NCBI GenBank assembly: GCA_018676855.1 | Contig: JABHDY010000004.1 | Location: 28,972-92,971, forward strand | DNA: 64,000 bases | Origin: Candidatus Woesearchaeota archaeon | GTDB lineage: Archaea; Nanobdellota; Nanobdellia; Woesearchaeales; GW2011-AR9 | Direction of reading: 5' to 3' | Part shown: piece by piece, positions 1-64,000 of the stretch | How positions within the stretch are numbered: position 1 is the stretch's first letter | Layout of the letters: every line of letters begins with the position of its first letter | The notes under the pieces: model-generated | The model's database searches: none | The model's input: only the letters and a program-made list of their open reading frames with translations | What the model was told of the DNA's origin: nothing | Program-made: the position numbers and the translations under genes

Positions 1-881
1 AGCCCAACTTTCCAAAAGATGGTTTTACAATGATGTCAATGTTTCCATGTTCAAGACGTTCTCGTGCAAGATTATTTGTAAGAATGTTAATTGTTGAGTC
101 AAGTACTTTTGTTATAGGAAGCCGTTCTTTTCCAGCCATTATTCGAAGAACTTTTGCTGGGTACAGAAACTTATCAAATGTCCACATAAAAATTCGTCGA
201 AGGAAACTTGGCCATCGTTCAGGAAAAATAAGGTCCTTTGTAAGACGTAATTCTTCCGCAATAAATTTTTTCTTAAGATCATCGAAAAGGTTGCCTTTTT
301 TAACAACCGGCCCATGTCTGGATTTGATTTTTGAGAAGAGGTCAACTGCAATGACAATGTCGGCACCCATTTCTCGTACAACATCGAATGGTGTTGGATC
401 GGCTAAAGCTCCATCAACATATTTTTGCTTTCCAATTATTACAGGTTTAAATATTCCTGGAATAGAAATTGATGCTCGTACAGCTTCCGTGACATCTCCC
501 TTTGAAAAGATGACTCGTTCTTCTTTCGTTAAATTGTATGCAACAACCTTTAGAGGGATTTTTAAATCTTTAAAATCTGTATCGAACACAAGATGACGTA
601 TACGTTTCTTAACCCTTTTTCCACGAATGATACCAGCTTTAGGTATTGTAAAATCTACAATTTTTCTCCAATCAGTATGCATGACAATACTTTCAATATC
701 TTTTGTTGACCTTCCTGCTGCGTACGCTGCTGCCATTACGGCACCCATAGACGTTCCTGCAATATAATCTGGAAATATTTTGTTTTTTTCAAGAACTTTT
801 AGAACACCTATATGTGTAAATCCTCGTGCACCGCCTGCACCTAACGCTAATCCTATCTTTGGCCGTCTCTTTTTCATTATT
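1..881 (-). CDS. Patatin-like phospholipase. Partial: the 3' end runs past the window start.
   Basis: Translating the minus strand from ATG (complement of 879..881) gives MKKRRPKIGLALGAGGARGFTHIGVLKVLE...GTSMG...VDGALADP. Three patatin hallmarks are present: the GGxRG oxyanion motif, the GxSxG serine motif and the DGA/G catalytic Asp motif. The frame stays open to position 1. It is absent from the ORF track only because no stop codon lies inside the window. Confidence 0.6.
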
Positions 882-1007
882 ACCCCTTTTAGCGTAGTAA
901 TGGTTATATGTATTAAAATGTTTGTGTTTGAGGAAGATGTTACATTAAATATTGCTTTGAAAAGAACCACCCCAACATTTATAACCAACTTCAATTTATA
1001 CAAAATT

Positions 1008-2735
1008 ATGAATAGGGGTATAATAGTAATAACAATAATTCTTGCACTCATGATATTACCATTACTCGTCTCAGCACAACCTGAACAGTACCATATAAAA
1101 CTTCTTGCGGTGCAAGAAGTGGGCGACCATTATGAAGGAAGTGATGCAGACTTATACTTAGAGTTAAAAGACGGAACGGGAAGAGTTTTTTTAGACACAT
1201 TTCCTGCAACTAAAGTAGATACACAAATATCAACACGGTTTGCAAAGGAAATTGCATGTAAACATTTCAAACTAGATTGTAGAAAACACGATTTTATCTA
1301 TACTATCAAAGCAAAGTCTAACATTATTGGCGGACCAAGTGCAGGTGCAGCCATTGCTGCCCTTACAACAATTGCAATTTTGAATTTAGATTATAATAAA
1401 GATATTGCAATTACAGGAACAATAAATTCTGGAGGAATAGTAGGAGCTGTTGGCGGTGTTAAAGAAAAGTTGGAAGCAGCATCAAATGCTGGATTAAAGA
1501 AAGTGTTGATAGCTCATGGTACATCGTTGAACGAAACTGATCTTGTTGAATATGGAAAAACAAACTTAAGTCTTGACGTCCAAGAAGTTCTGGAACTTGA
1601 CGATGTTGTATTTCAATTAACAGGAATGAACCTTAATCATAAGGAGTATATAATTACAGAAAATGAAGAGTATACTACCATTATGAAAGGTCTTAAGAAC
1701 GTTTTATGTAGTAGGTCAGACAGTATTGAAAAAGAATTACGAGGAACTGGAATAATTCTTTCAGAAGATGTTATTGAGAGTGTTCAAACACGAAAAGATC
1801 GTGCAGCAAATGCAACACAGAAAAACGATTTATATTCTGCAGCAAGTTTTTGTTTTGGTACAAATATAGAATTGAGGCAAGAATACTATAAATCAAAAGA
1901 GATAACACCTACCAACATTCATTCTTTATTTACAGTTCTTGAAAGGAAAATACTCGCACTTGAAACGAAGATTGAACAAGAACCGATTGAAACAATTACA
2001 GATTTACAAGTATTTATGATTGTAAAGGAACGTATTAATGATGTTAAAGAACAAATTAAGTTGTTTAAAGAAGATGAGGATATAGATTCTGCAAATGTGT
2101 TAGCGTACGCAGAAGAACGTTTTTTCTCAGCTTTATCATGGATGCAATTCTTTACAATGGAAGGTAAGAGGTTTATCCTTAATAAAGAAAAATTAGAAGA
2201 TTCATGTATTCAAAAAATATCTGAAGCGGAACAACGTCATCAATATATTGACCTGTTTATCTTACCAGGTTTAACTAGAAATATTCAAGAAAAGATAGAA
2301 TTAGCACATCAAGCACAAAACAATAGTGAGTTTGAATTATGTTTAATTACAGCATCACAAGCAAAAGCTGATGCAAATGCCGTAGTAAGTTCTCTTGGAT
2401 TACAAGAAGATGCCATTCTTCCATTTTTTGAAAGTAAAAAAAGAGCGACAGAAAGAGTAATATCTGAAAATAGTGCTGAAGGTATCTTCCCAATATTAGG
2501 ATTTTCTTATTATGAGTATGCGCAGTCCCTTCAAGAACAAGAACCATATACAGCGCTTGTATATATGGAGTATGCGTTAGAGATGAGCGAATTAAGTATG
2601 TACTTTTCTGAGAAAGAAACCTTTTTAGAATTTAATTCTATAAATATTCCTAGTGAATGGCTATTTGGCGGTTTAGGCTTTGTTTTAGGAGTATTGGTTA
2701 CTATACTTGTAGTTCTGTTTGAACGAAGAAAATGA
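1008..2735 (+). CDS. Membrane-anchored Lon-like (S16) peptidase-domain protein with no AAA+ ATPase module. The C-terminal half is a long coiled/helical region ending in a C-terminal TM helix.
   Basis: The track ORF is 780..2735. The ATG at 1008 gives a signal/TM start (MNRGIIVITIILALMILPLLVSAQ) and avoids overlap with the divergent patatin start. The Lon proteolytic-domain signature reads IIGGPSAGAAIAALTTIAIL ... ITGTINSGGIVGAVGGVKEKLEAA, i.e. the Ser-Lys dyad region. There is no Walker A/B motif. A C-terminal hydrophobic helix reads GGLGFVLGVLVTILVVLF. Confidence 0.6.
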   Translation: MNRGIIVITIILALMILPLLVSAQPEQYHIKLLAVQEVGDHYEGSDADLYLELKDGTGRVFLDTFPATKVDTQISTRFAKEIACKHFKLDCRKHDFIYTIKAKSNIIGGPSAGAAIAALTTIAILNLDYNKDIAITGTINSGGIVGAVGGVKEKLEAASNAGLKKVLIAHGTSLNETDLVEYGKTNLSLDVQEVLELDDVVFQLTGMNLNHKEYIITENEEYTTIMKGLKNVLCSRSDSIEKELRGTGIILSEDVIESVQTRKDRAANATQKNDLYSAASFCFGTNIELRQEYYKSKEITPTNIHSLFTVLERKILALETKIEQEPIETITDLQVFMIVKERINDVKEQIKLFKEDEDIDSANVLAYAEERFFSALSWMQFFTMEGKRFILNKEKLEDSCIQKISEAEQRHQYIDLFILPGLTRNIQEKIELAHQAQNNSEFELCLITASQAKADANAVVSSLGLQEDAILPFFESKKRATERVISENSAEGIFPILGFSYYEYAQSLQEQEPYTALVYMEYALEMSELSMYFSEKETFLEFNSINIPSEWLFGGLGFVLGVLVTILVVLFERRK

Positions 2736-2742
2736 ATATAAA

Positions 2743-2772
2743 CCCCTTGCAGACCCGAAAGTCTGCATGGGG
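2743..2772. terminator. GC-rich hairpin just downstream of the Lon-like gene stop. Its function is unknown; it may be a terminator or a structured element.
   Basis: The arms ccccttgcagac (2743..2754) and gtctgcatgggg (2761..2772) pair as 11/12 bp around the loop ccgaaa. No oligo-T tract follows. Confidence 0.3.
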
Positions 2773-2906
2773 AAAAAGAGGTGATAGATGTTTACTACTC
2801 GTGAAGAGGGGTTCTTATTTAAATGTTTCGGTAGGTTTAGCATTTTGAAGTGGTGAACGACCTAGTTGCGATATTCTTTTATAGTTTTACATAATTTATT
2901 AACGAT

Positions 2907-3629
2907 ATGAACTGGAAATTCCTTATTATAGCCATGTGTATTTTTATCCCATTTGTACAGGCAGCTACGTTAGAAGGATCCATCTACAATTCACAATTAA
3001 CACTAGAAAATGACGTTCTACTTGAAGTACATAACCAGAAATACCTCTCAAAAGATGGAACATATGCGTTTGATCTCCCCATAGGAGAATATACGTTAAT
3101 AGCACAGAAAGGTCTTGTCAAAACTGAAGAACTGATAGTAATAATAGATGAAAATAGACAAATATATGACATATTCTTATTACCATCATTCGTTGAAGAG
3201 GACCTATTATGGCAAGATACTGAAGAAAAATTTGATACACTCTGGCAAGATACTGAAGAAGGTGTAGAAGAAGGATATTCATTATGGAGATACATTTTAT
3301 TATGTGCAATATTAATATTCTTACTATGGCGATTTAGTAAGAAAAGAATGAAATATGGTCCCCTACGAAAGTTCAGAAAGAATTTTGCAGTTGAAAAGAA
3401 TAAAAGTCGAAAAGAACATAAACAAGACATTGCTGATGAACCAAAATATATCGATGATACTATAGAAATTATTAAGAAACATGATGGAAGAATATCGCAA
3501 AAGAAGTTACGAAAGGAGATGTTATACTTATCTGAAGCTAAAGTTAGTTTAATAGTAAAGGAACTTGAACATAAAGGTATTGTAGAGAAAGTTAAGAAGG
3601 GAAGAGGAAACGTTCTATTACTGAAATGA
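2907..3629 (+). CDS. Membrane protein with an N-terminal signal, a central TM helix and a C-terminal winged-helix (MarR/TrmB-like) domain.
   Basis: The signal-like start is MNWKFLIIAMCIFIPFVQA. A TM helix reads YILLCAILIFLLW. The C-terminal wHTH-like segment is ISQKKLRKEMLYLSEAKVSLIVKELEHKGIVEKVKKGRGNVLLL. The antisense ORF 2984..3643 is rejected. Confidence 0.5.
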   Translation: MNWKFLIIAMCIFIPFVQAATLEGSIYNSQLTLENDVLLEVHNQKYLSKDGTYAFDLPIGEYTLIAQKGLVKTEELIVIIDENRQIYDIFLLPSFVEEDLLWQDTEEKFDTLWQDTEEGVEEGYSLWRYILLCAILIFLLWRFSKKRMKYGPLRKFRKNFAVEKNKSRKEHKQDIADEPKYIDDTIEIIKKHDGRISQKKLRKEMLYLSEAKVSLIVKELEHKGIVEKVKKGRGNVLLLK

Positions 3630-3676
3630 GTTCTATACAACAATCTTTTTAAATACCTCTATAATACATTCTAGTA

Positions 3677-6600
3677 ATGAAATTTGAACAGTACATTCAT
3701 GCAGAACTTGAACCGGCAATTATTAAGTATTGGAACGAGCATAAAACTGTTGAAAAACTGCGGAAAAAGAATAAATCTGGTAAGCCATTTACATTTTTAC
3801 AGGGACCGCCGTACACGTCTGGTAAGGTACATTTGGGAACTGCATGGAATACGTCACTGAAAGATATTGCACTTCGATACAAACGAAGTCAGGGATTTGA
3901 TGTTTGGGACAGAAATGGGTACGATGTTCACGGTTTGCCAACGGCACACAAAGTTATGGCTAAACATAAACTTGAAAATAAAGATGATATTGAAAAGTTT
4001 GGTGTTGGAAAGTTCATTAAGGAATGTATGGCATTTTGTTTAAAGATGGGCGACCAGATGACTACCGACTTTAAACGGATGGGCGTGACGTTAGATTATT
4101 CAGATTCCTACATGGCACTTACGAACGAGTATATGGAAGGAGAATGGTGGATGATTAAAGAAGCTCACAAGAAAAAAAGATTATATTTGGGAGAAAAAGT
4201 TATGACATGGTGTGGTGATTGTGAAACTGCTGTTGCCAAACATGAATGTGAGTATAAAGAATTGCGTGAAGAATCAATATTTTTAAAATTTAAAGTTAAG
4301 GGAACTAAAAATGAATTCTTGATTATCTGGACAACAACACCATGGACAATTCCGTTCAACCTGGCAATCATGGTAAATCCTGGATTGGATTATGTTAAAG
4401 CACAGGTCGAAGATGAAATATGGATCATTGGAAAGGGTTTAGTCGGTCCACTTGTACAATCAGTTGTTGGTAAAAAATTAAAGATCGTTGACGAGTTTAA
4501 AGGAAAAACGCTTGAAGGGATGGAATATACACATCCATGGGAACATGATATTCCTGCACATAAACAGTTGAAAAAAGGTCATCCTAATGTTCATACAGTA
4601 ATTTTATCTGAACAATATGTAGATTTTTCTGCTGGTTCAGGCCTTGTTCATTGTGCTCCAGGATGCGGACCTGAAGATCAAGAAGTAGGAAAACAATATG
4701 GAATTCCACCGTTCAATACATTAAATGAACGAGGAGAATTTTCAGAAGAAACTGGTAAGAAATTTGCAGGATTAGTTGCAAAGAAAGATGATAAGAAGTT
4801 CATTAAAGAATTAAAAGAATCTGATACACTTATTGCAACAACACAAGTTGAACACGAATATCCAACATGTTGGCGATGTCATAATCCAGTCATATTTAAA
4901 ACTACAAAACAGTGGTTTTTCAAGATTGAAGATTTAAAAAGTGCTATGGTTAAAGAAAACGCGAAAGTTCATTGGACACCAAAAACGCAGGCGTTTGATT
5001 CATGGACAAATAATTTAAGAGATAATTCTATCACACGGCAACGGTATTGGGGTACTCCCGTACCAATTTGGAAATGTAGTAAATGTGAAGAGATTGATGT
5101 TATTGGATCTATTACAGAATTGAAACATAAAGCAGGAAAGGTTCCAGATAATTTACACAAACCGTGGATTGACAAAGTTACATGGCAATGTTCATGTGGA
5201 AAAGGAACAATGACACGTATTCCTGACATTCTTGACGTATGGATTGATGCAGGAACAGCTGCATGGAACTGTTATTATTATCCACAACGTGAAGATTATT
5301 TAAAGAAACATTTTCCAGCAGATTTAATCCTCGAGGCTACGGAACAGGTACGATTATGGTTCAGTATGGCGTCTATCTGTTCACAGCTGGGATTTGGTAA
5401 GAACTGTTACAAAAATGTGTACATGCATGGTATGTTACGTGACATAGACGGTGAAAAGATGAGTAAATCTATTGGTAACATTATTGCACCTGACGAAATG
5501 ATTGAAAAGTATGGTGCAGACGTGTTACGATATTATTTATGTCAAACAAATGCTGGACAGGACATACGGTTCAGTTGGGACGAAGCAGCGTTACGAGGAC
5601 GATATTTACAAATTTTATGGAACGTTCATAAGTTTTTAATAAACATGGCACATGAGAATGATATTAATCCATTCAAGATTAAACCAACAAAAATGGGTGT
5701 TGAAGAAGAATATATAATTTCAAAACTACATTCAACTATTAAAAAATGTGAAGAATTGTTTGATTCTTATCGTTTAGACGAAACTATTCCACAATTGGAA
5801 GAATTATTCTTAGAGTTAAGTAGAACATATATCCAATTGATACGAGATAAAGCTGCGATTGGAAGTGCGGAAGAGAAAAAGAGTGTCATGTATACAATAT
5901 CTCATGTGTTATTAGAATTCCTTAAAATGTTTACTATCATTTCTCCGTTTATTAGCGAAGCGATATATTTGAATTGTAAAGATGAATTTAAACTTAAAGA
6001 AGAGAGTATTAGCCATTATGGTTGGCCAAAATATAATAAAAAGAATATCAATACGCAATTGGAACAAAATGTTGATAGTATGAAACAAGTTATTCAAGCA
6101 GCACTAAGTGCAAGAGAAAAAGCAAAGTTAGGATTACGGTGGCCAGTACAAGAAATTGTTGTTGCAAGTACTGATAAAAATGTAGTTCGATCTGTCAAAA
6201 AGTTAAAAATGATTATTATGCAACAGACAAATGCTAAATCTGTTCGAATTGTTGATAGCCTTCCGGGCGTTTCTGTTACAATTAAACCTGATTCTTCAAA
6301 AATAGGTCCTGTCTATGGAAAACTGTCAAAAGATATTATGAAAAAGGTAGGGACAGAAAAACCAGAGATTATACTTCAAAGTCTTGCAAAGGGTAAATAT
6401 TCTTTTATGATTGGAAAAGAAAAAGTTAACGTTACAAAAGAAATGTTGATTTTTGAACATGACGTTCCAGAAGGATACACAGAATCTGGCATTAAAAATG
6501 GATTTGTGTATGTTAATTGTGCACGAAATGATGAACTTGAAGCAGAAGGTTTTTCTCGAGAAGTTATGCGACATATTCAATCTTCGCGAAAAAAAGCTGG

Positions 6601-6808
6601 ATTTCAAAAAAGTGATGATATTGTATTGTACATTAAATGTCATAGTGCTATGAAAGAAATGCTTACCAAATGGAAAAAGTCTATTGCAGAAAAGGTTGGC
6701 GCTGTCGAAATTAACATTGATGAAAATGATCCATCAGATAAATATCCATTTTCTGGAGATTTTAAAGTTAAGGACGAAACGTTCTCGTTATGGTTTAGGA
6801 AGAAGTAG
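3677..6808 (+). CDS. ileS: Isoleucyl-tRNA synthetase
   Basis: The class I HIGH motif region reads PPYTSGKVHLGTAWN and the KMSKS motif reads GEKMSKSIGN. Zn-binding Cys clusters are present (CWRCHNP, CSKCEE...CSCG). Length is 1043 aa. Confidence 0.95.
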   Translation: MKFEQYIHAELEPAIIKYWNEHKTVEKLRKKNKSGKPFTFLQGPPYTSGKVHLGTAWNTSLKDIALRYKRSQGFDVWDRNGYDVHGLPTAHKVMAKHKLENKDDIEKFGVGKFIKECMAFCLKMGDQMTTDFKRMGVTLDYSDSYMALTNEYMEGEWWMIKEAHKKKRLYLGEKVMTWCGDCETAVAKHECEYKELREESIFLKFKVKGTKNEFLIIWTTTPWTIPFNLAIMVNPGLDYVKAQVEDEIWIIGKGLVGPLVQSVVGKKLKIVDEFKGKTLEGMEYTHPWEHDIPAHKQLKKGHPNVHTVILSEQYVDFSAGSGLVHCAPGCGPEDQEVGKQYGIPPFNTLNERGEFSEETGKKFAGLVAKKDDKKFIKELKESDTLIATTQVEHEYPTCWRCHNPVIFKTTKQWFFKIEDLKSAMVKENAKVHWTPKTQAFDSWTNNLRDNSITRQRYWGTPVPIWKCSKCEEIDVIGSITELKHKAGKVPDNLHKPWIDKVTWQCSCGKGTMTRIPDILDVWIDAGTAAWNCYYYPQREDYLKKHFPADLILEATEQVRLWFSMASICSQLGFGKNCYKNVYMHGMLRDIDGEKMSKSIGNIIAPDEMIEKYGADVLRYYLCQTNAGQDIRFSWDEAALRGRYLQILWNVHKFLINMAHENDINPFKIKPTKMGVEEEYIISKLHSTIKKCEELFDSYRLDETIPQLEELFLELSRTYIQLIRDKAAIGSAEEKKSVMYTISHVLLEFLKMFTIISPFISEAIYLNCKDEFKLKEESISHYGWPKYNKKNINTQLEQNVDSMKQVIQAALSAREKAKLGLRWPVQEIVVASTDKNVVRSVKKLKMIIMQQTNAKSVRIVDSLPGVSVTIKPDSSKIGPVYGKLSKDIMKKVGTEKPEIILQSLAKGKYSFMIGKEKVNVTKEMLIFEHDVPEGYTESGIKNGFVYVNCARNDELEAEGFSREVMRHIQSSRKKAGFQKSDDIVLYIKCHSAMKEMLTKWKKSIAEKVGAVEINIDENDPSDKYPFSGDFKVKDETFSLWFRKK

Positions 6809-6844
6809 CAATATTTATATAACCGAAAATAATCATTTATTTCT

Positions 6845-7372
6845 ATGGGATCAGATCCACTTAGGCTTATCACGTTACGATACACAGGACTTTTCGATTT
6901 TGACGGTCTCTATGCAGCGATTATTGACTGGGCAAAAAATTATGGATATATGTGGCACGAAAAAGATTACAAGCATAAAGTGCCATCTCCATCAGGAGCA
7001 GAACAGGAATGGATGTGGGAAATGACCAAAAACGTTACTGATTATATTGGCCATAAAATTATTTTTACTGTTCATTCTTGGGACATTACAGAAATTCAGG
7101 TTGATGTTGAGGGAAAGAAAAAAGATCTTACAAATGCACGATTGTACATTAAGATTCAACCAACGTTAATTTATGATTGGCAAAAACGGTTCAAGGGACG
7201 ATTCGGGTCAAAGTTAGGTGGATGGTATCAGAAAGTATGGCGAAAAGATTATGAAAGTACGTACGGTGATCAATTATATTATAGAGTATGGGACTTACAT
7301 GCTATCATTAAGAAATATTTTGATATGCAAACGAAGAAGTATGCGTATAAAGGATATTTGGGAGAAACTTAA
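6845..7372 (+). CDS. Hypothetical protein, 175 aa, predicted cytoplasmic.
   Basis: It is a clean ORF immediately downstream of ileS on the same strand. I recognised no motif. Overlapping small ORFs such as 7218..7457 are likely spurious. Confidence 0.4.
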   Translation: MGSDPLRLITLRYTGLFDFDGLYAAIIDWAKNYGYMWHEKDYKHKVPSPSGAEQEWMWEMTKNVTDYIGHKIIFTVHSWDITEIQVDVEGKKKDLTNARLYIKIQPTLIYDWQKRFKGRFGSKLGGWYQKVWRKDYESTYGDQLYYRVWDLHAIIKKYFDMQTKKYAYKGYLGET

Positions 7373-7391
7373 GAAAAAAAAAGTAAGAAAA

Positions 7392-8837
7392 TTAATAACT
7401 TTTTCCGAAATAGAACCATGTAGTTGCCTTTTCTTTACATGCAAAACATTTTCCTGAAATAGAAGGTTGTTTAAACGGTGAGTTAAGTGATTTGGCACCC
7501 GTTTTATCTTTAAACTGTTCTTCACATTCTTTCGTAGAGCACCATGGTGCAAAAACAATTTTCTTGTTTTGTATTTGTTTTTCTGCTTCTTTCATGGTTT
7601 TAACTTCAACAATGCTGGTTTTTAATATTGTCTCTGCTTTTTGTAACATACTTTTTTGCATGTTTTGAAGTAAAGTATCAACTTCTTTTTCAACAGTAGA
7701 CGTAGAAACTGCTTTCTTTTCGCCCGTGTCTCGTCTTGCTACCATAACTTTCTTATTTGCAACATCTTTTGGACCAATTTCTATTCGAAGTGGAATACCT
7801 TTCACTTCCCATTCATTAAATTTCCAGCCAGGAGAATATCCTTCACGATCATCAACATAAACAGAAAAACCTTTCTTTTCAAGCTTTTTCTTAACATTTT
7901 CTACTTCCTTTAACACCTTAGCTCTACTATCATCAAACAAGATTGGAACAATAACAACCTGTGTTGACGCAAGTGATGGAGGAAGGACAAGACCTTTGTC
8001 ATCGCCATGAATACCTATCAGGACGCCAATCATTCTTGTTGTAATGGCAAATGTATTTTGCCAAACATATTCTTTCTTACCATTTTTATCTGTAAACGTA
8101 ATATCAAACACTTTTGCAAAGTTCTGACCATCATGATGAAAGTCAGGTCCCTGGATAGCTTTCCCGTTCGGCATGACAAATTCTAAAGAGTCTGTATATA
8201 GTGCACCTGCAAACTTTTCCTTTTCAGACTTTCTTCCTATGAGCGATGGAAGGGCTAACAAATCTCTACAAACAGTATCATAAATGGCAAGGATATCTTT
8301 CTGTTCAGCTTCCGCTTCTTTTTGTGTAGCAAAACATGTATGGCCCTCATTCCATAAAAATTCTCTGCTTCTCAGGAACGGTGTTGCATGTTTAAATTCC
8401 CACCTGACAACATTATTCCATTGATTTAATCGTAAAGGTAGATCGTTATGTGACCGTATCCATTTTGAGTACGATTCGTACATGATAGTTTCTGAAGTTG
8501 GCCGTATTGCTAATCTTTCACCAAGTTTAGTATCGCCTGCATGTGTTACCCATGCAACCTCAGGTGAAAAATGTTCAATATGGTCAGCTTCCTTTTGAAG
8601 AAGACTTTCCGGAATAAATATTGGAAAATAGCAGTTCTTAATACCTATTTGTTTAAACTTTACATCTGTAACGTTTTTTATCTTTTCCCAAATTTCGTAC
8701 GAACCGGGCTTGTACGCGATACATCCTGACACAGATGTATAATCTGCTAAGTCTGCTTTCTGAATAACTTGTGTGTACCATTCAGAAAAATTGTCACTTT
8801 TCTTTACAGTAATCCCTTTCGTATCTTTTTTTGCCAT
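7392..8837 (-). CDS. proS: Prolyl-tRNA synthetase, archaeal/eukaryotic type (class II).
   Basis: Class II motifs are present, with an anticodon-binding domain and the C-terminal Zn-binding extension ending ...CFACKEKATTWFYFGKSY, typical of archaeal ProRS. Length is 481 aa. Confidence 0.9.
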   Translation of the reverse strand: MAKKDTKGITVKKSDNFSEWYTQVIQKADLADYTSVSGCIAYKPGSYEIWEKIKNVTDVKFKQIGIKNCYFPIFIPESLLQKEADHIEHFSPEVAWVTHAGDTKLGERLAIRPTSETIMYESYSKWIRSHNDLPLRLNQWNNVVRWEFKHATPFLRSREFLWNEGHTCFATQKEAEAEQKDILAIYDTVCRDLLALPSLIGRKSEKEKFAGALYTDSLEFVMPNGKAIQGPDFHHDGQNFAKVFDITFTDKNGKKEYVWQNTFAITTRMIGVLIGIHGDDKGLVLPPSLASTQVVIVPILFDDSRAKVLKEVENVKKKLEKKGFSVYVDDREGYSPGWKFNEWEVKGIPLRIEIGPKDVANKKVMVARRDTGEKKAVSTSTVEKEVDTLLQNMQKSMLQKAETILKTSIVEVKTMKEAEKQIQNKKIVFAPWCSTKECEEQFKDKTGAKSLNSPFKQPSISGKCFACKEKATTWFYFGKSY

Positions 8838-8870
8838 TGATGTTGGTAGAACGAAAGATTTTATAAAAGT

Positions 8871-9476
8871 TTGGCATTTAGAAAATCAAATATGAAAAAT
8901 TTTATTTTTGGGTATGGAAGTTTAATCAGTACAGAAAGTAGAGTAAGGACTGCAAATACTGGCGACGCAATACCTGTTCGAGTACATGGATTACAAAGAG
9001 CATGGAACTTTCATAACAAAGTACGTAAAAGAAATGCTTTAGGAGTTATTCTTAATGGCGATTCAGTATGTAATGGAATTATTACTGAAGTAAATGAAGA
9101 AACATTTGCTGATTTTGATGTGCGTGAAGAAGGATATAATAGGATTGAAATTGATCCAAAGAATATTGAAGTTCTTAAAGATTCATTACCTGAAGGTAAT
9201 TTTTGGGTTTATGTTCCAAAAGAATCAATCCTACCTACGAAGGATTCACCAGTTGAACAAAGTTATGTTGACGTTGTAATAACTGGTTGTTTAGAGTTTG
9301 GTGAAGATTTTGCGCAAGAACTGATTAATTCTACATTATATTGGGATCATGCATGGGTAAATGATAGAAAAAATCCAAGTTATCCTAGATATTTAAAAAA
9401 TCCACAATTAGAAAGGATTGATACCCATCTTAAAACATTTGTTCCTGAAGCGTTTGATAAAAGAATTGATTTGTAA
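8871..9476 (+). CDS. Gamma-glutamyl cyclotransferase-like protein (ChaC/AIG2 fold).
   Basis: The N-terminal motif FIFGYGSLIS matches the [FY]GYGSL signature of the ChaC/GGCT fold. An alternative start exists at ATG 8892 (MKNFIFGYGSL). Confidence 0.45.
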   Translation: MAFRKSNMKNFIFGYGSLISTESRVRTANTGDAIPVRVHGLQRAWNFHNKVRKRNALGVILNGDSVCNGIITEVNEETFADFDVREEGYNRIEIDPKNIEVLKDSLPEGNFWVYVPKESILPTKDSPVEQSYVDVVITGCLEFGEDFAQELINSTLYWDHAWVNDRKNPSYPRYLKNPQLERIDTHLKTFVPEAFDKRIDL

Positions 9477-9513
9477 TTTTATTGTAAATTTATATAAAGA
9501 AAAAAAACAAAAA

Positions 9514-9566
9514 TCTTGCCCGATGGATGTTACAGGGGGTGGTGTAACAGAAACAGGCGGGCAAGA
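9514..9566. terminator. Nested GC-rich hairpin in a convergent intergenic region; candidate bidirectional terminator.
   Basis: The outer stem pairs tcttgcccg (9514..9522) with cgggcaaga (9558..9566). The inner stem pairs tgttaca (9528..9534) with tgtaaca (9543..9549). It lies between the stop of the gene ending at 9476 and the ftsZ stop. Confidence 0.3.
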
Positions 9567-9585
9567 CCTCTGAGTATGAAAAAAA

Positions 9586-9599
9586 GGTGCAAAAGCACC
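9586..9599. terminator. Short hairpin immediately 3' of the ftsZ stop on the minus strand.
   Basis: ggtgc aaaa gcacc is a 5 bp stem that directly abuts the TAA stop of ftsZ (complement of 9601..9603). Confidence 0.25.
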
Positions 9600-9600
9600 C

Positions 9601-10665
9601 TTATACTAACTCAATCCCAAGTTCTTGACTTAGGGACTGCGCTCTTTGTTCTGATCTCTTTTGGTCAACTTTTCCTAATAACCATGGAGAGTTTACGCCA
9701 GTTATGATTGTCATAACGGTTAATTTTCCCTTCATGTCATTATCTACTCGCGCTCCCCAGATAACATTTGCATCGTCATCTAAAGATTCTGTTACGAGCT
9801 CACCAATTTGAGATACTTCATCAAGTGTCATGTCTGGTCCGCCAGTTACATGAATCAATGCACCCGTCGCTCCTTCGTAATTAATATCTAGTAAAGGATT
9901 ACTTAATGCACCTTTTACCGCTTCTTCAACCCGATTATTTGTATCAGATGAACCTACACCAATTGCAGCTACTCCGCCATTTGACATAATAGCTTTAACA
10001 TCTGCATAATCTAAGTTTACTAAAGAAGGTACAGCAATTGTTTCAACAATACCTTTAATCATGGTAGCGATTAATTCGTTCGCAACAGCAAATGCTTGCT
10101 GAATAGGTAAGTTACCTGCAATCTGAACTAATCTATTGTTATCAATTACAATAACAGTATCACATACTTGACGTAATTGTTGAAGGCCAAACTCTGCTTT
10201 ATCACATCTTGCTCGCTCAATACTAAACGGCATTGTAACAGTTCCAATAACAATAGCTCCAGTGTCCCGAGCAACTTGTGCAACAATAGGTGATGCTCCA
10301 GTTCCACTTCCTCCACCCATACCAGCACAAACGAATGCCATGTCTGATCCTTTCAATGAATCTTTAATCATGATCAAAGATTCCTGTGCAGCTTCTGCTC
10401 CCCGTGTTGGGAAACCGCCACAGCCAAGTCCACGCGTACAATCTTTTCCTATAAGGTACTTATGATCTGCACCAGTAATATCTAAATGTTGTTGATCGGT
10501 ATTAGTTGCAATGATTTCTGCTCCTTTGATGCCCTTCTTATAGAGCCATCCAACCATATTATTTCCTGCACCGCCAACACCAATGACTTTGATGTTTGCT
10601 TGTCCTACCGTATCGACATTTGCCGCCGGCATGTTGTTTAACGCTTTTTCCACAATAAATTCCAT
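9601..10665 (-). CDS. ftsZ: Cell division GTPase FtsZ
   Basis: The tubulin/FtsZ GTP-binding signature reads GMGGGSGTGASPIVAQVARDTGAIVIGTVTMPFSIE, preceded by an NTDQQHL-type T4 loop region. Length is 354 aa. Confidence 0.9.
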   Translation of the reverse strand: MEFIVEKALNNMPAANVDTVGQANIKVIGVGGAGNNMVGWLYKKGIKGAEIIATNTDQQHLDITGADHKYLIGKDCTRGLGCGGFPTRGAEAAQESLIMIKDSLKGSDMAFVCAGMGGGSGTGASPIVAQVARDTGAIVIGTVTMPFSIERARCDKAEFGLQQLRQVCDTVIVIDNNRLVQIAGNLPIQQAFAVANELIATMIKGIVETIAVPSLVNLDYADVKAIMSNGGVAAIGVGSSDTNNRVEEAVKGALSNPLLDINYEGATGALIHVTGGPDMTLDEVSQIGELVTESLDDDANVIWGARVDNDMKGKLTVMTIITGVNSPWLLGKVDQKRSEQRAQSLSQELGIELV

Positions 10666-10693
10666 TTTTTATACACCACCAAATTTTTTTTTG

Positions 10694-10701
10694 TTATTTA
10701 A
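10694..10701 (-). promoter_or_regulatory. Candidate TATA box for a leaderless or short-leader ftsZ transcript.
   Basis: On the minus strand TTAAATAA lies about 25-30 nt upstream of the ftsZ ATG. This fits the archaeal TATA-to-TSS spacing. It is a sequence pattern only. Confidence 0.25.
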
Positions 10702-10980
10702 CCCTCAAAAAAATTATAGCCCCCAATATGTACTTTCGAGTATACAAAACATTATATACTAGGACCACTCTTCTTTTTCTAAACCAAACAAACCAAAACC
10801 TAGTTAAAACCAAGATTAAAAGAAGTGTGTTAGACAAAACCAACTACTACACCTTTTTTACAAACCAACCAATTAATTTACTCAAACACCCAAACCGATT
10901 TTTAGTAATGCGTACTCCATATATAAATGTTTCTATACAATAGACTATACTTTATGATTGCATTTAACACAGAAAAATTA

Positions 10981-11655
10981 TTATTTTTTGTCTTCTGGAA
11001 CAACTTTTTCCTTCACTTTATCGACGACAGATTGTGCTGCACCCTGTAATGACTGTTTTACATTACCGGCTTTCCGTGCAAGAATTGTTGAAATGTCTGC
11101 CATGTACTTTGCAGGATCGCGCATTTTGTTTCTCCATCGATGAAAATACACAACAGTTTCAAGAGGATACTTTGGCGGTTTTGGAGGAACATCTTTTGGA
11201 TAACCAACAGCAATGATTGCTTGTGGTCGAATTTCAGGAGGAATTTTACATAACGATTTTACTTCTTCCTCGTCAAATGCGCCGATCCACGTTGTTCCTA
11301 AATCTAAAGAATGTGCTTCTAGTAACATATTTTGTATCGCTGCGGCACAATTCTGTACCGTATAAAGCCGTTCTCCACGCATACCATAATAACGTTCACC
11401 TTTCTCAGGCTCTGCGCACACGACGATTAAAACGCCCGCCATGGCAATATCATATTGTTCATATGCTGCTTTCGCAAGTGCTTGCTTCTGATCATGCTCA
11501 AATACGACTATAAACTTCCAATTTTGAATATTTCCAGAACTTGGTGCATGCCTACCAGCATCTAAAATACGAGAAACATTTTCCCATGAAATAAATTTGG
11601 GAAGGTAATATTTAATTGTTCTTCGCGATTTAATGATATCTAGTATGTCACCCAT
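10981..11655 (-). CDS. Nitroreductase-family flavoprotein
   Basis: The N-terminal motif IIKSRRTIKYYLPKFISWENVSRILDAGRHAPSSGNIQNWKFIVV is the classic nitroreductase FMN-binding start (RRS[IV]R..., SxxNxQ). A C-terminal Lys/Glu-rich tail follows. Confidence 0.7.
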   Translation of the reverse strand: MGDILDIIKSRRTIKYYLPKFISWENVSRILDAGRHAPSSGNIQNWKFIVVFEHDQKQALAKAAYEQYDIAMAGVLIVVCAEPEKGERYYGMRGERLYTVQNCAAAIQNMLLEAHSLDLGTTWIGAFDEEEVKSLCKIPPEIRPQAIIAVGYPKDVPPKPPKYPLETVVYFHRWRNKMRDPAKYMADISTILARKAGNVKQSLQGAAQSVVDKVKEKVVPEDKK

Positions 11656-11778
11656 ATTAACATAAGTAATTTTTACGACTATTTATATTTAACCTTTTTA
11701 GGTTATTTCATTTTTGAAAACATATTTCGTTTTTGAAAACAAGTTCCAAAAAAGAAACAAATATAAATGTGGAAGTAA

Positions 11779-12312
11779 TTGATAGAGAGTATGGTAAAGA
11801 AAGAGGTGTTGTCAAAACTTATTGATAAAAAGAAAGCATCAATCTTACGAGTCATTCTAAATTCTAAAGATGAAATGTATCTTAAAGAAATTGCTGACAA
11901 GAGTTCAGTTTCAATAACATCAACATTTAGAATTCTACAAGAATTGGTTGAAATGGACATTCTGGTAAAACGAGAATGGAAAACAAGTAAGGTATATGGC
12001 TGCCAAGATTCTGAGAAAACTACATTTCTCAAAGATCTTTTCCATGAAGAGCATGATGGTGTTGGAGAATTTGTTAATGCTATACATGATATTACTGGCA
12101 TCCAAAACATTATACTTCACGGTTCCAGAAAGAAGGGTAAGGCAAACATTTTACTAATAGGAGAATCTATTGATGTTAATACCGTAGAAACTTCAGCGAA
12201 AGAAATTAGAGACAAAGGGTTTGATTTAAGTTATTTAACCTTAACAAAACAACAATATGAACAAATGTCAAAAATGGGCTTGTATTCTGGTGAGAAGAAT
12301 GTATTGAAGTGA
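11779..12312 (+). CDS. Winged-helix DNA-binding domain protein; putative transcriptional regulator.
   Basis: The N-terminal wHTH-like segment reads SKDEMYLKEIADKSSVSITSTFRILQELVEMDILVKREWKTSKVY. The C-terminal ~90 aa domain is unassigned. Confidence 0.4.
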   Translation: MIESMVKKEVLSKLIDKKKASILRVILNSKDEMYLKEIADKSSVSITSTFRILQELVEMDILVKREWKTSKVYGCQDSEKTTFLKDLFHEEHDGVGEFVNAIHDITGIQNIILHGSRKKGKANILLIGESIDVNTVETSAKEIRDKGFDLSYLTLTKQQYEQMSKMGLYSGEKNVLK

Positions 12313-12313
12313 A

Positions 12314-12715
12314 TTATTCTAAGATATCTTCAAGAAGTGGAACGTAATCATTATGAGACCTGACATCTTCAATGAAGGTATTTTCACTACCGCCAACCCG
12401 TATATAATCTGCGAGCCTACTTGTTTGATGATCACCAATAAAAACGGGAGTACCAACATTTGTAACGTCCCTTCTAAGATCTTCTAAGACTTTTAGTGCA
12501 ATATCATTAGGAATTTGATACCCACCAGCGTTCACTAAGAATAAAGGTGCATGGATAATAACTGCATCATACTGAACTCCCTTAAAATCATTAACAAAAT
12601 CCCTTGCAGTCAACGCATAATCAATGTTTACACCAGGAAATTCATTTTGTACAATAGGACCAAATGATTTTTTTCCCATTACATATTCACTTGATACTAC
12701 CAATAACCTTGACAT
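12314..12715 (-). CDS. Hypothetical protein, 133 aa, with a Rossmann-like alpha/beta pattern.
   Basis: It is a clean ORF with a 1-nt gap to the convergent upstream gene. I recognised no motif with confidence. Confidence 0.4.
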   Translation of the reverse strand: MSRLLVVSSEYVMGKKSFGPIVQNEFPGVNIDYALTARDFVNDFKGVQYDAVIIHAPLFLVNAGGYQIPNDIALKVLEDLRRDVTNVGTPVFIGDHQTSRLADYIRVGGSENTFIEDVRSHNDYVPLLEDILE

Positions 12716-12785
12716 AAAAACTCAAGTAATAGAAATCACTTAAATAATTTATGAAATTAAAAATAAAATTAAAAAAAATTAAAAT

Positions 12786-13691
12786 TTATTCTCCCAAATC
12801 TGCCATTTTGTTCGTAGCATCCATCAATTTATCTGCTGCGTCGTACAACTGAATAGTTATTCCTACACTATTAAGATCGCCAGTGGTGATTTCACTATAC
12901 GAAAAACCGCCAGGTACGAGAACGTATGAACTTGCAGACGTCTTTGATTTAATACTTTTTGAACCAGGAGATAATGGAACTTTCTTTTCAAGGTCGTCAT
13001 ACCCTTCAACCATAAGAACAAAATGGTCCGGTTCAACCGTTCCTTCTTCCATATTCTTAATAGTATATGATATTCCTTTAATTCTTCCCCATGTTCCCTT
13101 CCATTCAGTTTTTATTTCTCCAAGGGCAACAGAAACACCATCGTACGTTGTTACAACGTTTTCATCAACAGTGTCAGTGTCATCTACAACAGGTTCAAGT
13201 TCCGTATCATCAACAACAACAGCGCCAGTTATGCCAGAATCTACTCCCGCTGCTACTTCTTCACCAGCACCATCATTTTCTGCTGCATCCGAATCACCAG
13301 AGAAAAGGCCGAAAAAACTTCCTAAAGTTCCTGAAACGTCTGCATCATCTGCCGTTGTTCCAACAGTATCAACTACACTAAGCCGTCCCACAAAAAATAC
13401 AAGAATGAATAGGAGAACAATTCCTGTCCACTTGACTGTATTACGTGTGTTGAACTTAATAGTTACGTCCTTATCAAGACGTTTTGTAGTATTCTGTTCA
13501 TTTGGAGCAACCTTTTCAGTTTCTGTAGACTGTTCAACTTCTTCAGCTTTCTCTTCAGCCGTAGCTTCTTTCGTTCGAGAGTTCAATTTTTCTTTCCAGA
13601 GATCTTCATACTCGTTTGAAGGTCCCAGAATTGTTGAATCTTGTGAGTCTTCTTCCAAAGACCCTTTTTTAACATTTTTATCTTTTTCCAT
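12786..13691 (-). CDS. Single-pass membrane protein with an acidic N-terminal cytoplasmic segment and an Asp/Thr/Val-rich extracellular domain.
   Basis: The TM helix reads WTGIVLLFILVFFVGRLSVV. The Ser/Thr low-complexity ORF on the opposite strand (12883..13722) is judged to be its antisense shadow. The minus strand matches the flanking gene orientation. Confidence 0.45.
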   Translation of the reverse strand: MEKDKNVKKGSLEEDSQDSTILGPSNEYEDLWKEKLNSRTKEATAEEKAEEVEQSTETEKVAPNEQNTTKRLDKDVTIKFNTRNTVKWTGIVLLFILVFFVGRLSVVDTVGTTADDADVSGTLGSFFGLFSGDSDAAENDGAGEEVAAGVDSGITGAVVVDDTELEPVVDDTDTVDENVVTTYDGVSVALGEIKTEWKGTWGRIKGISYTIKNMEEGTVEPDHFVLMVEGYDDLEKKVPLSPGSKSIKSKTSASSYVLVPGGFSYSEITTGDLNSVGITIQLYDAADKLMDATNKMADLGE

Positions 13692-13699
13692 TTTTTATA

Positions 13700-13891
13700 T
13701 CACACCACAAATAGTATTATAGATGTTATTATGAGTATTACGCCAAGAGCAATAGAAGGATACGAAATCTTTTCACCAATGCTTAACTTCGGATAATTTT
13801 TCAGTTTTGTTCCAATGAACGAGAAAAACGCATTGATTTTTGTATTAAAAGCGTTTAACTTCTGTGAAAATCCTGATGTTACCTCAGCCAT
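13700..13891 (-). CDS. Small membrane protein, 63 aa.
   Basis: It has a C-terminal TM helix (ALGVILIITSIILFVV) and sits tightly packed between minus-strand genes. Confidence 0.3.
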   Translation of the reverse strand: MAEVTSGFSQKLNAFNTKINAFFSFIGTKLKNYPKLSIGEKISYPSIALGVILIITSIILFVV

Positions 13892-13971
13892 ACCATAAAT
13901 AGGAAATATAATCCAATATAAAAATGTTATTGTTTACAAGAAGATAAATGAAAAAAAGAAAAAAGAAAGTT

Positions 13972-15594
13972 TTATCTATCACCAGATCTAAGACCAGGTT
14001 CTGTCAGAAGACAAACTTCAATTTGTGGACCCGAAACTGCAGTAATGTTCAATGTAAAGTTCTCTGGAACCTGACCCCCATACAAATTTATGTTTGGAAA
14101 TCCTACATCAATCTGTACATATGATTGACTATTTTGGTTAAGGATTCCTGATGCATCAGAGTAGTTAATTTGCCACTCTGAGCCATAATTATCAACAAAG
14201 TTCACAACATTTCCGTTCCGATCTTTACTAATTATTCCATCGCCATTCAAATCAACATCTACTGCGAAATCGTCCACGCCCATTTGAGTTGCGTTCTGTA
14301 CGATGAATGAATTTCCTCCAACAACTATTGTTGCAACAGTACCTGTTGCCGTTAATGGTGTTACTGGATATTCAAGCGTTTCTCCACTACCAATGTTCTT
14401 AAACTTGATTAGAGGATTGGTTTTTGTTTGTGCATCTGCACCCATGTACTGAAATAGATACGACTTTGCAGATCCATCAGAAGCAATTCCGGAAGTAATG
14501 ACAAAATAGTCATTTTTGTAAACATCTGACCTCGTATCCCAATAAGAAAATTCACGTCCACTTTCTAACAATTTCAGTTGTTTATCACTACCATGAGATT
14601 TACCATCACCTTCTTCTCCCATTGTTACGTTAAACTTAGAGTTTGCGTATGCAACTGGTAGGAGTATCCTATTTCCATCACCATCAAACATTGCAACAGA
14701 TAGTCTTTGAGACTCTTTAAACAACTCTAAAGCATATGAACTATCACCTGTAAGGGAACTTCCAATAGTGTACGAATCAGTAATCGCCTTTCCTTTACAT
14801 GTTGTCAAAGAAATGTCAGCAACTTCCAAATCAAAACATTCTTTTGTTCCATCACGATCCAAATCTTCACACACATTAGAAGCACAATCACTATTATTAT
14901 TACAAGATTGACCTCCAGTACAATTAGTTCGACAAGATCCACCACAATCAACATCACTTTCGAATTGATTTTTAACATTGTCAAAGCACGTAGGACCTTC
15001 CTCCACCATAAAAGGAGTAATGACCCACTTCCCATTATTACAATCCCATTGACCATCAACCCTATTACATCCGTAAGTTGCAATATAATGAGGGCCCTCT
15101 CTTGAAAATGAGTTACTCAACCTAAATGTACTATTAGCAAGCGTTGTACTTGAAACACCTCTTTTTGACCAAATCCAATTAGATGATCCCAAAAATTCGC
15201 CTTGATTAATAGGTTGGTATCGCATTTCTTCCCATTGTTCACAATTTTTTAGTAAATATCCTATAGAATATACGTATTGATAATTTGTCAAAAGAGAGTT
15301 ATAAGATCCTGTTTCGTTAAGGTATAATGGCCCAACTTCATAAGACCATTGACGATTTGTTGTATTAACAACAACCATATCAGCATCGGAAAAATAAATT
15401 TGTAACTGAGAATCTGAATAACAAGCGCCACTATTACTATACGCTTGACCAGCAAGTGCACCACTTTCACCAACATCTTCTATAGATGGAGGTAAAGGGG
15501 GGACATCAGGATCCTCTGCAGGAGAACATCCAACAATAAATAATAACAATACTACAAAACTTACTAAAAAGATAATCTTTTTCATATTAAACAC
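13972..15594 (-). CDS. Secreted lipoprotein-like Cys-rich protein, 540 aa.
   Basis: The signal with a lipobox-like IVGC reads MFNMKKIIFLVSFVVLLLFIVGCSPAE. The mature part is Cys-rich, including CxxxCxxNxDC modules (DVDCGGSCRTNCTGGQSCNNNSDCASNVCEDLDRDG). Confidence 0.6.
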   Translation of the reverse strand: MFNMKKIIFLVSFVVLLLFIVGCSPAEDPDVPPLPPSIEDVGESGALAGQAYSNSGACYSDSQLQIYFSDADMVVVNTTNRQWSYEVGPLYLNETGSYNSLLTNYQYVYSIGYLLKNCEQWEEMRYQPINQGEFLGSSNWIWSKRGVSSTTLANSTFRLSNSFSREGPHYIATYGCNRVDGQWDCNNGKWVITPFMVEEGPTCFDNVKNQFESDVDCGGSCRTNCTGGQSCNNNSDCASNVCEDLDRDGTKECFDLEVADISLTTCKGKAITDSYTIGSSLTGDSSYALELFKESQRLSVAMFDGDGNRILLPVAYANSKFNVTMGEEGDGKSHGSDKQLKLLESGREFSYWDTRSDVYKNDYFVITSGIASDGSAKSYLFQYMGADAQTKTNPLIKFKNIGSGETLEYPVTPLTATGTVATIVVGGNSFIVQNATQMGVDDFAVDVDLNGDGIISKDRNGNVVNFVDNYGSEWQINYSDASGILNQNSQSYVQIDVGFPNINLYGGQVPENFTLNITAVSGPQIEVCLLTEPGLRSGDR

Positions 15595-15679
15595 CTCAAT
15601 TATTTATTAAATGAAGAAGAACAAATATATAAATATATCTGAGAGGTAGAATGTAAAAATTGAAAAGTTGTATTTACTA

Positions 15680-16057
15680 TCAAACAAATACGTTTGGATC
15701 TTTTGGTTGTTTGAAAACAATAAACATGTATATGACAAGGCCAATAAGAACAATATTTACAGCCAGAAGAAACATGTATGGTGTTGATAAGAATCCTGAA
15801 TTTGCTTCAAGTTCATTAACTTTTTTTTCAATGATAGAAACCCTATCTGCAAGAGATCCTGATTGTTGTTCCTCAATTGATCTTGAAGAGTCTGTAACGG
15901 ATTCAGTATCAAACGAAGGTATCTCACTTGGTGGTGGAGGAGTATCATCAGAACCACCAAAACCTTCAGGAGCTGGAGGAGGAGGAGGAACAGCTATGAC
16001 AGAAGTAAGTATTAACGCAAATACGACCAATAAAAAAACAATCTTCATTAATATCAC
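15680..16057 (-). CDS. Small bitopic protein with a signal peptide, poly-Pro segment, coiled coil and C-terminal TM helix.
   Basis: The sequence runs MILMKIVFLLVVFALILTSVIA then VPPPPPAPEG, then a coiled coil, then the TM helix FLLAVNIVLIGLVIYMFIVF. The opposite-strand ORF 15660..16073 is rejected. Confidence 0.4.
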   Translation of the reverse strand: MILMKIVFLLVVFALILTSVIAVPPPPPAPEGFGGSDDTPPPPSEIPSFDTESVTDSSRSIEEQQSGSLADRVSIIEKKVNELEANSGFLSTPYMFLLAVNIVLIGLVIYMFIVFKQPKDPNVFV

Positions 16058-16144
16058 CTCAATTAATAACTAAGAATAAATTGAGAGTATAAAAATGTTA
16101 TTGTTATGACCATACCTAGTATTTTTAATTAAGAAAAAAAGAAA

Positions 16145-16573
16145 TTATTCCTTTTTGTCTTCAGGTGCAGCTTCCTTCGGTTCTTCTGTAGGAGCTTCTC
16201 CAAGTGGAGCTTTGCCAGCTTTCACAACTTTCATATTAACCTGATGAATAATCTTTGTAATCATTTCACCACAAATTGTTCGACGCTTTACAAGGCCGCT
16301 CTGTTTATTTTTGTTCCTATCTTTACCAGAAAATCCTACACTCTTTCCGATTAAAATACGTTTTCGTGGTTCTTGAATACCCTTTCTCATAGGAAACCCG
16401 CACTTATCTGAACCGCCAGTTATGAGAAGTTCGTACCCAGTTAATCCAATAGAATCGCCAGAAACTGTTTCTCCGATACGTTTCTTAAGAAGTGTGTCCG
16501 CTTCGGGACTTTTAATTTCCTTCTGATACGTCTTTCCATCTTGTGCGCCAAGCACAATTTTAAAATTTACCAT
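16145..16573 (-). CDS. rps6e: 30S ribosomal protein S6e
   Basis: MVNFKIVLGAQDGKTYQKEI...GYELLITGGSDKCGFPMRKGIQEPRKRILIGKSVGF matches the S6e family core. A basic C-terminal region and an acidic tail follow. Confidence 0.85.
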   Translation of the reverse strand: MVNFKIVLGAQDGKTYQKEIKSPEADTLLKKRIGETVSGDSIGLTGYELLITGGSDKCGFPMRKGIQEPRKRILIGKSVGFSGKDRNKNKQSGLVKRRTICGEMITKIIHQVNMKVVKAGKAPLGEAPTEEPKEAAPEDKKE

Positions 16574-16691
16574 TGTATAATACCTTCCCGAGACTTAAAG
16601 ATCTAACGATCAACATCTTATTGATGGTCTCAGCTATATTACTCCCATTTCATACGATTATTTATAAATCTATGTGATTTTAAGAATAGTG

Positions 16692-16874
16692 TTACTCTTT
16701 CTTGAGTTCTTTCAATTCATTATGTACAGAAACATGTTCTTCACGTAAACGTTCCAATTGTTTCAATTTGAACTCATTTATTTGATTTCTACTTGCGTCC
16801 CACTCTAATGGTTTGATCTTCCGTTCTAACAAGAATACTCTTTCTTGTAGTTCAATAATTCTTTCCTGAGACAT
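16692..16874 (-). CDS. Small coiled-coil protein, 60 aa.
   Basis: It shows a heptad-like charged pattern. It lies between rps6e and a cupin gene on the same strand. Confidence 0.3.
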   Translation of the reverse strand: MSQERIIELQERVFLLERKIKPLEWDASRNQINEFKLKQLERLREEHVSVHNELKELKKE

Positions 16875-16928
16875 ATTATTTCACAAGGAAAGAAACTATA
16901 TAAACATTTAGGGCAAAAACTGTATTAT

Positions 16929-17366
16929 TTATCTATACCGAGATATTTCTACAAGTTCCGTTCCAGGAGATACATTACGTAATTCATACATTGCGCCAGA
17001 AGGAATTGTAATTGATTGGCCCTTTGTAAGACACGTATCACGCACCCGTGGAACAAAAACGTGGACCCCTCCAGAAATAACTTTCAGTTTTGTTTCTTCA
17101 CGACATTCACGAGAAAAGTATTTGCCAGAAGAAAGGCCATTTGTTGAAAATAGTCTACTTTTAACTTCTACAGCGCCAAGAAATGTTGTACTAGCACATG
17201 GAGTTGCAACTGAAACTCCACCATTTTTTTTTGATGCCCTATTTAATACATTTTCAAGTGGTTCGTTAGAAGTTTCGCTTTGTTCAGGATCGTCAACCAT
17301 AGTTGATTTTCTAGCAATAACATTGTCATAAGACATTATTACTTTCTGAAGATTATATTGTATCAT
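16929..17366 (-). CDS. Cupin-domain protein
   Basis: The C-terminal segment GGVHVFVPRVRDTCLTKGQSITIPSGAMYELRNVSPGTELVEI resembles the two-motif cupin beta-barrel. Confidence 0.4.
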   Translation of the reverse strand: MIQYNLQKVIMSYDNVIARKSTMVDDPEQSETSNEPLENVLNRASKKNGGVSVATPCASTTFLGAVEVKSRLFSTNGLSSGKYFSRECREETKLKVISGGVHVFVPRVRDTCLTKGQSITIPSGAMYELRNVSPGTELVEISRYR

Positions 17367-17419
17367 CTTTTATCAATTTTGTAGTAACGTTTAATATACT
17401 TAACAGTTTACATTACAAT

Positions 17420-17803
17420 ATGCGTGAAATCCTCGAAAAGAAGTCAAAACAGAATGGATTACAAGAAAAAATGCTTATTAAAGTTGCACTTGCCATAACT
17501 TTACTTGGATTAACGTTCCTCTTTTTTTATGCAGACGAATTTACAATAGAAATTGCTGACAGGATAGATACCATTCCCGCTGAAGAAAAAGTTAGAATAG
17601 CGGGCGAAGTAACACGTGTCAGTACGCACGAAAATGTAATTTTCTTAGAAGTTGAAGGTAAACGTACAGAAACAATGGACATCATAGTATTTAATGATGA
17701 AGATTTGTATGTTAAAAAGGGCCATTATGTAGATATTGTTGGAGTTGTGGAAGACTATAAAGGAAAGAAAGAAGTTATTGCTGAACGTGTTGAGGTTAAA
17801 TAG
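17420..17803 (+). CDS. Membrane-anchored OB-fold (tRNA_anti-like) protein
   Basis: The TM helix reads LIKVALAITLLGLTFLFFY. An OB-fold pattern follows: VRIAGEVTRVSTHENVIFLEVEGKRTETMDIIVFNDEDLYVKKGHYVDIVGVVEDYKGKKEVIAERVEV. Confidence 0.4.
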   Translation: MREILEKKSKQNGLQEKMLIKVALAITLLGLTFLFFYADEFTIEIADRIDTIPAEEKVRIAGEVTRVSTHENVIFLEVEGKRTETMDIIVFNDEDLYVKKGHYVDIVGVVEDYKGKKEVIAERVEVK

Positions 17804-17843
17804 GAAAGAATTTAAACATAAACGTAATACTATACATAGAAAA

Positions 17844-18830
17844 ATGAGATTCGCTAGATATTTATTGAAAAGGATATTAGTTCTTACAACAATAATAATA
17901 CTTCTTTCAGTTAATTCATTGTCTGAATCTCCTCCCGTATTAACTCATTCAATGGTAGAATTTGGAGATTACAATCCTGAAACGGGAAAAGCTGGCGATT
18001 TTATATTTGATAATTCCATAGTGGATAAAGTTTTTGAAGAATTTGGTGAAGAAGCTTATGATGGATTTGGAGGAACAAAAACATTACCACATTATACATT
18101 CTTTTTGTCATTAGATGCAAGAATTTATGCGCCAACTGATGGTGAAGTGGTAATGCTTACATATCAAGAAGATTGGAACGATTATGAGATTCTTGTTGGT
18201 CCAACGTCATTAAGCGATTGGAAACTTAATTATGATCATATTAGAAATGTCCCTGGACACATTGTTGAAGGATACATGATTCAAGCAGGTGAGTATATCG
18301 GAACTCCGGGAGTTTGGTACATGGACGTAGGATTCATTGAACTTACAATAATGAAAGATCTCAATAATGGATTTAATGAAAATTATTGTCCATATGATTT
18401 TTTTACTCCTGAACTTAAAGTATCATTTTCCCAGGGTTTGAATAACTTAATGACAGATTGGGAATCTTATAATAATGATATGACTATTTACGATGAAGAA
18501 AGTTATGTGTCTCCAGGATGTTTTGAGAATACAGTTGAAGAAAAGATATTTTCCGGAGAAAGTGATGGTGCAGTAAATGATGGCGTTGAAGATACTGCAT
18601 TTGAGAGTATATATGGATGTTATGATAATGATTGTAAAATGCAAGAAATACGTGATAATTGGCCTCAACAATGTCCAATCGGACAAGTACAGATTAATAA
18701 TAATTGTATTGATACGGGATTAAGAGAAGACGATGTTGAAGGATTGTATGACGTTTTAGATGTTTGGAATGATAACCAATTAAACTTATTACAGAAAATG
18801 TCTATGGTTGCATTTATTTTAAAAGATTAA
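17844..18830 (+). CDS. Secreted protein carrying the conserved C-terminal helical motif shared with the giant surface proteins.
   Basis: The signal peptide starts at ATG 17844 (MRFARYLLKRILVLTTIIILLSVNSLSES). The track ORF starts at 17736 and would overlap the upstream gene. The C-terminus reads ...GLYDVLDVWNDNQLNLLQKMSMVAFILKD. Confidence 0.6.
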   Translation: MRFARYLLKRILVLTTIIILLSVNSLSESPPVLTHSMVEFGDYNPETGKAGDFIFDNSIVDKVFEEFGEEAYDGFGGTKTLPHYTFFLSLDARIYAPTDGEVVMLTYQEDWNDYEILVGPTSLSDWKLNYDHIRNVPGHIVEGYMIQAGEYIGTPGVWYMDVGFIELTIMKDLNNGFNENYCPYDFFTPELKVSFSQGLNNLMTDWESYNNDMTIYDEESYVSPGCFENTVEEKIFSGESDGAVNDGVEDTAFESIYGCYDNDCKMQEIRDNWPQQCPIGQVQINNNCIDTGLREDDVEGLYDVLDVWNDNQLNLLQKMSMVAFILKD

Positions 18831-21820
18831 ACAGAATGTTGCGTACCACCAAGTTCAGTGTACGCTTGTTCAATTTCTTTATCGTTCCATGTTGTTTGAT
18901 CATGTAATACTTTTTGTATACCTTCATCAGAAACGCCCATTGCTCTTTCTTTAGATATCCATTCTTTCAGTTCATCAAAGTTTGACGCACCACCACGAGA
19001 TTTGAGGAAGTGGATAACAATAAATATAATAATTACCAAGATAATGAATGCGCCGCCACCAATAATGTAATATTTGTAATCGTCCCAAATTTTTACTGTT
19101 GAAACTGGTTCCTGAACTGAAGGTTGTGTAGGTTGCACGTACGGTGGTTGCATCTGTTGCGATATTGAAGCTGGTGCTGGACCAGGAACAACCGTTTGTG
19201 AACATGATTTTGAAAGTGTTGGTTTTAACGATGTTACGCCACAACTATGTTCATCAACACACGTTCTTTGCTGTTGACCTGCACCACATGTTGACCATGC
19301 TGAACATACCCATGATTGTGTACATGCTTCACATGAACGATTTTCTATACGTTGTGTTCTTCTTCCTCTTGAATCTGTACATGTACGTACTTGTTCCAAT
19401 GATGCGTCACAATATTCCCATGTTGAACAAGCCCAACTAGAACTACGTCGAGTACTTCCGCCAGTACTTGGACTTCCACTATCTCCAGCTTCTTGTATTA
19501 CAGTTGGATCAACAGGAGGAACGCATACATTTTCTGTACATACCTCACCTTCAAGAGTACAATCAGTATCTGCTTCACACTCTTCAGGTATTTTACACAA
19601 GTTAACTACACATTCTTCTTCTGGAATTACACACTCAGCATTTGTTGAACATAAAACGTCTTCAGTACACACACTTGGTTCACCGGTACATGTCCAACCA
19701 GTTTCAAGTGTACATGTTGCTGAACAACCATCATCAGCATCTTCATTACCATCATCGCACGCTTCGCCAGTTTCTTCAACATCATTTCCGCATACTGCTT
19801 CACTTCCTGGATCAATTGATGCAATGCATGCACCATCAGAACAACCATTTTCACATAACACAGGATCTTCTAAGTAAGGACCAGTACATATTTGTAACGC
19901 AGAATCTAAATAACATGTATCTTCTGTACATGGAGATTTACATATTTCATCTACACAGACATTATTTGTATCTTCACAAGGAACTTCATCTGAACATGAT
20001 TCAGGAACAAAACAAGCAACTGCACAATCTGAATCGTCACAGTCAACGTTTCCATCACCATCATCATCTAATTCGTCATCGCAGACAGTTTCAGTTACAG
20101 GAGCAACTGAACAAATACCTGCACCATGACACGTTTCACCATCTGCACAATCTTGAGGAGTTGCTAAATATTCGTTCGTACATGCCCTTGACGCAGACGC
20201 ACCATAACATATATTTTCTTCACATGAGACTCTACATTTACCTGCAACACACGTATCTTCACCACAATCATCATCTGATGTACATTCTGTTTCTTGGAAA
20301 CAAGCAACAGCGTCAGAACAATCACTATCATCACAATCAGTAGTACCATCAAGATCATTATCAGTTTCATCATCACAGACAGATTCAAACTGAGAACATA
20401 TTCCTGCACCGTGACATGTTTCACCATCTGCACAATTTTCAGGAGCTGATAAATAATCGCCTGAACAAACGCTTGACGCCGATTCACTATAACATGCATT
20501 TGCTACGCATGGAGTAAGGCATGTTCCTAAACAAACATCTCCTGCAAGACATTCATCGTTTGATGTACATTCTGTTTCTTCGTAACAAGCTGCATCGCCA
20601 GTACAATCAGTATCTAAACAATCAATATTTCCATCATTATCATTATCAGTTTCATCGTTACATATTTCTGGTGATGGTGGAACAAGACTTTCAACACAAA
20701 ATGAATATGTTGCACAATCACTATCATCACAGTCTACCAAATCGTCATTATCATTATCTTGACCATCTTCACAATGTTCAATATTTGTAAGTCTTCGTTC
20801 TAATAATTCTACATTGCCCAAACTTCCTTCAATTTCGTCAATAAGATTTTTGTAGTCCTCTTCAGATAATTGTAATAGGTTACATTCATTCGCAATTTCT
20901 TTAAATGAATCTGCTTCTTCTCGTAACACATTTAGAAGGAAATTCTTTAACAATGCAGTTTGTGACAGTAACGAATCAATATATTTCGAATCTCGTGGAT
21001 GAATTTCAAGCTGGAACAATTTATCTTTTGATAAATCATGTTCATCTTTCAGACTGTTTAATTTAGTTTGTAATTTATCTTGGTCACATTTGTCTTCATT
21101 TACACAAACATCATTAGTAAAACAGTCTGGGTCAGCACAGTCAATTAAACTATCATCATCATTATCAATTTCATTTGTACATGTTTTTTCAACATCACGC
21201 ACAATGACAAACGTATCGCCTACTGAACGTGCAAGGTCTCGCGGATTTTCTTCAAATGAAGTAATGTTAAATTCTGTTAGTGATAAGTTATACCAACCAG
21301 GACCCGCATTTTCAACGTTTAAATTTCCTATTTCAAACGTACCACTTTGAAGATTTTGATAATCAATAGTTGCATGTTCAAATTCAACAATAGTATTTTG
21401 ACATGAAACTGTTTTAAAATCGTCTGACCACTCAAGTGAACTTGTTACAGACTCATCACAAGTGTCAGAACCTAGACCTTCATGTTCCAATATAAACCGG
21501 ACAGCTGACGTTTCATCTCCAACAACAAGGTTGGCTTTAATTGGTATAGTAGCATCATCGCCCCTATACAAAACATTATCTTCCAAAAATAAACCTACCT
21601 TTGGAAGTGATAGTGGCGTAATTTCAGCAGGCTGAATTGCTTTTCCCACAAACGTATCTGTAAAGAACAAGAACATTGAAATTGCAATAAGTAACACTAC
21701 AGTAATGATAGCAATAATGTACGGTTTCCGTATCTCTCCCCGTTCTGCAAGTGGGTGAGGTTCCCAACTATGTGGAGGAAGTTTCTTGTACCGTTTCTTT
21801 ACCGTTTTTTGTTGTATCAT
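18827..21820 (-). CDS. Giant Cys/Asp-rich type I membrane surface protein, 997 aa. It has a cohesin-like N-domain, 3 tandem ~90-aa Cys-rich modules, a Myxococcus-type Cys repeat, TSP1-like repeats, a C-terminal TM helix and a cytoplasmic tail.
   Basis: The N-terminus has a basic stretch, a TM helix and the motif FFTDTFVGKAI. Repeated CDDETDNDxDGxxDCDDSDC...CADGETCHGAGICS modules are present. A Myxococcus-type repeat reads CGNDVEETGEACDDGNEDADDGCSATC. A TSR-like segment reads CSAWSTCGAGQQQRTC. The TM helix near the C-terminus reads YYIIGGGAFIILVIIIFIVIHF. Confidence 0.8.
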   Translation of the reverse strand: MIQQKTVKKRYKKLPPHSWEPHPLAERGEIRKPYIIAIITVVLLIAISMFLFFTDTFVGKAIQPAEITPLSLPKVGLFLEDNVLYRGDDATIPIKANLVVGDETSAVRFILEHEGLGSDTCDESVTSSLEWSDDFKTVSCQNTIVEFEHATIDYQNLQSGTFEIGNLNVENAGPGWYNLSLTEFNITSFEENPRDLARSVGDTFVIVRDVEKTCTNEIDNDDDSLIDCADPDCFTNDVCVNEDKCDQDKLQTKLNSLKDEHDLSKDKLFQLEIHPRDSKYIDSLLSQTALLKNFLLNVLREEADSFKEIANECNLLQLSEEDYKNLIDEIEGSLGNVELLERRLTNIEHCEDGQDNDNDDLVDCDDSDCATYSFCVESLVPPSPEICNDETDNDNDGNIDCLDTDCTGDAACYEETECTSNDECLAGDVCLGTCLTPCVANACYSESASSVCSGDYLSAPENCADGETCHGAGICSQFESVCDDETDNDLDGTTDCDDSDCSDAVACFQETECTSDDDCGEDTCVAGKCRVSCEENICYGASASRACTNEYLATPQDCADGETCHGAGICSVAPVTETVCDDELDDDGDGNVDCDDSDCAVACFVPESCSDEVPCEDTNNVCVDEICKSPCTEDTCYLDSALQICTGPYLEDPVLCENGCSDGACIASIDPGSEAVCGNDVEETGEACDDGNEDADDGCSATCTLETGWTCTGEPSVCTEDVLCSTNAECVIPEEECVVNLCKIPEECEADTDCTLEGEVCTENVCVPPVDPTVIQEAGDSGSPSTGGSTRRSSSWACSTWEYCDASLEQVRTCTDSRGRRTQRIENRSCEACTQSWVCSAWSTCGAGQQQRTCVDEHSCGVTSLKPTLSKSCSQTVVPGPAPASISQQMQPPYVQPTQPSVQEPVSTVKIWDDYKYYIIGGGAFIILVIIIFIVIHFLKSRGGASNFDELKEWISKERAMGVSDEGIQKVLHDQTTWNDKEIEQAYTELGGTQHSV
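19840..20660 (-). repeat. Three tandem ~270-nt intragenic repeats encoding the Cys-rich CxDExDNDxDG...CADGETCHGAGICS module.
   Basis: The protein-level repeats ...CNDETDNDNDGNIDCLDTDC..., ...CDDETDNDLDGTTDCDDSDC... and ...CDDELDDDGDGNVDCDDSDC... are each followed by a near-identical CADGETCHGAGICS. Nucleotide similarity between copies is visible. Confidence 0.6.
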
Positions 21821-24393
21821 TGTTCTTGAGTTTGAGCATATTCTGAAAGATAATATGCAATCTTAGTTAATTTAATAATCATTGAATCGTCTGATTTAAG
21901 TGTTGTATACACATTTTCAAGGAATTGTTTCTGATCTGAATCTTCTACTATAAGGACTGTAAGAGTTTCTGTTCCAAGTTCAATATCTTGTAATGCCACC
22001 ATTGGCGATTCTGAACATGAAGAATAATCCGTTATGGTTGGCCAACCATCAGGACATGATTGAATTGTATCGAAAAAGTTTCCACTTCCCATATTTTCTG
22101 AAGACCCTGGTGGAAATGTTGCACTAGGAGGGCAGGAAACGTCATCATTTGTATTGTCACAAAAAGTATTCCCATCAAATGAGTTGCCTGTTGTTCGTTC
22201 AAGTTTTACACCAAACATGTTATTGATAAAATTATTTCCTTCCAATATATTGTCAATACTAATGTAATCTTCAGAACCAGGAGTACCCTCCGGCCTGTCC
22301 CATGAAATAAATGCACCGTTGATAAAACCACTGACTTTACAGTTCTTTACAGTAACTGAAGATGCAAGTTGTAAACTTATTCCAGTACCCCTTTCACCAG
22401 GACCAGTAATTGAATGGCCCTGACAATCAATGACGATATTGTCTGCATCCGGTTCAAAACATCTATTATTATCATCCAAGTCTGTAACATCCAAATCTTT
22501 TGTTACTTTGTATACTGTTCCTTCTTCCCATCCATTTCTAGGAGTACAACTATCAAGAAGAACAATTTCTGAAGATTCTAATACGAAAAATTCTTTAAGT
22601 TCAATTGAAAGTCCGTCAATCAAATCTTGTGTTCTTACACTATCTTGTAATCTTTTGTACATCCGTGCAAGAAGATAATTCTCACCTTTTTCATTATCTA
22701 TTTCAACAAAACGAGTGTATTCCCCATTAATAATTGTCCAACCATCTTCAATTTGGCAGATATCACTACATCCATCATTATTTTCAGTGTTACCATCATC
22801 ACACTGTTCTGTACCTTCACGGATACTATTCCCACATACAAATTCTTGACATGTACCTTCACGACAGCCTGACAACCCTTCACATATATTATCTGTTTTT
22901 TCAAGTTGTAACAAATCATTACATGAATATGTTACTTGTGCACTATTATCATCTGAACAATGGCTCGTTATAAAACCAGAATCAGACGTTCCATCAACAG
23001 TACGAGTATATCGTATTTGACCAGGCGTATCTGTCTCTTGACATATTGCTGGCATTTCACATTGTAAATCATATCCACAATAATATCCATCAGGACATTC
23101 AACACCGTTACATAAAGATTTCAGTTCACAACCATTTTCTATTGAATTGTCAGCATTTTCCCAACCAGTACGACACGAACAAAGGCCGTCAATTAATGTC
23201 ATATGATCACTACATGGAGTGTCGTCACACACATTTCCTTCACCATCATTATCACTATCTTCTTGAAGAATATTTTCCTGTTGAGGACAATTATCTTCTG
23301 AATCCTGAACTCCATCATTATCGCTATCAACGACACATCTTCCATTATCTATACACATTGTATCTGTAGGACATGATTCTAAATCTCCCCAGAATAGTTC
23401 GTCATCAAACGTTTTACACGTTTGAAATAATGTAATATCATCGCCTGAAACGCACCGTTTCTGAGCAAATTCTGTACACTCTTCTGTTCCGACAAATTGT
23501 GCAATGTTAAGACAAATAGCATTTTCTGTACAGTCATCATCGTTACAGTCTGTCCAACCGTCACCATCATTATCTTGGAGATCATTACATAGAATTTCAA
23601 TAACTTCTGGAACTTCTAAAGTGCACGTTGACGAACAACCATCACCATCAACTGTATTTCCATCATCACATTCTTCAAGAGCTTCTGTAACACCATTACT
23701 ACATAGTGCATCTGAAGGACCTTCTTCATCTGCAGCTGCCAAAACAGTAACAGTAGTTTCTATTGGTGAAACTAAACTTTGAGCAGAAGGATTGTTTAAA
23801 TCATACATAGTAAAGGAAGTAAACTCAAAATTTATAGGAACACTTTCGGTAGGTTCTTCATCAACCATTACAGTGATATATCCTAAATCCATTTTTCCTG
23901 AAATTGCATTTCCACAATCATTTGTTTCAGAACATAGGCCAGCAAACGTAACAGAGATAGTATCGTCAGTAGATTTAATATAATTAACAATAGTAAGATC
24001 GATACCCTCCCTTTCATAAAAGAAATTATCATGAACAGGTTCAATAATTCTAGAATAGTCAACTTTTGTTGAATCATAATCGTGTTTTAACGCAAACTGA
24101 AAAGCAACAGATTTTTTTCCTACTGGTAAAGAAACTTGAATAGGAATAGTATATTCTGTCACGCCAGGTTCAACTTCTATCGTACCGCCTAAAACTGCAG
24201 CTTTTCCAACACCAACTTCGGTAGTGAACTCGATAGCTTTTCCAACAAACGTGTCTGTGAAGAATAATAATCCCGCTAAACCTAGAAGTAAAACAACTGT
24301 AATAGCTGCTATGATTAAAGGTTTTTTATTTTTACCAGTACTTTGAGATACTGTTTTTGGGGTTCCCCGTGACACGTTCTGTTTTATTTTCAT
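21817..24393 (-). CDS. Giant secreted Cys-rich surface protein, 858 aa. It has a cohesin-like N-domain, Myxococcus-type Cys repeats, TSP type-3-like Ca-binding repeats, a parallel beta-helix and the conserved C-terminal helical motif.
   Basis: The N-terminal motif reads KKPLIIAAITVVLLLGLAGLLFFTDTFVGKAI. Myxococcus-type repeats include CDDGNTVDGDGCSSTC and CDDGNTENNDGCSDIC. The TSP3-like repeat reads DSDNDGVQDSEDNCPQ...DSDNDGEGNVCDD. The beta-helix repeats include NCKVSGFINGAFIS...GNNFINNMFGVKL...GNSFDGNTFCDN. The C-terminal motif reads ...FLENVYTTLKSDDSMIIKLTKIAYYLSEYAQ. It overlaps the downstream gene by 4 nt. Confidence 0.8.
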   Translation of the reverse strand: MKIKQNVSRGTPKTVSQSTGKNKKPLIIAAITVVLLLGLAGLLFFTDTFVGKAIEFTTEVGVGKAAVLGGTIEVEPGVTEYTIPIQVSLPVGKKSVAFQFALKHDYDSTKVDYSRIIEPVHDNFFYEREGIDLTIVNYIKSTDDTISVTFAGLCSETNDCGNAISGKMDLGYITVMVDEEPTESVPINFEFTSFTMYDLNNPSAQSLVSPIETTVTVLAAADEEGPSDALCSNGVTEALEECDDGNTVDGDGCSSTCTLEVPEVIEILCNDLQDNDGDGWTDCNDDDCTENAICLNIAQFVGTEECTEFAQKRCVSGDDITLFQTCKTFDDELFWGDLESCPTDTMCIDNGRCVVDSDNDGVQDSEDNCPQQENILQEDSDNDGEGNVCDDTPCSDHMTLIDGLCSCRTGWENADNSIENGCELKSLCNGVECPDGYYCGYDLQCEMPAICQETDTPGQIRYTRTVDGTSDSGFITSHCSDDNSAQVTYSCNDLLQLEKTDNICEGLSGCREGTCQEFVCGNSIREGTEQCDDGNTENNDGCSDICQIEDGWTIINGEYTRFVEIDNEKGENYLLARMYKRLQDSVRTQDLIDGLSIELKEFFVLESSEIVLLDSCTPRNGWEEGTVYKVTKDLDVTDLDDNNRCFEPDADNIVIDCQGHSITGPGERGTGISLQLASSVTVKNCKVSGFINGAFISWDRPEGTPGSEDYISIDNILEGNNFINNMFGVKLERTTGNSFDGNTFCDNTNDDVSCPPSATFPPGSSENMGSGNFFDTIQSCPDGWPTITDYSSCSESPMVALQDIELGTETLTVLIVEDSDQKQFLENVYTTLKSDDSMIIKLTKIAYYLSEYAQTQEQ

Positions 24394-24408
24394 TTCAAAT
24401 TATTATAA

Positions 24409-25311
24409 TTATGACCAAGTATGCTCACGCAATATTTGTGCAATTGCAGATATTTTTTGAAGGACATTATTTTCTTCCTCTTTTAAAACAGAATAAATTC
24501 TATTTAATAAATCCTGTTCGGCCACATCACCATCTTCAAATACCATTCCTAGTTTGCATACACCATCAACATTTACTTCTTTTGTTCCGCATTCAGTAGA
24601 TGTAGGTTGAGGTTCGCCTGCAGGAGGAACAACTTCTATATCTACACATTCTCCGCCAACTGCATTACATTCTTGATCAGAAGGACAACCAGTAGGAGCT
24701 ATACGTTCATTTCCTGGACACCTATTACCAGCAGTACATTCAGAAGCATCAAATGCATTACAAACAGGAGCAACTTCTATATCTACACACTGACCAACAC
24801 TACATTCTTGACCAGAAGGACAACCAGTAGCAGGAATAACAACATTATCTGGACATAGCCAGCCATCTGTACATTCAGTTACAGGTAATGCGGTACATGT
24901 TGGAGTTACAGACTCAACTTGAACCACAGGGAAAGAAGCTTCCTCTTGACCTGCTGCAGTATTAGCTTGAATTCCAGTAATTGCTAATGTAAAAGATGCA
25001 GAAGCGTCAAAGTTTAATGTTCCTGTAAATGTATCTGGAGACAAAGCAAATACTCCAATTGCAGGAGGGGACTGAGTTAAGTCACTAATATCAATAAATG
25101 GACTAAAACTTACTGAACTTAATGTTGCAGAACCAGAACTTACTGTTGCACTAAAACCTGAAATAGATGTCGTTCCAGAACTTATTTCACAAGCAACCGG
25201 ACCCCCACCATCTGGAACAGTTCCACAATTTACTGTGAAGTCGACAGCAAACGCAGAACTAACTAAAAGTAATGCAACCAACAAATAAATTTTATATCTT
25301 TTTATCATCAT
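24409..25311 (-). CDS. Secreted Cys-rich protein, 300 aa, with two tandem Cys modules and the conserved C-terminal helical motif.
   Basis: It has a classical signal peptide (MMIKRYKIYLLVALLLVSSAFA). Two ~45-aa repeats read TxCxxxxxxECTxGxxCPxN...GCPSxQEC...CVDIEV. The C-terminus reads DLLNRIYSVLKEEENNVLQKISAIAQILREHTWS. Confidence 0.7.
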   Translation of the reverse strand: MMIKRYKIYLLVALLLVSSAFAVDFTVNCGTVPDGGGPVACEISSGTTSISGFSATVSSGSATLSSVSFSPFIDISDLTQSPPAIGVFALSPDTFTGTLNFDASASFTLAITGIQANTAAGQEEASFPVVQVESVTPTCTALPVTECTDGWLCPDNVVIPATGCPSGQECSVGQCVDIEVAPVCNAFDASECTAGNRCPGNERIAPTGCPSDQECNAVGGECVDIEVVPPAGEPQPTSTECGTKEVNVDGVCKLGMVFEDGDVAEQDLLNRIYSVLKEEENNVLQKISAIAQILREHTWS

Positions 25312-25323
25312 TTTTCACCTCTA

Positions 25324-26409
25324 TTAAGAGCAACTATTTATTGTAAATCCAGGCACACCAAATGAAACACGAGCAATTAAAATAGCATCATCTAATGAAA
25401 CGGTCCCTGAACAATCAGCGTCCGAATTTGCTGAATCTTGTAGTGAATATCCAGGCACGCCAAATGAAACACGGGCAACTAAGATCGCATCAGCAAGATT
25501 TAGAGTTCCATCACCATCTGCATCACCTAATACAATATTGGATGGTGCAACATTACCACTCCAACTTGTCTGACTTCGTGCAACATCACACATTTTAAGT
25601 GGATCTTGTGGATATACATCTTGATCAGTATAACAAACACCGCCAATTAAACAAGTATTTGCATTAAGTGGATACGTACACGTTTCATCAGTACAAACAT
25701 CAGTTGTACATGACAATCCATCATTACAATCAGTATCTGCTCTACATTCTACACCAGGTTCAGGAACGTCAGGTTCAGGAACAGCAACACTTTCAACAAT
25801 AATTGTTGGACTAACAATACCCGTATCGAGAATCATATCAATAGGAGGTTGTGCAACATTATAAACATCAAATTTTGTAAATGTTAAATCATACTCACCC
25901 GTTACACTTTCCTGAAAAGTAATAGTAGCGATAGTAAATAAACCAGTTTTTTCATTTAGAGGATCAAATGTTGCTGAATCAAAACTAATTATACCATCAG
26001 CGCATGAAATATCTAATAAGTCTGTCCAACCTAAATCAGAAACTACTGAACTACTACACTCGGTTGACAAATCTAAACCATTAAGGTGAAGATCAAAAGA
26101 TACTGCAACAGTTTCAACATCAACGGGCAATTTAGCTTGTACTATAAGATCAAACTCATCATCAACAGTAACAGTATTATCTACCAAAAATATTCCTGCT
26201 GTATTATCAGTAATAGTACCTTCCAATTGAAAACTGATAGCCTTTCCTACAAACGTATCTGAGAAAAATAGTAATGAACCCAGTGCAACAAGTGCTACGA
26301 TAGTAATAATGCCAATAAGTAACGGTTTATTAACCTCTTTTTTATTTGAAACCTGATTTTGAGTTCTTTTTGAAACGTTTTTCTTCACCATTTTTATCCT
26401 CCCTCTCAA
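25324..26409 (-). CDS. Membrane-anchored surface protein, 361 aa, with a cohesin-like N-domain and a C-terminal two-repeat dockerin domain.
   Basis: The N-terminal motif reads NKPLLIGIITIVALVALGSLLFFSDTFVGKAI. The cohesin-like segment reads FLVDNTVTVDDEFDLIVQAKLPVDVETVAVSFDLHLNGLDLS. The C-terminus reads GDADGDGTLNLADAILVARVSFGVPG ... NSDADCSGTVSLDDAILIARVSFGVPG. These are two EF-hand-like DxDxDGxxNxxD loops, each followed by a helix, which is the canonical dockerin repeat architecture. Confidence 0.75.
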   Translation of the reverse strand: MRGRIKMVKKNVSKRTQNQVSNKKEVNKPLLIGIITIVALVALGSLLFFSDTFVGKAISFQLEGTITDNTAGIFLVDNTVTVDDEFDLIVQAKLPVDVETVAVSFDLHLNGLDLSTECSSSVVSDLGWTDLLDISCADGIISFDSATFDPLNEKTGLFTIATITFQESVTGEYDLTFTKFDVYNVAQPPIDMILDTGIVSPTIIVESVAVPEPDVPEPGVECRADTDCNDGLSCTTDVCTDETCTYPLNANTCLIGGVCYTDQDVYPQDPLKMCDVARSQTSWSGNVAPSNIVLGDADGDGTLNLADAILVARVSFGVPGYSLQDSANSDADCSGTVSLDDAILIARVSFGVPGFTINSCS

Positions 26410-28703
26410 TTACGTAGCACGTACGCTATCTCTGACATTTTCTGTAATAAATTATTATCATTATTCCATATAGTTACTATTTCATTTAATAAATTGGTAT
26501 TATCTTCTGATGCCCCCGTATCTACACAAACACCATTAACATATAATTCTCCAGTTACACATTCTTCAGGCCACTCTACTGTAGCTTCAGGAATAGGAGC
26601 AGGTTCTGGTTCGACAATACAAGACGTATCAGCAACACAATCACTATCAGCACAATCAACTAAACTATCACCATCATTGTCAATACTATCTGTACAAATT
26701 TCAATTGGAGACGTACCAACACAAACTCCGGCAGAACAATGATCACCAGTTGTACTTGGATCATTATCTGAACAATACAAAGCATCATTATTAGTCCATG
26801 CAGCAGTATCAGATTCAGGGTTACATTGTTGACATTGGTTAGCTGGATTAAGATTATTTCTTATCTGACAAACGCCATCTATCAAACATCGGTTTGCACT
26901 AATTGGATATGTACATGTTCCCTCTACACAAACATTATCTGTACAGGAGATACTATCATCACAATCTGTATTTGTTGTACATTCAGGAATATCTTCAGCA
27001 GGAGCAGGTTCTTCGGTTAAACATAAAGATGAACAACCGTCATTATCAATAAGATTACCATCGTCACATTCTTCATTACCATTAATAAGAGAATCACCAC
27101 AAGATTCTGCAAGTAAACAATCTCCATATCCTAAACATTCATTTCCACAGTTTTGTATACCATTATAACCATTAACTTCACAGTTTATACTACCATCATC
27201 ACAAAATTCACCTTCTTCAATTATTGAATTACCACAAACTGCAGTTGGTTCTGGTTCTGGAGGCGCAGGCTCCGGTTCTTCCTCAGGTTCAGCAGGAGGA
27301 ACTGGTTCAGGCTCCTCTTCAGGTTGAGGAGCAGAAAATAAAGGTGTACCGAACGCTAACAATTTACCTTCGTCACCGCCTGCAACATATAAAATATCAT
27401 CGTTTGCTAAAAGTGATGGTGATGTACTTGGATTATGATTAATTGTACTTGGAACACTCCAAAGAGTATTTTTCCATGGCGTACCTGGATATGTAGGCGG
27501 TCCACCTTTAAGAGCAACAACTTTATCCGTACGAGAAATGTAAATTGTACCATCTAATGCAACTAATGGAGCTGCGTAAATTGGTGTGCTAGAAGAATAA
27601 TGATAATCACTATCTGTAGGAGTAAATATTATCTGACTATGTTTTCCAGGAAGAAATGCAATAGTTCCAAAATATAATTTTTTATCAGTACCAGCAGAAG
27701 CAAGGTACAGTTTCGCAGATGTCGTAGTGGTATCAACAACAACAGCTTCAGATATAAACGATGCGCCAGGTACCATTACAGGTCCAACATTTTGGTTAGT
27801 CGGTCTTGAAATGAATAACATACCACCAGAACGTGCTTGTTCAAAAAAGTATATTTGTTCATTAACAGTTCCAATAATAACTAAATTGTAATCATTCACT
27901 CCAGCTACTGTAGAAGAATAAACTGTTATAGGTGCCACTACATTTGAATCGAGAGAGATTATATGATGAATTCCTTGAGTTCCCGCTGTAACCAAAGTCA
28001 TGTCATCTATGTTAATAGAATATAATTCTCTACTATTTGGCATTTGTACTACAAAAATGAGATAATCGCCATTACTTGAAGGAGATATTGCAGGCGTAGA
28101 AGATACAAAACCGCTCGTACCATACGCCACATCTGTATATGTAACAGGATATCCAGGAACTGGATACACATTAATTTTATGGACGCCCCTTGTTGATCCA
28201 ACAATAAATGTATCACCATACATAACAATAGATGTCGTAGGATTAATTGCCCCATGACTTAACGCTATATCAAGCGCGTCACAATTTCCTACTGCTGAAC
28301 GATCAGATAATCCAACAATCCTAACAATTCCATTTTCTAAAGGTACAAACAAATTATCTTCCTCTGCATGATGTGCAGGACTACCAATAACTTTGTCAGC
28401 ACGAATAAAACAACTGTTTATACTATCACCCGTGCTTGGGTTTATAGTATGAAGGTATGAACCCGTTTCATCATTTGTTATAAGATATGTAGCATCGCCA
28501 ACAACGAACGGTGCAATGTCTGCAGATCCAGAAGAATAAGTTTGTTCCCAAAGAAGAGTTGTATCTCCAGCGATAGGACCAACATCAATAGCCTTTCCAA
28601 AAACGCCTTCTTTAATTGATGGAAATAATACAAATAATGCAACTAACAAAACAACTGCTACTACCCCTAATATCACTACAATTTTACGACTATTAGCATT
28701 CAT
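26406..28703 (-). CDS. Giant surface protein, 765 aa. It has an N-terminal TM anchor, a beta-propeller-like repeat region, a PEPEP linker, Cys-rich Myxococcus-type and CxDxxDNDGD modules, and the conserved C-terminal helical motif.
   Basis: The anchor reads MNANSRKIVVILGVVAVVLLVALFVLFPSIKEGVFGKAI. The linker reads PEEEPEPVPPAEPEEEPEPAPPEPEP. Cys modules include CGDSLINGNEECDDGNLIDNDGCSSLC and CTDSIDNDGDSLVDCADSDC. The C-terminus reads NLLNEIVTIWNNDNNLLQKMSEIAYVLRN. Confidence 0.8.
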   Translation of the reverse strand: MNANSRKIVVILGVVAVVLLVALFVLFPSIKEGVFGKAIDVGPIAGDTTLLWEQTYSSGSADIAPFVVGDATYLITNDETGSYLHTINPSTGDSINSCFIRADKVIGSPAHHAEEDNLFVPLENGIVRIVGLSDRSAVGNCDALDIALSHGAINPTTSIVMYGDTFIVGSTRGVHKINVYPVPGYPVTYTDVAYGTSGFVSSTPAISPSSNGDYLIFVVQMPNSRELYSINIDDMTLVTAGTQGIHHIISLDSNVVAPITVYSSTVAGVNDYNLVIIGTVNEQIYFFEQARSGGMLFISRPTNQNVGPVMVPGASFISEAVVVDTTTTSAKLYLASAGTDKKLYFGTIAFLPGKHSQIIFTPTDSDYHYSSSTPIYAAPLVALDGTIYISRTDKVVALKGGPPTYPGTPWKNTLWSVPSTINHNPSTSPSLLANDDILYVAGGDEGKLLAFGTPLFSAPQPEEEPEPVPPAEPEEEPEPAPPEPEPTAVCGNSIIEEGEFCDDGSINCEVNGYNGIQNCGNECLGYGDCLLAESCGDSLINGNEECDDGNLIDNDGCSSLCLTEEPAPAEDIPECTTNTDCDDSISCTDNVCVEGTCTYPISANRCLIDGVCQIRNNLNPANQCQQCNPESDTAAWTNNDALYCSDNDPSTTGDHCSAGVCVGTSPIEICTDSIDNDGDSLVDCADSDCVADTSCIVEPEPAPIPEATVEWPEECVTGELYVNGVCVDTGASEDNTNLLNEIVTIWNNDNNLLQKMSEIAYVLRN

Positions 28704-28803
28704 TAATCTAGTTCACCTTTTTTTAGTATAAAGAATACCTTTTCGTTTATATACCTATCGATTTTCTACGTGTATAAAAAAGTTAAAAAAAAGCGGTTAA
28801 CTC

Positions 28804-29727
28804 TTAAGGAGAATACTGATTTCCTGAACCATTATTACCTTTAGAACGTGACCTAAAAAAGAACACAAGGATAAGTATTGCAACAAGTAATAAAATAATG
28901 CCGGCAACATAATACCATGTGGAAACACCTTCTGAAACGTCTTTATCGTCTTCAACTACGTCCCTCGTAGTAGAAGGAATTACTGATGGAGCAGTTCTTC
29001 CCGAAACTGTACCGCACACTTTCGTTTCTGCAGGTTGTGGAAATTGTGTAACTGAACTAATGGTTCCAGCAGACAACTGTGCATCACAATCGTCTGATCT
29101 TTGACATGAACGTGTTTGTATTTCATTTGAACATGAACTCCACGACGTACAGTCCCATACATACACACATGCAGGAAGGGTTTGCGGTTGATCAGGCAGT
29201 GTACCCGCCACGCACGTTTTCTGTTCAGTTTTTGTTAACTCATCAGTATCACATTCGTTAACATCGGTACATGTACGTGTTTGTGTTGCAGCAACACAAG
29301 ATAACCATTCGTCACAGTCCCATCGTTGATCACATGTAATGACTGATGATGAAGTACTAACGTCATGCCGCGTTACACCCCACGATTCATATTCAAGAGT
29401 ATCAATAAGTGTATCGTCAACATAAAAAGCAATGGTATTACCATCTTCACCATGTACACGAAGGTAATTAGTAACATCATTTCCGTACTTTCCCGTGCAC
29501 GGATTTGTATCGCACGTTACAATAGAAATTGATGAGGAATATTCAACACCGTTAACAGACGCAACCACATTTTCTGGAACGTCAGAATCTAAGTCCCACG
29601 TTACACGACCATAAAACTGATGATGTTCGATTGACGGTGGTTCTGCCGCAATTACCATTACGGGAACAAGAAGTGTACATAATAATATCCACAATAATAT
29701 GTTCAGTTTCATTCTACAAATACCCAA
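28804..29727 (-). CDS. Type I membrane protein, 307 aa, with thrombospondin type-1-like (WxC...WSxC...QTRxC) repeats and a C-terminal TM helix.
   Basis: The signal reads MKLNILLWILLCTLLVPVMVIAA. The repeats read CDQRWDCDEWLSCVAATQTRTCTDVNEC and CVYVWDCTSWSSCSNEIQTRSCQRSDDC. The TM helix reads YYVAGIILLLVAILILVFFF, followed by a basic/Gly tail. Confidence 0.7.
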   Translation of the reverse strand: MGICRMKLNILLWILLCTLLVPVMVIAAEPPSIEHHQFYGRVTWDLDSDVPENVVASVNGVEYSSSISIVTCDTNPCTGKYGNDVTNYLRVHGEDGNTIAFYVDDTLIDTLEYESWGVTRHDVSTSSSVITCDQRWDCDEWLSCVAATQTRTCTDVNECDTDELTKTEQKTCVAGTLPDQPQTLPACVYVWDCTSWSSCSNEIQTRSCQRSDDCDAQLSAGTISSVTQFPQPAETKVCGTVSGRTAPSVIPSTTRDVVEDDKDVSEGVSTWYYVAGIILLLVAILILVFFFRSRSKGNNGSGNQYSP

Positions 29728-31052
29728 TATGCTTTACCTGGTTCTAACATAGTTATACCAGATTCTTTAACATCATTATCTTTAATAACATACATTTCGG
29801 TAATTTCTAATTCTTCACCGACGTTCAAATCTTCAATTGACATTCGTTCAAATCCCGGAATGCCGATAAGGTTCCAACCCTCTTGTACAGATACAAGTTC
29901 GTTAAACGGATTATGTGAAGCAGTAAAATAGTCGTTACATTCTTCAGTAAAAGAAAATGTATCTACACCGTCTTTTAACCTAATGTAATATCCTTTATCT
30001 TGTTTCAAGTTAGTAATCTCTGACGTACCACTCCATAAGTCAGGAATTGTACGTGCTAAAACCTGTTCAGTTTCATCCCATGAATATATTCCCTTAACTT
30101 TATCTTCAAAGTCGGTACTTCCTATCACACTTCTTCCAACATCGCAGGAAGGTGAAAATGCTTGCATGCGTAAACCGCCAGTAAAGTTAAATGTTATTTC
30201 GTACTGATCGTACGTTGCCTGTTCAACTTTTGTTAATGTCATAAGTGGAAAATTGTCTTCTTGTAACGTTGCAACGATTGATCCAACAGAAAAGAGAAAG
30301 TCACGTTCCGTTTCTTCACCATTAACATCGGCAATAACTGTTATTCGATACACGCCAACATCGTCAGGTGTAAATGTAAGGCCTTTTAATACATGGGCAG
30401 TAGAGGGTTCGTCTTCAGTGATATCATAAAATTCTGAATCAGAAAGTTGTGTACCGTCATTCTTATACGCAGTTACAGTTGCAAGTGGAGTACTTTCAAC
30501 TTTTACGTACCGTTCAATAACGTCATCAGGGGAAACAGCTGACAGTTCAGATTCAACAGGTGTGCCATCAATGTCTAACAATGAAATTATTGCTGCGGAA
30601 GGTTCATCATATACAATGTTTCGTACAGTTAATTCGCTCCCGTCGTACGACAGTTCAATGTCAGGAACATTATCAAAATCTAAATAGATGTTTCCTGAAG
30701 TACGTAGGCCATTACCAAGAAGACCTTCAAACAATCTTGTTCCGCTTAAACTGACACTATAATTGATCATACTATAATCGGTATCTTCAAACGGAAATAC
30801 CTCAATATGATATTCACGTTGAACTCCCTGTGAAGGAACTAAAGAAATGTCCCATGAAGTAACGAACTGGACAGAAATTGATGCTGATTCTGTCACGTTA
30901 AGATCTATCGGACCAATAGGTGGCGTTGTATATGCTTGACCTGTCGGCCGTAAGAATACTGCTAGTAATACGACAACAACAAGTAATGCTGCACCAATAA
31001 GTACTTTAGGTACAATGTTTTTCATTTTGCTGTTTGATTTTTTTGTTGTCAT
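29709..31052 (-). CDS. Secreted or membrane-anchored protein, 447 aa, function unknown.
   Basis: The N-terminus has a basic stretch, the TM helix VLIGAALLVVVVLLAVFL and a possible cleavage site TGQA|Y. The body is beta-rich. It overlaps the flanking genes by 19 nt and 4 nt. Confidence 0.7.
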   Translation of the reverse strand: MTTKKSNSKMKNIVPKVLIGAALLVVVVLLAVFLRPTGQAYTTPPIGPIDLNVTESASISVQFVTSWDISLVPSQGVQREYHIEVFPFEDTDYSMINYSVSLSGTRLFEGLLGNGLRTSGNIYLDFDNVPDIELSYDGSELTVRNIVYDEPSAAIISLLDIDGTPVESELSAVSPDDVIERYVKVESTPLATVTAYKNDGTQLSDSEFYDITEDEPSTAHVLKGLTFTPDDVGVYRITVIADVNGEETERDFLFSVGSIVATLQEDNFPLMTLTKVEQATYDQYEITFNFTGGLRMQAFSPSCDVGRSVIGSTDFEDKVKGIYSWDETEQVLARTIPDLWSGTSEITNLKQDKGYYIRLKDGVDTFSFTEECNDYFTASHNPFNELVSVQEGWNLIGIPGFERMSIEDLNVGEELEITEMYVIKDNDVKESGITMLEPGKAYWVFVE

Positions 31053-34000
31053 TTTTGTATATGGATAGTTGGAATGTCAGCATCTAACACGTGAATCTTT
31101 ACCACATTACCGTTAGAGAGTAAAACGTGCCTTTCTTCATCAACGGGAAGGTTGCTAACATAAATTAGTTTACCCTCTTCAGTTATTGTAACTTTAACAA
31201 AGTCCGATATGCTAGGACTTTCATCGACGGATAAGCTATACACATGGCCGTCAATGTTTGTCATGAACGATGTTGGTTGTTGTTCTTCAGTAACGTTAAA
31301 TCCTATAAGTGTTAATAATGAACGTTGTAAAGGTTCAATGTCAAGATCTATTCTAAAATCTTCACTCTCGCCAACAAACTTTTTTTGAAACGCAAGCACA
31401 CCATTATCAAAAACTATTGTTCCTGCTTCTCTTCCTTCCGCTTCTGATGTTGTCGTGTTCATTTGTATGGTACTAAATGAACTCGCGCGTGGTAATTCTA
31501 CTAGCTGGAATGTATCTAATGTTTGTGAACCCTCTAATTCGAACCACGTATCTTCCCAGAAAATTGCGGGATTTCGATTATTTTGAAGATTATCTGTAAT
31601 TGCTAACCAATCAAACGTTTCTGTATGATCGTCTGTAAGATTCATAGTATGTTTAAACGTGACAACTTTTTGTCCTTCAGTATTTTTCCCATGGTATTGA
31701 ACAAGGACTCCAGAGATATAACTTGAATATAATACGTCTCTATCAAGAGTGAGGTCAATTTCATTTGAACTACATAAACCAACAAAATCAACTAACGTAG
31801 CCGCTGCAGCACTGTCACAAATTTCATACGTATTGCTTCCAATCTGAATATTATTTCGCTGACCGTTAACACCTGCAAGTAATGTTGCTGAAAAATTTTC
31901 TCGTGGAGAGAATGTTCCCGTTGAAATTGCTGCAAGTTCAAGCTCACTCGTAACGTCTGATAAAGAGATGCCCGTAAATGTAATCTCACGAACATCACCG
32001 GTCTGAACTTTAGCTTCAATCCTTCGTTCACCAAGATCAAAGACAAGATCAAGACCGCTCATTGTTGGAGCAATAGGGTTAGAACCGTCAACATTTGTAA
32101 TACGCATTTTACTTAATTCAAACCCTTCAGCCTCTGTTCCTGTCCAAGGATCAGCATATGTTAAAAGATAATATTGATCGTCTAATCCGAATGCTAACCG
32201 TTTTCCTTTTACTAGTGGAAGGATAAAATTAGTATCAGTAAATTCGTGTGTGTATGGACCATTTCGTAAATTACTATAAAAGAATACATGAGCATATTTA
32301 TTGAATGTATTTAGTGCTCCAGATATACCACCATTCGTAAAATCTGAGTAATAGAACAAGACTTTACCATTATGTTCAAAGTTAGGCTTCGCGTCACTAA
32401 AATTTAATTCAACTAGAACACCATTATAATTTATTTGCATTATATCTTTAAGGATGTTAATGTCACTCGGATCAATTTTAATTTTCCTATAGGCTTCACT
32501 ATCACGGAAATTTAATATATCAACTTGACTGTACGTGCTAATATATGTTTCAAACTCGTTCTCTAAATCGACCTGTTTCGTCGTTGTTGTTTTTGCACTA
32601 AAATCGTAATTAAGTTCCGGTTCAAGATCAAGTTTAATATTAATTTGTTTTCCTAAAGGCAAATTAAAGACAACTTCTGATTGGTCTCCCTCGGCCACAT
32701 ATTCAGGAAAACCGGGTTCAGTAATGTCTCTCAATTTTAATGTCGTAAGGTCAAGATAATTTGATAAACTATTCATCCTTATCACATAATCATGTCCCTC
32801 ATAACTAAGGGCCATACGTTTTCCCGCAACCATGTTTGTTGCAAAAATTGTTGCAAATTCATTTTGAATATCTGTCACGTCTCTCCTATATAACACACTA
32901 CCTTCTTTTGTTTGGTCTGGTGCAGGTTGTTCATACCAGAAAAGAACATTTTCTAGTGTGCTTGCTTTTTTATTTTGTATATTAAGTATTTGTGATTCCC
33001 TGTCACATACAGTCAGAGCTGAAAGGACTGGAGGATCGTTACTACATACACTAACAAATCCAAGATTGTTCGTTGCAACATCAAGAATGATGTCTTTTGA
33101 AAAAGATTCTTCATATGTTTGTGCAAGATCAACTTGATCCTCACCGACAGTTGTTCCTATCCTAATCTCTTCTTGCGTTTTTGTTAATCTAAAAATAACA
33201 CCCCCATCTCCAACAACTATTGGACGGGCAACGAAAAAAATCTCCTCTGTTTCTTGTTCATCAATGAAAAAATTACCTCCAAAAAAATTACCAACTATCG
33301 GATTAGGAGTTACATCCGTAGTAGCAGTTGAACCGCCGAAACTTCTCCCATCAATAGTAAAAATGACATCAGATTCATCACCAAATACGCCCATTGTATG
33401 CTCAACACCATTAGAGACAAATGTTTGAGAATTGTCAGATAGAAGAACCCCCGTCCAAGCCATGTTAGTTTGATCAAAATCGATAACTGTTGTTACTGAG
33501 AACAGAATTGATTTGTCTAAGTAGGGAGATGCCAGAAGAACTGATAAATATGCATCTGTTATTGTATCACCATCAAGATCTAATGGAAATTGTTCCTGTG
33601 AAAACGCATACTTGTCTTCCGGATCAACTGTTAATGTAATGTCAAACGCTGGACCTGCTGATGACACACTAAGTGTAACAGCTCCCGCTTCAGTAGGATT
33701 GGCCATTTTTATTTGAAATATTGTATCTCCGTACCTAAAGAAAGACTTTTGAGTTGTAATTGATAGAAATCCAAAGTATCCTTGTTTCTCAATTATATCA
33801 ACAGGATCTGCTGCGGTACTTCCACCATTCGGAAGAACCCCTATCCCTTCGAGAACGAAACCATTGAAAATTCCTTGAGGATTCTCAAATTCTTCTTTTG
33901 GAACATCAAATAACCATTTATTATTTTTACAGAACATTGATGATACTGAATCATCACATACGTGCCATTGAGTTGCATCGCAAAAATAAGAATTATCGTC

Positions 34001-34681
34001 TTCATAAATACCAAAAAAGTTAGAATCACAAACATGCCATTGATTTTCTGAACATAAAAATTTGTTACCTACATCCGATGGAAGATTTTGATAGATTCCC
34101 GGAATTTGTGTGTCGTCACATTCAACAGTAATTGTTGCATGTACATCTGGATCAATGTTATTAGAGACACAAAGTTCTTTTTTAGTAGATACATACTTAG
34201 AAAACAAAGAGCCAACACTATAACAGTATGTTCCAGAAGTTAAAGAAGAAGCTTGATATTCTTCAAATGTCATCTGTGGCTTTGGACCAATGCAAAAATC
34301 GCCTCGTTGTGGACAACAATATCCAGGCGCAGTTCCCCCAGATGCTAAATTAACTCCATCACCATCAATGGCATTTTGAAGAGTATATTTATGTGTTTTT
34401 TCAATACCTCTTTGAGAACAAGAATCTTCACCAAAAACAGCTTCAACAACAGCCAATGGTTCATTAGTACTTCCCCAATAATCCCCTACTGGTGCAGGTT
34501 GTCCCGCTTGCCATATAGCCTGACCAACAACCCCATCTTTAACAAATGGATACAGAACAGCAACTGCAACTACTAAAACAATTAAACCAACCCATAATGC
34601 AGTAAGTTTCTTTTTATGTTCAGAATGATGCTCACTAGGAGAAGAACGTTTCAGTTTAGCACTATCTTTTTTAACCATCAA
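31049..34681 (-). CDS. Giant secreted or membrane-anchored protein, 1210 aa, function unknown.
   Basis: The N-terminal TM helix reads LTALWVGLIVLVVAVAVLYPFVKDGVVGQAI, sharing the G-x-A-[IV] junction. An N-terminal Cys-rich segment reads CxxNxxHVCD.. repeated. The rest is a long beta-rich body with no recognised motif. Confidence 0.8.
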   Translation of the reverse strand: MMVKKDSAKLKRSSPSEHHSEHKKKLTALWVGLIVLVVAVAVLYPFVKDGVVGQAIWQAGQPAPVGDYWGSTNEPLAVVEAVFGEDSCSQRGIEKTHKYTLQNAIDGDGVNLASGGTAPGYCCPQRGDFCIGPKPQMTFEEYQASSLTSGTYCYSVGSLFSKYVSTKKELCVSNNIDPDVHATITVECDDTQIPGIYQNLPSDVGNKFLCSENQWHVCDSNFFGIYEDDNSYFCDATQWHVCDDSVSSMFCKNNKWLFDVPKEEFENPQGIFNGFVLEGIGVLPNGGSTAADPVDIIEKQGYFGFLSITTQKSFFRYGDTIFQIKMANPTEAGAVTLSVSSAGPAFDITLTVDPEDKYAFSQEQFPLDLDGDTITDAYLSVLLASPYLDKSILFSVTTVIDFDQTNMAWTGVLLSDNSQTFVSNGVEHTMGVFGDESDVIFTIDGRSFGGSTATTDVTPNPIVGNFFGGNFFIDEQETEEIFFVARPIVVGDGGVIFRLTKTQEEIRIGTTVGEDQVDLAQTYEESFSKDIILDVATNNLGFVSVCSNDPPVLSALTVCDRESQILNIQNKKASTLENVLFWYEQPAPDQTKEGSVLYRRDVTDIQNEFATIFATNMVAGKRMALSYEGHDYVIRMNSLSNYLDLTTLKLRDITEPGFPEYVAEGDQSEVVFNLPLGKQINIKLDLEPELNYDFSAKTTTTKQVDLENEFETYISTYSQVDILNFRDSEAYRKIKIDPSDINILKDIMQINYNGVLVELNFSDAKPNFEHNGKVLFYYSDFTNGGISGALNTFNKYAHVFFYSNLRNGPYTHEFTDTNFILPLVKGKRLAFGLDDQYYLLTYADPWTGTEAEGFELSKMRITNVDGSNPIAPTMSGLDLVFDLGERRIEAKVQTGDVREITFTGISLSDVTSELELAAISTGTFSPRENFSATLLAGVNGQRNNIQIGSNTYEICDSAAAATLVDFVGLCSSNEIDLTLDRDVLYSSYISGVLVQYHGKNTEGQKVVTFKHTMNLTDDHTETFDWLAITDNLQNNRNPAIFWEDTWFELEGSQTLDTFQLVELPRASSFSTIQMNTTTSEAEGREAGTIVFDNGVLAFQKKFVGESEDFRIDLDIEPLQRSLLTLIGFNVTEEQQPTSFMTNIDGHVYSLSVDESPSISDFVKVTITEEGKLIYVSNLPVDEERHVLLSNGNVVKIHVLDADIPTIHIQK

Positions 34682-34758
34682 TACACACTCTTTTATTGTA
34701 GAGAACTAATTTGTTTCTCTTTATATACTTTACTATTACACGAACGTAATAGAATTGA

Positions 34759-35883
34759 CTATCGTGACCGAGAAGGAGATGCAGATTCTTTCTTAAGGTA
34801 CGCAACTATAGACATTTTTTCTAACAAACTTTGTGAACTTTTTTTCCACATAGAATTTATTGAAGTGAGAAGTGTATCGTCGGTAACACGGACATCAATA
34901 CAACGCGTATTTTCTTTAATGGGTAATTTTCCAACGTCACAATTTTCAAACTTACACATTGGATCTCGTAAACATGCAACATCATCACAGTCAACTTTAC
35001 CATTACCATCATTATCTATTCTATCACCACATTTTTCAAAAACTAAACATTCAGAAGATCCCGTTACTGCCCAACAGATAGAATTTCTCACTATCTTCCG
35101 CGCATCAGTATTATACAATTCCCATTTATAATCGTCCATAAAGAATCCAAGATGAACAAACTTGCCAGGATTTCTACCAAAATCTGTAACGCCACTCTCT
35201 AACGCAAAACCTGAAATTGAGGAAGGTAATGCCCTTGACTCTGCAGTCGAACCAGAATGTGAATTTCCAGGACCAAACAACGCAACATATTCGGTTTCAT
35301 AAATGTTATTCGTATTAATGTACCCAACATAAAGAGGTTTACGAGTTGCTTGTAATCTCACTTCGTCGCTAAATTCTTTCATGATATCGTGCGTAGTATC
35401 AACTGAACCGATAGACGTTTTAAAATTGTCATCAGCGCCCACACCGTTCGTTATTTCTAAAGAACTAGAAGTATATGCACGATGCGCAACACTAATTATA
35501 GGTACACCATTATTCCTGTACGCTTCTTTAAGTATATTATCTCTTACTTTAAGTACATTTGAACATGCCAGATAATGACCAGCACAAACAACAGCACTAT
35601 ACCCATTAAATGAAGTAACTTTTCCACCACCTAATGCATACAATTCGCCGCCAACGAGGTACATACGGGTAACATCAAACCCTTCATCAACCAAATATTC
35701 TCGTATATAATCTGTATATGTACATCCCTGATTATAACAAATAAAAGCAAGATTGATTTGTCCTCCCCGTGAAACGGCCATACCAGTGACATTATTAGAA
35801 AAAGAAAAAAAGATGAAAGAGAAAGCAATAACTGTGATTGCTATACCTACAACTAACCAAATGCGGTTTCTATCAACACTCAT
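34759..35883 (-). CDS. Membrane-anchored surface protein, 374 aa, with a CxDxxDNDGxGxxDC module and the conserved C-terminal helical motif; the first gene of the cluster.
   Basis: The N-terminal TM helix reads RIWLVVGIAITVIAFSFIFFSF. The Cys module reads CGDRIDNDGNGKVDCDDVAC. The C-terminus reads TLLTSINSMWKKSSQSLLEKMSIVAYLKKE followed by an 8-aa tail. Confidence 0.7.
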   Translation of the reverse strand: MSVDRNRIWLVVGIAITVIAFSFIFFSFSNNVTGMAVSRGGQINLAFICYNQGCTYTDYIREYLVDEGFDVTRMYLVGGELYALGGGKVTSFNGYSAVVCAGHYLACSNVLKVRDNILKEAYRNNGVPIISVAHRAYTSSSLEITNGVGADDNFKTSIGSVDTTHDIMKEFSDEVRLQATRKPLYVGYINTNNIYETEYVALFGPGNSHSGSTAESRALPSSISGFALESGVTDFGRNPGKFVHLGFFMDDYKWELYNTDARKIVRNSICWAVTGSSECLVFEKCGDRIDNDGNGKVDCDDVACLRDPMCKFENCDVGKLPIKENTRCIDVRVTDDTLLTSINSMWKKSSQSLLEKMSIVAYLKKESASPSRSR

Positions 35884-35950
35884 TTTTTGTACACTCTTAC
35901 TAAACAGAAATAGTATTTCACTTATATATTTGTCGATATTAAAAAAAGTG

Positions 35951-36033
35951 CGCCACGGACCGGATTTGAACCGGCGATTCCAGAAGGAACGGGATTAGCA
36001 ATCCCGCGCAATACCGAGCTATGCGACCGTGGC
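35951..36033 (-). tRNA. tRNA-Ser (GCU), type II with a long variable arm; CCA not encoded.
   Basis: The minus strand reads GCCACGG-TC-GCA-TAGCTCGGTAT-TGC-G-CGGGA-TTGCTAA-TCCCG-TTCCTTCTGGAATC-GCCGG-TTCAAAT-CCGGT-CCGTGGC-G. The acceptor stem is 7 bp and the D-stem 3 bp. The anticodon loop TTGCTAA gives GCT. The variable arm is 14 nt and the T-loop is TTCAAAT. Confidence 0.75.
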
Positions 36034-36127
36034 ATGAGTGTAATGAATTTATCTTAGTTATTATATAAACCTTACTACTTTCTTAAAGAATTAAACTAAT
36101 AAAGAAATAAAAATTGTAAAAAGAAAA

Positions 36128-36514
36128 TTATTCAACATTACTTTGTCGATGAATTCGACCAAAGTATGGTACTGCAACAACGTAATCTTCGCCAAAGCCA
36201 GCAATATCGCCGTCAATTGCATCGCACGTTTTTCGCAGTTTAGAAATTGCACGTTTTAATTCAACAAGATCTTTGTCTTTAAGAGGCTTGATATTTATCA
36301 ATGCAACTGTTGACCCTTCACGAAGAACGTCAAGAACCTCTTTAATATCTTCAAACTCTTCCATTACGAATGGTCGTACAAGAACCTTAGACCGGTCCTC
36401 TTTCTGTGACTCTGAATCGAGTTCTACATACTCTTCTGGCTGCTGTTCAAGGTTTTCCTCCTCGTCCATTGGCCGAGCAAATTTGTCTTTTAATTGTAAA
36501 AAAAAATCCTTCAT
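36128..36514 (-). CDS. sepF: Cell division protein SepF (FtsZ-interacting, DUF552).
   Basis: The C-terminal domain reads VRPFVMEEFEDIKEVLDVLREGSTVALINIKPLKDKDLVELKRAISKLRKTCDAIDGDIAGFGEDYVVAVP. This matches the SepF core (E..EDxxxIxxxLRxGxxVxLNLxxLD...RxxDFLxGxxYALDGxIxxIxxxVxLxxP). The N-terminal region is acidic. Confidence 0.75.
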   Translation of the reverse strand: MKDFFLQLKDKFARPMDEEENLEQQPEEYVELDSESQKEDRSKVLVRPFVMEEFEDIKEVLDVLREGSTVALINIKPLKDKDLVELKRAISKLRKTCDAIDGDIAGFGEDYVVAVPYFGRIHRQSNVE

Positions 36515-36677
36515 TTTGACACCCTCACGTTTTGATTATGATAAAAATGCTCCGTTTTATTTCGCATTTTTAGCATGCAAAATTTCACCCTGAAATTTTC
36601 TGCATGACTACTTTAAAGATACACGCCCTCATATATAAATCTTTTTATTATCGTAAATAAAGCCTGCAGACATCACA

Positions 36678-38099
36678 TTATTTGTTAACAAGGTTGAAAA
36701 TGTTTGAATACGATTTTCTCCGTTTCCTTCCCCGCTTATACTCTAATGTTGCTCGCGGTAACCTAAACGTCCCCAAAATGTTAAGTTTTGCTTTAATTTT
36801 GTACGTAATAAGGCGATGTTCATGAACGTCCAGTTCTGCAAGTGACCATATAACCCGTGTATGTTTCTTTGTATGATGAACAGCCTTTGGTTGTAATGTT
36901 CCAAGTTCAAGACTCTTTTTAACATTTGCAATTGCAGGAACAAAATCTGTTATATGGACATCTTTTATAGCTTTTGACGATGTATTCTTTACTTCTATTG
37001 TAACTTTAATTTCAGAGAGTATTCCCTCACCATCTTTTTTTGTTGTTATAGCGGTCTTGCGAAGAGATACTGGAGATCGAACAGCCATATAAAATATAAA
37101 CGTAACAAGGATGATAATTGCAAGGTATAATAACCACCTATAATTTGTAATTACTTGAAATGATCCCGTTTCGTTTGGCCGTAACGAAAATTCTTGCATG
37201 ATAACACGTTCATCATTTTCATTCTTTCCAATGTCAACACCCGCAGTAAATAATGATCCTATAAATGAAACGGGTAATTCTGCAACTTGTGTATTAAGAA
37301 CGTTACCAGGATTCGTAACTGAAACAAACTTAAACGTTTTTAAGAAAATTGTATCTTCTTCAACAGAAACGTCAAACGGTGGAACTACAGACAATACTTC
37401 AATTCGTTGTTCAACAACCTTTGCTGTTTGGCCGTCACGTTCAAACACAAAAAATAATGTATATTTTTTTGGTTGTTGAAATTCGTTAGGGATAATTGTA
37501 AAGTCAACAGTTTTTCTTCCAAGAGGCGGCAAATCAACTATAACTTCTTGAACAAATTCAGGAATGTCACTTTGTATACGTATTTTCAATCCTTTAAGGT
37601 CAAGAGGATTTTTATTTTCAATAAATAATGTTATAGGAACAGGATTTTGTGGAATTATTTTTTCGTCCATATCAACAGTTGCACTTATTGAAGGAAGGTA
37701 ATCTGTGGGAGATTCTGGACTAAGGTACACTTTTAATGCTTCCGTGTACCTTTCACCAAGATCACTTTCTATGGTAACTGAAACATAATAAATTCCTGGC
37801 GGAAAATCTTCGTTTGGTCGAGCATGAATAGTTGTTGTATATGAACCCTTAGCACCAATTTCAATAATTCTATCTTTTAATGGTGAGGGATCAACGCCCC
37901 AACCCTGAACAAAAGAATAGACACTATACCTTTGCTTTTCAAATTCATTATTGGTAATAGTAATTTTATATTGTGCATTTTCGCTAGGTTTAATTTGATT
38001 TTGGATAACTTCAGCATTAATTGTAGAGTCAGCAAGAGTTAGAACTGAAAAGAAACATAATACGAATATGAACATTACTATAAACGATTTTAACTGCAC
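36678..38099 (-). CDS. Bitopic membrane protein, 473 aa. It has a signal peptide, a beta-rich extracellular domain (CARDB/DUF11-like pattern), a TM helix and a ~130-aa basic cytoplasmic tail. It lies immediately upstream of sepF.
   Basis: The signal reads MQLKSFIVMFIFVLCFFSVLTLA. The TM helix WLLYLAIIILVTFIFYMAV sits at about aa 320. The C-terminal tail is Lys/Arg-rich. Confidence 0.6.
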   Translation of the reverse strand: MQLKSFIVMFIFVLCFFSVLTLADSTINAEVIQNQIKPSENAQYKITITNNEFEKQRYSVYSFVQGWGVDPSPLKDRIIEIGAKGSYTTTIHARPNEDFPPGIYYVSVTIESDLGERYTEALKVYLSPESPTDYLPSISATVDMDEKIIPQNPVPITLFIENKNPLDLKGLKIRIQSDIPEFVQEVIVDLPPLGRKTVDFTIIPNEFQQPKKYTLFFVFERDGQTAKVVEQRIEVLSVVPPFDVSVEEDTIFLKTFKFVSVTNPGNVLNTQVAELPVSFIGSLFTAGVDIGKNENDERVIMQEFSLRPNETGSFQVITNYRWLLYLAIIILVTFIFYMAVRSPVSLRKTAITTKKDGEGILSEIKVTIEVKNTSSKAIKDVHITDFVPAIANVKKSLELGTLQPKAVHHTKKHTRVIWSLAELDVHEHRLITYKIKAKLNILGTFRLPRATLEYKRGRKRRKSYSNIFNLVNK

Positions 38100-38233
38100 T
38101 ATTATCCACCTCTCACCTATGAGAAAATAAAATACTCTAGTATTTAAAATCTTCGCTTTGTGTTTGCTACCAAATACAAAACATTTATATATTATGTTTT
38201 TTTAGTTAGTCTTAAGTTCGAGGAAAAAAAAAG

Positions 38234-38794
38234 ATGGTTGAAGAAAGTATTTTCAGAGGTGTAATAGACTTTTTCGGAAAGATTGGTATCTACGATGTCA
38301 TCTTACCGTTCCTTCTAGTGTTTACAATAGTCTTTGCAATCTTTGAAAAAACAAAAATTCTTGGCGTTGAAAAGATTGATGGAAAAGAATATACAAAGAA
38401 AAATATTAATTCTATCGTTGCATTCATTGTTGCGTTACTTGTCGTTGCATCAACACAGCTTGTAAGTGTAATTAATGAAGTAATGGCAAACGTTGTTTTA
38501 TTATTAATATTAGCAGTGTGCTTCCTTCTCCTTGTTGGCGTGTTCTTTAAAGATAATGAATTTTCGCTTGAAAAAATGCCAGGATGGACAAAGTTCTTCA
38601 TGGTAGTTATGTTCATTGCAATTATTGTTATCTTTCTTAACGCGCTTGACTGGTTCCAATACATCTTTGCACTGTTTGTTTTCTGGGATGCAACATGGGC
38701 AGCAGCAATAATCTTCGTACTTGTCATGTTAGGTTTCATGTGGTTTATAACAAAAGATAACGTTCCAAAATCAAAGGGAGATAAAAAAGAATGA
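38234..38794 (+). CDS. Polytopic membrane protein, paralogue 1 of 3 (~5 TM helices).
   Basis: It shares the N-terminal motif GIYDVILPFLLVFTIVFAIF with the next two genes and has multiple hydrophobic helices. The antisense ORF 38290..38811 is rejected. Confidence 0.55.
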   Translation: MVEESIFRGVIDFFGKIGIYDVILPFLLVFTIVFAIFEKTKILGVEKIDGKEYTKKNINSIVAFIVALLVVASTQLVSVINEVMANVVLLLILAVCFLLLVGVFFKDNEFSLEKMPGWTKFFMVVMFIAIIVIFLNALDWFQYIFALFVFWDATWAAAIIFVLVMLGFMWFITKDNVPKSKGDKKE

Positions 38795-38816
38795 GTAATA
38801 TATTGTTTCAAATGAG

Positions 38817-39407
38817 GTGGTTTTCATAATGGTAGGCGCAGGTATTTCAACACTTACAACATATTTTCAAACATACGGAGTAATGGATTTCATATTACCA
38901 TTCCTTCTTGTGTTTACAATAATTTTTGCCGTAACGGCATTCGTTCCTTTATTTAAGGACCATAAAAATTTTAGAGTAGTTATTGCACTGATATTAGGAT
39001 TAATTTTTGTAGCTCCGCACGTCATGGGCACGTATCCGTTAGGATACGATCCTGTTCAAGTAATGAATGAAGCAATTCCAAGCATTTCATTGGTCGCGGT
39101 TGCCGCAGTAATGTTACTTCTTTTAATGGGAATCTTTGGAACAGACTTTTCAAAGAAAGCTGCACCCGTAATCGCAATTGCATCAATTGGTTTTATCTTT
39201 TACATCTTTGGTGCATCACTTAACTTCTGGACAGGACCGTACGATGCATTTTCATGGTGGACAGAAGAAGCCACGGAACTCCTTATTATCATCCTTGCGT
39301 TTGGTGTAGTTGTATGGTTAATTACAAAAGAACCTAGTAAAGGAAAGGGTATGGACTCAATCAAAAACATTGGAAAATGGGTTGGAGACTTTTTTGAGAA
39401 GAAATAA
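38817..39407 (+). CDS. Polytopic membrane protein, paralogue 2 of 3.
   Basis: The shared motif reads GVMDFILPFLLVFTIIFAV. It has 196 aa with ~5 TM helices. The gap to paralogue 1 is 22 nt. Confidence 0.55.
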   Translation: MVFIMVGAGISTLTTYFQTYGVMDFILPFLLVFTIIFAVTAFVPLFKDHKNFRVVIALILGLIFVAPHVMGTYPLGYDPVQVMNEAIPSISLVAVAAVMLLLLMGIFGTDFSKKAAPVIAIASIGFIFYIFGASLNFWTGPYDAFSWWTEEATELLIIILAFGVVVWLITKEPSKGKGMDSIKNIGKWVGDFFEKK

Positions 39408-39420
39408 GTTTTGATACACA

Positions 39421-39987
39421 ATGGCAACAGTATTAGATATTAGTTTGTTCCAATCGTTCAGTTCACTATTTCCAATACTGTTTGTTTTTGCAATTGTCCT
39501 TGGATTATTACAAAAAATTAAGCCGCTAGGTGATTCTGTTGCACTTAATTCCATTATTGCTGTTGCAATAGCATTAATGTCGTTATTATCAGATACACTT
39601 ATACAAGTTATCAACTTTATGATTCCATGGTTTGTTATTGTATTTATATTTTTTATTCTTATGTTACTTATTTTCCAAATATTTGGGGCAAGTGAAAAAG
39701 ATATATTTTCATACCTTAAAGGAGATAAAAGTATATCATGGGTCATTATTGGTATAAGTTTGATCATTCTCTTTGCAGCAATAGGAAACGTTTTTGGTCA
39801 AAGTATTGGTCCGTACTTAGACGAAGCAGGTAATGAAACAGTTATTGGTGGAGAAGCAAGTGTGGCTACGGGAAGTTTTGAACAGAATATCTTTGCAACA
39901 ATGTTTCATCCGAAAGTTCTTGGATTTGGCGTTATATTTATCATTATGATATTTGCCATTGCATTACTTACCGGTTCTCAAGATTAA
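39421..39987 (+). CDS. Polytopic membrane protein, paralogue 3 of 3.
   Basis: The shared motif is degenerate here (SSLFPILFVFAIVLGLL). It has 188 aa with ~5 TM helices. The gap to paralogue 2 is 13 nt. Confidence 0.55.
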   Translation: MATVLDISLFQSFSSLFPILFVFAIVLGLLQKIKPLGDSVALNSIIAVAIALMSLLSDTLIQVINFMIPWFVIVFIFFILMLLIFQIFGASEKDIFSYLKGDKSISWVIIGISLIILFAAIGNVFGQSIGPYLDEAGNETVIGGEASVATGSFEQNIFATMFHPKVLGFGVIFIIMIFAIALLTGSQD

Positions 39988-40023
39988 TAATAATAATAAT
40001 TCTAGAAAAAGAAAATTAATACT

Positions 40024-40557
40024 TTATTTTTTTCGTACGTTTTCGGTTATTCCCTTAAGCTCTTTAACGTTTTCAACAAATTCTGGAACAACGTCCTTAA
40101 ACACTTTACCAACGGCTTTAAGTTCCGTACCGACATCAATCATACGTTTATCATACTCTTCAACCTTACCTAGTACACCCTGATGTAACGTTTTAAAATC
40201 TTCTTTAAGTTTCTCAACATCATTATTAAGTTTTGATTGCATTGATTCAACACGTTCTTTCCATTCAATAATCTTACGAACTTCTGCAATAAGATCGTCC
40301 CACTTTTCATCAACTATACTTTCTGTAATACTTTCAATCCTCTCATAAATATTTCCCTCTGATGAAGGTGCTGATGAAGGCATCCCAGAAAATGAACCGT
40401 TAGGAGACGGTGGTGCTGATGCGCCAGTGTCCATGTGTGAAAGTGCCGTATGAATCTGTTCCTGAGTATATCCTCTCTTTGTCAGTTCATCCATAATAAT
40501 ATTATCAGTTAAACCCTGATTCCGTAATTCCATAATGTCTGATGTTGGATCTGCCAT
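40024..40557 (-). CDS. Coiled-coil protein, 177 aa, with an N-terminal small helical domain and a Ser/Pro-rich linker.
   Basis: The N-terminus reads MADPTSDIMELRNQGLTDNIIMDELTKRGYTQEQIHTALSHM, a UBA-like three-helix pattern. The linker reads GASAPPSPNGSFSGMPSSAPSS. A long heptad coiled coil follows. Confidence 0.5.
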   Translation of the reverse strand: MADPTSDIMELRNQGLTDNIIMDELTKRGYTQEQIHTALSHMDTGASAPPSPNGSFSGMPSSAPSSEGNIYERIESITESIVDEKWDDLIAEVRKIIEWKERVESMQSKLNNDVEKLKEDFKTLHQGVLGKVEEYDKRMIDVGTELKAVGKVFKDVVPEFVENVKELKGITENVRKK

Positions 40558-40599
40558 ATATCTATCACCTACTTTTGTATTATCATACTGTTACTATAT

Positions 40600-40980
40600 T
40601 TATTTCTTTTGTTTTGTTATATGAAGTCGTGCATCAATTGCACGTTCTAAATCTCGTTGCGTTACAAAATTCATGGGACTCCACAAATCTACATATTTTT
40701 TTAACACTTGTACTTCTTCATATCCAGCAGTCATTTTAAGTTCTTTAATGATAATGTCCATTTTTTGTAATGATTGATCTTGCGATCGTTTAAATTCTAA
40801 CACGTCATCACTTAACACTTTTAATTCTTTTGTAAGACTAAGATTTTTTCGTACAAAATCGTTCTTAAGGACGTCAAGTTCCCTAAGCAAATTGTTTACC
40901 TTACCCTCTAGCGATTTTACCCATACATACAACTTTGCAGGGTCAAACGCTGAATCTTGTTGTACTGGTTGCTGTTCCAT
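40600..40980 (-). CDS. Coiled-coil protein, 126 aa.
   Basis: It shows a continuous heptad pattern (LRELDVLKNDFVRKNLSLTKELKVLSDDVLEFKR...). It is co-directional with 40024..40557. Confidence 0.45.
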   Translation of the reverse strand: MEQQPVQQDSAFDPAKLYVWVKSLEGKVNNLLRELDVLKNDFVRKNLSLTKELKVLSDDVLEFKRSQDQSLQKMDIIIKELKMTAGYEEVQVLKKYVDLWSPMNFVTQRDLERAIDARLHITKQKK

Positions 40981-41129
40981 AGTCTCAGTTATATGAAAGA
41001 GAATATAATAAACTTATGTGAGTATTGTATAATGGTAAAGAATGTGTGGAGTAAGAATGTGCATGTGCGAGATATTACGTGAAAAAAATTATTTAAGATG
41101 ATATTCAGTTTTATAATGTCCAACAAAAA

Positions 41130-41396
41130 TCAAACCCATGTATAGGCTTCTAATGATTCAAACTCACCTTTTCTGTCAAGGATAACTGTACCTTTATCAT
41201 CACCAATCATTACTTGTACATGCCATCCGTCCTGTTTAAGGATGATTTGGTGTACAACGACAGGTTCTTCAATACCAATCTGATTGATAAGGTACGTCGT
41301 TGCAATACCGCCAGCTTCCGCCTGCGTAATATCTTTTACACAGCCAGTAAGAAGAATTAATGAGAAAATGACCAATGCAAACATTATTTTTTTCAT
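41130..41396 (-). CDS. Small secreted lipoprotein-like protein, 88 aa.
   Basis: The signal with lipobox LTGC reads MKKIMFALVIFSLILLTGCVKD. A small beta-rich domain follows (PepSY-like pattern). Confidence 0.45.
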   Translation of the reverse strand: MKKIMFALVIFSLILLTGCVKDITQAEAGGIATTYLINQIGIEEPVVVHQIILKQDGWHVQVMIGDDKGTVILDRKGEFESLEAYTWV

Positions 41397-41500
41397 AATT
41401 GTACTTGAAACTCAGAGGATACTTAAATAGTTTTTGGAATCAAGTCTCCAAACCACAGAAAATATAATAAACAACAACGTACTCTTATCATAAATAAAAG

Positions 41501-43795
41501 ATGGTGCAAGAAAAAATATTGAAATGTTTTGACTATGAAACATATCATGAAGGAGAGAATAAAGTACTGAAAGTATCGTTAGAAAAATGTACATTTCCAC
41601 CATCGATTGAGTATAGTGGCGTATGTATGAGTAAAGTTATTGATGCGCTAATCGCAAATTCTGGCATAACAATTATCATTTTAACACAATTACGAGAATA
41701 TGAATATGATTTTGCACAAACTTCTATCCTGAACGAAATTGCTGCTGTCTACAAAAAATTAAATAGGGATGAACGACAAGCACATTCTCGTATTGTAACG
41801 GATCCACAACATGAACGGTACATACGTGGAAGTTATGCACAATTTCAACGACTTATTTCTAAACAGTTAAAGGAAGATCCACTTTCAGCGTTCGTTGAAC
41901 TGAAACGTCTTGAACGTCGAGAAAAAGCAAAATTGGACGCACTTATTGATGAACGACATTCACAAAGTCAACAAATATTTTTACAGATTATGCAAGAAGC
42001 TATCGCAATTATTGAACATACAACGCTTATCAGAACACTTATGCCACACACGCACGAGTATGATCTTGGAACGAGGCAAATATATCAAAATGTACTCAAT
42101 CCAACAACAAAACCCGATTTTATGTATACAAAAGTAATTACAGAATTTCCTGAAGGAAATTTTGAAGAAAGTTATAATTTTATGTCTGGAGAGGATACTA
42201 TTCAAGTTAACATATTTAGTTTCAATGATGAGATTAAAGTTATGTATCATATAACACCGCCAGAATTTCGTTTCACGGAAGAAGAATATGGACTTCTTGA
42301 CAATGCAAAACGTATCTTGGCAGAACATAAACCTACACGGGAAGAGTTTGTTGACCCAGAACGTATGCGTGAAGTGTTCCTTAATATTGGAAGGGATTTG
42401 TTAAAAGATTTGGTACAACATAATAATAGTATGGTAACAGATTCTAAAGTTGACCAACTTGCACATGCACTCCTTCGATACACGGTTGGGTTTGGATTAA
42501 TAGAACTGTTGTTAGCAGACCCTAAAGTTCAAGACGTTAACATTAACTCTCCAAATGGTGAGCTCCCAATATTTATTGTTCATCAAGATTATGGTGATTG
42601 TTATACGAACGTATATCCAACACATGCAGAAGTTGAAAGTTGGGCAACCAAATTACGACTTATTTCAGGACGGCCGTTAGATGAAGCTAACCCCATACTA
42701 GATACAGAACTTAAAGTTGTTGGGTTCAGTTCAAGGGTATCAACAATAACTGCTCCTTTAAGTCCAACGGGCTTAGCATTTTCGTTTAGAAGGCACAGAG
42801 ATTTTCCATGGACATTTCCATTATATTCACAATCAAAAATACGGTACATGGATTCAATGGCTGCAGGATTGTTAAGTTTTGTCATCGATAATAATGCAGC
42901 AATATTAGTTGCAGGGACACGGTCAAGCGGTAAAACGTCACTACTTGGATCGTTCTTAACAGAAATTATGCGTAAAACTCGTATAATTACAATTGAAGAT
43001 ACGTTTGAACTTCCACAAGAATCTATGCGTAAATTAGGGTATAACATTGAATCGTTAAAAGTAGCGTCTGCATTATCATCGCCGGGATCAGAAGTTGATC
43101 CGTCAATTGGTATACGGTCAACGTTACGTATGGGCGACTCCGCAATATTTGTTGGTGAGGTACGAAGTAAAGAAGCAATTGCATTATTTGAAGCAATGCG
43201 TGTTGGTGCTGCAGCGAACGTTGTTGCGGGAACCATTCATGCAGATTCTCCCTACGGCGTGTATGATAGAGTTGTTAATGATATTGGCGTACCAAAAACG
43301 TCATTTAAAGCTATTGATATTATTGTAACTACAAATCCGGTCATTTCTGGTCTTAAAAAGTATAAACGGATTCTTCGTATAACAGAAGTTCGTAAAGAAT
43401 GGGACGAAGATCCATTAAAAGAGGGAGCCTTTGTTGATTTAATGGTATATAATCCTAAAACTGATAAACTTGAAATTACTGATGAACTTAAGAACGGCAA
43501 TTCAGTTATCCTTAAACGTATGGCGGGAAAAGTGAAGGAATTTGCTGGTGATTGGAGTGCTGTCTGGGACAATATTGAATTACGGGCAAAATGTAAACAA
43601 GCAATTGTTGACATTGCAGAAGAAGAAAAGAATGATTCAATTCTTGAAGCCGATTTTGTAACTAGGGCAAACGATGTATTTCATATAATTTCTGACAGAG
43701 TGAAAGATGCAGTAGGAACGCTTGATTCTCATAGAATATTTTTTGAATATAATGATTGGATACGTAAAGAAGTAAAGAAAAGGAAGATTGAGTGA
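41501..43795 (+). CDS. Type IV pilus/archaellum-family secretion ATPase (FlaI/GspE/VirB11 superfamily) with a ~450-aa N-terminal extension.
   Basis: The Walker A motif reads AGTRSSGKTSLL. The Asp box / Walker B motif reads IITIEDTFEL. A His box-like segment reads AANVVAGTIHADSPYGV. Total length is 764 aa. Confidence 0.85.
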   Translation: MVQEKILKCFDYETYHEGENKVLKVSLEKCTFPPSIEYSGVCMSKVIDALIANSGITIIILTQLREYEYDFAQTSILNEIAAVYKKLNRDERQAHSRIVTDPQHERYIRGSYAQFQRLISKQLKEDPLSAFVELKRLERREKAKLDALIDERHSQSQQIFLQIMQEAIAIIEHTTLIRTLMPHTHEYDLGTRQIYQNVLNPTTKPDFMYTKVITEFPEGNFEESYNFMSGEDTIQVNIFSFNDEIKVMYHITPPEFRFTEEEYGLLDNAKRILAEHKPTREEFVDPERMREVFLNIGRDLLKDLVQHNNSMVTDSKVDQLAHALLRYTVGFGLIELLLADPKVQDVNINSPNGELPIFIVHQDYGDCYTNVYPTHAEVESWATKLRLISGRPLDEANPILDTELKVVGFSSRVSTITAPLSPTGLAFSFRRHRDFPWTFPLYSQSKIRYMDSMAAGLLSFVIDNNAAILVAGTRSSGKTSLLGSFLTEIMRKTRIITIEDTFELPQESMRKLGYNIESLKVASALSSPGSEVDPSIGIRSTLRMGDSAIFVGEVRSKEAIALFEAMRVGAAANVVAGTIHADSPYGVYDRVVNDIGVPKTSFKAIDIIVTTNPVISGLKKYKRILRITEVRKEWDEDPLKEGAFVDLMVYNPKTDKLEITDELKNGNSVILKRMAGKVKEFAGDWSAVWDNIELRAKCKQAIVDIAEEEKNDSILEADFVTRANDVFHIISDRVKDAVGTLDSHRIFFEYNDWIRKEVKKRKIE

Positions 43796-43854
43796 GAGTA
43801 ACTTCGTCGCAATGTTTTTATACTCCATTCTATTAATCGTCACTGAGGCTATAG

Positions 43855-46071
43855 ATGGAACAGGACGAACTGCAACAACTACGTGAAAAGTATAAAGCGA
43901 AGATTAAAGAAGAGTTTGGTGAAGCGCCCGTGAAGGGTGTTGAAGTTTCTTCTCGTGAGTATACAGAATTTAAGCAAGAACTGTATCCAACACATTATTC
44001 GTTCTATGAAAAGATGTGCAATTTTTCTGAGAAATTATTAAAATTAAAAGTTAATCCAAAGAAAGCTGAAAAGTATCAAAAGTCTATCAAGACATGTCAT
44101 CTTAACGTAACGCCGTCAGGTGTAACGTCATTAGCAATTCTTACGGGAATACTCTTGATAGTTTTTGGAACATTGTTTCTTGCTGGTCTCCCAGTTCTTT
44201 TCGGTTCAGAACCATTACTTATCCTTATTTTGTTTGGTTTAATTGCAGGAATGGTTTCTATTCCTTTATTACAACGAGTTCCACATTTCATGGCAAACAC
44301 ATGGCGTATAAAAGCGTCAAGTCAAATGGTACAAAGCGTTTTTTATATGGTTACGTTTATGCGGCACACATCAAATTTGGAACGAGCAATAAAATTTGCT
44401 GCTGACCATCTTGAACCGCCAATTTCTCTTGATTTTAGAAAAATATTATGGGACGTGGAAACACAGAAGTATAGTACAATACGTGATTCAGCAAACGAAT
44501 ATCTTGAATCGTGGAAAGAATGGGACAAGGAATTTGTTGAAGCGTTTCATTTAATTGAATCGTCATTGTTTGAATCTGCTGAAGAACGACGATTAGCACT
44601 TCTTGACAAATCGCTTGACGTTATTTTAACGGGAACGTACGAAAACATGTTACATTATGCACATAATCTTAAATCGCCAATGACAATGTTGCACATGTTA
44701 GGTATTATCCTTCCAATATTAGGATTAGTTATTTTACCTTTAGTTGTTAGTTTTATGAGTTCAGGTTCAAATCCAATTATTATTTCGTTATACATTGCAC
44801 TACTGTATAATATAAGTATTCCAACAAGTGTCTATTTTCTTGGAAAAACTATTTTATCGAAACGTCCTGCTGGGTACGGTTCGACAGATATAAGTGAACA
44901 GAAAGGATTCAAGAAATTGCGGAACGTTAATATTCCTCTTGGAAAAAAATTTTCTATCGGTATCAATCCTGCATTTTTTGCAATAACTTTATTTTGTGTC
45001 GCTGCACTTATTGGATTTAGTCCTATAATTCTTCACAATTTAGGAACGGCAGATTTTGAAATTATTCCTGGAAAAGATATTAAAATGTTAGATTATGTGT
45101 GTCGACCATGTGAAGAGGGCATGCCAGCAAATTCGTGTGGAATAGAATGTGATGAAGATAAGAAGGTTGGACCCTACGGCATGGGCGCATCATTATTATC
45201 TCTCCTTATCATTGCTGGGCTTGGAGTTTCAATAGGACTATACTTTTCACTCCGATCAAAGAATGTTATTAAGATACGACAAAAAACTAAAGAGTTAGAG
45301 GACGAATTTTCATCTGCATTGTTCCAGTTAGGAAATAGGTTAGGTGACGGCATACCCGCAGAGATTGCGTTCGCTAAAGTTGCAGTAACCATGCAGGGAA
45401 CAACGTCTGGCGATTTCTTTACAGTTACAGAAAGAAACATGACAAGTCTTGGTATGGGCCTTGAACAAGCAATATTTGATAGTAAAGTTGGTGCACTTGT
45501 TAACTTTCCGTCAAAAGTTATTGAATCTTCAATGAAAGTCCTTATTGAAAGTGCAAAGAAAGGACCGTTAATTGCTGCACGAGCATTATTGTCAATGTCA
45601 CGGTACATTAAAGAGATTCATCGTGTTGAAGAACGTTTGAAAGATTTAATGTCAGACGTTATTTCTTCTATGAAATCACAGATTAAATTTTTAACGCCTG
45701 CCATTGCAGGTATAGTTATTGGTATAACGTCAATGATCTCAGGTATTTTAACAAAACTTACTGCACGGTTAGGTAGCATTACAAGTGGTGGTGATGGAAT
45801 TAGCGAAACGGGAGAGTTGTTAAGCATATTTGGTATTGGCATTCCCACATTTTATTTTCAGATAGTTGTAGGAATTTATATTGTACAGATAATTTATATC
45901 CTTACAGTGTTAAGTAACGGAATAGAAAATGGTTCTGATAAGCTTGGTGAGAGGTTCATGTTAGGAAAGAACTTAATTTCCAGTACGTTATTATATTGCT
46001 TTTTAGCGGGAGTTGTCATGATACTCTTTAACTTGTTTTCAAGTTCAATACTTACTGGCGCTTTAACATAG
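43855..46071 (+). CDS. FlaJ/TadC-like polytopic platform protein of a type IV pilus-like system (738 aa, duplicated T2SSF-like domains).
   Basis: It sits immediately downstream of the FlaI-like ATPase on the same strand. It has multiple TM helices and two cytoplasmic helical domains, typical of the FlaJ/GspF platform family. Confidence 0.7.
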   Translation: MEQDELQQLREKYKAKIKEEFGEAPVKGVEVSSREYTEFKQELYPTHYSFYEKMCNFSEKLLKLKVNPKKAEKYQKSIKTCHLNVTPSGVTSLAILTGILLIVFGTLFLAGLPVLFGSEPLLILILFGLIAGMVSIPLLQRVPHFMANTWRIKASSQMVQSVFYMVTFMRHTSNLERAIKFAADHLEPPISLDFRKILWDVETQKYSTIRDSANEYLESWKEWDKEFVEAFHLIESSLFESAEERRLALLDKSLDVILTGTYENMLHYAHNLKSPMTMLHMLGIILPILGLVILPLVVSFMSSGSNPIIISLYIALLYNISIPTSVYFLGKTILSKRPAGYGSTDISEQKGFKKLRNVNIPLGKKFSIGINPAFFAITLFCVAALIGFSPIILHNLGTADFEIIPGKDIKMLDYVCRPCEEGMPANSCGIECDEDKKVGPYGMGASLLSLLIIAGLGVSIGLYFSLRSKNVIKIRQKTKELEDEFSSALFQLGNRLGDGIPAEIAFAKVAVTMQGTTSGDFFTVTERNMTSLGMGLEQAIFDSKVGALVNFPSKVIESSMKVLIESAKKGPLIAARALLSMSRYIKEIHRVEERLKDLMSDVISSMKSQIKFLTPAIAGIVIGITSMISGILTKLTARLGSITSGGDGISETGELLSIFGIGIPTFYFQIVVGIYIVQIIYILTVLSNGIENGSDKLGERFMLGKNLISSTLLYCFLAGVVMILFNLFSSSILTGALT

Positions 46072-46123
46072 GGTAAATACCCTAAAAACATTTATAAACA
46101 CCTATTTAATTGAATGAGTAAAT

Positions 46124-46268
46124 GGGGCTGTAGCTCAATCTGGGACATAAGGAATACATTATTTCTTGTGCAGGAAAGAGCACTAGACTGAAGATACGAA
46201 AAATCCAAGATTTTTGGAATGTCGTAACCGACATCTAGGTGTTCGGGGTTCAAATCCCCGCAGCCCCA
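46124..46268 (+). tRNA. tRNA-Phe (GAA) interrupted by two introns. One is a ~32-nt non-canonical intron in the D-loop and one is a ~39-nt intron at the canonical 37/38 position. CCA is not encoded.
   Basis: The exons read GGGGCUG-UA-GCUC-AAUCUGGGA-[46146..46177]-GAGC-A-CUAGA-CUGAAGA-[~46194..46232]-UCUAG-GUGUU-CGGGG-UUCAAAU-CCCCG-CAGCCCC-A. The spliced product is 74 nt. Its D-arm and anticodon loop (CUGAAGA) match canonical tRNA-Phe almost exactly. Confidence 0.7.
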
Positions 46269-46321
46269 CATTTTTCTTTATAGAAGTTAAATTTATATAC
46301 TCAATTGATTTATCTTTTTAT

Positions 46322-47014
46322 ATGGCGCGGCCAAAAAAGAGTGTACAAAAGAATAGTAATAGAGTCCAAGATAAAATCTTCTGGGCAGCGTTAGGTATTA
46401 TATTCATTATTTCTACTGTTGTAATTGTCACTAATGTTGATACAAGTATTGATTTAACAGGAAATGCTGTTGTTCAAACAATAAGTTATTTTAAAGCCGG
46501 TGGTGAAATGTTCCTTGAAACAAAAACTGGCGGAATTCAAGATATAACGGTAACGTTTAACGAAGAAGTTAAAAATTCGCTTATTAAAACTGAAATGGTT
46601 GATGACGTTTCATGGAACTTTGATGGTAAGGTATATTCGAAAGTAAAAATATCATCAGTTATTGAAGATAAGATTAATGAAGGAATAAAAGTAACATTAA
46701 AAATAAGGGAGAATGATCTTCTTGAATCAGGAATTTCTCAGGGAGACGTACGTCTTTTTGTTAATGGTGAAAAGTTAGACACTGTTTTTGACAAGTCAAA
46801 AGACGGATATTTATATTATAAAGCTGTCAGTCCAAGTTTGGGAGAGTTTATTATTGGTAAGGAAATGGTGAAAGAAGTTGAAGTTGTTAATGACGTTGTT
46901 CCTGAACCGGTTGTTGAAGTGGTAGATGAGCGGGTTGTTGAAGAAGAAGTTGTAGAAGAGGAAGCAGGTTTCTTTGCAAGTATTGGTAATTTCTTTAAAG
47001 GATTGTTTAATTAA
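46322..47014 (+). CDS. Signal-anchored beta-rich protein with an acidic VVEEE C-terminal tail; candidate pilin-like substrate (weak).
   Basis: The start at ATG 46322 (MARPKKSVQKNSNRVQDK) is followed by a 20-aa hydrophobic helix IFWAALGIIFIISTVVIVT. The track ORF start at 46214 overlaps the tRNA-Phe and is rejected. The C-terminus is rich in Glu/Val repeats and ends GFFASIGNFFKGLFN. Confidence 0.5.
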   Translation: MARPKKSVQKNSNRVQDKIFWAALGIIFIISTVVIVTNVDTSIDLTGNAVVQTISYFKAGGEMFLETKTGGIQDITVTFNEEVKNSLIKTEMVDDVSWNFDGKVYSKVKISSVIEDKINEGIKVTLKIRENDLLESGISQGDVRLFVNGEKLDTVFDKSKDGYLYYKAVSPSLGEFIIGKEMVKEVEVVNDVVPEPVVEVVDERVVEEEVVEEEAGFFASIGNFFKGLFN

Positions 47015-47051
47015 TAATTTCTAAGAAAAGAAAAAAAAAGAAAAAAAAAGA

Positions 47052-47186
47052 CTAATAACCACGGCAGTTTTTGCAGTAATATCTGTTTGCATTTTCAACA
47101 ACAATACGATTACCACATCCCTTGCAACACCGTTGGATTTTAAATTTCTTTACCTCTTGGAAGACGTGTTGCTTCAGTTTTATCAC
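47052..47186 (-). CDS. Small C4 zinc-ribbon protein, ~44 aa, with a GTG start; possibly ribosomal protein S27ae-like. It falls below the ORF-track length cut-off.
   Basis: Minus-strand translation gives (V/M)IKLKQHVFQEVKKFKIQRCCKGCGNRIVVENANRYYCKNCRGY*. The CxxC-x13-CxxC spacing and basic N-terminus resemble S27ae/RpoP-type ribbons. No ATG is in frame after the upstream stop. Confidence 0.3.
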   Translation of the reverse strand: MIKLKQHVFQEVKKFKIQRCCKGCGNRIVVENANRYYCKNCRGY

Positions 47187-47369
47187 CTTCTTTTTTTTGA
47201 AAAGTGTAAGAAAGATTTATTTTCTTATCACCTTTTTTTGTTTTCTCTTTTTTTTAGAACCAACTCTGTAATTTATCTGTAAACAAAACAAGTATATAAA
47301 TGTTCTGTGATTATCGAGGTAAAAACAACGTTTTTTACAAAATTTGTAGTCTATAAAAAATTAAAATAA

Positions 47370-47996
47370 TTACAAAAAGAATAAGAAAAACAATCCGAAC
47401 GCAACCATTGCACCCCACACACTTGGTTGCCAACGGAAAATTTTAAGACCGTCAAAATGACCGAACGGAATTAAATTAAATAATCCTAACCACATGTTAA
47501 TGAAAAAACCTATTTGAAATGCGAATGCAAATGAAGTATAAAAGTTCATTAATCCTAAAAATATCATCGCTAAGACAAAATTTGTAAGAGGACCAACTGC
47601 ACTAATAATACCGTTTTCTTTTCGTGTTATCTGTCCAGAGATCATAACTGCGCCAGGTGCTGCAAAGATAAAACCGACCACTGCAGCTAAACCAACTGCA
47701 ACATATAACATCTGATCAAACGCTCTAAACTCTGCAACACAACCATATTTCTGTGCAGCAAACTTATGTGCAAGTTCGTGAAATAAAAATCCTATACCTG
47801 CAGTAAACAATGAAATGCCAAACATTAATAAGAATTGTACAGAAAATATTCCTGTAAATGAATTACCACCAAGTAAACGAATTCCTGAATATACTAACGC
47901 AAATGCGAATGATAATGCTAACCACGCTTTTGTAATATCAATTAGTTCTGTCTTAGAAGTCTTAATCTTTCCCAGTCGTATCATCTTGTTTGTCAT
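47370..47996 (-). CDS. M50-family (site-2 protease-like) membrane metallopeptidase
   Basis: The HExxH motif lies within a TM helix (FLFHELAHKFAAQ). The second Zn-ligand motif reads NLIPFGHFDGLKIF (LDG-type). There are 5-6 TM helices. Confidence 0.6.
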   Translation of the reverse strand: MTNKMIRLGKIKTSKTELIDITKAWLALSFAFALVYSGIRLLGGNSFTGIFSVQFLLMFGISLFTAGIGFLFHELAHKFAAQKYGCVAEFRAFDQMLYVAVGLAAVVGFIFAAPGAVMISGQITRKENGIISAVGPLTNFVLAMIFLGLMNFYTSFAFAFQIGFFINMWLGLFNLIPFGHFDGLKIFRWQPSVWGAMVAFGLFFLFFL

Positions 47997-48225
47997 TGTT
48001 GTTCTCTGTATACTTTACCATACTATCAAGTTCTTCTTCATCACTCTTAATGTCACTTATCTTTTGTTTCAGATATTCTTTCAGTTTCTGTGCTTCTTCT
48101 TCAACCTTGATCAACATTGAAACGTCTGCAAAGTTTTCTTCTGCACAGTCTTTACAATAATAATCTGACGTATTTTTTATCTTAAATTCGGCTTCATCAT
48201 TGCAGACGATACACTTCTTTACCAT
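47962..48225 (-). CDS. Small zinc-ribbon protein with an acidic C-terminal tail, 87 aa.
   Basis: The ribbon reads MVKKCIVCNDEAEFKIKNTSDYYCKDCAEE (CxxC...CxxC). It overlaps the M50 start by 35 nt. Confidence 0.4.
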   Translation of the reverse strand: MVKKCIVCNDEAEFKIKNTSDYYCKDCAEENFADVSMLIKVEEEAQKLKEYLKQKISDIKSDEEELDSMVKYTENNNDKQDDTTGKD

Positions 48226-48277
48226 AATTAGTGTTTAAAACGAAATTGATTTAAAAATGTTTGGATAGAAAACCAAT

Positions 48278-48970
48278 CTACTTCATTAAAACCTTCTTAA
48301 TCTCTTCAATTTCATGTTCCGTAACTGCACAGCCGTTAAACTTGGTTGCCCATAATACGGCGTCAAGAAGTGTACTTTTTGCATCACGTTTTTTTGGTAA
48401 ATACTGTTCCAACAAACCTAACTTATACGCAACACTTGCAAGTTCAATAGATCTAATAATGGGAACGTTCTTAAAATGTGTACTAAACTCGTTCATTTTC
48501 TTAAGATTAACAATAACATTTCTTTTAAAACGTCGTTCAAGAAGCGATTTCATGTCCTTATTACTTTCTATTAGTAATCGTAATGTTCGTTCGTCCATTA
48601 CAACACCGGCATTTTTTTCCTGTAACGCAGAAGCTACTGCTTCAACTTCTCCCGCTTGTAACACGTCCATAGTTTTACCTTTCATTGTAAACGCACTGTT
48701 AGCAAGCTTTTTTAGTGTAAGAACTTTCTTATCAGGAACTTTATCATAAATCTCAAAGACTCCCTCACGAATCATTTTCATAACTTCTAACGCTTCAAAT
48801 TGAAAACGTCGTATCGTTAAAGGTCGATCAACAAGTTCAAACTTTACTGCGGGCGTTATGTAAAATTTTCCACCAAACTTTTTCTTTAATTCTGGAATGA
48901 GCCATCCTAACCGTGACATCACTAACGTAATAACGGGACCAGCATCAAAAAAAAGTATCTTTTCGGTCAT
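48278..48970 (-). CDS. Hypothetical protein, 230 aa; possible PIN-like fold (weak).
   Basis: The N-terminal ILFFDAGPVITL resembles a PIN-domain first strand with Asp. Its 4-nt overlap (ATGA) with the upstream gene suggests an operon. Confidence 0.35.
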   Translation of the reverse strand: MTEKILFFDAGPVITLVMSRLGWLIPELKKKFGGKFYITPAVKFELVDRPLTIRRFQFEALEVMKMIREGVFEIYDKVPDKKVLTLKKLANSAFTMKGKTMDVLQAGEVEAVASALQEKNAGVVMDERTLRLLIESNKDMKSLLERRFKRNVIVNLKKMNEFSTHFKNVPIIRSIELASVAYKLGLLEQYLPKKRDAKSTLLDAVLWATKFNGCAVTEHEIEEIKKVLMK

Positions 48971-49647
48971 TGAGAACCACCAAAGAATTTTAATGCTATC
49001 GCAAGACGTTTTGTTGCTGGAATGGTTTCATGGTGAGAGTTTAATGCACGTGTTTTTGATGCGTACTGTTGTAAATCCCAGTTTGATAAGCCCATAAGTC
49101 CTGCTGCCTGTCCTATTGACAAGCCTTTCTCAACAAGAACTGTACCCTTTTTAATACGTGATGCCTGCATAACATCTTGTAAATGTTCCTTTACTTTTGC
49201 ATCACACTTTTGTATAATTGTAAATAATCGTTTTATATTGCTGTTATATGCACCAAACTTACGATTTTCAAGGTTATGCTTTGCAGATGTTAACTCATCA
49301 AGTAATAGTGTATAATCATCATCTTTAATACACAAGAGAATTTTATAAATTGAATAGAGTAAAACAGTTATAGAAATGATGTCAAGATCTTTATACAATG
49401 CAACGTGTTCAATAGCTTCATCACTAAGTCGTTTAAGTTCTTCATAATCTTGTGCATCACGCGTTTGAAGAATACGAATTGCTTCATTTAAATCTTTTAC
49501 AATCTCTTTCCTTAGTACCTCTTTCATACTTGTAAGAATGATGTTATGTTTTATTAACGTTTTGGTTAGATTAAAATGTCTTTGCCTGCAACAATAACAT
49601 TTATAACCCTTAAATAATTCCTTATTGTATGGGTTTAGCTGTAACAC
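48967..49647 (-). CDS. HTH-containing protein, 226 aa; putative regulator.
   Basis: The C-terminal helix-turn-helix reads GLSIGQAAGLMGLSNWDLQQYASKTR. The N-terminus has a Cys pair (YKCYCCRQRH). Confidence 0.45.
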   Translation of the reverse strand: MLQLNPYNKELFKGYKCYCCRQRHFNLTKTLIKHNIILTSMKEVLRKEIVKDLNEAIRILQTRDAQDYEELKRLSDEAIEHVALYKDLDIISITVLLYSIYKILLCIKDDDYTLLLDELTSAKHNLENRKFGAYNSNIKRLFTIIQKCDAKVKEHLQDVMQASRIKKGTVLVEKGLSIGQAAGLMGLSNWDLQQYASKTRALNSHHETIPATKRLAIALKFFGGSQ

Positions 49648-50120
49648 ATGTAATTCTTACGATTGTTGTCCTTGACCTCCTTCGTCATTACATCTTTGGA
49701 AAACATAAATTTCCACGATATTTGTTAGTCGTAGGAGGAATTGCTGGATTATTTCCAGACATTGACATTCCATTAACATGGGTGTACAGTTTTCTTACAG
49801 GAATTAAAGGTTCATTACATGGAACATTTACCCATTCATTAACATTTGTCATTATCTTCTTAATCATAGGAGCAATATTGCATTATAATAAAAACATGAA
49901 ATGGGCAAGAATATGTTACGTTATAGCCTTTGGTTGGTTCTCACATTTATCATTAGATTGTTTATATGGTGGATATAAAGATTTCTTATGGCCGTTCTTT
50001 GTTACCAATTTCTGTCCACAATGGGGCATTGGTCAACATGCAACAAGTATTGACGCACTTATTTTGGTTGCATGGCTTGTACACGAAGAAATACATAATA
50101 ATATTAGAGATTATATTTAG
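49629..50120 (+). CDS. Membrane-bound metal-dependent hydrolase (YdjM/DUF457-like).
   Basis: MGLAVTHVILTIVVLDLL...IAGLFPDIDIP...H.. has His/Asp residues in TM helices, typical of the family. Confidence 0.5.
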   Translation: MGLAVTHVILTIVVLDLLRHYIFGKHKFPRYLLVVGGIAGLFPDIDIPLTWVYSFLTGIKGSLHGTFTHSLTFVIIFLIIGAILHYNKNMKWARICYVIAFGWFSHLSLDCLYGGYKDFLWPFFVTNFCPQWGIGQHATSIDALILVAWLVHEEIHNNIRDYI

Positions 50121-51127
50121 AGACCAAAGAATCTTGCTATTCTAGGTAAAACCATTGTTTTAGTAAACCCACCCTCACTCACGTACGGACCAAGTTTTGA
50201 ATCACCAATAGAGAAATAATCTCCAGCGCGTAAAGCTTGTTTCAATGTCGCCATGTCTTGTAGATCATCTTCTCTAACATACATTCCAGTAAGTTTTGTG
50301 TGAGTTAGTGCATGTGTATCAGAACCAGTAAATCGTTTTGGTGTCTCTGAAGGTTCAACTAAACCATCACAATTTGTATCAACCATTTTTACAGCTAACT
50401 CGTTTGCCTTTTTTACATCAAACCAAAGATAATCTATACTATACGCGTTGTGTACTTCAACAAAATCTACAAGGCCACAAGTAAATCTTATTTTGGCCTC
50501 TTCTTCTGCAGTTGGCAGCCTAAATGTTTTTCCTTCTGCTATTAAATAGGGAGAAGTATAAACCGAAATACCATCTCTTCTTCGAATTTCATCAATCGCA
50601 GAAAAAACATTCTCATATTTTGGCAAATAATCACCATCAAAACCTATAGCCAGAATATCTGGTCCACCACAATCAATTTCTTCTGTTCGTGTGAAGTATC
50701 CATCTCTAAAACGAGCAAGTTGACCAGGGGTAAGTTCTTCAAAACCTCCAAGATCTTTAACTAATTCAACCGCCTGTTCGTACGTTACAAGTTCTGTCGT
50801 GTCTGGTCTTTGTGTTAACCCTACCAATCCTGGGGAACCTAACATCTCTACAACATCTTCTAAATCTCCTTGATCATTTCGAATATGAGCATGAAAATCG
50901 CACAAGACAAGTGATTCTCCACCATCTTCACGTTCAAGAACAGGTTGTGCTTTCTGTGTTGTATCATCAAGATAAGGACGAGCAAAGAAACCGGTAGCTC
51001 CACCTACAGAAAGAACTGTTCCCCATTTAAGAGTTCCAATACCAAATTTTCGTAGAAGACTTCTTCTTGAAACTTTTCTTGGAATTCTTCTTGATGGTAA
51101 TTCTGTACTTTGACCTAAAAATGCCAT
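50117..51127 (-). CDS. PHP-domain phosphoesterase with a twin-arginine-like signal.
   Basis: The N-terminus has SRRSLLRKFGIGTLKWGTVLSVGGATG (RR motif plus hydrophobic region). The PHP motif reads LVLCDFHAHI. Its 4-nt overlap with the convergent gene's stop region is consistent with compact packing. Confidence 0.5.
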   Translation of the reverse strand: MAFLGQSTELPSRRIPRKVSRRSLLRKFGIGTLKWGTVLSVGGATGFFARPYLDDTTQKAQPVLEREDGGESLVLCDFHAHIRNDQGDLEDVVEMLGSPGLVGLTQRPDTTELVTYEQAVELVKDLGGFEELTPGQLARFRDGYFTRTEEIDCGGPDILAIGFDGDYLPKYENVFSAIDEIRRRDGISVYTSPYLIAEGKTFRLPTAEEEAKIRFTCGLVDFVEVHNAYSIDYLWFDVKKANELAVKMVDTNCDGLVEPSETPKRFTGSDTHALTHTKLTGMYVREDDLQDMATLKQALRAGDYFSIGDSKLGPYVSEGGFTKTMVLPRIARFFGL

Positions 51128-51219
51128 TGATTTTTTTTCAAATGGTCAGTATTTAAACGTTATGAATTAAAATACAACATATACCAAATATATAAGAATA
51201 TCAAGAATATACTAAACAT

Positions 51220-51402
51220 ATGGCTCGTTCTAGAACTGATAAATTGGAAGAACGGTTACATCAACTTATTGATGAACTTAAAGAACCTAAAGATGACGGA
51301 CTTTTTTTTGTCAGATTTCAAGAATATATGCATGGAGTACAAGAACTTCCTAGAATAAAACAAGACTTTTATAATCATCAGTCACGATATTTTATTATCT
51401 AA
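51220..51402 (+). CDS. Small hypothetical protein, 60 aa.
   Basis: It is a short ORF in a divergent intergenic context with a charged helical pattern. Support is weak. Confidence 0.25.
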   Translation: MARSRTDKLEERLHQLIDELKEPKDDGLFFVRFQEYMHGVQELPRIKQDFYNHQSRYFII

Positions 51403-51602
51403 CCAACAAACATAAACCTTTGAACTTCTTCACCATCAATAGTAACTGTTTCAAGAAACATTTCTTTAGGACGAATCCAAACAGTTCCTTCACCATAAAG
51501 AGCTTTATACACGACATATTCCTCAAGAGTTTCTGAATGCTTTCCAATACTAAGAACTTCGTACTGGTTTCCTTTAAAGTGTTTATATTTTCCTAGTTTC
51601 AT
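51399..51602 (-). CDS. DUF1653-like small protein
   Basis: MKLGKYKHFKGNQYEVLSIGKHSETLEEYVVYKALYGEGTVWIRP matches the Y(K/R)HYKG..Y pattern of DUF1653. It overlaps the upstream gene by 4 nt. Confidence 0.45.
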   Translation of the reverse strand: MKLGKYKHFKGNQYEVLSIGKHSETLEEYVVYKALYGEGTVWIRPKEMFLETVTIDGEEVQRFMFVG

Positions 51603-53059
51603 TCAACAACCTCTCCAACAATACTTCGTAACATATGATCAACTACCCGGACAGAAATCTTTTCCTTCAAAGGCAACCTGCCCTTAACACCAATTATTAA
51701 TGGATATGTACCCATTTGCCGACAGAAAGTTGTCTTCCCATCATAGATTTCTGTGTACACATCTTTCAAAACAGTACCAACTGGAACAATTTTCTGTAGC
51801 ATTGGAAAATCAATTGTCTGTCTTATATCATTACGCCACTTCCAATAATATTTCTTATTCTTTCGTACAAACTTGTTTCCAGCTTTCTTCTCAAGTAACG
51901 TACCTGGAAGAACAGCTGCTTGCCGAACATTGATTCTTCGTAATAATAAACCAGAGTCAAAAACATTCTTTAACGCATCCATATTTGCAACATGAGTTTG
52001 TTTACTTTCATCAATCAAACCAAAGATAATGTTTATTCCAGGTAAAAAAGCGTGCATTCCATTTTCACCACGAACACCACCATACTTATTGATCATATTT
52101 ATAGCCCTAAGAGCAACGGCGGGAGATGTATTTAACAGATTAGATTTAACAACAATAGGATCAAAGGATTCAACGCCAAGTGCAGCAATGTTTCCTGGTG
52201 TACAATATTTTACGATGGCTTGTGTTATCTCTTCACCATTCTTAGATATTACAGAATTTGGATTTACATTATCTATATGTAACACTTCAATCTTAGGACA
52301 TTTCTTTCGAATATCTTTCAACATACCTACTGGATCGTCTGAAGAATAAAAGTCTGCTTGTTTTCCTATCCTAAAATGTCGAGCACCAGCTTTATAGAAT
52401 GCCACAACCTCTTCAACAACAGATTTCTTTGACCTATTAACAAAACAGTTCTTTAACGGTTCTGTACAGAAACTGCACTTTCCTACTTTACAACCCCTGC
52501 TAGTTTCAATTTCTATAACCCTTTTATCAGGAATTTGTTGAAGGATTGATGCACTCTTAACAGAAACTTTACCAACCTCATCAAATGACATGGCAAAGTC
52601 TTGTACCTCATCAAAGAAATCTAAATCAACCTTTTCAAAAAACTTTCCGCCCTCTAACTGTGTTCCCATAACTGCAGGACCAGTAAGTGTTTTAGAAACG
52701 GTAACATCCCTCAATAAAGATATGACTTCTTTTAAAGTTCCAGGCATTGCACTAAGATACTTTCCAGGTACATGAACACCTAAAACAACAATAAGATTAT
52801 CAGTTGATAAAAGAACTTTCTCAGCATCGTTATTAGTTGTATTGTATACCAAAATGTTAGTTTTTTGTTTCACAGAGGGTTCTTTTTTTACTCCCTGATA
52901 CTTTTTCCATAAACGTACATCATCAATTGTTATGTAGGTTACGTCATGTCCTTCCGCTTTTAACTTACCATAAATGTAGCGTGGATATGTTCCTAAGTAT
53001 GGAGGTACGCCTAACCCAGATGCTTCATCTGTATAACAATCAAGTATTGTGTAACGCAT
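51599..53059 (-). CDS. Radical-SAM-like Fe-S enzyme with a non-canonical Cx4Cx2C cluster motif (function unknown).
   Basis: The cluster motif reads ETSRGCKVGKCSFCTEP. The downstream TIM-barrel-like pattern is consistent with the radical SAM fold. Length is 486 aa. Confidence 0.4.
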   Translation of the reverse strand: MRYTILDCYTDEASGLGVPPYLGTYPRYIYGKLKAEGHDVTYITIDDVRLWKKYQGVKKEPSVKQKTNILVYNTTNNDAEKVLLSTDNLIVVLGVHVPGKYLSAMPGTLKEVISLLRDVTVSKTLTGPAVMGTQLEGGKFFEKVDLDFFDEVQDFAMSFDEVGKVSVKSASILQQIPDKRVIEIETSRGCKVGKCSFCTEPLKNCFVNRSKKSVVEEVVAFYKAGARHFRIGKQADFYSSDDPVGMLKDIRKKCPKIEVLHIDNVNPNSVISKNGEEITQAIVKYCTPGNIAALGVESFDPIVVKSNLLNTSPAVALRAINMINKYGGVRGENGMHAFLPGINIIFGLIDESKQTHVANMDALKNVFDSGLLLRRINVRQAAVLPGTLLEKKAGNKFVRKNKKYYWKWRNDIRQTIDFPMLQKIVPVGTVLKDVYTEIYDGKTTFCRQMGTYPLIIGVKGRLPLKEKISVRVVDHMLRSIVGEVVE

Positions 53060-53151
53060 GAACCATATAAGACCAATATCTTTTATAAATAATTCTACAT
53101 AACTATCATAGAAACGTAAAGAATATTAACAACTATCATTTTCTGATTACC

Positions 53152-53841
53152 ATGAAAAGAGTAAGGATTGGTATTGTAGGTAATATTGGCGTGGGAAAAT
53201 CGACGTTAGTTCGTGCATGTATGTCACCACAATTTTCTTCAATTCTTCTCAATGTTCTTCCAAAGAATGATGATAACCAATATAATGAAAACTATTCACA
53301 AGTCCATGGCTTTCTTGAAACGTTTAACACAGAAAAATTAGACCAGTTCTATAAAGATCCATTAAAAGTTGCATTTACACTTCAATGCGATTTTTTACAA
53401 AAACGTGTTGATAGAGAGAGTAAGATACAAGATTCGCATGGAATAATAATTGAAGATAGAACATTGGGAGAAGATTATCACATTTTTGGAAAAGCGCAAC
53501 ACATACAAATGAATATGACGACAGAAGAATTTACTCAATATGAAGAAGAATATGTAAAAGTTCAACAAAAAATTCCACAGCCAGACATTCTTGTTTATTT
53601 ACGTGCACATAAAACCACATTACAGAAACGTATAAAAGAACGTGGAAGAGATAGCGAAAAACATATCAACAGCTCATATTTATCGCTCTTAAACATTCTC
53701 TATGAGGAATATGTTAAGAACCATGCTCAATCGCCAGTCATTATAATTGATACAGAGAAATATAAAGACGTAGACCATTTTCTTACAAAAACTATTCAGA
53801 AAATTGCACAAAAAGTTACACAGATAATTAACAAAGAATAA
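53152..53841 (+). CDS. Deoxynucleoside kinase-family P-loop kinase
   Basis: The P-loop reads RIGIVGNIGVGKSTLV. The ERS-like motif reads IIEDRTL. The LID region is Arg-rich (LQKRIKERGRDSEKH). Confidence 0.55.
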   Translation: MKRVRIGIVGNIGVGKSTLVRACMSPQFSSILLNVLPKNDDNQYNENYSQVHGFLETFNTEKLDQFYKDPLKVAFTLQCDFLQKRVDRESKIQDSHGIIIEDRTLGEDYHIFGKAQHIQMNMTTEEFTQYEEEYVKVQQKIPQPDILVYLRAHKTTLQKRIKERGRDSEKHINSSYLSLLNILYEEYVKNHAQSPVIIIDTEKYKDVDHFLTKTIQKIAQKVTQIINKE

Positions 53842-53865
53842 AAAGAAAATTAAAAAAATAAAAAT

Positions 53866-56682
53866 TTATTGGTTACGATTTCTCATACCAACAACAATAG
53901 CAACAACTGCAATTATTATTATAATCACAATTAACCACCATACCCAGCCTGATACTCCCGTAGTTTCTTCTGTTACGTCTCCAGATTCAGTAGTTGCACC
54001 AGTAACATCGTCTCCAACAGATGCTTCTGCCTCTCCAGTTGGGGCTACAACGGCATCACCTGTTTTCTCACCAATGACAAAGTAACTGAAACCTGGCGTT
54101 GTTGCCGAAAAGTGTATGTACGTTCCGTCATCTTCTCCAACAACTGTTGATAATTGTATCCAATCATCGTTTGCGTACCTGAACAATGCAACATTGTTCT
54201 GTGTCAGACCATTCTCAGTTAACCACGCTTTTGCAATTTTGAAGTTAACAACTGGGTTACTTAATAGTTCGTCAGTTAAAGTAACGCCTTTTGTAATCTC
54301 AATGTTTCTGTATACTTTTCCAGTAAATGTTTTAACTGAACTTGGAGGACTATCGATCTTTGCAACTTTTACCCATGCACCCCAGACAGTTTCTGCAGTA
54401 GAAAAATCTACAGAAGTAACACCAACCGCTCCATTGTCAACAATAACTGTTGCAGTTTCTCCCGCATTAATTGAGGTCCATATTTCTTTTGCATACTCAC
54501 CGACAACGTTAGCACTAACGCCACCGCCAGAACCGCCAGAACTACCACCACTTGCTGCTGCCGCTGCAGCATCTGCAGCTAGTGTAGTAAAGTCATACGA
54601 CGCTTTTGCGTAATGGCCGCTTGGGTCAGTACAATTAACTGTCGCTGTATATGATGTAGCTGCTGTTAAACCAGTTACTGTATATGTCCATGTTTGTGCA
54701 CTTTCATCAGTCACGCCCATTAATCCTGTTGCAGGACTTACAATGGAACAATTACCTGCTGATTCATTCACACCTGCACTGATAATTGCTGTTGTACTTG
54801 TTATTGAACTTGCACCAGACGTTACATTTGGTCCCGTTCTATCAACCGTAAACGTTAACGTTTCTGTACTATTCAAGTTGTTAAGTGTATCATTTGCATA
54901 GACTCTTAATGTATGTTCACCTTCATCTAATCCAGACACGTTAACACTGATAGAGTACCAACATCCAAGAGTATCACAATCGTACACTAATTCGCCCTCT
55001 GAATAATTAAACGGATTGCCAATACCTTCCGATGAAGCATTGTCAAAGTTTATCGATACATATGATAAATTGAACCGAACATCTGCACTTGAATCGTTAA
55101 TTGATATGTTAAATGTAACATTATTTGTTACCTCACTAAAGTTCATCTCACTAAATGGATAAACAAAAGTAATGTTTGGTAAAACAGTATCAATAGACAT
55201 GACATGATCAGAACCGCCAGTCCACGAAGAACCAATAAGCCCAGATCCATCTGTACAATTAGCACTTACATTATAATCTCCACTTGTCAAGATTGTTGCA
55301 TTTGTAAAATTATATCCTGAACTACCATCAGAACCATTATTTATTGTTGTTGTGTTCCAAATCGTTCCGTTAAGATATACTGTACAACTTGCACTTCGTG
55401 AAAGACTATCATTGTAATTTATTCCTATGCTTGGAGTTCCAGTCGATGTATTCATAGAGATATTAATCACAGTAACGTTTGGTTGTGTCCTATCAACAAT
55501 AAAGTAAAAAAATTCTGTCTGATTTGTATTGTTGAATGTATCGTTTGCGATAACATAAGCCGTATAAAACCCTTCTTCAAGACTTGAAATGTTGAACCGG
55601 GTACTATAATTGTCCTGTCCAGAATCGTTATCTAACGTAACAGTAATCGCTCCGATTGTGCCACTATTCCATGTATCGTTATCAAATCGAAGAGTAACAT
55701 TTGCAATTCCTACAAAAGCGTCAGTAACTGTCGTATTAAACGTATAATTTCCTGTAGGTGACGTCACATTTTCTCCAGCTGAAAAGTTTACATATCCAGC
55801 AGAGGGATTATTAATACTTACACTTGGCAAGGTTGCGTCAACCGTTAAATTAAATACGGGACTAGACTGACCAATATTACTTGAAGCATCTGTACAATTC
55901 ACACTAACATTGTACCATCCGTCATCTAATGTTGTATCAACTTGTAAGAACGTTACTGCTTCAGAGAATGATACTTGAGTAGAAGTATTAACAATATCAG
56001 TAAGTCCTAATTCACCAGAACCAATGTAAAGTGAACATGTTGCAATGTCTGACCATGTATCATTATAACTCATTCCAATTTGAGGAGTAGAATCGGACGT
56101 GTTAAAGTTTAAATCTCCAGCTGCACCAAAAGAATAGTTTCCTGCAGGATCGTTTGTAACGTTATATATTACAACGCCAGGAGCAGTATTATCAATAGTA
56201 ACGTTGCTAATTATGGTCCAATTATATCCAACATTGAGACCAGAATGATCGTCCTCGTTGGTTACATTATATGTTCCATTCGCACTTCTATTAGCAATAA
56301 AAACTGTAATGTTATAAATTCCGTCAGCAAGAAGGGTGGTATCAAAACTTGTATTGACAAAATATGTTTGGTTAAACGTCGTATTATATATTGTTGTGTT
56401 ATACCCATACGTTCCATCAGGCTCTCCACCTGAAGAATTTGATACATTCATCCAAAAGAACGTTACATTAACAATATCATTATTGTTCGTTCCGTTAACG
56501 GTCCACAATTCACTTGTGTTCGTTACATTTAATGTAATCGTCCCACTCAAATTTGAGTTATTTGTAATGTTTGTCCCAATAATTGGTTCATCGAGCAAAC
56601 TTCCTGCAACTACAAAATACACTAACAAAGAACATATTAAAACCGTAAAGAGCGCGATAACGCTACGTTTATTAATTTCCAT
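53866..56682 (-). CDS. Giant N-glycosylation-rich surface (S-layer-like) glycoprotein candidate, 938 aa, with an N-terminal signal/TM and a C-terminal TM anchor.
   Basis: The N-terminus reads MEINKRSVIALFTVLICSLLVYFVVAG. N-x-[ST] sequons are very dense throughout (NITNNSNLSGTITLNVTNTSELWTVNGTNNNDIVNVTFFWMNVSNSS...). A Gly/Ser/Ala linker precedes the C-terminal TM helix WVWWLIVIIIIIAVVAIVVG and the basic tail MRNRNQ. Confidence 0.7.
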   Translation of the reverse strand: MEINKRSVIALFTVLICSLLVYFVVAGSLLDEPIIGTNITNNSNLSGTITLNVTNTSELWTVNGTNNNDIVNVTFFWMNVSNSSGGEPDGTYGYNTTIYNTTFNQTYFVNTSFDTTLLADGIYNITVFIANRSANGTYNVTNEDDHSGLNVGYNWTIISNVTIDNTAPGVVIYNVTNDPAGNYSFGAAGDLNFNTSDSTPQIGMSYNDTWSDIATCSLYIGSGELGLTDIVNTSTQVSFSEAVTFLQVDTTLDDGWYNVSVNCTDASSNIGQSSPVFNLTVDATLPSVSINNPSAGYVNFSAGENVTSPTGNYTFNTTVTDAFVGIANVTLRFDNDTWNSGTIGAITVTLDNDSGQDNYSTRFNISSLEEGFYTAYVIANDTFNNTNQTEFFYFIVDRTQPNVTVINISMNTSTGTPSIGINYNDSLSRSASCTVYLNGTIWNTTTINNGSDGSSGYNFTNATILTSGDYNVSANCTDGSGLIGSSWTGGSDHVMSIDTVLPNITFVYPFSEMNFSEVTNNVTFNISINDSSADVRFNLSYVSINFDNASSEGIGNPFNYSEGELVYDCDTLGCWYSISVNVSGLDEGEHTLRVYANDTLNNLNSTETLTFTVDRTGPNVTSGASSITSTTAIISAGVNESAGNCSIVSPATGLMGVTDESAQTWTYTVTGLTAATSYTATVNCTDPSGHYAKASYDFTTLAADAAAAAASGGSSGGSGGGVSANVVGEYAKEIWTSINAGETATVIVDNGAVGVTSVDFSTAETVWGAWVKVAKIDSPPSSVKTFTGKVYRNIEITKGVTLTDELLSNPVVNFKIAKAWLTENGLTQNNVALFRYANDDWIQLSTVVGEDDGTYIHFSATTPGFSYFVIGEKTGDAVVAPTGEAEASVGDDVTGATTESGDVTEETTGVSGWVWWLIVIIIIIAVVAIVVGMRNRNQ

Positions 56683-56832
56683 TCTACCAACCTCTTTTTT
56701 GTATAATTATGATTAATTATGAAGAAAGTAAGTTAGGTTAATATATAAAAGTTTGTTTTTATAGAACATAGTTCTATATGTTATTTTATCCGTAATGTTT
56801 AAAAAGAAATTCCTGTTTGCAGTAACATTAAT

Positions 56833-56906
56833 GGCTCCATGGCTTAGCCTGGTAGAGCGCACGACTGATAATCGTGAGGTCCCGAGTTCAAATCTCGGTG
56901 GAGCCA
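56833..56906 (+). tRNA. tRNA-Ile (GAU), 74 nt; CCA not encoded.
   Basis: The sequence reads GGCTCCA-TG-GCTT-AGCCTGGTA-GAGC-G-CACGA-CTGATAA-TCGTG-AGGTC-CCGAG-TTCAAAT-CTCGG-TGGAGCC-A. All stems pair and the anticodon is GAT. Confidence 0.85.
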
Positions 56907-56912
56907 TTTTTC

Positions 56913-57842
56913 TTATTTTTGTAGTATCCAACCGCACCGTGCACCTAACGAAAAATCAAAATCATGATAATCTATAGAATGTCTTCCATCAACCGTACCT
57001 GATTGAAGTTGTTCATCTGACGTTACTCGTAAACCCATATACTGTGCGCCAACACCCAAAATACATTCTATAGAAAAAATGCGAAATGATGGACCTGCTT
57101 GCATACGAAGTGCACCACCAAATGCTGACAAATCAATATTTCCATTATCTTGTGAAGGTAAACCTAACAACCGCATTGATTTTCGTACGGATTCGTCAAC
57201 AACATCAACATCAAGTTGTAATGAACTTAGAAACCATGTGAAATATGCACTAATGTCAGCCGAAATGCCAATTGCAAATGAATCGTTTCCGAGCGATATT
57301 TTTTCTGTTAGACGACCACCAACAGTTCCATGATGAAAGTCTCCACGAAGTGTATAATCTACAGGAGTAACACCATATCGAGTAGAACCACTATCCTTTA
57401 AAGGATGTCTCCATAATTGTGAAGAACTATACGATACAAACCCACCAACAGATAAATTATGTTCAGCAATATTTCCTATAGGACCCTGCACAAGTACAGT
57501 ATCAAAATAAATTCCCATAATTGGTAAGTAAAATTCTTCCTCATCAATTTTTGATGCTAATGAACCTTCAGGAAAATGAAGTTTGCCAGGATCAATTATA
57601 GAACTACCAACTTCAAAACCAAACACATATTTTCGTGGAGAATCTAATAGGGGAATATCAACACGATCTTCTAAAACTGGAAATTGTTTTTCAGGAACGT
57701 CAATGCCTATTGGAGAAGTGTTTACTTCCACAACTTTTTCTGAAACAATGTTCTCTCTTGGTTCTGCACGTGTAACAGGAGCATATATCAATTGAAACGC
57801 GAGAGCTGACGCCGTTAATAAATTTCTAAGAAGATGAGTCAT
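56913..57842 (-). CDS. Secreted beta-rich protein, ~310 aa, with an alternating-hydrophobicity (beta-barrel-like) pattern.
   Basis: The start at the ATG complement of 57840..57842 gives the signal peptide MTHLLRNLLTASALAFQLIYAPVTRAEP. The upstream part of the track ORF is a Cys/Tyr-rich artefact. The body has many amphipathic beta-strand-like segments (e.g. AIGISADISAYFTWFLSSLQLDVDVV). Confidence 0.5.
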   Translation of the reverse strand: MTHLLRNLLTASALAFQLIYAPVTRAEPRENIVSEKVVEVNTSPIGIDVPEKQFPVLEDRVDIPLLDSPRKYVFGFEVGSSIIDPGKLHFPEGSLASKIDEEEFYLPIMGIYFDTVLVQGPIGNIAEHNLSVGGFVSYSSSQLWRHPLKDSGSTRYGVTPVDYTLRGDFHHGTVGGRLTEKISLGNDSFAIGISADISAYFTWFLSSLQLDVDVVDESVRKSMRLLGLPSQDNGNIDLSAFGGALRMQAGPSFRIFSIECILGVGAQYMGLRVTSDEQLQSGTVDGRHSIDYHDFDFSLGARCGWILQK

Positions 57843-58051
57843 AGTATAGCATGTGTATATAAAGTATATAAGGGTTGTGACACAAACACAAAAATTATAA
57901 ACTATTATACTCATAAAAAGACTATTTTTTATGCTATCTCTATATATAGTTTCATGTGTCTAAATCTTTAAATAGCAGTTATCATTATGGAATTATAAAA
58001 ATTCGTATCAAATGGATTTTTGTACTTAACCATTGGGGGGTGTTATGTATT

Positions 58052-59059
58052 ATGAAAAAAGGAATCGTATTATTACTTATCGTATTTATAGTTACTATGT
58101 TTATTGCAGGATGTGTTGATTACAAAGCGTATCAAGTTCCTGAAGATGATGGATCAGAGGATTCTTTGATTGATGAAATTGCACAGATAGAAAAAGAATT
58201 GGCAATGGAACAAGATATTGAAGGAGAAGAAATGGTTGTAGAAGAAGAAATTATCCTTCCCGAATTACAAGAAGAACCTATTGCACAAGAAGCAGATAGT
58301 GATTTACAAGTTATTAATGTTAAAGAGAATGTTTTAGTAAAACTGGACGCAATCGTTACTGATCCAGATAAAGATCCAGTAACCCATACATTTTCACGAC
58401 CGCTTAACAAAAAAGGTGAGTGGCAAACACAATATGGTGATGCTGGTGAATATATAGTTACAATTACGGCAACTGATGGCAAGCTTACAACATCACGAAG
58501 AGTGAAATTAGCAGTTGAACGTGTTAATGTTGCCCCAGTTATTACAGGAATTGTAGATATGACATTAAAAGAGGGAGAATTGGTCGTATTTGAACCACAA
58601 GTTTCAGATCCAAACAACGATCCTGTTACCGTAACTGTTTCAGAACCATTAAAAGATGGACGTTTTCAAACGGACCACACAAGTTCCGGCGAATATAAAA
58701 TTAAAGTTGTTGCGAGCGATGGCGAACTTGAAACTGTCAAAACAGTTATGTTAGAAATTGTTGATGTCAATGTCCTTCCTGAAGTTAGTGGTGTAGAAGA
58801 CATTACAGTTAAAGAGGGAGAAACTGTTACAATTAAACCAGTAGTTTCTGACATTGATGGTGATGATTACGTTATAACTATTAGTGAACCTGTTGGCAAT
58901 GATGGAGTTTGGGAAACAGCATTCACGGACCATGGTGAGTATGTTATTACAGTAGTTGTAGATGATGGCAAAGATCAAGTAACAAAAAGAATCAATGTTG
59001 TTATCGGAGACATTAACATGCCACCAGAGATTGTTGACATTTCATTGGGCACACAATAA
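58052..59059 (+). CDS. Lipoprotein-like surface adhesin with 3 tandem cadherin/Ig-like (He_PIG-type) repeats.
   Basis: The start at ATG 58052 reads MKKGIVLLLIVFIVTMFIAGCVDY, with an IAGC lipobox. An acidic linker follows. The ~95-aa repeats follow the pattern DPD.D...TxTFSxPL...GxWQTxYxDAGEYxVTxTATDG. Confidence 0.65.
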   Translation: MKKGIVLLLIVFIVTMFIAGCVDYKAYQVPEDDGSEDSLIDEIAQIEKELAMEQDIEGEEMVVEEEIILPELQEEPIAQEADSDLQVINVKENVLVKLDAIVTDPDKDPVTHTFSRPLNKKGEWQTQYGDAGEYIVTITATDGKLTTSRRVKLAVERVNVAPVITGIVDMTLKEGELVVFEPQVSDPNNDPVTVTVSEPLKDGRFQTDHTSSGEYKIKVVASDGELETVKTVMLEIVDVNVLPEVSGVEDITVKEGETVTIKPVVSDIDGDDYVITISEPVGNDGVWETAFTDHGEYVITVVVDDGKDQVTKRINVVIGDINMPPEIVDISLGTQ

Positions 59060-59102
59060 AAACATTTTTGTTTTTTTTCTTCCCATTTTTATCTAGAATA
59101 CA

Positions 59103-61415
59103 ATGGCACATAAAAACATAAAACTCATTATTGGACTAGTAATGATTATACTTCTTGTATATACAGTACCTGCAGCAACAAAGATATATTATGCACAGGA
59201 AGGAGATTTTATTAAAATTAGAGCCGAAGCAATTGATCCGGATAAAGATTTCATCACGTACAATTATGCTGCACCATTTGATGATGAAGGAGAGTGGCAA
59301 ACAGGGTTTGACGATGCTGGCGAACATGAGATTGCCATTATTGCGTCTGACGGAAAAAGTGAAGATATTAAGACAATTAAGATTATTGTACACAATACAA
59401 ACTTACCTCCAGACACTATAGAGAATAGGATTAGTGTAAAAGAAACGCAACTTGTTGACTTAAAATCGCTCGTTTCTGATCCAGACAATGACGTTATAAG
59501 TTATACATTCTCAGCACCATTTGATGATCAAGGACAATGGCAGACAGGATATGATGACCAGGGAGTTTTTGTTACAACATTTACAATGTATGACGGTTTT
59601 ATTGAAGTTACTAAACGTGTTGAGATAGAAGTTCTTCATACAAACCAGCCACCGGAAATTATTGACATTTTTTCTACTGCGTCTTTTATTACAGCCAGGG
59701 AAAATGAACCGTTCAGTTTTTATTTTAATGTGAGAGATGGTGATAATGATCCAATGACTGTTCTCTGGAAAATTGATGGACAGATTATTAGTGATGAACT
59801 TTCAGGAGAATACATGTTTGGATATGAAGATGCAGGCAAACATGAGTTAACCCTTACAATAACTGACGATACCAATACAATTGAACGAAAATGGACACTT
59901 ACTGTACGAAATACAAACAGAGAACCACGTTTAGTACCTCAAGATATAACTGTTAATGAAGGAGAGAAAGTAGTATTAAATTTGCCTAAGAAAGATATTG
60001 ACGGAGATATTTTACAATATACATATGACGAACCTCTTTCAGAAAATGGTGAATGGCAACTTAGCTTTGAAGATGCTGGAACATATTCGCTTGAAATCAC
60101 TGCATCAGATGGAGACCTTCAAGATAAAACAACTATTGACATAACTGTTGTTGATGTTGATAGGGCTCCGGTGTTAACACTTCCACAAAAGTTATGGGTT
60201 GATGAAGGTGGAGAACTTGAATGGGAAATAGAAACGTACGACCCTGATAAGGACGATGTTACCATCACAGTATCTAACGCTCCAGACGATTCAGTTATAC
60301 GAAAAAATAAATTTTCATGGGAACCTGATTATGATACAATCACGCGTAAGGGCGGATTTGTAAGTACAATATTAAATACTGTCCGTCTTGAACATTTTTT
60401 CTTACAAAAAAAATCTGTCCCAATAACCGTTGAAGTGTGTGGAAAGGATAAATGTACAACTGGGACTGTTGATATCATAGTATATAATGTTAATAGAAAG
60501 CCAGAGTTAACAAACATTCAACCAATTACAGTACGTGAAACAGAAACTGTTAATTTAGAAGCGTACGCTGTTGATCCTGACGATGACATTATGAAATATT
60601 CTTATTCATGGCCATTAAATAAAAAGAGTGGTGAATGGGAAACGGGATATGAAGATGAAGATACGTACGAAGTGTATGTCTCAGCAACGGACGGAAAGGA
60701 AACTGATACCATTCCCGTTACAGTTCGTGTTGCAAGAATGAATAGGGAACCTGAGATTGATGTTCAAGATACTGTTGTTGTTAATGAAGGACAAGAGTTT
60801 ACCCTTAATGCAAAAGCGTTCGATAAAGATGAAGAGTCAGTCTCACTTTCAATGCCATATCTTCCTGAGGGAGCATCATTTGCAGAAGGAATTTTTGTAT
60901 GGACGCCACCCTATACTTTTGTTAAGAATAAGAGTGATAGTGTATGGAATAATGTAGTCAGTAATTGGAATTATCTTAATAAGAAAATGAATAGTGAAAA
61001 AGAAGTTGTATGGATAGAGTTTACTGCACGCGATACAGAAAGTACAGTCGTTCATCCAGTTAAGATAACTGTAAAGAACGTTAATCGGAAACCAGAACTT
61101 CTAGATTATCTTCCTGCAACAGAAACAACGGTTCATATGAACGAAAAAATTACGTTTCATGCAGTTGCATCTGACGTTGATGAAGACACATTATCATATA
61201 GTTGGAGCTTTTCTCCACATGAACCTCGTGTAAAAGAAACAAGTACCATTACAAGAACATTTGTGACACCGGGACGAAAAAGTGTTACTGTAAAGATTAG
61301 TGATGGTCGAGATACGGTTAAAAAAACATGGATAGTGAACGTCCTAGAAAGTGAATATGTTACACCAGCAAACCCTGGCGTTGGTCCGTATAGAACATAT
61401 ATTATTGAACACTAA
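59103..61415 (+). CDS. Surface adhesin, 770 aa, with ~8 tandem cadherin/Ig-like repeats of the same family as 58052..59059.
   Basis: The signal-anchor reads MAHKNIKLIIGLVMIILLVYTVPAA. The unit DPD.D.x.Y.(F/Y)S.P....GEWQ(T/L)..(D/E)DAG.(Y/H).(V/L/I)..(T/S)A(S/T)DG recurs throughout. Confidence 0.7.
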   Translation: MAHKNIKLIIGLVMIILLVYTVPAATKIYYAQEGDFIKIRAEAIDPDKDFITYNYAAPFDDEGEWQTGFDDAGEHEIAIIASDGKSEDIKTIKIIVHNTNLPPDTIENRISVKETQLVDLKSLVSDPDNDVISYTFSAPFDDQGQWQTGYDDQGVFVTTFTMYDGFIEVTKRVEIEVLHTNQPPEIIDIFSTASFITARENEPFSFYFNVRDGDNDPMTVLWKIDGQIISDELSGEYMFGYEDAGKHELTLTITDDTNTIERKWTLTVRNTNREPRLVPQDITVNEGEKVVLNLPKKDIDGDILQYTYDEPLSENGEWQLSFEDAGTYSLEITASDGDLQDKTTIDITVVDVDRAPVLTLPQKLWVDEGGELEWEIETYDPDKDDVTITVSNAPDDSVIRKNKFSWEPDYDTITRKGGFVSTILNTVRLEHFFLQKKSVPITVEVCGKDKCTTGTVDIIVYNVNRKPELTNIQPITVRETETVNLEAYAVDPDDDIMKYSYSWPLNKKSGEWETGYEDEDTYEVYVSATDGKETDTIPVTVRVARMNREPEIDVQDTVVVNEGQEFTLNAKAFDKDEESVSLSMPYLPEGASFAEGIFVWTPPYTFVKNKSDSVWNNVVSNWNYLNKKMNSEKEVVWIEFTARDTESTVVHPVKITVKNVNRKPELLDYLPATETTVHMNEKITFHAVASDVDEDTLSYSWSFSPHEPRVKETSTITRTFVTPGRKSVTVKISDGRDTVKKTWIVNVLESEYVTPANPGVGPYRTYIIEH

Positions 61416-61474
61416 ATTGTATTGACTATTACAGTAACCAAACATTTTTAAACAAAAAACAAATTCTATGTCCT

Positions 61475-62110
61475 ATGAAAAGTATCAATCAAGAGATAGC
61501 CCGTCTATTAAATCAAGACATTGCAATACAGAAATGTTTGAAAGAAAAACTTATCAATATTCGTTCTTTAGCAAAGTACCTTCAAGAGAAGTACGAGTTA
61601 CGATCTTCACTTGATGCTATCATAAGTGGGATACGACGATATGATATAGATAGTGTTAGTCCCCTTCATTCAAAAGAAATGGCAAAAGTATTTAGCCGTA
61701 TGTCAATCTCAACAAAAGATAATATTGCTAAAATCTTGCTAAAAGATAAAGCGTTTAAAGACATTTGTGAAGATTTTATCGGAAAAAAAACATTGAGAGA
61801 GAATTGTCGAATTGTTAAATCAAAAGAAACGGTAACATTAATTGTTAATATGAAAGATTTTGAAAAGAAAAAATCGTTATTTAAAGATGCAGACGTTCTT
61901 GATGTACAACAAAACCTTTCCGAGATACGTTTACAATTTCCAAAAGATATAAGTCAAATAAAAGGTATTTCTGCGCGTATTGCCGGTGAGCTTGCGATGC
62001 GTGACGTGAATATTGAAGATGAGATATATAGTATGCCAGAATTACTTATTTATGTTAAAGAAAATTCGTTAGTTTCTGCTCATCACGCATTATTAGAAAT
62101 AAAAAAGTAA
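61475..62110 (+). CDS. Hypothetical protein, 211 aa; ACT/regulatory-like C-terminal pattern (weak).
   Basis: It is a clean ORF. The C-terminus ISARIAGELAMRDVNIEDEIYSMPELLIYVKE resembles an ACT-type beta-alpha-beta-beta unit. Confidence 0.4.
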   Translation: MKSINQEIARLLNQDIAIQKCLKEKLINIRSLAKYLQEKYELRSSLDAIISGIRRYDIDSVSPLHSKEMAKVFSRMSISTKDNIAKILLKDKAFKDICEDFIGKKTLRENCRIVKSKETVTLIVNMKDFEKKKSLFKDADVLDVQQNLSEIRLQFPKDISQIKGISARIAGELAMRDVNIEDEIYSMPELLIYVKENSLVSAHHALLEIKK

Positions 62111-62137
62111 AAAAGAAGTATTGAAAGAAATAAACAG

Positions 62138-62401
62138 TTAACGAAAACCTGGTCCTAATGGACTTCCACCACCATAACACTGCATATAACTTTCTGTTGG
62201 TTTTAAACGATCTACCATGTCCTTAGCTTTTTCTGCACCATGGACAACTTTTAAAATATGGTACGAATCTTCTCTCCATTGACGAAGACGGACAGCATGT
62301 GCATCCGTATAATGAGTTGTACTAGGTTCCTTTTCTAATGGAACAACATTAGGAATTCTATCTCTTTTGTAGCCTTCATCAAGGTAATCATTTATCGACA
62401 T
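62138..62401 (-). CDS. Small hypothetical protein, ~88 aa.
   Basis: The start at the ATG complement of 62399..62401 (MSINDYLDEGYKRD...) is preceded by GGAGGG on the coding strand. The longer track ORF adds an implausible Tyr/Phe/Leu-rich extension. Confidence 0.35.
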   Translation of the reverse strand: MSINDYLDEGYKRDRIPNVVPLEKEPSTTHYTDAHAVRLRQWREDSYHILKVVHGAEKAKDMVDRLKPTESYMQCYGGGSPLGPGFR

Positions 62402-62570
62402 TTCTTTATTCCCTCCATATAATGTATATAGAATATAATCTTCTACCGAGTTATATAAAAACTCTGACAGAAATAGCACGAAATAGATATATTTGACACA
62501 TATGAAAATGATTAGACACAAATAAAAGAGATAAACAAATAACTTAATAAAGAATTCCATCTCAGAATAC

Positions 62571-64000
62571 ATGATGGATATTATTCATACTCTTGCTCTT
62601 GAAACGATGCAAAAAAATAAACAAGCACTTATCTTTGCACCTAGTAGAGCAAGTGCGGAAAAGACTGCAGAAGAAATTTCTAAACTAACACATATGAATT
62701 ATCCAGAGTTTGAAGAAACTGTTCTTAAAGCAGCATCTACCCCTACAAAACAATGTAAACGGTTATCTCAATGTATTAAGAAGGGGATAGCGTTTCATCA
62801 TGCAGGATTATTACAGAAACAAAAAGATCTTATTGAAGATGAATTCAAAAGTGGTAAAGTTAAAATTATTTGTTGTACACCAACATTAGCTGCTGGAATG
62901 TCCCTTCCTGCCTTCCGCGTGATTATTAAATCGCTTAAACGTTATTCTGGTAAGTGGGGCATGGATTGGATTCCCGTTTTAGAGTATATGCAAATGGCTG
63001 GAAGAGCAGGACGGCCAGAATATGAAGCGTTTGGTGAAGCGATTACTGTTGCAAAAAATGATGCTGAAAGGGATGAAATTTATGAACGGTATGTATGTGG
63101 CGAACCAGAAGAGATTTATTCGAAATTGGCAGTTGAGCCAGTACTACGAACATACGTGTTATCATTAATCTCTTCTGGTATTGTACGAAATGAAAAATCT
63201 ATGAAAGAGTTCTTTGCAAAAACTTTCTGGGCTCACCAGTTTAAAGACATGGCCAAGCTTGAAGGAATTATGGACAAAATGCTATCATTGTTAGAAGAAT
63301 GGAAGTTCGTTTCAATTGATGGGAGTGAAGGAGATTTTGTAAGTGCAAATGATATGAACAAATCAAGGACAACACGGGCAACACGTATTGGAAGAAGAGT
63401 CTCTGAACTTTATTTGGATCCATTAACAGCGAAATACATTATAGATTGTATATCTGAATTTAATGAAAATAAAAATACGTATTCATTATTGCATATGGTA
63501 TCTAACACTCTTGAAATGCGGCCCTTATTACGTGTTAAAGTTAAGGAACATGACATGATTCAGGACGAATTAGTAAAGAATTATGAATTATTGTTACAAG
63601 AAGAACCAAGTGCGTTTGACCTAGAATATGGTGAGTTTTGTAATTCTATTAAGACAACATTATTTTTTGACGCATGGATTAATGAAAAAGATGAAGATTA
63701 TTGTATGGAAACTTATGGTGTTCGACCAGGCGAGATACGAATGAAGTTAGAAACTGCAGATTGGTTATTATATGCAACAGAAGAATTGGGCAAGATACTT
63801 GAGAGAAAAGATGTTGTGAAAGCTGTTCGATCACTACGAATAAGAGTTAAGAATGGTGTCAAAGAAGAATTATTATTATTATTAAAATTGAAGAATATTG
63901 GTCGTGTACGTGCCCGCAGGATGTATTCTAACGGAATAAAAGATCTTGGAGATGTAAAGAAAGCAGATGTGACTACACTTGGCCAGATTCTTGGTAAGAA
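62571..64000 (+). CDS. Hel308/Ski2-family helicase, C-terminal half only (RecA2 + winged-helix + ratchet + HhH); partial at the window end. The RecA1/DEAD domain is absent.
   Basis: The ORF starts at ATG 62571 after in-frame stops. The RecA2 motifs IV-VI are present: QALIFAPSRASAEK, IAFHHAGLLQKQKDLIEDEFKSGKVKIICCTPTLAAGMSLPA, QMAGRAGRP. A helix-hairpin-helix lies near the end (LGQILG). No Walker A/DExH domain lies upstream. Confidence 0.7.
   Translation, partial: MMDIIHTLALETMQKNKQALIFAPSRASAEKTAEEISKLTHMNYPEFEETVLKAASTPTKQCKRLSQCIKKGIAFHHAGLLQKQKDLIEDEFKSGKVKIICCTPTLAAGMSLPAFRVIIKSLKRYSGKWGMDWIPVLEYMQMAGRAGRPEYEAFGEAITVAKNDAERDEIYERYVCGEPEEIYSKLAVEPVLRTYVLSLISSGIVRNEKSMKEFFAKTFWAHQFKDMAKLEGIMDKMLSLLEEWKFVSIDGSEGDFVSANDMNKSRTTRATRIGRRVSELYLDPLTAKYIIDCISEFNENKNTYSLLHMVSNTLEMRPLLRVKVKEHDMIQDELVKNYELLLQEEPSAFDLEYGEFCNSIKTTLFFDAWINEKDEDYCMETYGVRPGEIRMKLETADWLLYATEELGKILERKDVVKAVRSLRIRVKNGVKEELLLLLKLKNIGRVRARRMYSNGIKDLGDVKKADVTTLGQILGK

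What the first reader, a model, noticed from the sequence alone, without database searches (positions are those of the whole stretch)
18827..35883. 17-kb, nine-gene co-directional operon of giant Cys-rich secreted surface proteins.
Nine consecutive minus-strand genes encode proteins from 300 to 1210 aa. Four junctions overlap (ATGA overlaps at 21817-21820, 26406-26409 and 31049-31052; a 19-nt overlap at 29709-29727). Every product has a signal peptide or an N-terminal TM anchor. Most are built from Cys/Asp-rich disulfide and Ca-binding-like modules. Devoting over a quarter of a 64-kb window to one surface-protein operon is extraordinary in an apparently small AT-rich archaeal genome. It suggests a dedicated cell-surface assembly or host-attachment apparatus.
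Basis: partly seen in the sequence, partly recalled or inferred. Interest (0 to 1): 0.85.

Follow-up and report, generated by a model that had tools for sequence, protein, structure and literature searches.

The report
Woesearchaeal cohesin-dockerin surface-protein gene island
A tiny, probably host-dependent marine archaeon devotes about 18 kb to ten secreted proteins that carry the same plug-and-socket modules (cohesin and dockerin) bacteria use to build cellulosomes, plus a new tail tag and a new giant protein, which most likely snap together into an enzyme-free cell-surface attachment structure.

Summary
The nine minus-strand genes are real and sit exactly where reported. They belong to a Woesearchaeales (DPANN) archaeon. 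All nine products have an N-terminal hydrophobic leader, and seven are Cys-rich (3-8% against about 1% background).

It is probably not one operon. Three TATA-like boxes lie 46-51 nt upstream of P9, P8 and P5, which suggests three units: P9 | P8-P7-P6 | P5-P1. A tenth, convergent gene (P10) belongs to the set. Two of the four reported junctions depend on unlikely TTG starts.

P8-P7-P6 is a conserved, translationally coupled trio. The P8 family has only 79 representatives among 1.84 billion proteins, and its core is three 205-aa beta repeats with no matching solved structure.

About half of related genomes carry a similar island after sepF, so it is typical of the lineage rather than extraordinary.

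Best reading: an enzyme-free cohesin-dockerin surface or attachment assembly. Function is inferred.

The parts
35950..36033 (-). tRNA-Ser(GCU). It marks the upstream boundary of the island; sepF (36128-36514) lies just beyond it.
   Evidence: ARAGORN and Rfam; SepF by Pfam.
35922..35929 (-). TATA-like box ATATATAA, 46 nt upstream of the P9 start codon.
   Evidence: One of 8 minus-strand matches in the 64-kb window.
34759..35883 (-). P9, 374 aa. Architecture: long leader (..TGMAV), a domain of unknown fold, one acidic double-disulfide repeat, then the C-terminal tail (34762-34899).
34721..34728 (-). TATA-like box GTATATAA, 50 nt upstream of the P8 ATG. It heads the P8-P7-P6 unit.
   Evidence: Similar boxes lie 45-50 nt upstream of P8 homologues in L007, L025, L053 and L061.
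31049..34678 (-). P8, 1209 aa. Architecture: leader (..VGQAI), a Cys-containing N-terminal region (16 Cys within aa 1-250), then a Cys-free beta-rich body. The conserved core, aa ~505-1190, is three homologous ~205-aa repeats.
   Evidence: - Family size: 79 representatives in 1.84e9 proteins.
- AF2 model: mean pLDDT 86.5.
- Repeats: hhalign 99/97/95%.
29709..31052 (-). P7, 447 aa. Architecture: leader (..TGQAY), an Ig-like middle region, and a conserved C-terminal GWNLIG...PGKAYWV domain. ATGA overlaps join it to P8 on one side and P6 on the other.
28804..29712 (-). P6, 302 aa from the ATG at 29712. Architecture: ordinary signal peptide, a beta domain, two W-x-C-x2-W..C..Q-x-R-x-C modules, a Pro/Thr linker, a C-terminal TM anchor and a short basic tail.
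   Evidence: 39% identical to its L007 homologue.
28776..28792 (-). T-runs (T8-AAC-T6) directly after the P6 stop codon. This is an archaeal terminator-like signal.
   Evidence: Read from the sequence.
28747..28754 (-). TATA-like box GTATATAA, 51 nt upstream of P5. An AGGTGA box lies 14 nt upstream of the ATG.
26406..28703 (-). P5, 765 aa. Architecture: leader (..FGKAI), a ~430-aa domain of unknown fold, a Pro/Glu linker, two myxo_disulf repeats, a Cys-rich domain shared with P4, one acidic disulfide repeat, then the tail (26409-26522).
25324..26391 (-). P4, 355 aa. Architecture: conserved leader, cohesin domain (25792-26232), a Cys-rich domain, then a type-I dockerin with two F-hand repeats (25327-25536).
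   Evidence: - Cohesin by sequence: family profile against the NagJ cohesin, E 1e-5.
- Dockerin: family profile against PDB dockerins, E 1.5e-13.
- Pfam Dockerin_1 on P4 alone is only E 0.024.
24409..25311 (-). P3, 300 aa. Architecture: ordinary signal peptide, a Ser/Thr-rich beta domain, two 45-aa Cys repeats, then the tail (24412-24543).
21817..24393 (-). P2, 858 aa. Architecture: conserved leader, cohesin domain (23728-24231), myxo_disulf repeat, acidic disulfide and TSP3-like Cys-rich region, second myxo_disulf repeat, right-handed beta-helix (about 22069-22446), then the tail (21820-21957). A 569-aa deletion allele exists in other samples.
18827..21820 (-). P1, 997 aa. Architecture: conserved leader, cohesin domain (21194-21634), five acidic double-disulfide repeats that include three 285-nt tandem units, one myxo_disulf repeat, two W-C modules, a TM anchor (18983-19081), then a ~50-aa cytoplasmic tail.
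   Evidence: The C-terminal 200 aa are 33-44% identical to proteins in 11 related loci.
17844..18830 (+). P10, 328 aa. It is convergent with P1, and their stop codons overlap in TTAA. Architecture: signal peptide, a degenerate M23/LytM-like domain, then the same C-terminal tail (18714-18827). It belongs to the set.

Best explanation
**What it is**
This is the lineage-typical cell-surface gene island of a Woesearchaeales (DPANN) archaeon. It sits directly after sepF and tRNA-Ser.

**Gene organisation**
It has ten genes, probably in three co-directional transcription units plus one convergent gene:
- P9 alone.
- A conserved, translationally coupled trio P8-P7-P6.
- P5-P4-P3-P2-P1.
- The convergent P10.

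**Export (inferred)**
All products are exported through Sec.
- P3, P6 and P10 use ordinary signal peptides.
- The others use a lineage-specific long leader: a basic N-region, a 20-24-residue hydrophobic core, then (V/A/T)-G-(K/Q/M)-A, which fits a signal-peptidase site.

**Modules**
Outside the cell, the Cys/Asp-rich modules (acidic double-disulfide repeats, myxo-type Cys repeats, W-C modules) are presumably stabilised by disulfides and Ca2+; this is inferred.

**Retention at the surface**
Each protein outside P7 and P8 has exactly one C-terminal 'address':
- a membrane anchor (P1, P6);
- a type-I dockerin (P4);
- a previously undescribed ~40-aa helical tail (P2, P3, P5, P9, P10).

P1, P2 and P4 each start with a cohesin socket.

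**Assembly (inferred)**
- The dockerin of P4 can plug into the cohesin of membrane-anchored P1, or of P2. This would give a cellulosome-like scaffold with no detectable enzymes.
- The tail is proposed to be a second docking or retention code.
- The trio would form a membrane-anchored structure in the manner of SlaA/SlaB: P6 as the stalk, P7 as an Ig-like adaptor, and the giant three-repeat beta protein P8 as the distal element.

**Likely function (inferred)**
Adhesion to a host cell or a particle, or envelope building.

**Shown versus inferred**
- Shown: gene structure, module identities, synteny, and fast divergence.
- Inferred: export, processing, who binds whom, and the biological role.
For: **Organism and conserved position**
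- A SepF-anchored search returned 80 Woesearchaeota/Nanoarchaeota loci.
- The DUF11 protein plus SepF is conserved in 77 of them.
- About 25 of 46 loci with at least 6 kb downstream carry arrays of large, leader-bearing proteins with 4-9% Cys.

**Cohesin**
- A 17-member family profile hits the C. perfringens NagJ cohesin at E 1e-5 over its full length.
- 4 of 17 members hit Pfam Cohesin, best E 9e-8.
- The P1 and P2 N-domains align to P4 at E 8e-33 and 1e-16.

**Dockerin**
- P4 has two F-hand repeats.
- The family profile hits solved type-I dockerins at E 1.5e-13.

**Tail**
- It occurs five times in the window, always 4-12 residues from the stop codon.
- It occurs in 14 proteins from 10 sources (the window and nine related loci), always C-terminal.
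- It is absent from Pfam, NCBIfam and the PDB.

**Co-occurrence**
- The cohesin domain co-occurs with dockerin, half-dockerin or tail modules in 8 of 11 loci, against 5 of 35 loci without it (p = 5.6e-4; table).

**Leader**
- The G-[KQMRN]-A motif follows the hydrophobic core in 40 of 128 proteins, against about 0.004 expected per protein.
- The leader is conserved even in distant homologues.

**Trio**
- P8-P7-P6 recur in order with 4-nt overlaps in L007 and L088, and in order in L030 and L053.
- They are only 27-39% identical where SepF is 80% identical.
- Some P8 relatives carry LamG, PKD, Big_9 or cadherin-like domains.

**Transcription units**
- TATA-like boxes lie 46, 50 and 51 nt upstream of P9, P8 and P5. 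There is a T-run after P6. The box upstream of P8 is conserved in relatives.

**Module shuffling**
- A P2 allele lacks 867 nt between two myxo_disulf repeats.
Against: - No binding, localisation or expression data exist.
- P4 alone is below the Pfam threshold for Dockerin_1 (E 0.024). Its dockerin was modelled at pLDDT of about 28.
- There is one dockerin for three cohesins in the window. Other partners, if any, lie elsewhere in the genome or are the tails, which is untested.
- The tail shows no profile similarity to the dockerin-derived tails of relatives (hhalign probability 0.1%). Its docking role rests only on its position and on being mutually exclusive with the other addresses.
- Signal-peptide cleavage was judged from hydropathy and motif alone, because no dedicated predictor was available.
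- The 22-24-residue hydrophobic core could equally be an uncleaved signal anchor.
- The promoter assignment rests on motif position alone.
- The co-occurrence statistic is not corrected for phylogeny, and each locus shows only a 10-kb slice.
Confidence: 0.55

Rival explanations
1. The island, or at least P8-P7-P6, encodes the cell envelope itself. On this view it is a multi-component S-layer or sheath. P8 would be the lattice protein and P6 the membrane stalk, as with SlaA/SlaB in Sulfolobales. The Cys-rich proteins would be accessory wall proteins rather than attachment factors.
For: - P8 is large, Cys-poor, beta-rich and built of tandem repeats.
- Its small partner has a signal peptide and a C-terminal TM anchor.
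- The genes are adjacent and translationally coupled. slaA and slaB are likewise adjacent and transcribed as a bicistronic operon, and SlaB is anchored by a C-terminal TM helix (PMC5744192).
- Fast sequence divergence is typical of S-layer proteins.
Against: - The P8 family is patchy. It occurs in only about 6 of 46 related loci, with 79 representatives worldwide. Other relatives carry a different 1125-1240-aa anchored protein at the same site.
- The window holds other S-layer-like candidates. One is the 938-aa protein at 53866-56682, with a signal peptide, many N-x-S/T sites and a C-terminal anchor. Another is the widely conserved DUF11 protein.
- No sequence or fold match to SlaA or SlaB was found.
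Confidence: 0.25
2. It is a true cellulosome-like extracellular enzyme complex for degrading polymers. On this view cohesin-dockerin pairs organise hydrolases or lyases on the cell surface.
For: - Cohesin and dockerin modules are present.
- P2 has a right-handed beta-helix (Beta_helix 26.4 bits against a cutoff of 25.9; weak NosD hit), a fold common in polysaccharide lyases.
- P10 has a sub-threshold M23-like region (E 0.014).
Against: - No catalytic family reaches threshold in any of the ten proteins in Pfam or NCBIfam.
- The only dockerin is on a protein with no enzyme-like domain.
- The M23-like region of P10 lacks the H-x3-D and H-x-H zinc ligands, as read from the sequence.
- No carbohydrate-binding modules were detected.
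Confidence: 0.08
3. It is merely a cluster of independently acting, fast-evolving adhesins or decoys. On this view tandem duplication and module shuffling put them next to each other, and there is no physical assembly.
For: - Paralogous modules are shared at the DNA level between genes.
- An allele was created by recombination between repeats.
- Gene content beyond the trio is not one-to-one between genomes.
- There are several promoter-like boxes.
Against: - Cohesin and dockerin are dedicated protein-protein docking modules, and they co-occur with the other address modules across genomes.
- The trio keeps its order and its start/stop overlaps despite only 27-39% identity.
Confidence: 0.12

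Closest known systems
Non-cellulosomal cohesin-dockerin modules of archaea and bacteria. Examples are the Archaeoglobus fulgidus cohesin (PDB 2xdh) and the C. perfringens NagJ/NagH cohesin-dockerin pair.
   Same: - The family profile matches the NagJ cohesin.
- The dockerin has two F-hand Ca-loop/helix repeats and matches solved type-I dockerins.
- There are no cellulases.
   Different: - Here the cohesin always directly follows a conserved lineage-specific leader.
- It sits in a conserved island after sepF.
- It is combined with Cys-rich acidic repeats, TM anchors, a new C-terminal tail and the P8-P7-P6 trio.
- Binding partners are untested.
Bacterial cellulosome (anchoring scaffoldin, adaptor scaffoldin, dockerin-bearing enzymes).
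   Same: The logic matches: a membrane- or wall-anchored cohesin protein (P1), a protein with both a cohesin and a dockerin that resembles an adaptor scaffoldin (P4), and further subunits carrying a C-terminal address.
   Different: - No enzymes or CBMs were detected.
- There is one cohesin per protein rather than arrays.
- Anchoring is by a TM helix rather than SLH or sortase.
- Most subunits carry the new tail, not a dockerin.
Sulfolobales two-component S-layer, SlaA/SlaB.
   Same: A large outer protein and a smaller protein with a C-terminal TM anchor are encoded by adjacent co-transcribed genes (PMC5744192). P8 and P6 fit that layout.
   Different: - There is a third protein (P7) between them.
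- No sequence or fold similarity to SlaA or SlaB was found.
- P6 has W-C disulfide modules and a Pro/Thr linker rather than a coiled coil.
- The family is patchy within the order.
Giant or multidomain surface proteins of ultra-small symbionts. One example is the Omnitrophota giant ORFs with dockerin, LamG and discoidin domains, proposed as adhesins (PMC10066038). Another, recalled from memory, is the SPEARE proteins of Nanohaloarchaeota.
   Same: - A reduced genome invests heavily in large secreted proteins.
- Adhesion-type domains are present (LamG, PKD and cadherin-like in P8 relatives).
- An attachment role is proposed.
   Different: - Here the investment is spread over ten modular genes with a docking code, rather than one giant ORF.
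- No protease or nuclease domains are present.
Domain I of class II fusion proteins (flavivirus E, HAP2, archaeal Fusexin1) and the Methanosarcina S-layer DUF1608 domain.
   Different: - Only a single small domain matches.
- No elongated domain II with fusion loops, no domain III and no stem plus C-terminal TM were identified.
- Foldseek finds no global match (TM about 0.1).

Membership tests
Cohesin domain (PF00963-type) | Nine-stranded jelly-roll beta-sandwich of about 140 aa with the cohesin topology. | tested here: met
   [not shown]
Cohesin domain (PF00963-type) | Sequence-profile similarity to recognised cohesins. | tested here: met
   The family profile (17 sequences) hits the NagJ cohesin at E 1.1e-5 over its full length. 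4 of 17 members hit Pfam Cohesin, best E 9.4e-8. The three window copies on their own give no Pfam hit.
Type-I dockerin (PF00404) | Two tandem F-hand repeats, each a Ca-binding loop D-x-[DN]-x-[DN]-G followed by a helix, within about 70 aa. | tested here: met
   P4 has DADGDGTLNLADAILV and DADCSGTVSLDDAILI, 34 residues apart. The family profile hits solved dockerins at E 1.5e-13 across the whole module. Pfam on P4 alone is sub-threshold (E 0.024, 15.3 bits against 22.9).
Cohesin-dockerin system | Ca-dependent binding between the dockerin and a cognate cohesin. | not testable with these tools
   This needs pull-down, ITC or multimer modelling. In the single-chain P4 model the dockerin had pLDDT of about 28.
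Cellulosome | Dockerin-bearing carbohydrate-active enzymes and CBMs. | tested here: not met
   No catalytic family or CBM reaches threshold in any of the ten proteins.
Single operon (one transcript) | One promoter upstream of the first gene and no internal promoters or terminators. | tested here: not met
   Three of the eight minus-strand [AG]TATATAA boxes lie 46, 50 and 51 nt upstream of P9, P8 and P5. A T8/T6 run follows P6. The box upstream of P8 is conserved in relatives. This is motif evidence only, without RNA data.
SlaA/SlaB-type two-component S-layer | Adjacent co-transcribed genes for a large outer protein and a smaller protein anchored by a C-terminal TM helix. | tested here: met
   P8 (1209 aa) and P6 (302 aa, C-terminal TM) lie in one overlapping gene string. 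The family feature is taken from PMC5744192.
SlaA/SlaB-type two-component S-layer | Homology to SlaA or SlaB, and lattice formation. | tested here: not met
   [not shown]
Class II fusogens / fusexins | Three-domain ectodomain (DI sandwich, elongated DII with fusion loop, Ig-like DIII), followed by a stem and a C-terminal TM. | tested here: not met
   [not shown]
Acidic double-disulfide repeat (NF033662) and myxo Cys-rich acidic repeat (TIGR02232 / DUF4215) | Score above the curated cutoff. | tested here: met
   - NF033662: P1 scores 67 bits (cutoff 41) with 5 copies.
- TIGR02232: P2 scores 73.3 bits and P5 43.2 bits (cutoff 20.8).
- Single NF033662 copies in P2, P5 and P9 are below the cutoff.
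Known C-terminal sorting signals (PGF-CTERM, PEF-CTERM, GG_III-CTERM and similar) | Match of the shared tail to a curated model. | tested here: not met
   No NCBIfam or Pfam model matches the tail. There is no PDB match. The tail is amphipathic and helix-like, not a TM segment.

The most novel reading that the evidence does not exclude
The island encodes a self-assembling, enzyme-free 'adhesosome'. This would be a host-attachment organelle of a DPANN archaeon wired by cohesin-dockerin pairs plus a second, entirely new docking code (the 40-aa tail). Its distal element would be P8, built from three repeats whose sandwich module resembles domain I of class II fusogens and of fusexins. P8 would make the membrane-proximal contact with the host cell, or even promote bridging or fusion with it.
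Probability: 0.08. Interest if true: 0.9.

Novelty: new variant of a known kind. Interest (0 to 1): 0.58.

Why it matters
**The open question.** DPANN archaea are thought to live attached to other cells. Outside a few cultivated Nanobdellales and Nanohaloarchaea, the molecules that mediate contact are unknown.

**What this locus offers.** It gives a concrete, testable parts list for Woesearchaeales:
- three cohesin sockets;
- one dockerin plug;
- two membrane anchors;
- a new C-terminal tag shared by five proteins;
- a lineage-specific export leader;
- a conserved trio built around a structurally new giant protein.

**Prior reports.** No paper in the searched library links cohesin-dockerin modules to DPANN surface biology.

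**Practical use.**
- The modules are small enough for direct binding assays.
- The island lies at a conserved position next to sepF, so it is easy to find and compare in other genomes.
- The leader and tail motifs could improve annotation of the many 'hypothetical' secreted proteins of this lineage.

Tried and rejected
- **Tail as a degenerate dockerin.** Relatives carry C-termini made of a half dockerin followed by a helix (alignment A4). These match true dockerins over the first F-hand (hhalign 90%). The window's tail profile shows no similarity to them (probability 0.1%). Rejected as unsupported.
- **Word-indexed database search with the tail profile.** It returned only one 82-aa hit from 90 candidates, so the prefilter is too weak for a 40-aa query. 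The wider distribution of the tail remains unknown.
- **Foldseek of the P8 model against the PDB.** It gave only meaningless alignments (TM about 0.1). The afdb50 library was unavailable.
- **P1 cytoplasmic tail related to the N-terminus of ORF 40024-40557.** I suspected this by eye. BLASTP finds nothing.
- **P8 looked up with its TTG start.** It is not on record, because gene callers start it one codon later.
- **The alternative 1125-1240-aa plus 306-aa gene pair found after sepF in five relatives.** It is a different family with only a trace match to the window's 938-aa protein. It is not a P8 homologue.
- **Mobile-element or viral origin.** No integrase or phage genes are present, the position is conserved, and the composition resembles the rest of the window. 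Not pursued.
- **Sigma-70 promoter scanner.** Not used, because the organism is archaeal. A TATA-box motif count was used instead.
- **Literature searches for prior descriptions.** Searches on Woesearchaeota surface proteins and on cohesin/dockerin in DPANN found nothing specific.
Full report
**1. Observation**

The nine minus-strand ORFs exist at exactly the reported coordinates, with lengths of 300-1210 aa. I call them P1 (18827-21820) to P9 (34759-35883).
- The window has about 35% GC.
- It is archaeal: it encodes ribosomal protein S6e, FtsZ, SepF, an archaeal-type ProRS and IleRS.
- tRNA-Ser lies directly upstream of P9.
- All nine products have an N-terminal hydrophobic segment. P1 and P6 also have a C-terminal one.
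- Seven are Cys-rich (3.2-7.8%) against about 0-1.5% in the other proteins of the window. P7 (0.4%) and P8 (1.3%) are not.

The genes are real.
- Identical proteins are called on 23 contigs from several marine metagenome samples.
- Diverged homologues exist.

Two junction claims need correction.
- 26406-26409 reads TTGA. The likelier P4 start is the ATG at 26391, just downstream of a GGAGG box.
- The 19-nt overlap disappears if P6 starts at the ATG at 29712. That start makes a third true ATGA overlap, with the P7 stop codon.
- Gene callers chose these same starts.

**2. Organism and genomic setting**

I used SepF (80% identical to its closest fetched relative) as an anchor.
- 80 loci came back from GTDB species representatives. 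The informatively titled records are named Woesearchaeota, Nanoarchaeota or Nanoarchaeia; the rest carry generic or apparently erroneous titles ('archaeon', 'uncultured Methanosarcinales archaeon').
- The DUF11 protein just upstream of sepF is conserved in 77 of the 80 loci.
- Among 46 loci with at least 6 kb downstream of sepF, about 25 carry a co-directional array of large proteins with N-terminal leaders and 4-9% Cys.

The island is therefore a lineage-typical feature at a conserved position. It is not a singular extravagance of this genome, although this copy is among the richest.

**3. Transcription units**

- On the minus strand the motif [AG]TATATAA occurs eight times in 64 kb. Three of those lie 46, 50 and 51 nt upstream of the start codons of P9, P8 and P5.
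- A T8-AAC-T6 run follows the P6 stop. Shine-Dalgarno-like boxes precede P5, P4 and P3.
- A similar box sits 45-50 nt upstream of the P8 homologues in L007, L025, L053 and L061.

I infer three units: P9 | P8-P7-P6 | P5-P4-P3-P2-P1. This rests on motifs, not RNA data.

**4. A tenth gene**

A regular expression for the C-terminal motif I saw in several products matched exactly five times in all six frames of the window.
- Each match lies 4-12 residues from a stop codon.
- The five proteins are P2, P3, P5, P9 and the convergent plus-strand gene 17844-18830, which I call P10.
- P10 has a signal peptide. Its stop codon overlaps that of P1 in TTAA.

**5. Modules**

*Known repeats.* NCBIfam recognises the acidic double-disulfide repeat (five copies in P1, above cutoff) and the myxo-type Cys-rich acidic repeat in P2 and P5. 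Pfam gives DUF4215, a weak TSP_3 hit and a right-handed beta-helix in P2.

*Cohesin.* P1, P2 and P4 share an N-terminal region at E 8e-33 and 1e-16. This is a cohesin domain.
- An AlphaFold2 model of P4 from a six-sequence alignment is poor overall (mean pLDDT 50). Residues 60-200, however, form a beta-sandwich at pLDDT 70-80.
- A profile of 17 family members from the window and related loci hits the Clostridium perfringens NagJ cohesin at E 1e-5 over its full length.
- Four members hit Pfam Cohesin directly.

*Dockerin.* The C-terminus of P4 carries two F-hand repeats.
- On its own it is sub-threshold for Pfam Dockerin_1 (E 0.024).
- A profile of it plus six equivalent C-termini from related islands matches solved type-I dockerins at E 1.5e-13.

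**6. Leader and tail**

*Leader.* Seven of the nine proteins share a long leader: a basic region, a 20-24-residue hydrophobic core, then (V/A/T)-G-(K/Q/M)-A.
- It is conserved at the DNA level between P1, P2 and P4.
- It is conserved in the only distant database homologues of P4.
- Across the related loci the motif follows the hydrophobic core in 40 of 128 proteins, where about 0.004 per protein is expected.
- It fits a signal-peptidase site, with small residues at positions -3 and -1. An uncleaved anchor cannot be excluded.
- P3, P6 and P10 have ordinary short signal peptides.

*Tail.* The consensus is ..LLxxIxxxLxxxxxNxLQK(I/V/M)SxIAxxL...
- It occurs at the extreme C-terminus of 14 proteins from 10 sources: the window and nine related loci.
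- It has no counterpart in Pfam, NCBIfam or PDB sequences.
- It is not detectably related to the 'half-dockerin' tails that some relatives carry.

*One address per protein.* Leaving aside P7 and P8, every protein has exactly one C-terminal address:
- a TM anchor (P1, P6);
- a dockerin (P4);
- the tail (P2, P3, P5, P9, P10).

Cohesin-bearing loci are enriched for dockerin, half-dockerin or tail modules: 8 of 11 against 5 of 35, p = 5.6e-4, not corrected for phylogeny.

**7. The conserved trio**

- P8 had only one distant hit in the word-indexed search of 5.8 billion proteins.
- An exhaustive HMMER search of 1.84 billion representatives found 79 relatives, 27 of them at E < 1e-30. They are conserved over residues ~505-1190 and are 800-2969 aa long.
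- P8, P7 and P6 homologues occur in that order in L007, L030, L053 and L088. The 4-nt overlaps are kept in L007 and L088.
- They are only 27-39% identical where SepF is 80% identical. These are fast-evolving proteins held in a fixed arrangement.

An AlphaFold2 model of P8 residues 500-1210, built from a 32-sequence alignment, is confident (mean pLDDT 86.5).
- The region consists of three homologous ~205-aa beta-rich repeats (hhalign 99, 97 and 95%).
- Foldseek finds no global match.
- Some relatives add LamG, PKD, Big_9 or cadherin-like domains at the N-terminus.

P7 has an Ig-like middle region (E 6e-5 to a three-module titin construct, 6fwx; native titin Ig domains score only E 0.17-0.29) and a conserved C-terminal domain. 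P6 is a type I membrane protein with two four-Cys W-C modules and a Pro/Thr linker.

**8. Interpretation**

The best-supported reading is a modular surface assembly.
- Anchors (P1, P6) hold sockets and stalks at the membrane.
- The dockerin of P4 can plug into a cohesin of P1 or P2.
- The tail is a second, new address.
- The trio forms a membrane-anchored structure with P8 outermost. This is laid out like SlaA/SlaB, whose genes are also adjacent and co-transcribed and whose small subunit is anchored by a C-terminal helix (PMC5744192).
- No enzyme domain reaches threshold, so this is not a cellulosome.

An adhesive role fits the domain types, the fast divergence and the presumed episymbiotic lifestyle of DPANN archaea. 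It is still an inference.

The main rival is that the trio is simply the S-layer of this lineage. The patchy distribution of P8 and the presence of other S-layer-like candidates in the window argue against that, but do not exclude it.

**9. Population variation**

The population is clonal. Six contigs from different samples are 100% identical over the island.

The one exception is an in-frame 867-nt deletion in P2 (858 to 569 aa). It lies between two copies of the myxo_disulf repeat, at 22763 and 23630. This shows repeat-mediated module loss in the wild.

**10. Verdict**

- The claims of a single operon and of an extraordinary feature are not.
- The idea of a surface assembly is strengthened and made specific.
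- I found no paper linking cohesin-dockerin modules to DPANN surface biology.
- I class the finding as a new variant of a known kind, namely a non-cellulosomal cohesin-dockerin surface system. Its new components are the tail, the leader motif and the P8 architecture.
- Interest is moderate to high for specialists in archaeal cell surfaces and symbiosis.

Noticed in passing
window 21817-24393 (P2); deletion between about 22763 and 23630: Contigs of the same otherwise 100%-identical population from other samples (L002, L003) carry a P2 allele that lacks 867 nt in frame (858 to 569 aa). The breakpoints lie in two copies of the myxo_disulf repeat that share a 17-nt overlap. This is repeat-mediated module loss in a surface protein.
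   Followed up: yes
window 17844-18830 (+), P10: This convergent gene has a signal peptide and the shared C-terminal tail. Its middle part gives a sub-threshold Peptidase_M23 hit (E 0.014). Read by eye, it lacks the H-x3-D and H-x-H zinc ligands, so it looks like a degenerate LytM-like domain. Its stop codon overlaps that of P1 in the palindrome TTAA.
   Followed up: partly
window 36678-46071; also L007 and L088: A wider neighbourhood is conserved. It runs: T2SSE-type ATPase (41501-43795), a 738-aa membrane protein, three paralogous ~190-aa membrane proteins (38234-39987), a DUF11 surface protein (36678-38099, present in 77 of 80 related loci), then sepF, tRNA-Ser and the island. This could be a type-IV-pilus-like machine next to the surface island. 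Whether the two are functionally linked is unknown.
   Followed up: partly
L007 17100-20566; L015, L020, L039: Relatives carry a third kind of C-terminal module. It has one dockerin F-hand (GDLDGSGxVNxxDVxWI) followed by ..NLNxLIKAMxxNWS and ends in WS. It matches true dockerins only over the first repeat (hhalign 90%). It looks like a half-degenerated dockerin.
   Followed up: partly
L007 8960-9876; L088 9260-9939 and 17429-17995: Small NTP_transf_2 / HEPN-type gene pairs (toxin-antitoxin-like) are inserted between sepF and the P8 homologue in two relatives, and within the island in one of them. The window has none at that position.
   Followed up: no
L009, L014, L022, L049, L074 (downstream of sepF): Five relatives, some of them from Saanich Inlet bins, lack the island. 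At the same site they have instead a convergent 1125-1240-aa protein with a signal peptide and a C-terminal anchor, plus a conserved 306-aa partner. This is a different family and possibly an alternative envelope protein.
   Followed up: partly
window 53866-61415: A second group of surface proteins lies here:
- a 938-aa protein with a signal peptide, many N-x-S/T sites, Big_3_3/Big_13 domains and a C-terminal anchor, which makes it an S-layer-like candidate;
- a 367-aa protein and a 770-aa protein with PKD, Big_9 and cadherin-like domains.

Together with the island, roughly 40% of the window encodes exported proteins.
   Followed up: no
window 18983-18830 (P1 residues ~947-997) and homologues in 11 related loci: The most conserved part of P1 (33-44% identity across loci) is its C-terminal end: W-C modules, the TM helix and a ~50-aa cytoplasmic helical tail. 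This hints that the anchor has a conserved intracellular partner. No family match was found.
   Followed up: partly
window 13972-15594 (-): This 540-aa protein has a lipobox-like N-terminus (..LFIVGCS..). A ..AGQAY.. motif resembling the island's leader motif follows shortly after it. It has no Pfam hit.
   Followed up: no

What the first reader, a model, noticed from the sequence alone, without database searches (positions are those of the whole stretch)
18741..34880. Novel conserved C-terminal helical tag (LLxKMSxIAYxL) shared by five secreted proteins.
Five proteins end with a ~30-aa predicted amphipathic helix that is clearly homologous. The 17844..18830 product ends NDNQLNLLQKMSMVAFILKD. 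The 26406..28703 product ends NNDNNLLQKMSEIAYVLRN. The 24409..25311 product ends ENNVLQKISAIAQILREHTWS. The 34759..35883 product ends SQSLLEKMSIVAYLKKE. The 21817..24393 product ends SMIIKLTKIAYYLSEYAQ. It is not a TM segment, not PGF-CTERM and not a dockerin. Proteins lacking it in the operon instead end in a TM helix (18827..21820 and 28804..29727). This suggests the tag is an alternative anchoring, docking or sorting signal. I do not recognise it as a described motif.
Basis: seen in the sequence. Interest (0 to 1): 0.8.

Follow-up and report, generated by a model that had tools for sequence, protein, structure and literature searches.

The report
New C-terminal module on archaeal surface proteins
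Five otherwise different secreted proteins, encoded in one gene cluster of a tiny uncultured archaeon (Woesearchaeota), all end in the same ~55-residue mini-domain that matches nothing described; it most likely clips these proteins together or onto the cell surface, but it has so far been seen in only two or three related organisms.

Summary
Five ORFs in an 18-kb cluster (window 17.8-35.9 kb; Ca. Woesearchaeota MAG GCA_018669175.1) end in a homologous module. It is about 55 aa: a Cys-x10-12-Cys beta-hairpin in 4 of 5, then an acidic turn, then helix 1 (LxxIYxxL/W), a polar loop and helix 2 (LQK[MI][ST]x[IV]AxxL[KR]).

- **Statistics.** Leave-one-out HMMs recover every copy (E 2e-17 to 4e-5).
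- **Age.** The copies are old. Synonymous sites are scrambled and no shared nucleotide run exceeds 17 nt.
- **Conservation.** The module is kept in the syntenic orthologue of a distant relative, where a flanking gene is only 44% identical.
- **Structure.** AlphaFold2 gives a confident beta-hairpin plus helical hairpin (pLDDT 83).
- **Known families.** There is no match in Pfam, NCBIfam, PDB sequences or PDB folds. It is not a TM segment, PGF-CTERM or dockerin.
- **Distribution.** It is very narrow. An exhaustive HMM search of 1.84 billion proteins found one other lineage. All five copies lie in the one cluster, which also encodes a true dockerin and membrane-anchored proteins.

Best reading (about 45%): an autonomous protein-protein docking or oligomerisation module that assembles a surface complex. 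The function is inferred, not shown. This is a genuine new domain family of modest general reach.

The parts
18657..18827 (+). C-terminal module (57 aa, NWPQQC...AFILKD) of the 328-aa secreted protein 17844..18830. That protein has a classical signal peptide and a weak M23-like body.
   Evidence: Leave-one-out E 2.7e-13. P0001 matched at residues 272-328.
21820..21996 (-). Most divergent C-terminal module (59 aa, ...VEDSDQKQFLENVYTTLKSDDSMIIKLTKIAYYLSEYAQTQEQ), lacking the Cys hairpin. It belongs to the 858-aa protein 21817..24393, which has an N-terminal leader, Cys-rich repeats and a beta-helix.
   Evidence: Leave-one-out domain at residues 815-853, i-E 4.4e-5. Body domains.
24412..24606 (-). 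C-terminal module (65 aa, PTSTEC...AQILREHTWS) of the small 300-aa secreted protein 24409..25311, behind a Pro-rich linker.
   Evidence: Leave-one-out E 7e-13. Orthologues P0006 and P0009 keep the module. Secondary structure in the full-length AF2 model: E244-253, H262-276, H282-298.
26409..26576 (-). C-terminal module (56 aa, EWPEEC...AYVLRN) of the 765-aa protein 26406..28703, behind a Pro/Glu-rich linker and an acidic double-disulfide repeat.
   Evidence: Leave-one-out E 2e-17. AF2 model of this tail: pLDDT 82.6, E10-13, E16-19, H24-37, H43-55.
34762..34953 (-). C-terminal module (64 aa, KFENC...AYLKKESASPSRSR) of the 374-aa protein 34759..35883. This is the only basic copy (net charge +3).
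   Evidence: Leave-one-out E 5.3e-9. The protein is identical in 41 collection blocks.
17844..35883 (.). The gene cluster that holds all five tag genes plus five tag-less surface proteins. Most genes are on the minus strand, with 4-nt start/stop overlaps at 21817/21820, 26406/26409 and 31049/31052. 17844..18830 is convergent on the plus strand.
   Evidence: ORF list. HMM scan shows no tags elsewhere. All-against-all BLAST shows module shuffling.
25327..25539 (-). Dockerin-like double repeat (GDADGDGTLNLADAILVARVSFG / SDADCSGTVSLDDAILIARVSFG) at the C-terminus of the tag-less protein 25324..26409.
   Evidence: PF00404 E 0.012 for the window copy and 2.1e-9 for the L001/L003 orthologues. Precomputed Dockerin_1 (weak) on the L003-L007 orthologues.
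18827..21820 (-). Tag-less 997-aa protein. It has the shared N-terminal leader, five acidic double-disulfide repeats, a C-terminal TM helix and a conserved ~70-aa cytoplasmic tail. It is a candidate membrane anchor of the complex.
   Evidence: The C-terminal 215 aa are 34% identical to the L003 346-aa TM protein (E 1.7e-29).
28804..29727 (-). Tag-less 307-aa protein with a signal peptide, W/C-rich repeats, a C-terminal TM helix and a short basic tail.

Best explanation
The tag is an autonomous, folded ~55-residue C-terminal protein-protein interaction module. It consists of a disulfide-stapled beta-hairpin packed against a helix-loop-helix. It hangs on flexible linkers at the end of five secreted modular proteins. 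It works as a non-covalent docking or oligomerisation handle: it binds either other copies of itself (a helical bundle) or a receptor surface on a membrane-anchored protein of the same cluster. The soluble subunits are the 24409 and 17844 products, which have only a cleavable signal peptide. Through the tag they would be held in a multi-protein cell-surface assembly together with the dockerin-bearing and TM-anchored subunits.

**Shown:** homology, strict C-terminal position, age and purifying selection, conservation in an orthologous syntenic cluster, predicted fold, and absence from known families.

**Inferred:** that it binds protein, what it binds, and that it is retained on the mature protein.
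For: 1. **Modular and portable.** The five bodies are unrelated: an M23-like domain, a beta-propeller-like region with Cys repeats, a small beta-rich protein, an unknown domain and a beta-helix. The tag is always the last element, 0-11 residues from the stop.
2. **Tethered by linkers.** It sits behind Pro/Glu- or Gly/Ser-rich linkers in g26406, g24409, P0006 and P0009.
3. **Folds on its own.** AF2 on the tail alone gives pLDDT 82.6, and all five models are within 2 units.
4. **Purifying selection on old copies.** Helix 2 shows 21-64% aa identity between the window's five copies, with third-codon-position identity of 0.14-0.57. No shared run exceeds 17 nt.
5. **Kept in a distant relative.** The tag is the best-conserved part of the orthologue: 37-40% identity against 25% for the N-domain. 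The genomes are far apart, with a flanking OB-fold gene only 44% identical. Gene order is the same: dockerin protein, then tag protein, then leader-domain protein, then TM protein.
6. **Conservation all round helix 2.** The hydrophobic positions (L44, M/I47, I/V50, A51, L54) and the polar positions (Q45 5/7, K46 7/7, S/T48 7/7) are both conserved. This is expected if one face packs internally and another meets a partner.
7. **Confined to one cluster.** All five copies lie in a cluster that also encodes a bona fide docking module, a dockerin, and TM-anchored proteins. No copy was found in the other ~63 kb examined. The system looks self-contained.
Against: - No partner was identified, and no complex prediction could be run.
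- The relative's 20-kb locus has only one tag-bearing gene. A tag-tag hetero-assembly is therefore not obligatory there.
- Family depth is tiny: 7 sequences from 2-3 lineages. Conservation arguments are thin.
- In three of the five proteins, homology extends upstream into the acidic double-disulfide repeat. The tag may therefore have spread as part of a larger cassette.
Confidence: 0.45

Rival explanations
1. In-plane membrane (or S-layer) anchor. The amphipathic helices lie on the outer face of the cytoplasmic membrane and hold the protein at the cell surface. This would resemble the C-terminal amphipathic helices of bacterial low-molecular-weight penicillin-binding proteins.
For: - Both helices are amphipathic, with hydrophobic moment 0.5-0.68 over 11-mers.
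- The position is strictly C-terminal.
- Two carriers (17844, 24409) have no other anchor after signal-peptide cleavage.
- Other cluster proteins use a C-terminal TM helix.
Against: - Net charge is -3 to -5 in 4 of 5 tags. That is unfavourable for binding an anionic lipid surface.
- AF2 predicts that the two helices and the disulfide hairpin bury their hydrophobic faces against each other.
- Invariant or near-invariant polar residues (K46, Q45, S/T48) suggest specific recognition rather than bulk lipid affinity.
- Three carriers already have an N-terminal TM-like leader.
Confidence: 0.15
2. C-terminal sorting or processing signal, or a C-terminal propeptide. A dedicated enzyme or export step recognises the tag and removes it. 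It might be exchanged for a covalent anchor, or it might act as an intramolecular chaperone for the Cys-rich bodies.
For: - It is always within 0-11 residues of the C-terminus.
- It is shared by cargo of unrelated function, as known C-terminal sorting domains are.
- It has an invariant Lys next to a conserved Gln, which could be a cross-linking or recognition site.
- One cluster member has a weak peptidase M23-like hit (E 0.014).
Against: - No TM segment or basic tail, unlike archaeosortase or sortase signals.
- No archaeosortase, sortase or other processing enzyme was detected in the cluster.
- All carriers already have N-terminal export signals.
- A 55-aa disulfide-stabilised fold is more than a linear signal needs.
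- Residues after helix 2 vary in length from 0 to 11. This speaks against a precise terminal recognition site.
Confidence: 0.15
3. There is no separate function. The tail is a structural cap of the preceding Cys-rich repeat cassette. It spread by module shuffling within a fast-evolving, lineage-specific surface-protein cluster.
For: - BLAST alignments between g17844, g26406 and g34759 run about 95-125 aa. They include the acidic double-disulfide repeat upstream of the tag.
- The family is confined to 2-3 lineages among 1.84 billion representative proteins.
Against: - g24409, P0006 and P0009 carry the module behind long flexible linkers, without an adjacent acidic repeat.
- g21817 has the helices without the Cys hairpin.
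- The motif is maintained despite saturated synonymous divergence, and it is the best-conserved segment in the orthologue.
- It never occurs internally, although the Cys repeats do.
Confidence: 0.15

Closest known systems
Dockerin modules (Pfam PF00404) of cohesin-dockerin assemblies, including non-cellulosomal archaeal ones
   Same: - A small (~55-70 aa) terminal module with two helices.
- Appended through linkers to many unrelated secreted proteins.
- Present in a cluster with surface scaffolds. A real dockerin sits on the neighbouring gene.
- Proposed role: non-covalent assembly at the cell surface.
   Different: - No DxNxDGxxxxxD calcium-binding loops. The inter-helix loop is only 5-6 residues and lacks acidic residues in P0009.
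- No PF00404 hit.
- hhalign probability 0.08% against the cluster's own dockerins.
- It has an N-terminal disulfide beta-hairpin that dockerins lack.
- No cohesin partner was identified. Pfam and PDB sequence searches on the shared N-terminal domain found no cohesin.
Archaeosortase or exosortase C-terminal signals (PGF-CTERM, PEP-CTERM, MYXO-CTERM)
   Same: A strictly C-terminal tag shared by many secreted proteins of one organism. MYXO-CTERM proteins also carry the cysteine-rich acidic repeats seen here (TIGR02232 hits).
   Different: These signals consist of a short motif, a TM helix and a basic tail. The tag here has no hydrophobic stretch (maximum KD19 0.32), no PGF or PEP motif and no NCBIfam hit.
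C-terminal amphipathic-helix membrane anchors (e.g. E. coli PBP5/PBP6). This comparison is from general knowledge.
   Same: An amphipathic helix at the extreme C-terminus of an exported protein that has no TM segment.
   Different: Here there are two helices plus a disulfide hairpin, predicted to fold on themselves. The module is mostly acidic and has conserved polar positions.
Helical-hairpin docking or dimerisation domains and designed coiled coils
   Same: Heptad-like L/I spacing. The only PDB sequence resemblances, both non-significant, are to designed coiled-coil peptides 7bas (E=1) and 8qad (E=2.6). Helical-bundle formation between copies is a plausible mode of action.
   Different: There is no significant sequence or structure match. 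The known helical-hairpin docking domains I am aware of (general knowledge, not checked here) are cytoplasmic, whereas this module is extracellular and disulfide-stapled.

Membership tests
Dockerin type I (PF00404) | Match to the family profile | tested here: not met
   None of the 7 tails hits PF00404 at E <= 10. The cluster's true dockerins do: E 2.1e-9 and 0.012.
Dockerin type I (PF00404) | Two ~22-residue repeats, each with a 12-residue EF-hand-like Ca-binding loop (DxNxDGxxxxxD) followed by a helix | tested here: not met
   The alignment shows a 5-6-residue polar loop between the helices. There is no DxNxDG motif, and P0009's loop (NTSHTT) has no acidic residue. hhalign against the operon's dockerins gives probability 0.08%.
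PGF-CTERM / archaeosortase-type sorting signal | Signature motif, then a hydrophobic TM helix, then a basic cluster at the C-terminus | tested here: not met
   The maximum Kyte-Doolittle mean over 19 residues is -0.09 to 0.32. There is no PGF motif and no NCBIfam hit on the tail.
PGF-CTERM / archaeosortase-type sorting signal | Archaeosortase gene in the genome | not tested
   Only about 81 kb of the genome was seen. None of the cluster or nearby proteins that were scanned hit such a family.
S-layer homology (SLH) or other described wall/S-layer-binding modules | Match to the Pfam or NCBIfam profile | tested here: not met
   No Pfam or NCBIfam family covers the tail.
In-plane amphipathic membrane anchor | Amphipathic helix with a cationic or aromatic interfacial face, unfolded until it binds lipid | tested here: inconclusive
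   Amphipathicity is met (moment 0.5-0.68). However, net charge is -3 to -5 in 4 of 5 copies, and AF2 predicts a self-packed mini-domain. Lipid binding cannot be tested in silico here.
EF-hand / calcium-binding helix-loop-helix | 12-residue loop with Asp/Asn/Ser ligands at positions 1, 3, 5 and 12 | tested here: not met
   The loop is 5-6 residues. No EF-hand Pfam hit on the tails.

The most novel reading that the evidence does not exclude
The tag is the ligand half of a previously unrecognised, cohesin-independent docking system of DPANN archaea. In this reading a disulfide-stapled helical hairpin plugs five different effector proteins into a membrane-anchored scaffold. The scaffold would be the 18827 product, with its conserved cytoplasmic tail. 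Together they would build the surface organelle with which these ultra-small archaea contact their hosts or substrates. More divergent versions would exist across Woesearchaeota, below the sensitivity of a five-sequence HMM.
Probability: 0.25. Interest if true: 0.65.

Novelty: new variant of a known kind. Interest (0 to 1): 0.42.

Why it matters
Woesearchaeota and other DPANN archaea are uncultured and ultra-small, and are thought to depend on contact with other cells. How their surface proteins are held and organised is almost unknown. A portable C-terminal module would give a concrete, testable handle on the assembly of a DPANN surface complex. It is shared by five different secreted proteins in one operon, next to a dockerin and membrane-anchored proteins. 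It would also add a new small docking module to the protein-engineering toolbox, if binding is confirmed.

The importance is tempered by the very narrow distribution. Only one other lineage was found among 1.84 billion representative proteins. As it stands this is a lineage-specific domain family, not a general archaeal sorting principle.

Tried and rejected
1. **Word-indexed protein searches.** These were nearly blind.
   - The tail alignment gave 2 candidates and no hit.
   - The N-terminal leader-domain alignment gave one fragment, P0010.
   - Only the full-length g24409/P0006 alignment gave an extra orthologue, P0009.
3. **Hand-made degenerate DNA pattern for LQK[MI][ST]x[IV]AxxL[KR].**
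   - GTDB species genomes: 93 matches, of which only the P0009 contig is real.
This result is inconclusive.
   - Viral contigs: none.
   - The pattern had to fix Lys as AAA, so sensitivity is limited.
4. **Degenerate dockerin idea.** I considered that the tag is an internally duplicated 'acidic loop + LLxxIxxI helix', that is, a degenerate dockerin. I rejected it on hhalign (probability 0.08%), loop length and the lack of Pfam hits.
5. **Cohesin idea.** I considered that the shared N-terminal ~140-aa domain of the 18827, 21817 and 25324 products is a cohesin, the natural receptor. Neither Pfam nor a PDB profile search supports this, so it remains an impression only.
6. **Full-length AF2 model of the 24409 product.** It was too poor (pLDDT 45) to say whether the tag packs on the body. 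Only its secondary structure was used.
7. **EF-hand or calcium-loop reading of the inter-helix loop.** Rejected.
8. **Look-ups of strain variants (P0001, P0002, P0004).** These gave only the same species.
Full report
**1. What is in the sequence**

The window is archaeal. It carries ribosomal protein S6e at 16145-16573, FtsZ at 9601-10665 and SepF at 36128-36514, with about 35% G+C. It is part of contig JABIZR010000009.1 of the MAG GCA_018669175.1. NCBI's name for one of its proteins (HOL21_04770) carries the label 'Candidatus Woesearchaeota archaeon'. Window position p equals contig position p+28799.

Ten genes lie between 17.8 and 35.9 kb. Nine are on the minus strand, several with 4-nt start/stop overlaps. 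The 17844..18830 gene is convergent on the plus strand. They encode modular proteins with N-terminal export signals, many with cysteine-rich acidic repeats (TIGR02232, NF033662).

**2. Is it more than chance?**

Yes, on four counts.
- The core [LIVM][LIVM]xK[LIVM][ST]x[LIVM]A occurs five times in all six frames, always 5-13 residues before a stop.
- A back-translated DNA pattern gives 4 matches against 0.01 expected.
- HMMs built without one member retrieve that member at its C-terminus: E 2e-17, 2.7e-13, 7e-13, 5.3e-9 and 4.4e-5. No other ORF segment in the window scores below E 0.01.
- A five-sequence HMM searched against 1.84 billion representative proteins found an independent member, P0006, at E 3e-5.

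**3. Anatomy**

The homologous unit is longer than one '~30-aa helix'. The alignments give this consensus:

C-x10-12-C-[KI]-D-x2-h-x-[DE]-[DE]-x2-6-L-x2-[IV]-[Yh]-x2-[LW]-[KN]-x4-5-h-L-Q-K-[MIL]-[ST]-x-[IV]-A-x-[IVL]-L-[KR]

It is followed by 1-11 variable residues. L30, K46 and A51 (numbering of the 26406 tail) are invariant in 7 of 7 sequences. The two Cys residues are present in 6 of 7. The 21817 product lacks them.

AlphaFold2 on the 56-residue tail with the seven-sequence alignment gives pLDDT 82.6, and all five models score 80.7-82.6. The model has a beta-hairpin at residues 10-19, helix 24-37 and helix 43-55. The same secondary structure appears in the otherwise poor full-length model of the 24409 product.

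The module is not hydrophobic enough for a membrane span (maximum 19-residue Kyte-Doolittle mean 0.32). It is amphipathic (moment 0.5-0.68). It is acidic in four of the five copies (net -3 to -5) and basic (+3) in the 34759 product.

It is separated from the protein bodies by Pro/Glu-rich or Gly/Ser-rich linkers in the 26406 and 24409 products and in P0006 and P0009.

**4. Not a recent duplication remnant**

- The five bodies are unrelated apart from shuffled Cys-rich repeats.
- At the DNA level, the longest exact match between any two tag regions is 17 nt.
- Among the window's five copies, third-codon-position identity in helix 2 is 0.14-0.57.
- Roughly half of the identical amino acids use different codons.
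- The amino-acid motif has therefore been kept while silent sites were randomised.

**5. Outside this genome**

P0006 (ENA contig, L001) and P0009 (GCA_964594395.1 and several ENA assemblies, L003-L008) are orthologues of the small 24409 protein. They end in ...DCPAGxGLVxGxCKDVVV...TLxxIYxTLK...TLQKITGIAxILKSIF.

Their loci keep the gene order of the window:
- a dockerin-ending protein;
- then the small tag protein;
- then a protein with the shared N-terminal leader domain;
- then a type-I membrane protein whose TM and cytoplasmic tail match the 18827 product (E 1.7e-29).

The same OB-fold gene flanks both clusters and is only 44% identical, so the two organisms are distant. In the orthologue pair the tag module is the best-conserved segment: 37-40% identity, against 25% for the N-terminal domain.

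Beyond this, the family is strikingly rare.
- The exhaustive search returned only the window's own proteins or strain variants (P0001-P0005), P0006, and one false positive that matches only the Cys hairpin (P0007).
- A degenerate DNA pattern found only the P0009 contig among 185,579 species genomes.
- It found nothing true in a truncated metagenome scan.
- It found nothing in viral contigs.

Sensitivity is limited. P0006 scored only 39.9 bits, so more divergent members would be missed.

Within the source genome, all five copies are in the one cluster. The rest of the window and about 17 kb of extra flank have none.

**6. Comparison with known families**

- No Pfam or NCBIfam model covers the tail.
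- A profile search of PDB sequences gives only non-significant similarity to designed coiled coils (E 1 and 2.6).
- The cluster does contain a genuine dockerin at the end of the 25324..26409 product. PF00404 scores E 0.012 there and 2.1e-9 in the orthologues.
- The tag shows no profile similarity to that dockerin (hhalign probability 0.08%). It lacks the 12-residue calcium loops.
- I suspected the shared N-terminal domain of the 18827, 21817 and 25324 products might be a cohesin. I could not support that.

**7. How it most likely works**

The evidence fits an autonomous docking or oligomerisation module best.
- It is portable, always terminal and linker-tethered.
- It is predicted to fold by itself.
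- It is conserved on both the hydrophobic and the polar faces of helix 2.
- It is confined to a cluster that also uses a dockerin and TM anchors.

Two carriers (the 17844 and 24409 products) have classical cleavable signal peptides and no other means of staying at the cell. That makes a retention role plausible.

I cannot decide whether the tags bundle with each other or bind a receptor in the cluster. The single tag in the relative's locus argues mildly for a receptor or for homo-oligomerisation.

The rivals are less well supported but not excluded:
- an in-plane membrane anchor, disfavoured by the acidic charge and the self-packed model;
- a cleaved sorting signal or propeptide, disfavoured by the lack of a TM segment or processing enzyme and by the variable terminal extension;
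- a functionless cap carried along with the Cys repeat cassette, disfavoured by selection and by linker-separated copies.

**8. Context**

Non-cellulosomal cohesin and dockerin modules on archaeal surface proteins are known. They have been proposed to mediate cell-cell or multi-protein assemblies (PMC9012536 and references 166-168 therein). The present module would be an additional, unrelated handle in such a system.

**9. Verdict**

This is a real new domain family of very narrow known distribution. In kind it is a new variant of the known class of terminal docking or anchoring modules. Interest is moderate.

Noticed in passing
window 25327-25539 (-); L001 ~1560-1780; L003 ~9760-9983: The tag-less protein 25324..26409 ends in a two-repeat dockerin (GDADGDGTLNLADAILVARVSFG / SDADCSGTVSLDDAILIARVSFG). 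PF00404 scores E 0.012 here and 2e-9 in the orthologues. The cluster therefore already uses one known docking system.
   Followed up: partly
window: N-termini of 18827..21820, 21817..24393, 25324..26409 (-); L004 6425-7114; L001 2651-3139: These proteins share an N-terminal leader. It has a long K/R-rich stretch, in some copies a conserved 'HPLAxxGE[IV]xK', then a TM-like helix, then 'LLFFxDxFVG[KQ]A[IY]' and a ~140-aa beta-rich domain. A related [VAT]G[KQM]A[IVY] motif follows the N-terminal hydrophobic segment in 26406, 29709, 31049, 34759 and 13972 as well. By eye the domain looks cohesin-like, but Pfam and PDB profile searches give nothing. Whether the leader is cleaved is unknown.
   Followed up: partly
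window 18827-~19060 (-); L003 ~13540-13759: A conserved ~70-aa cytoplasmic tail follows the C-terminal TM helix of the 997-aa protein: (F/H)xELKxWIxKERAxGxSDxxIxxxLxDQTxWxxxEIxxAxxEL. It is shared with the 346-aa TM protein of the relative (34% identity over 215 aa, E 1.7e-29). A conserved intracellular domain on a surface scaffold hints at signalling or cytoskeletal coupling.
   Followed up: no
window 24409-25311 (-) versus L002 261-1019 (P0002): A strain variant of the small tag protein lacks 48 residues, one copy of an internal Cys-containing repeat (252 against 300 aa). P0001 differs from the 17844 product by one residue. The exact 24409 product (P0008) was found on only 5 contigs. The 34759 product and the housekeeping genes are identical in 41-48 collection blocks. 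Several contigs end inside the cluster. This suggests strain-level variability or an assembly-breaking repeat region in the middle of the cluster.
   Followed up: partly
window 26406-28703 (-); L219 6505-8903: In the gene calls listed for the NCBI contig (L219), this gene is a 456-aa product with a ~1-kb gap upstream. The window has an uninterrupted 765-aa ORF, and a 765-aa protein (P0003) is on record elsewhere. The start is probably under-called in that record.
   Followed up: no
window 18827-21820, 28804-29727 (-); P0006/P0009 mid-region: There are repeats of the form CxxW(S/x)xCxxxxxQxRxCxDxxxC. By eye they recall thrombospondin type-1 repeats. The acidic double-disulfide repeat of the 34759 product gives a weak PDB sequence hit to the teneurin-4 Cys-rich region (7plp, E 0.0013).
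   Followed up: no
window 41501-46071 (+): A T2SSE-family secretion ATPase (PF00437, E 1.6e-16; 764 aa, unusually long) is followed by a 738-aa polytopic membrane protein with no Pfam hit. By gene order this looks like a type IV filament/archaellum-like assembly pair. It lies about 6 kb from the surface-protein cluster.
   Followed up: no
window 53866-56682 (-), 57956-61415 (+): There are further large surface proteins. One is a 938-aa protein dense in N-x-S/T sequons, with Big_3_3 and Big_13 domains and a C-terminal TM helix. Two others have PKD- or cadherin-like repeats. None carries the tag.
   Followed up: no
L056 / L004 (CAZQLW010000001.1, GCA_964594395.1): The record title calls this MAG 'uncultured Methanosarcinales archaeon'. 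Yet it carries the syntenic Woesearchaeota-type surface cluster and a flanking OB-fold gene 44% identical to the window's. The taxonomic label looks doubtful.
   Followed up: no

What the first reader, a model, noticed from the sequence alone, without database searches (positions are those of the whole stretch)
21632..26270. Conserved N-terminal signal-anchor motif FF[TS]DTFVGKAI, also conserved at the nucleotide level.
Three giant proteins begin with a basic stretch, K/N-K-P-[LY]-[IL]-I, a ~20-aa hydrophobic helix, then an invariant FF(T/S)DTFVGKAI. The coding DNA is nearly identical (ACAGATACGTTTGTGGGAAAAGC, ACAGACACGTTTGTTGGAAAAGC, TCAGATACGTTTGTAGGAAAGGC). Other operon members share the G-[KQ]-A-[IVY] junction (VFGKAID, VVGQAIW, TGQAYT). 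This fits a Sec signal peptide with an unusually conserved c-region and cleavage site (small residues at -3 and -1). Alternatively it is a specific sorting or recognition signal for a dedicated processing enzyme.
Basis: seen in the sequence. Interest (0 to 1): 0.65.

Follow-up and report, generated by a model that had tools for sequence, protein, structure and literature searches.

The report
Conserved leader on Woesearchaeota surface proteins
The motif is the outer end of a roughly 60-residue, previously undescribed N-terminal export/anchor leader carried by about 140 clusters of surface proteins in Woesearchaeota (tiny DPANN archaea); it ends in an invariant G-x-A site that looks like a processing site, but cleavage has not been shown.

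Summary
FF[TS]DTFVGKAI occurs three times, only at the N-termini of three minus-strand paralogues (997, 858 and 355 aa). The DNA similarity is what amino-acid identity plus codon bias would give: about 60% nt identity over 37 codons, and synonymous sites vary freely in relatives.

It is not a recent local duplication. A 40-column profile finds 138 protein clusters, always at the N-terminus, on varied passengers. The named sources are Candidatus Woesearchaeota MAGs.

The module has four parts:
- a basic tail, in about half of members carrying a fixed-spacing LPPHxxExHP…GExxK box that was not in the query;
- a 21-residue hydrophobic helix;
- [ST]-D-x-F-V-G-[KQ]-A;
- a conservation cliff after +1.

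A looser Φ-G-x-A-Φ site follows long N-terminal helices in unrelated neighbouring proteins (13/52 against 0.6% expected). One orthologue has swapped leaders.

No Pfam or NCBIfam signal class matches, no peptidase is co-located, and no paper mentions the motif.

Best reading (about 0.5): a lineage-specific extended Sec leader cut at G-x-A↓Φ by a type I signal peptidase. Main rival (about 0.35): an uncleaved type II signal anchor. Cleavage is untested.

The parts
21638..21820 (-). Leader module of the 997-aa protein (residues 1-61). Basic tail with KRYKKLPPHSWEPHPLAERGEIRK box (about 21725-21793), hydrophobic helix P33-F53 (21662-21724), c-region TDTFVGKA (21638-21661). Proposed site between A61 (21638-21640) and I62 (21635-21637).
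24235..24393 (-). Leader module of the 858-aa protein (residues 1-53). Basic tail without the LPPH box, helix P25-F45, TDTFVGKA, then I54.
26239..26391 (-). Leader module of the 355-aa protein (residues 1-51 from the ATG at 26391). Helix K22-T46 in the AlphaFold model. FVGKAISF... is a low-pLDDT linker before a cohesin-like beta-sandwich.
18827..21820 (-). Gene A (997 aa): leader + cohesin-like domain + acidic double-disulfide repeats + CxxWxxC repeats + C-terminal TM + cytoplasmic tail. Identical to MBT4935259.1, hypothetical protein, Candidatus Woesearchaeota archaeon.
21817..24393 (-). Gene B (858 aa): leader + cohesin-like domain + Cys-rich repeats (TIGR02232, DUF4215) + parallel beta-helix + C-terminal helical motif.
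25324..26391 (-). Gene D (355 aa): leader + cohesin-like domain + two dockerin-like repeats (sub-threshold Dockerin_1).
28590..28703 (-). Generic long leader of the 765-aa protein: 20-residue helix, PSIKEGVFGKA, then I.
30933..31052 (-). Generic long leader of the 447-aa protein: helix, RPTGQA, then Y.
34517..34681 (-). Generic long leader of the 1210-aa protein: helix, YPFVKDGVVGQA, then I.
35776..35883 (-). Generic long leader of the 374-aa protein: helix, SFSNNVTGMA, then V.
46322..46468 (+). Generic long leader of a protein with a PGF-pre-PGF-like domain: helix, TNVDTSIDLTGNA, then V.

Best explanation
FF[TS]DTFVGKAI is the exoplasmic end of a lineage-specific N-terminal leader (median 59 residues) on Woesearchaeota surface proteins.

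The leader has three parts:
1. A basic cytoplasmic tail. In about half of members it carries a fixed-position [KR]xYKxLPPH[ST]xE[AP]HP...GE[VA][NS]K box.
2. A 21-residue hydrophobic helix with position-specific conservation.
3. An 8-residue exoplasmic segment, [ST]-D-x-F-V-G-[KQ]-A, followed by I/V/F/Y.

Inferred mechanism:
- The leader inserts N-in through the Sec translocon and exports Cys-rich, cohesin-like and beta-helix adhesin-type passengers.
- Φ-G-x-A↓Φ is then cut by a type I (Sec11-type) signal peptidase, possibly a specialised paralogue.
- The same site ends otherwise unrelated long leaders in the same genomes.
- The passenger stays on the cell through C-terminal elements: a TM plus tail, a helical motif, or dockerin-like repeats.

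Shown: the module, its breadth, peptide-level selection, the shared G-x-A site, leader swapping between orthologues, and the unstructured linker.

Inferred: Sec dependence, N-in topology, cleavage, and the identity of the enzyme.
For: - Breadth: a profile of the 40-residue leader finds 139 clusters at E<=1e-3 among 1.84 billion representatives, 138 of them real. The match always lies at residues ~20-70, in proteins of 64-1436 aa.
- Conservation, anchored on the G-x-[AG] pattern (so -3 and -1 are partly fixed by construction, though every one of the 138 has the pattern): K-30 89%, I-26 85%, L-12 83%, V-4 87%, G-3 100%, A-1 99%. Information falls below 1 bit from +2.
- The LPPH box lay outside the query profile, yet it is present in 70/138 members, and in 60 of those at one fixed spacing.
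- The orthologue in a Woesearchaeota MAG is 43-51% identical overall, but nearly identical over the first ~60 leader residues (about 54 of 62 by my count from the printed alignment).
- Synonymous sites vary freely, so selection acts on the peptide.
- The module sits on unrelated passengers such as DUF4215 repeats and cohesin-like domains.
- Φ-G-x-A-Φ lies within 20 residues of the N-terminal helix in 13/52 non-family ORFs, against 0.6% expected (P~1e-17; about 7-9 independent groups after collapsing orthologues).
- Gene B's orthologue carries a different leader of this type...PLFKGPVAGQA-TF.
- Canonical signals in the same loci end A-x-A followed by V/T/E, so A at -1 and a beta-branched +1 fit the local peptidase preference.
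- The AlphaFold model has helix 22-46, pLDDT<50 over residues 45-59 (which include FVGKAI), then a folded domain.
- Proteins with the same C-terminal TM plus tail as gene A use a canonical cleavable signal when encoded separately.
- Signal peptidases are reported as widespread in DPANN MAGs (PMC10936187).
Against: - No cleavage data exist.
- The hydrophobic helix is 21 residues, and helix plus c-region spans 24-31 residues, against 15-21 for canonical signals in these loci. By established knowledge of type I signal peptidases, this places the site unusually far from the membrane and is typical of signal anchors.
- G at -3 shows no exception, whereas signal peptidase I normally tolerates A/V/S/T there. 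This hints at a structural turn or a different enzyme.
- 97/109 members of at least 250 aa have no second hydrophobic segment.
- Strong conservation of the cytoplasmic box and of the helix is unusual for a disposable signal.
- No signal peptidase gene lies in the window or in any related locus.
- SignalP and DeepTMHMM could not be run.
Confidence: 0.5

Rival explanations
1. The leader is an uncleaved type II signal anchor. The N-terminal helix stays in the membrane as the sole anchor of most family members. The cytoplasmic LPPH box binds a cytoplasmic partner, for example the tail of the neighbouring or fused type I membrane protein. F-S-D-x-F-V-G-K-A is a conserved juxtamembrane stalk or turn.
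For: - The helix is 21 residues, and helix plus c-region spans 24-31 residues, against 15-21 in canonical signals of the same loci.
- 97/109 longer members have no other hydrophobic segment.
- The cytoplasmic box and the helix are more conserved than the passenger.
- In every related locus of at least 4 kb, a leader gene lies within a few kb of, usually beside, a gene for a type I membrane protein with a conserved cytoplasmic tail. The two are fused in gene A.
- G at -3 shows no exception, which fits a backbone turn.
- The same ambiguity between a TM helix and a signal peptide is noted for surface proteins of a cultivated DPANN archaeon (bioRxiv 10.1101/2023.10.27.564410).
Against: - The abrupt loss of conservation exactly after the residue following a small-x-small pair is what a cleavage site predicts.
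- The same short site ends otherwise unrelated leaders at variable distance (3-13 residues) from the helix.
- Gene A would have to be a hairpin with both ends inside the cell.
- Conservation along the helix shows no significant helical periodicity, as a packing face would give (p=0.17).
Confidence: 0.35
2. The leader is a dedicated N-terminal sorting signal, read by machinery other than the general signal peptidase. Candidates are a specialised protease or transpeptidase, or the nearby FlaI/TadA-like ATPase with its polytopic membrane partner. This would be an N-terminal counterpart of sortase or archaeosortase systems.
For: - The conserved signal is tripartite: a cytoplasmic box, a helix, and an exoplasmic G-x-A with no exception seen at G. 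This is more specific than any general signal peptidase requires.
- The window holds a FlaI/TadA-family ATPase (41501-43795) and a 738-aa membrane protein (43855-46071).
- A 60%-identical homologue of that membrane protein lies directly downstream of the surface-protein cluster in locus L006.
- The window also holds an S16 Lon-like membrane protease (780-2735) and an M50 peptidase (47370-47996).
Against: - No candidate enzyme is consistently adjacent in the related loci.
- The ATPase itself was found in none of the related loci.
- The leader fails the class III (pilin-type) pattern.
- Only a few kb around each related gene could be examined, so phylogenetic co-occurrence could not be tested.
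Confidence: 0.1
3. The three copies result from recent local duplication or gene conversion, and the motif has no function of its own.
For: The three genes are tandem paralogues that share a following domain.
Against: - Leader DNA is only about 60% identical, with many synonymous differences.
- The passenger is 32-37% identical while the motif is invariant.
- 138 clusters from many environments carry the module.
Confidence: 0.02
4. The leader is a SipW-cognate (TasA/camelysin-type) signal peptide, because FF[ST]DT resembles the [AY]-F-[ST]-D-T-E motif of that class. That resemblance comes from my own recollection.
For: Only the local resemblance of F-[ST]-D-T.
Against: - There is no NCBIfam hit to TIGR04088 even at E<=10, on full proteins or on isolated leaders.
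- In the family consensus the segment is F-S-D-Q-F, and the invariant part is V-G-K-A, which the SipW class lacks.
- The passengers are not TasA-like.
Confidence: 0.03

Closest known systems
Specialised extended signal peptides: YSIRK-G/S (Gram-positive surface proteins), ESPR (autotransporter/TPS extended signal peptide region) and KxYKxGKxW (accessory Sec substrates)
   Same: All are long leaders with a conserved sequence motif layered on the n-h-c plan. They are attached to large surface adhesins with varied passengers and are restricted to a lineage.
   Different: These are bacterial families, and none is matched by HMM. Here the conserved elements are a cytoplasmic LPPHxxExHP box and an exoplasmic F-V-G-K-A. 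The hydrophobic helix is of TM length, and cleavage is unproven.
Ordinary archaeal Sec signal peptide cut by Sec11-type signal peptidase I
   Same: It has a basic n-region, a hydrophobic core and small residues at -3/-1. The +1 residue resembles that of the canonical signals in the same loci.
   Different: The leader's median length is 59 residues and its hydrophobic stretch is 21 residues. G at -3 shows no exception, and sequence is conserved throughout the leader. Canonical signals (A-x-A, 15-21 residues after the last charge) coexist in the same gene clusters.
Type II signal anchor (uncleaved N-terminal TM helix)
   Same: It has a TM-length helix after a basic tail, and this is the only hydrophobic segment in about 89% of members.
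   Different: It ends in a sharply bounded small-x-small motif that is shared with unrelated leaders.
SipW-cognate signal peptide (TIGR04088; TasA/TapA type)
   Same: Both have an F-[ST]-D-T-like tripeptide just after the hydrophobic core.
   Different: There is no HMM match, the invariant core is different (V-G-K-A), and the passengers are different.
Class III (type IV pilin-like) signal peptide
   Same: Both have a conserved N-terminal hydrophobic helix, and a FlaI/TadA-like ATPase lies in the window.
   Different: There is no [KR]-[GA] cleavage motif at the cytoplasmic edge: K-[PT] precedes the helix. The tail is long and conserved, and the conserved site lies on the far side of the helix.

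Membership tests
Sec-type signal peptide cleaved by type I signal peptidase | Positively charged n-region | tested here: met
   Median net charge is +6 in 138 leaders; all three window proteins have K/R-rich tails.
Sec-type signal peptide cleaved by type I signal peptidase | Hydrophobic h-region of signal-peptide length (typically ~7-15 residues; longer in some Gram-positives) | tested here: inconclusive
   The hydrophobic stretch is 21 residues (-29 to -9). Helix plus c-region is 24-31 residues, against 15-21 in canonical signals of the same loci.
Sec-type signal peptide cleaved by type I signal peptidase | Small uncharged residues at -3 and -1, no Pro at +1 | tested here: met
   G at -3 (100%), A at -1 (99%, otherwise G), +1 is I/F/V/Y. 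The alignment was anchored on G-x-[AG], but all 138 sequences contain it.
Sec-type signal peptide cleaved by type I signal peptidase | Leader actually removed from the mature protein | not testable with these tools
   This needs N-terminal proteomics or expression experiments. SignalP and DeepTMHMM were not available.
Sec-type signal peptide cleaved by type I signal peptidase | Sec11-type peptidase encoded in the genome | not tested
   None lies in the 64-kb window. The literature reports signal peptidases as widespread in DPANN (PMC10936187).
SipW-cognate signal peptide (TIGR04088) | Match to the family HMM | tested here: not met
   No hit at E<=1 on full proteins or at E<=10 on isolated leaders.
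YSIRK / KxYKxGKxW / ESPR extended signals | Match to the Pfam or NCBIfam motif models | tested here: not met
   No N-terminal family hit in Pfam or NCBIfam.
Tat signal peptide | Twin-arginine consensus [ST]-R-R-x-F-L-K just before a weakly hydrophobic h-region | tested here: not met
   The consensus before the helix is G-E-[VA]-[NS]-K-[PT], with no RR motif at that position. No Tat-signal model appeared among the NCBIfam hits.
Class III (type IV pilin/archaellin) signal peptide | [KR]-[GA] cleavage site immediately before the hydrophobic helix; short leader | tested here: not met
   K(-30, 89%) followed by P/T precedes the helix. The conserved G(-34) is not consistently preceded by K/R (-35: A19/K15/Q12/S10%). 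The tail is ~30 residues and conserved.
Lipoprotein signal (lipobox) | Cys at +1 after [LVI]-[ASTVI]-[GAS] | tested here: not met
   There is no Cys in or next to the motif.
Cohesin module (the domain following the leader) | Nine-stranded jelly-roll beta-sandwich resembling solved cohesins; Pfam Cohesin match | tested here: inconclusive
   In the AF2 model (mean pLDDT 62; domain 70-84), cohesins dominate the top Foldseek PDB hits, but only at E~1e-3 to 1e-2 and TM 0.45-0.55. There is no Pfam hit.

The most novel reading that the evidence does not exclude
Woesearchaeota have a second, dedicated route for placing surface proteins. In this reading a tripartite N-terminal sorting signal (a cytoplasmic LPPHxxExHP box, a conserved TM helix, and an exoplasmic Φ-G-x-A↓Φ site) is read by specific machinery: a specialised peptidase or transpeptidase, and/or the FlaI-like ATPase with its polytopic membrane partner. 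The cytoplasmic box would engage the conserved tail of the adjacent or fused type I membrane protein. This would be an N-terminal counterpart of sortase or archaeosortase sorting in organisms that depend on their surface to attach to hosts.
Probability: 0.15. Interest if true: 0.8.

Novelty: new variant of a known kind. Interest (0 to 1): 0.55.

Why it matters
DPANN archaea are thought to live attached to hosts, and their large surface proteins are the presumed contact machinery. How these proteins are exported and held on the cell is unknown. Standard predictors leave 'TM helix or signal peptide?' open, and the same doubt is raised for the cultivated DPANN archaeon Nanobdella.

This work gives three practical things:
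- a recognisable leader about 60 residues long, which marks a surface-protein repertoire in Woesearchaeota that is currently annotated only as 'hypothetical protein';
- an HMM-able signature for mining adhesins from metagenomes;
- a concrete, testable processing site (G-x-A↓Φ), together with a cytoplasmic box that suggests regulated or specialised targeting.

If the leader is simply a long signal peptide or an anchor, the gain is better annotation. If it is read by dedicated machinery, it would be a new archaeal sorting system.

Tried and rejected
1. Word-indexed homologue search with the 40-residue leader alignment: 5 candidates, none significant. With the 183-aa alignment it gave only 6 short fragments. 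The exhaustive profile search and the DNA-pattern scans were needed instead.
2. The SipW/TasA-type signal idea, from the F-[ST]-D-T resemblance: no TIGR04088 hit even at E<=10.
3. Class III pilin-type signal, Tat signal and lipobox: all rejected on sequence.
4. Nucleotide-level constraint or gene conversion: rejected.
5. A conserved helical face in the TM helix: the periodicity of the information content is not significant (permutation p=0.17). The result is also biased by how the hits were found.
6. A co-located signal peptidase or sortase-like enzyme: none in the window or in nine related loci.
7. Genome-collection scan for F[TS]DTFVGKA: 5 hits. Three were chance matches outside ORFs (a Phycisphaeraceae MAG, a Thermoplasmata MAG and an Acutalibacteraceae MAG), close to my rough estimate of about 4 chance matches for this pattern. 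Two were real.
8. Literature: no paper in the library contains the motif strings, and none on Woesearchaeota or DPANN describes such a leader.
9. The distribution of C-terminal anchoring elements between canonical-signal and long-leader proteins does not separate cleaved from uncleaved, because both classes carry them.

Full report
**Source and setting.** The window is archaeal, with about 35% G+C. It encodes ribosomal protein S6e, SepF, FtsZ, an archaeal-type ProRS and IleRS. The 997-aa protein of the finding is identical to MBT4935259.1, 'hypothetical protein, Candidatus Woesearchaeota archaeon', seen on a contig of 929,840 bp. The finding lies in a minus-strand run of nine surface-protein genes (18.8-35.9 kb), with a tenth, related gene on the plus strand at 17.7-18.8 kb. 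These genes are rich in acidic double-disulfide and Cys-rich repeats, DUF4215 and a parallel beta-helix.

**Checking the observation.** A six-frame scan finds F-[FL]-[TS]-D-T-F-V-G-K-A three times only, at 21638-21667, 24235-24264 and 26239-26268 on the minus strand. Each sits about 50-60 residues into a protein of 997, 858 or 355 aa, after [RKN]-K-P-[LY]-[IL]-I and a hydrophobic stretch. I found two more: TGMAV in gene 34759-35883 and TGNAV in gene 46322-47014. 'Giant' does not fit the third protein.

**The DNA claim does not hold.** The three leaders are 58-63% identical in DNA over 37 codons. Of their 20-23 identical residues, 9-13 use different codons. Inside the 8-codon core, 5 of 8 codons match per pair, against about 0.47 expected from this genome's codon usage. 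In 14 related leaders the Thr, Val, Gly and Ala codons all vary. The constraint is therefore on the peptide. This also argues against recent gene conversion.

**Breadth.**
- A scan of one genome per species for the back-translated F[TS]DTFVGKA pattern gave five hits. Three were chance matches outside ORFs. Two were real: a syntenic Woesearchaeota MAG, and a MAG labelled Methanosarcinales.
- A metagenome scan gave 13 loci with variants such as FFSDAFVGKAI, LFSKQFVGKAL, FFSDTFVGQAT and IFGPNFVGKAI.
- An exhaustive profile search with the 40-residue leader found 139 clusters at E<=1e-3 among 1.84 billion representatives, 20 of them at E<=1e-10. One was a false positive. The match is always near residues 20-70, in proteins of 64-1436 aa.
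- All sources that give a name call these proteins hypothetical.

**Anatomy of the module.** I aligned the leaders on the G-x-A pattern. That anchoring fixes -3 and -1 by construction, although all 138 sequences contain the pattern. The profile is:

K(-30, 89%)-[PT]-[LF]-[IV]-I(-26, 85%)-[AG]-I-I-[TA]-I-V-A-x-x-[AG]-L(-15, 79%)-[SA]-L-L(-12, 83%)-L-F-F(-9, 78%)-S-D-Q-F(-5, 75%)-V(-4, 87%)-G(-3)-[K67/Q20/E9/R4]-A(-1)-[I55/F14/V9/Y9]

After +1, information drops below 1 bit. The hydrophobic stretch is 21 residues and the exoplasmic segment 8. The median leader is 59 residues and the tail's median net charge is +6.

Upstream lies a box that was not part of the query: [KR]-x-Y-K-x-L-P-P-H-[ST]-x-E-[AP]-H-P...G-E-[VA]-[NS]-K. 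It occurs in 70 of 138 members, and in 60 of those at one fixed spacing. Gene A has it; genes B and D do not.

Gene A's orthologue in the related MAG is 43-51% identical overall. Over the first ~60 leader residues it is nearly identical, about 54 of 62 by my count from the printed alignment, and this includes the cytoplasmic box. The whole leader, not only the c-region, is therefore under stronger constraint than the passenger.

**A wider class of leader.** In the window and related loci, N-terminal signals fall into two kinds.
- Canonical signals: a short tail, then 15-21 residues from the last charge to A-x-A.
- Long leaders: a helix of about 19-22 residues, a 3-13-residue linker that often starts with Pro, then Φ-G-[KQERMN]-A-Φ.

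Excluding the family itself, 13 of 52 ORFs with an N-terminal helix have this site within 20 residues of the helix, against 0.6% expected from the rest of the proteins (P~1e-17). After collapsing orthologues, about 7-9 independent groups remain. Gene B's orthologue in the related MAG keeps its C-terminal ~580 residues but carries a different long leader...PLFKGPVAGQA-TF. The two leader types therefore appear to be interchangeable.

**Structure and passengers.** I ran AlphaFold on gene D's first 208 residues with a 9-sequence alignment (mean pLDDT 62, so this is a modest model). It gives a helix at 22-46, pLDDT<50 over 45-59 (which includes FVGKAI), and a beta-sandwich at 66-178 with pLDDT 70-84. 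Cohesins dominate its top PDB matches, but only weakly (E~1e-3, TM about 0.5). Gene D ends in two dockerin-like repeats, which match Dockerin_1 only below threshold (E 0.049). The motif therefore lies in a flexible linker, not in the folded domain. In other members the leader joins directly to Cys-rich repeats.

**Gene neighbourhood.** In every related locus of at least 4 kb, a leader-bearing gene lies within a few kb of, usually beside, a gene for a protein with a canonical signal, CxxWxxC repeats, a C-terminal TM and a conserved cytoplasmic tail. In gene A and its orthologue these two are fused. A membrane-anchored OB-fold protein is also conserved nearby. No peptidase is conserved nearby. 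The window does hold an S16 Lon-like membrane protease, an M50 peptidase, and a FlaI/TadA-like ATPase with a 738-aa membrane partner. A homologue of that partner lies next to the surface-protein cluster in locus L006.

**Comparison with known classes.** No Pfam or NCBIfam model matches the leader, either on full proteins or on isolated leaders at E<=10. This rules out membership of the SipW-cognate, YSIRK, KxYKxGKxW, ESPR and Tat families as currently modelled. The class III pilin pattern and the lipobox fail on sequence. No paper in the library contains the motif strings. A review of archaeal surface biogenesis does not describe such a leader in the parts I read.

**Interpretation.** It is secure that this is a conserved, lineage-specific N-terminal export/anchor module under peptide-level selection, ending in a site shared with other leaders. 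Whether it is cut remains open.

For cleavage at G-x-A↓Φ:
- the small-x-small pair;
- the conservation cliff at +1;
- the unstructured context in the model;
- the same site at variable distance on unrelated leaders;
- a +1 residue like that of local canonical signals;
- the fact that proteins with gene A's C-terminal anchor otherwise use cleavable signals.

For an uncleaved anchor:
- a helix of TM length, which places the site 8-13 residues beyond the membrane;
- G at -3 without exception;
- conservation of the cytoplasmic box and the helix;
- 97 of 109 longer members having no other hydrophobic segment.

A periodicity test for a packing face in the helix was not significant (p=0.17). I put cleavage by a type I signal peptidase at about 0.5, an uncleaved anchor at about 0.35, and dedicated machinery at about 0.1.

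**Verdict.** The motif is one end of a larger, undescribed leader module. I rate it a new variant of a known kind (specialised signal peptides or signal anchors) and of moderate interest.

Noticed in passing
window 17736-18830 (+), 21817-24393, 24409-25311, 26406-28703, 34759-35883 (-): the last ~35 residues of each: A shared C-terminal helical motif, approximately LLNEIxxIWxxxxNLLQKMSxIAyxL. It also ends canonical-signal proteins in loci L006, L008, L009, L011, L014, L016 and L018. No Pfam hit. It may be a docking or in-plane anchoring element.
   Followed up: partly
window 25324-26391 (-): The 355-aa protein looks like leader + cohesin-like beta-sandwich + two dockerin-like repeats (GDADGDGTLNLADAILVARVSFG, and a second copy). 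This hints at cohesin-dockerin-type assembly on a Woesearchaeota surface. Both matches are weak (Foldseek E~1e-3; Dockerin_1 E 0.049).
   Followed up: partly
window 18827-19500 (-) (C-terminal ~200 aa of gene A); L006:5139-6158, L008:3735-4742, L014:12421-13443, L016:15484-16497 and others: CxxWxxC repeats + TM + cytoplasmic tail (...EWISKERxxGxSDExIxxxL..TGWxxxEIExAFxEL) form a separate canonical-signal protein beside or within a few kb of a leader-bearing gene in every related locus of at least 4 kb. In the window and in L012 this protein is fused to the leader protein, which is a gene-fusion link between the two.
   Followed up: partly
window 17420-17803 (+): A 127-aa OB-fold protein (tRNA_anti-codon-type OB) with an N-terminal TM helix ending ...LFFYADEF. 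It is conserved next to the surface-protein cluster in L002, L008, L012 and L014-L016 (40-76% identity). Its function is unknown.
   Followed up: partly
window 41501-43795 (+) and 43855-46071 (+); L006:6383-7036: A FlaI/TadA-family ATPase and a 738-aa polytopic membrane protein with no family hit. A 60%-identical homologue of the membrane protein lies directly downstream of the surface-protein cluster in L006. Three paralogous small membrane proteins (38234-39987) lie upstream in the window.
   Followed up: partly
L012:6204-9923 versus window 21817-24393: The orthologue of gene B is 1240 aa. It has a different long leader and extra N-terminal domains, showing leader and domain shuffling between close relatives.
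   Followed up: yes
window 780-2735 (+) and 47370-47996 (-): A membrane protein with an S16 Lon-like protease domain but no ATPase-domain hit, and a small M50 (site-2 protease family) peptidase. These are the only peptidase candidates in the window. Neither is linked to the cluster in the related loci.
   Followed up: no
window 46322-47014 (+): A protein with a long leader ending LTGNA-V and a borderline PGF-pre-PGF domain match (27.4 bits against a cut-off of 28), next to the ATPase/membrane-protein pair.
   Followed up: no
L005 (CAYJQD010000103.1): This contig, labelled 'uncultured Methanosarcinales archaeon', carries a typical Woesearchaeota-type leader protein and tail protein at 39% G+C. 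It is probably mis-binned or mislabelled.
   Followed up: no
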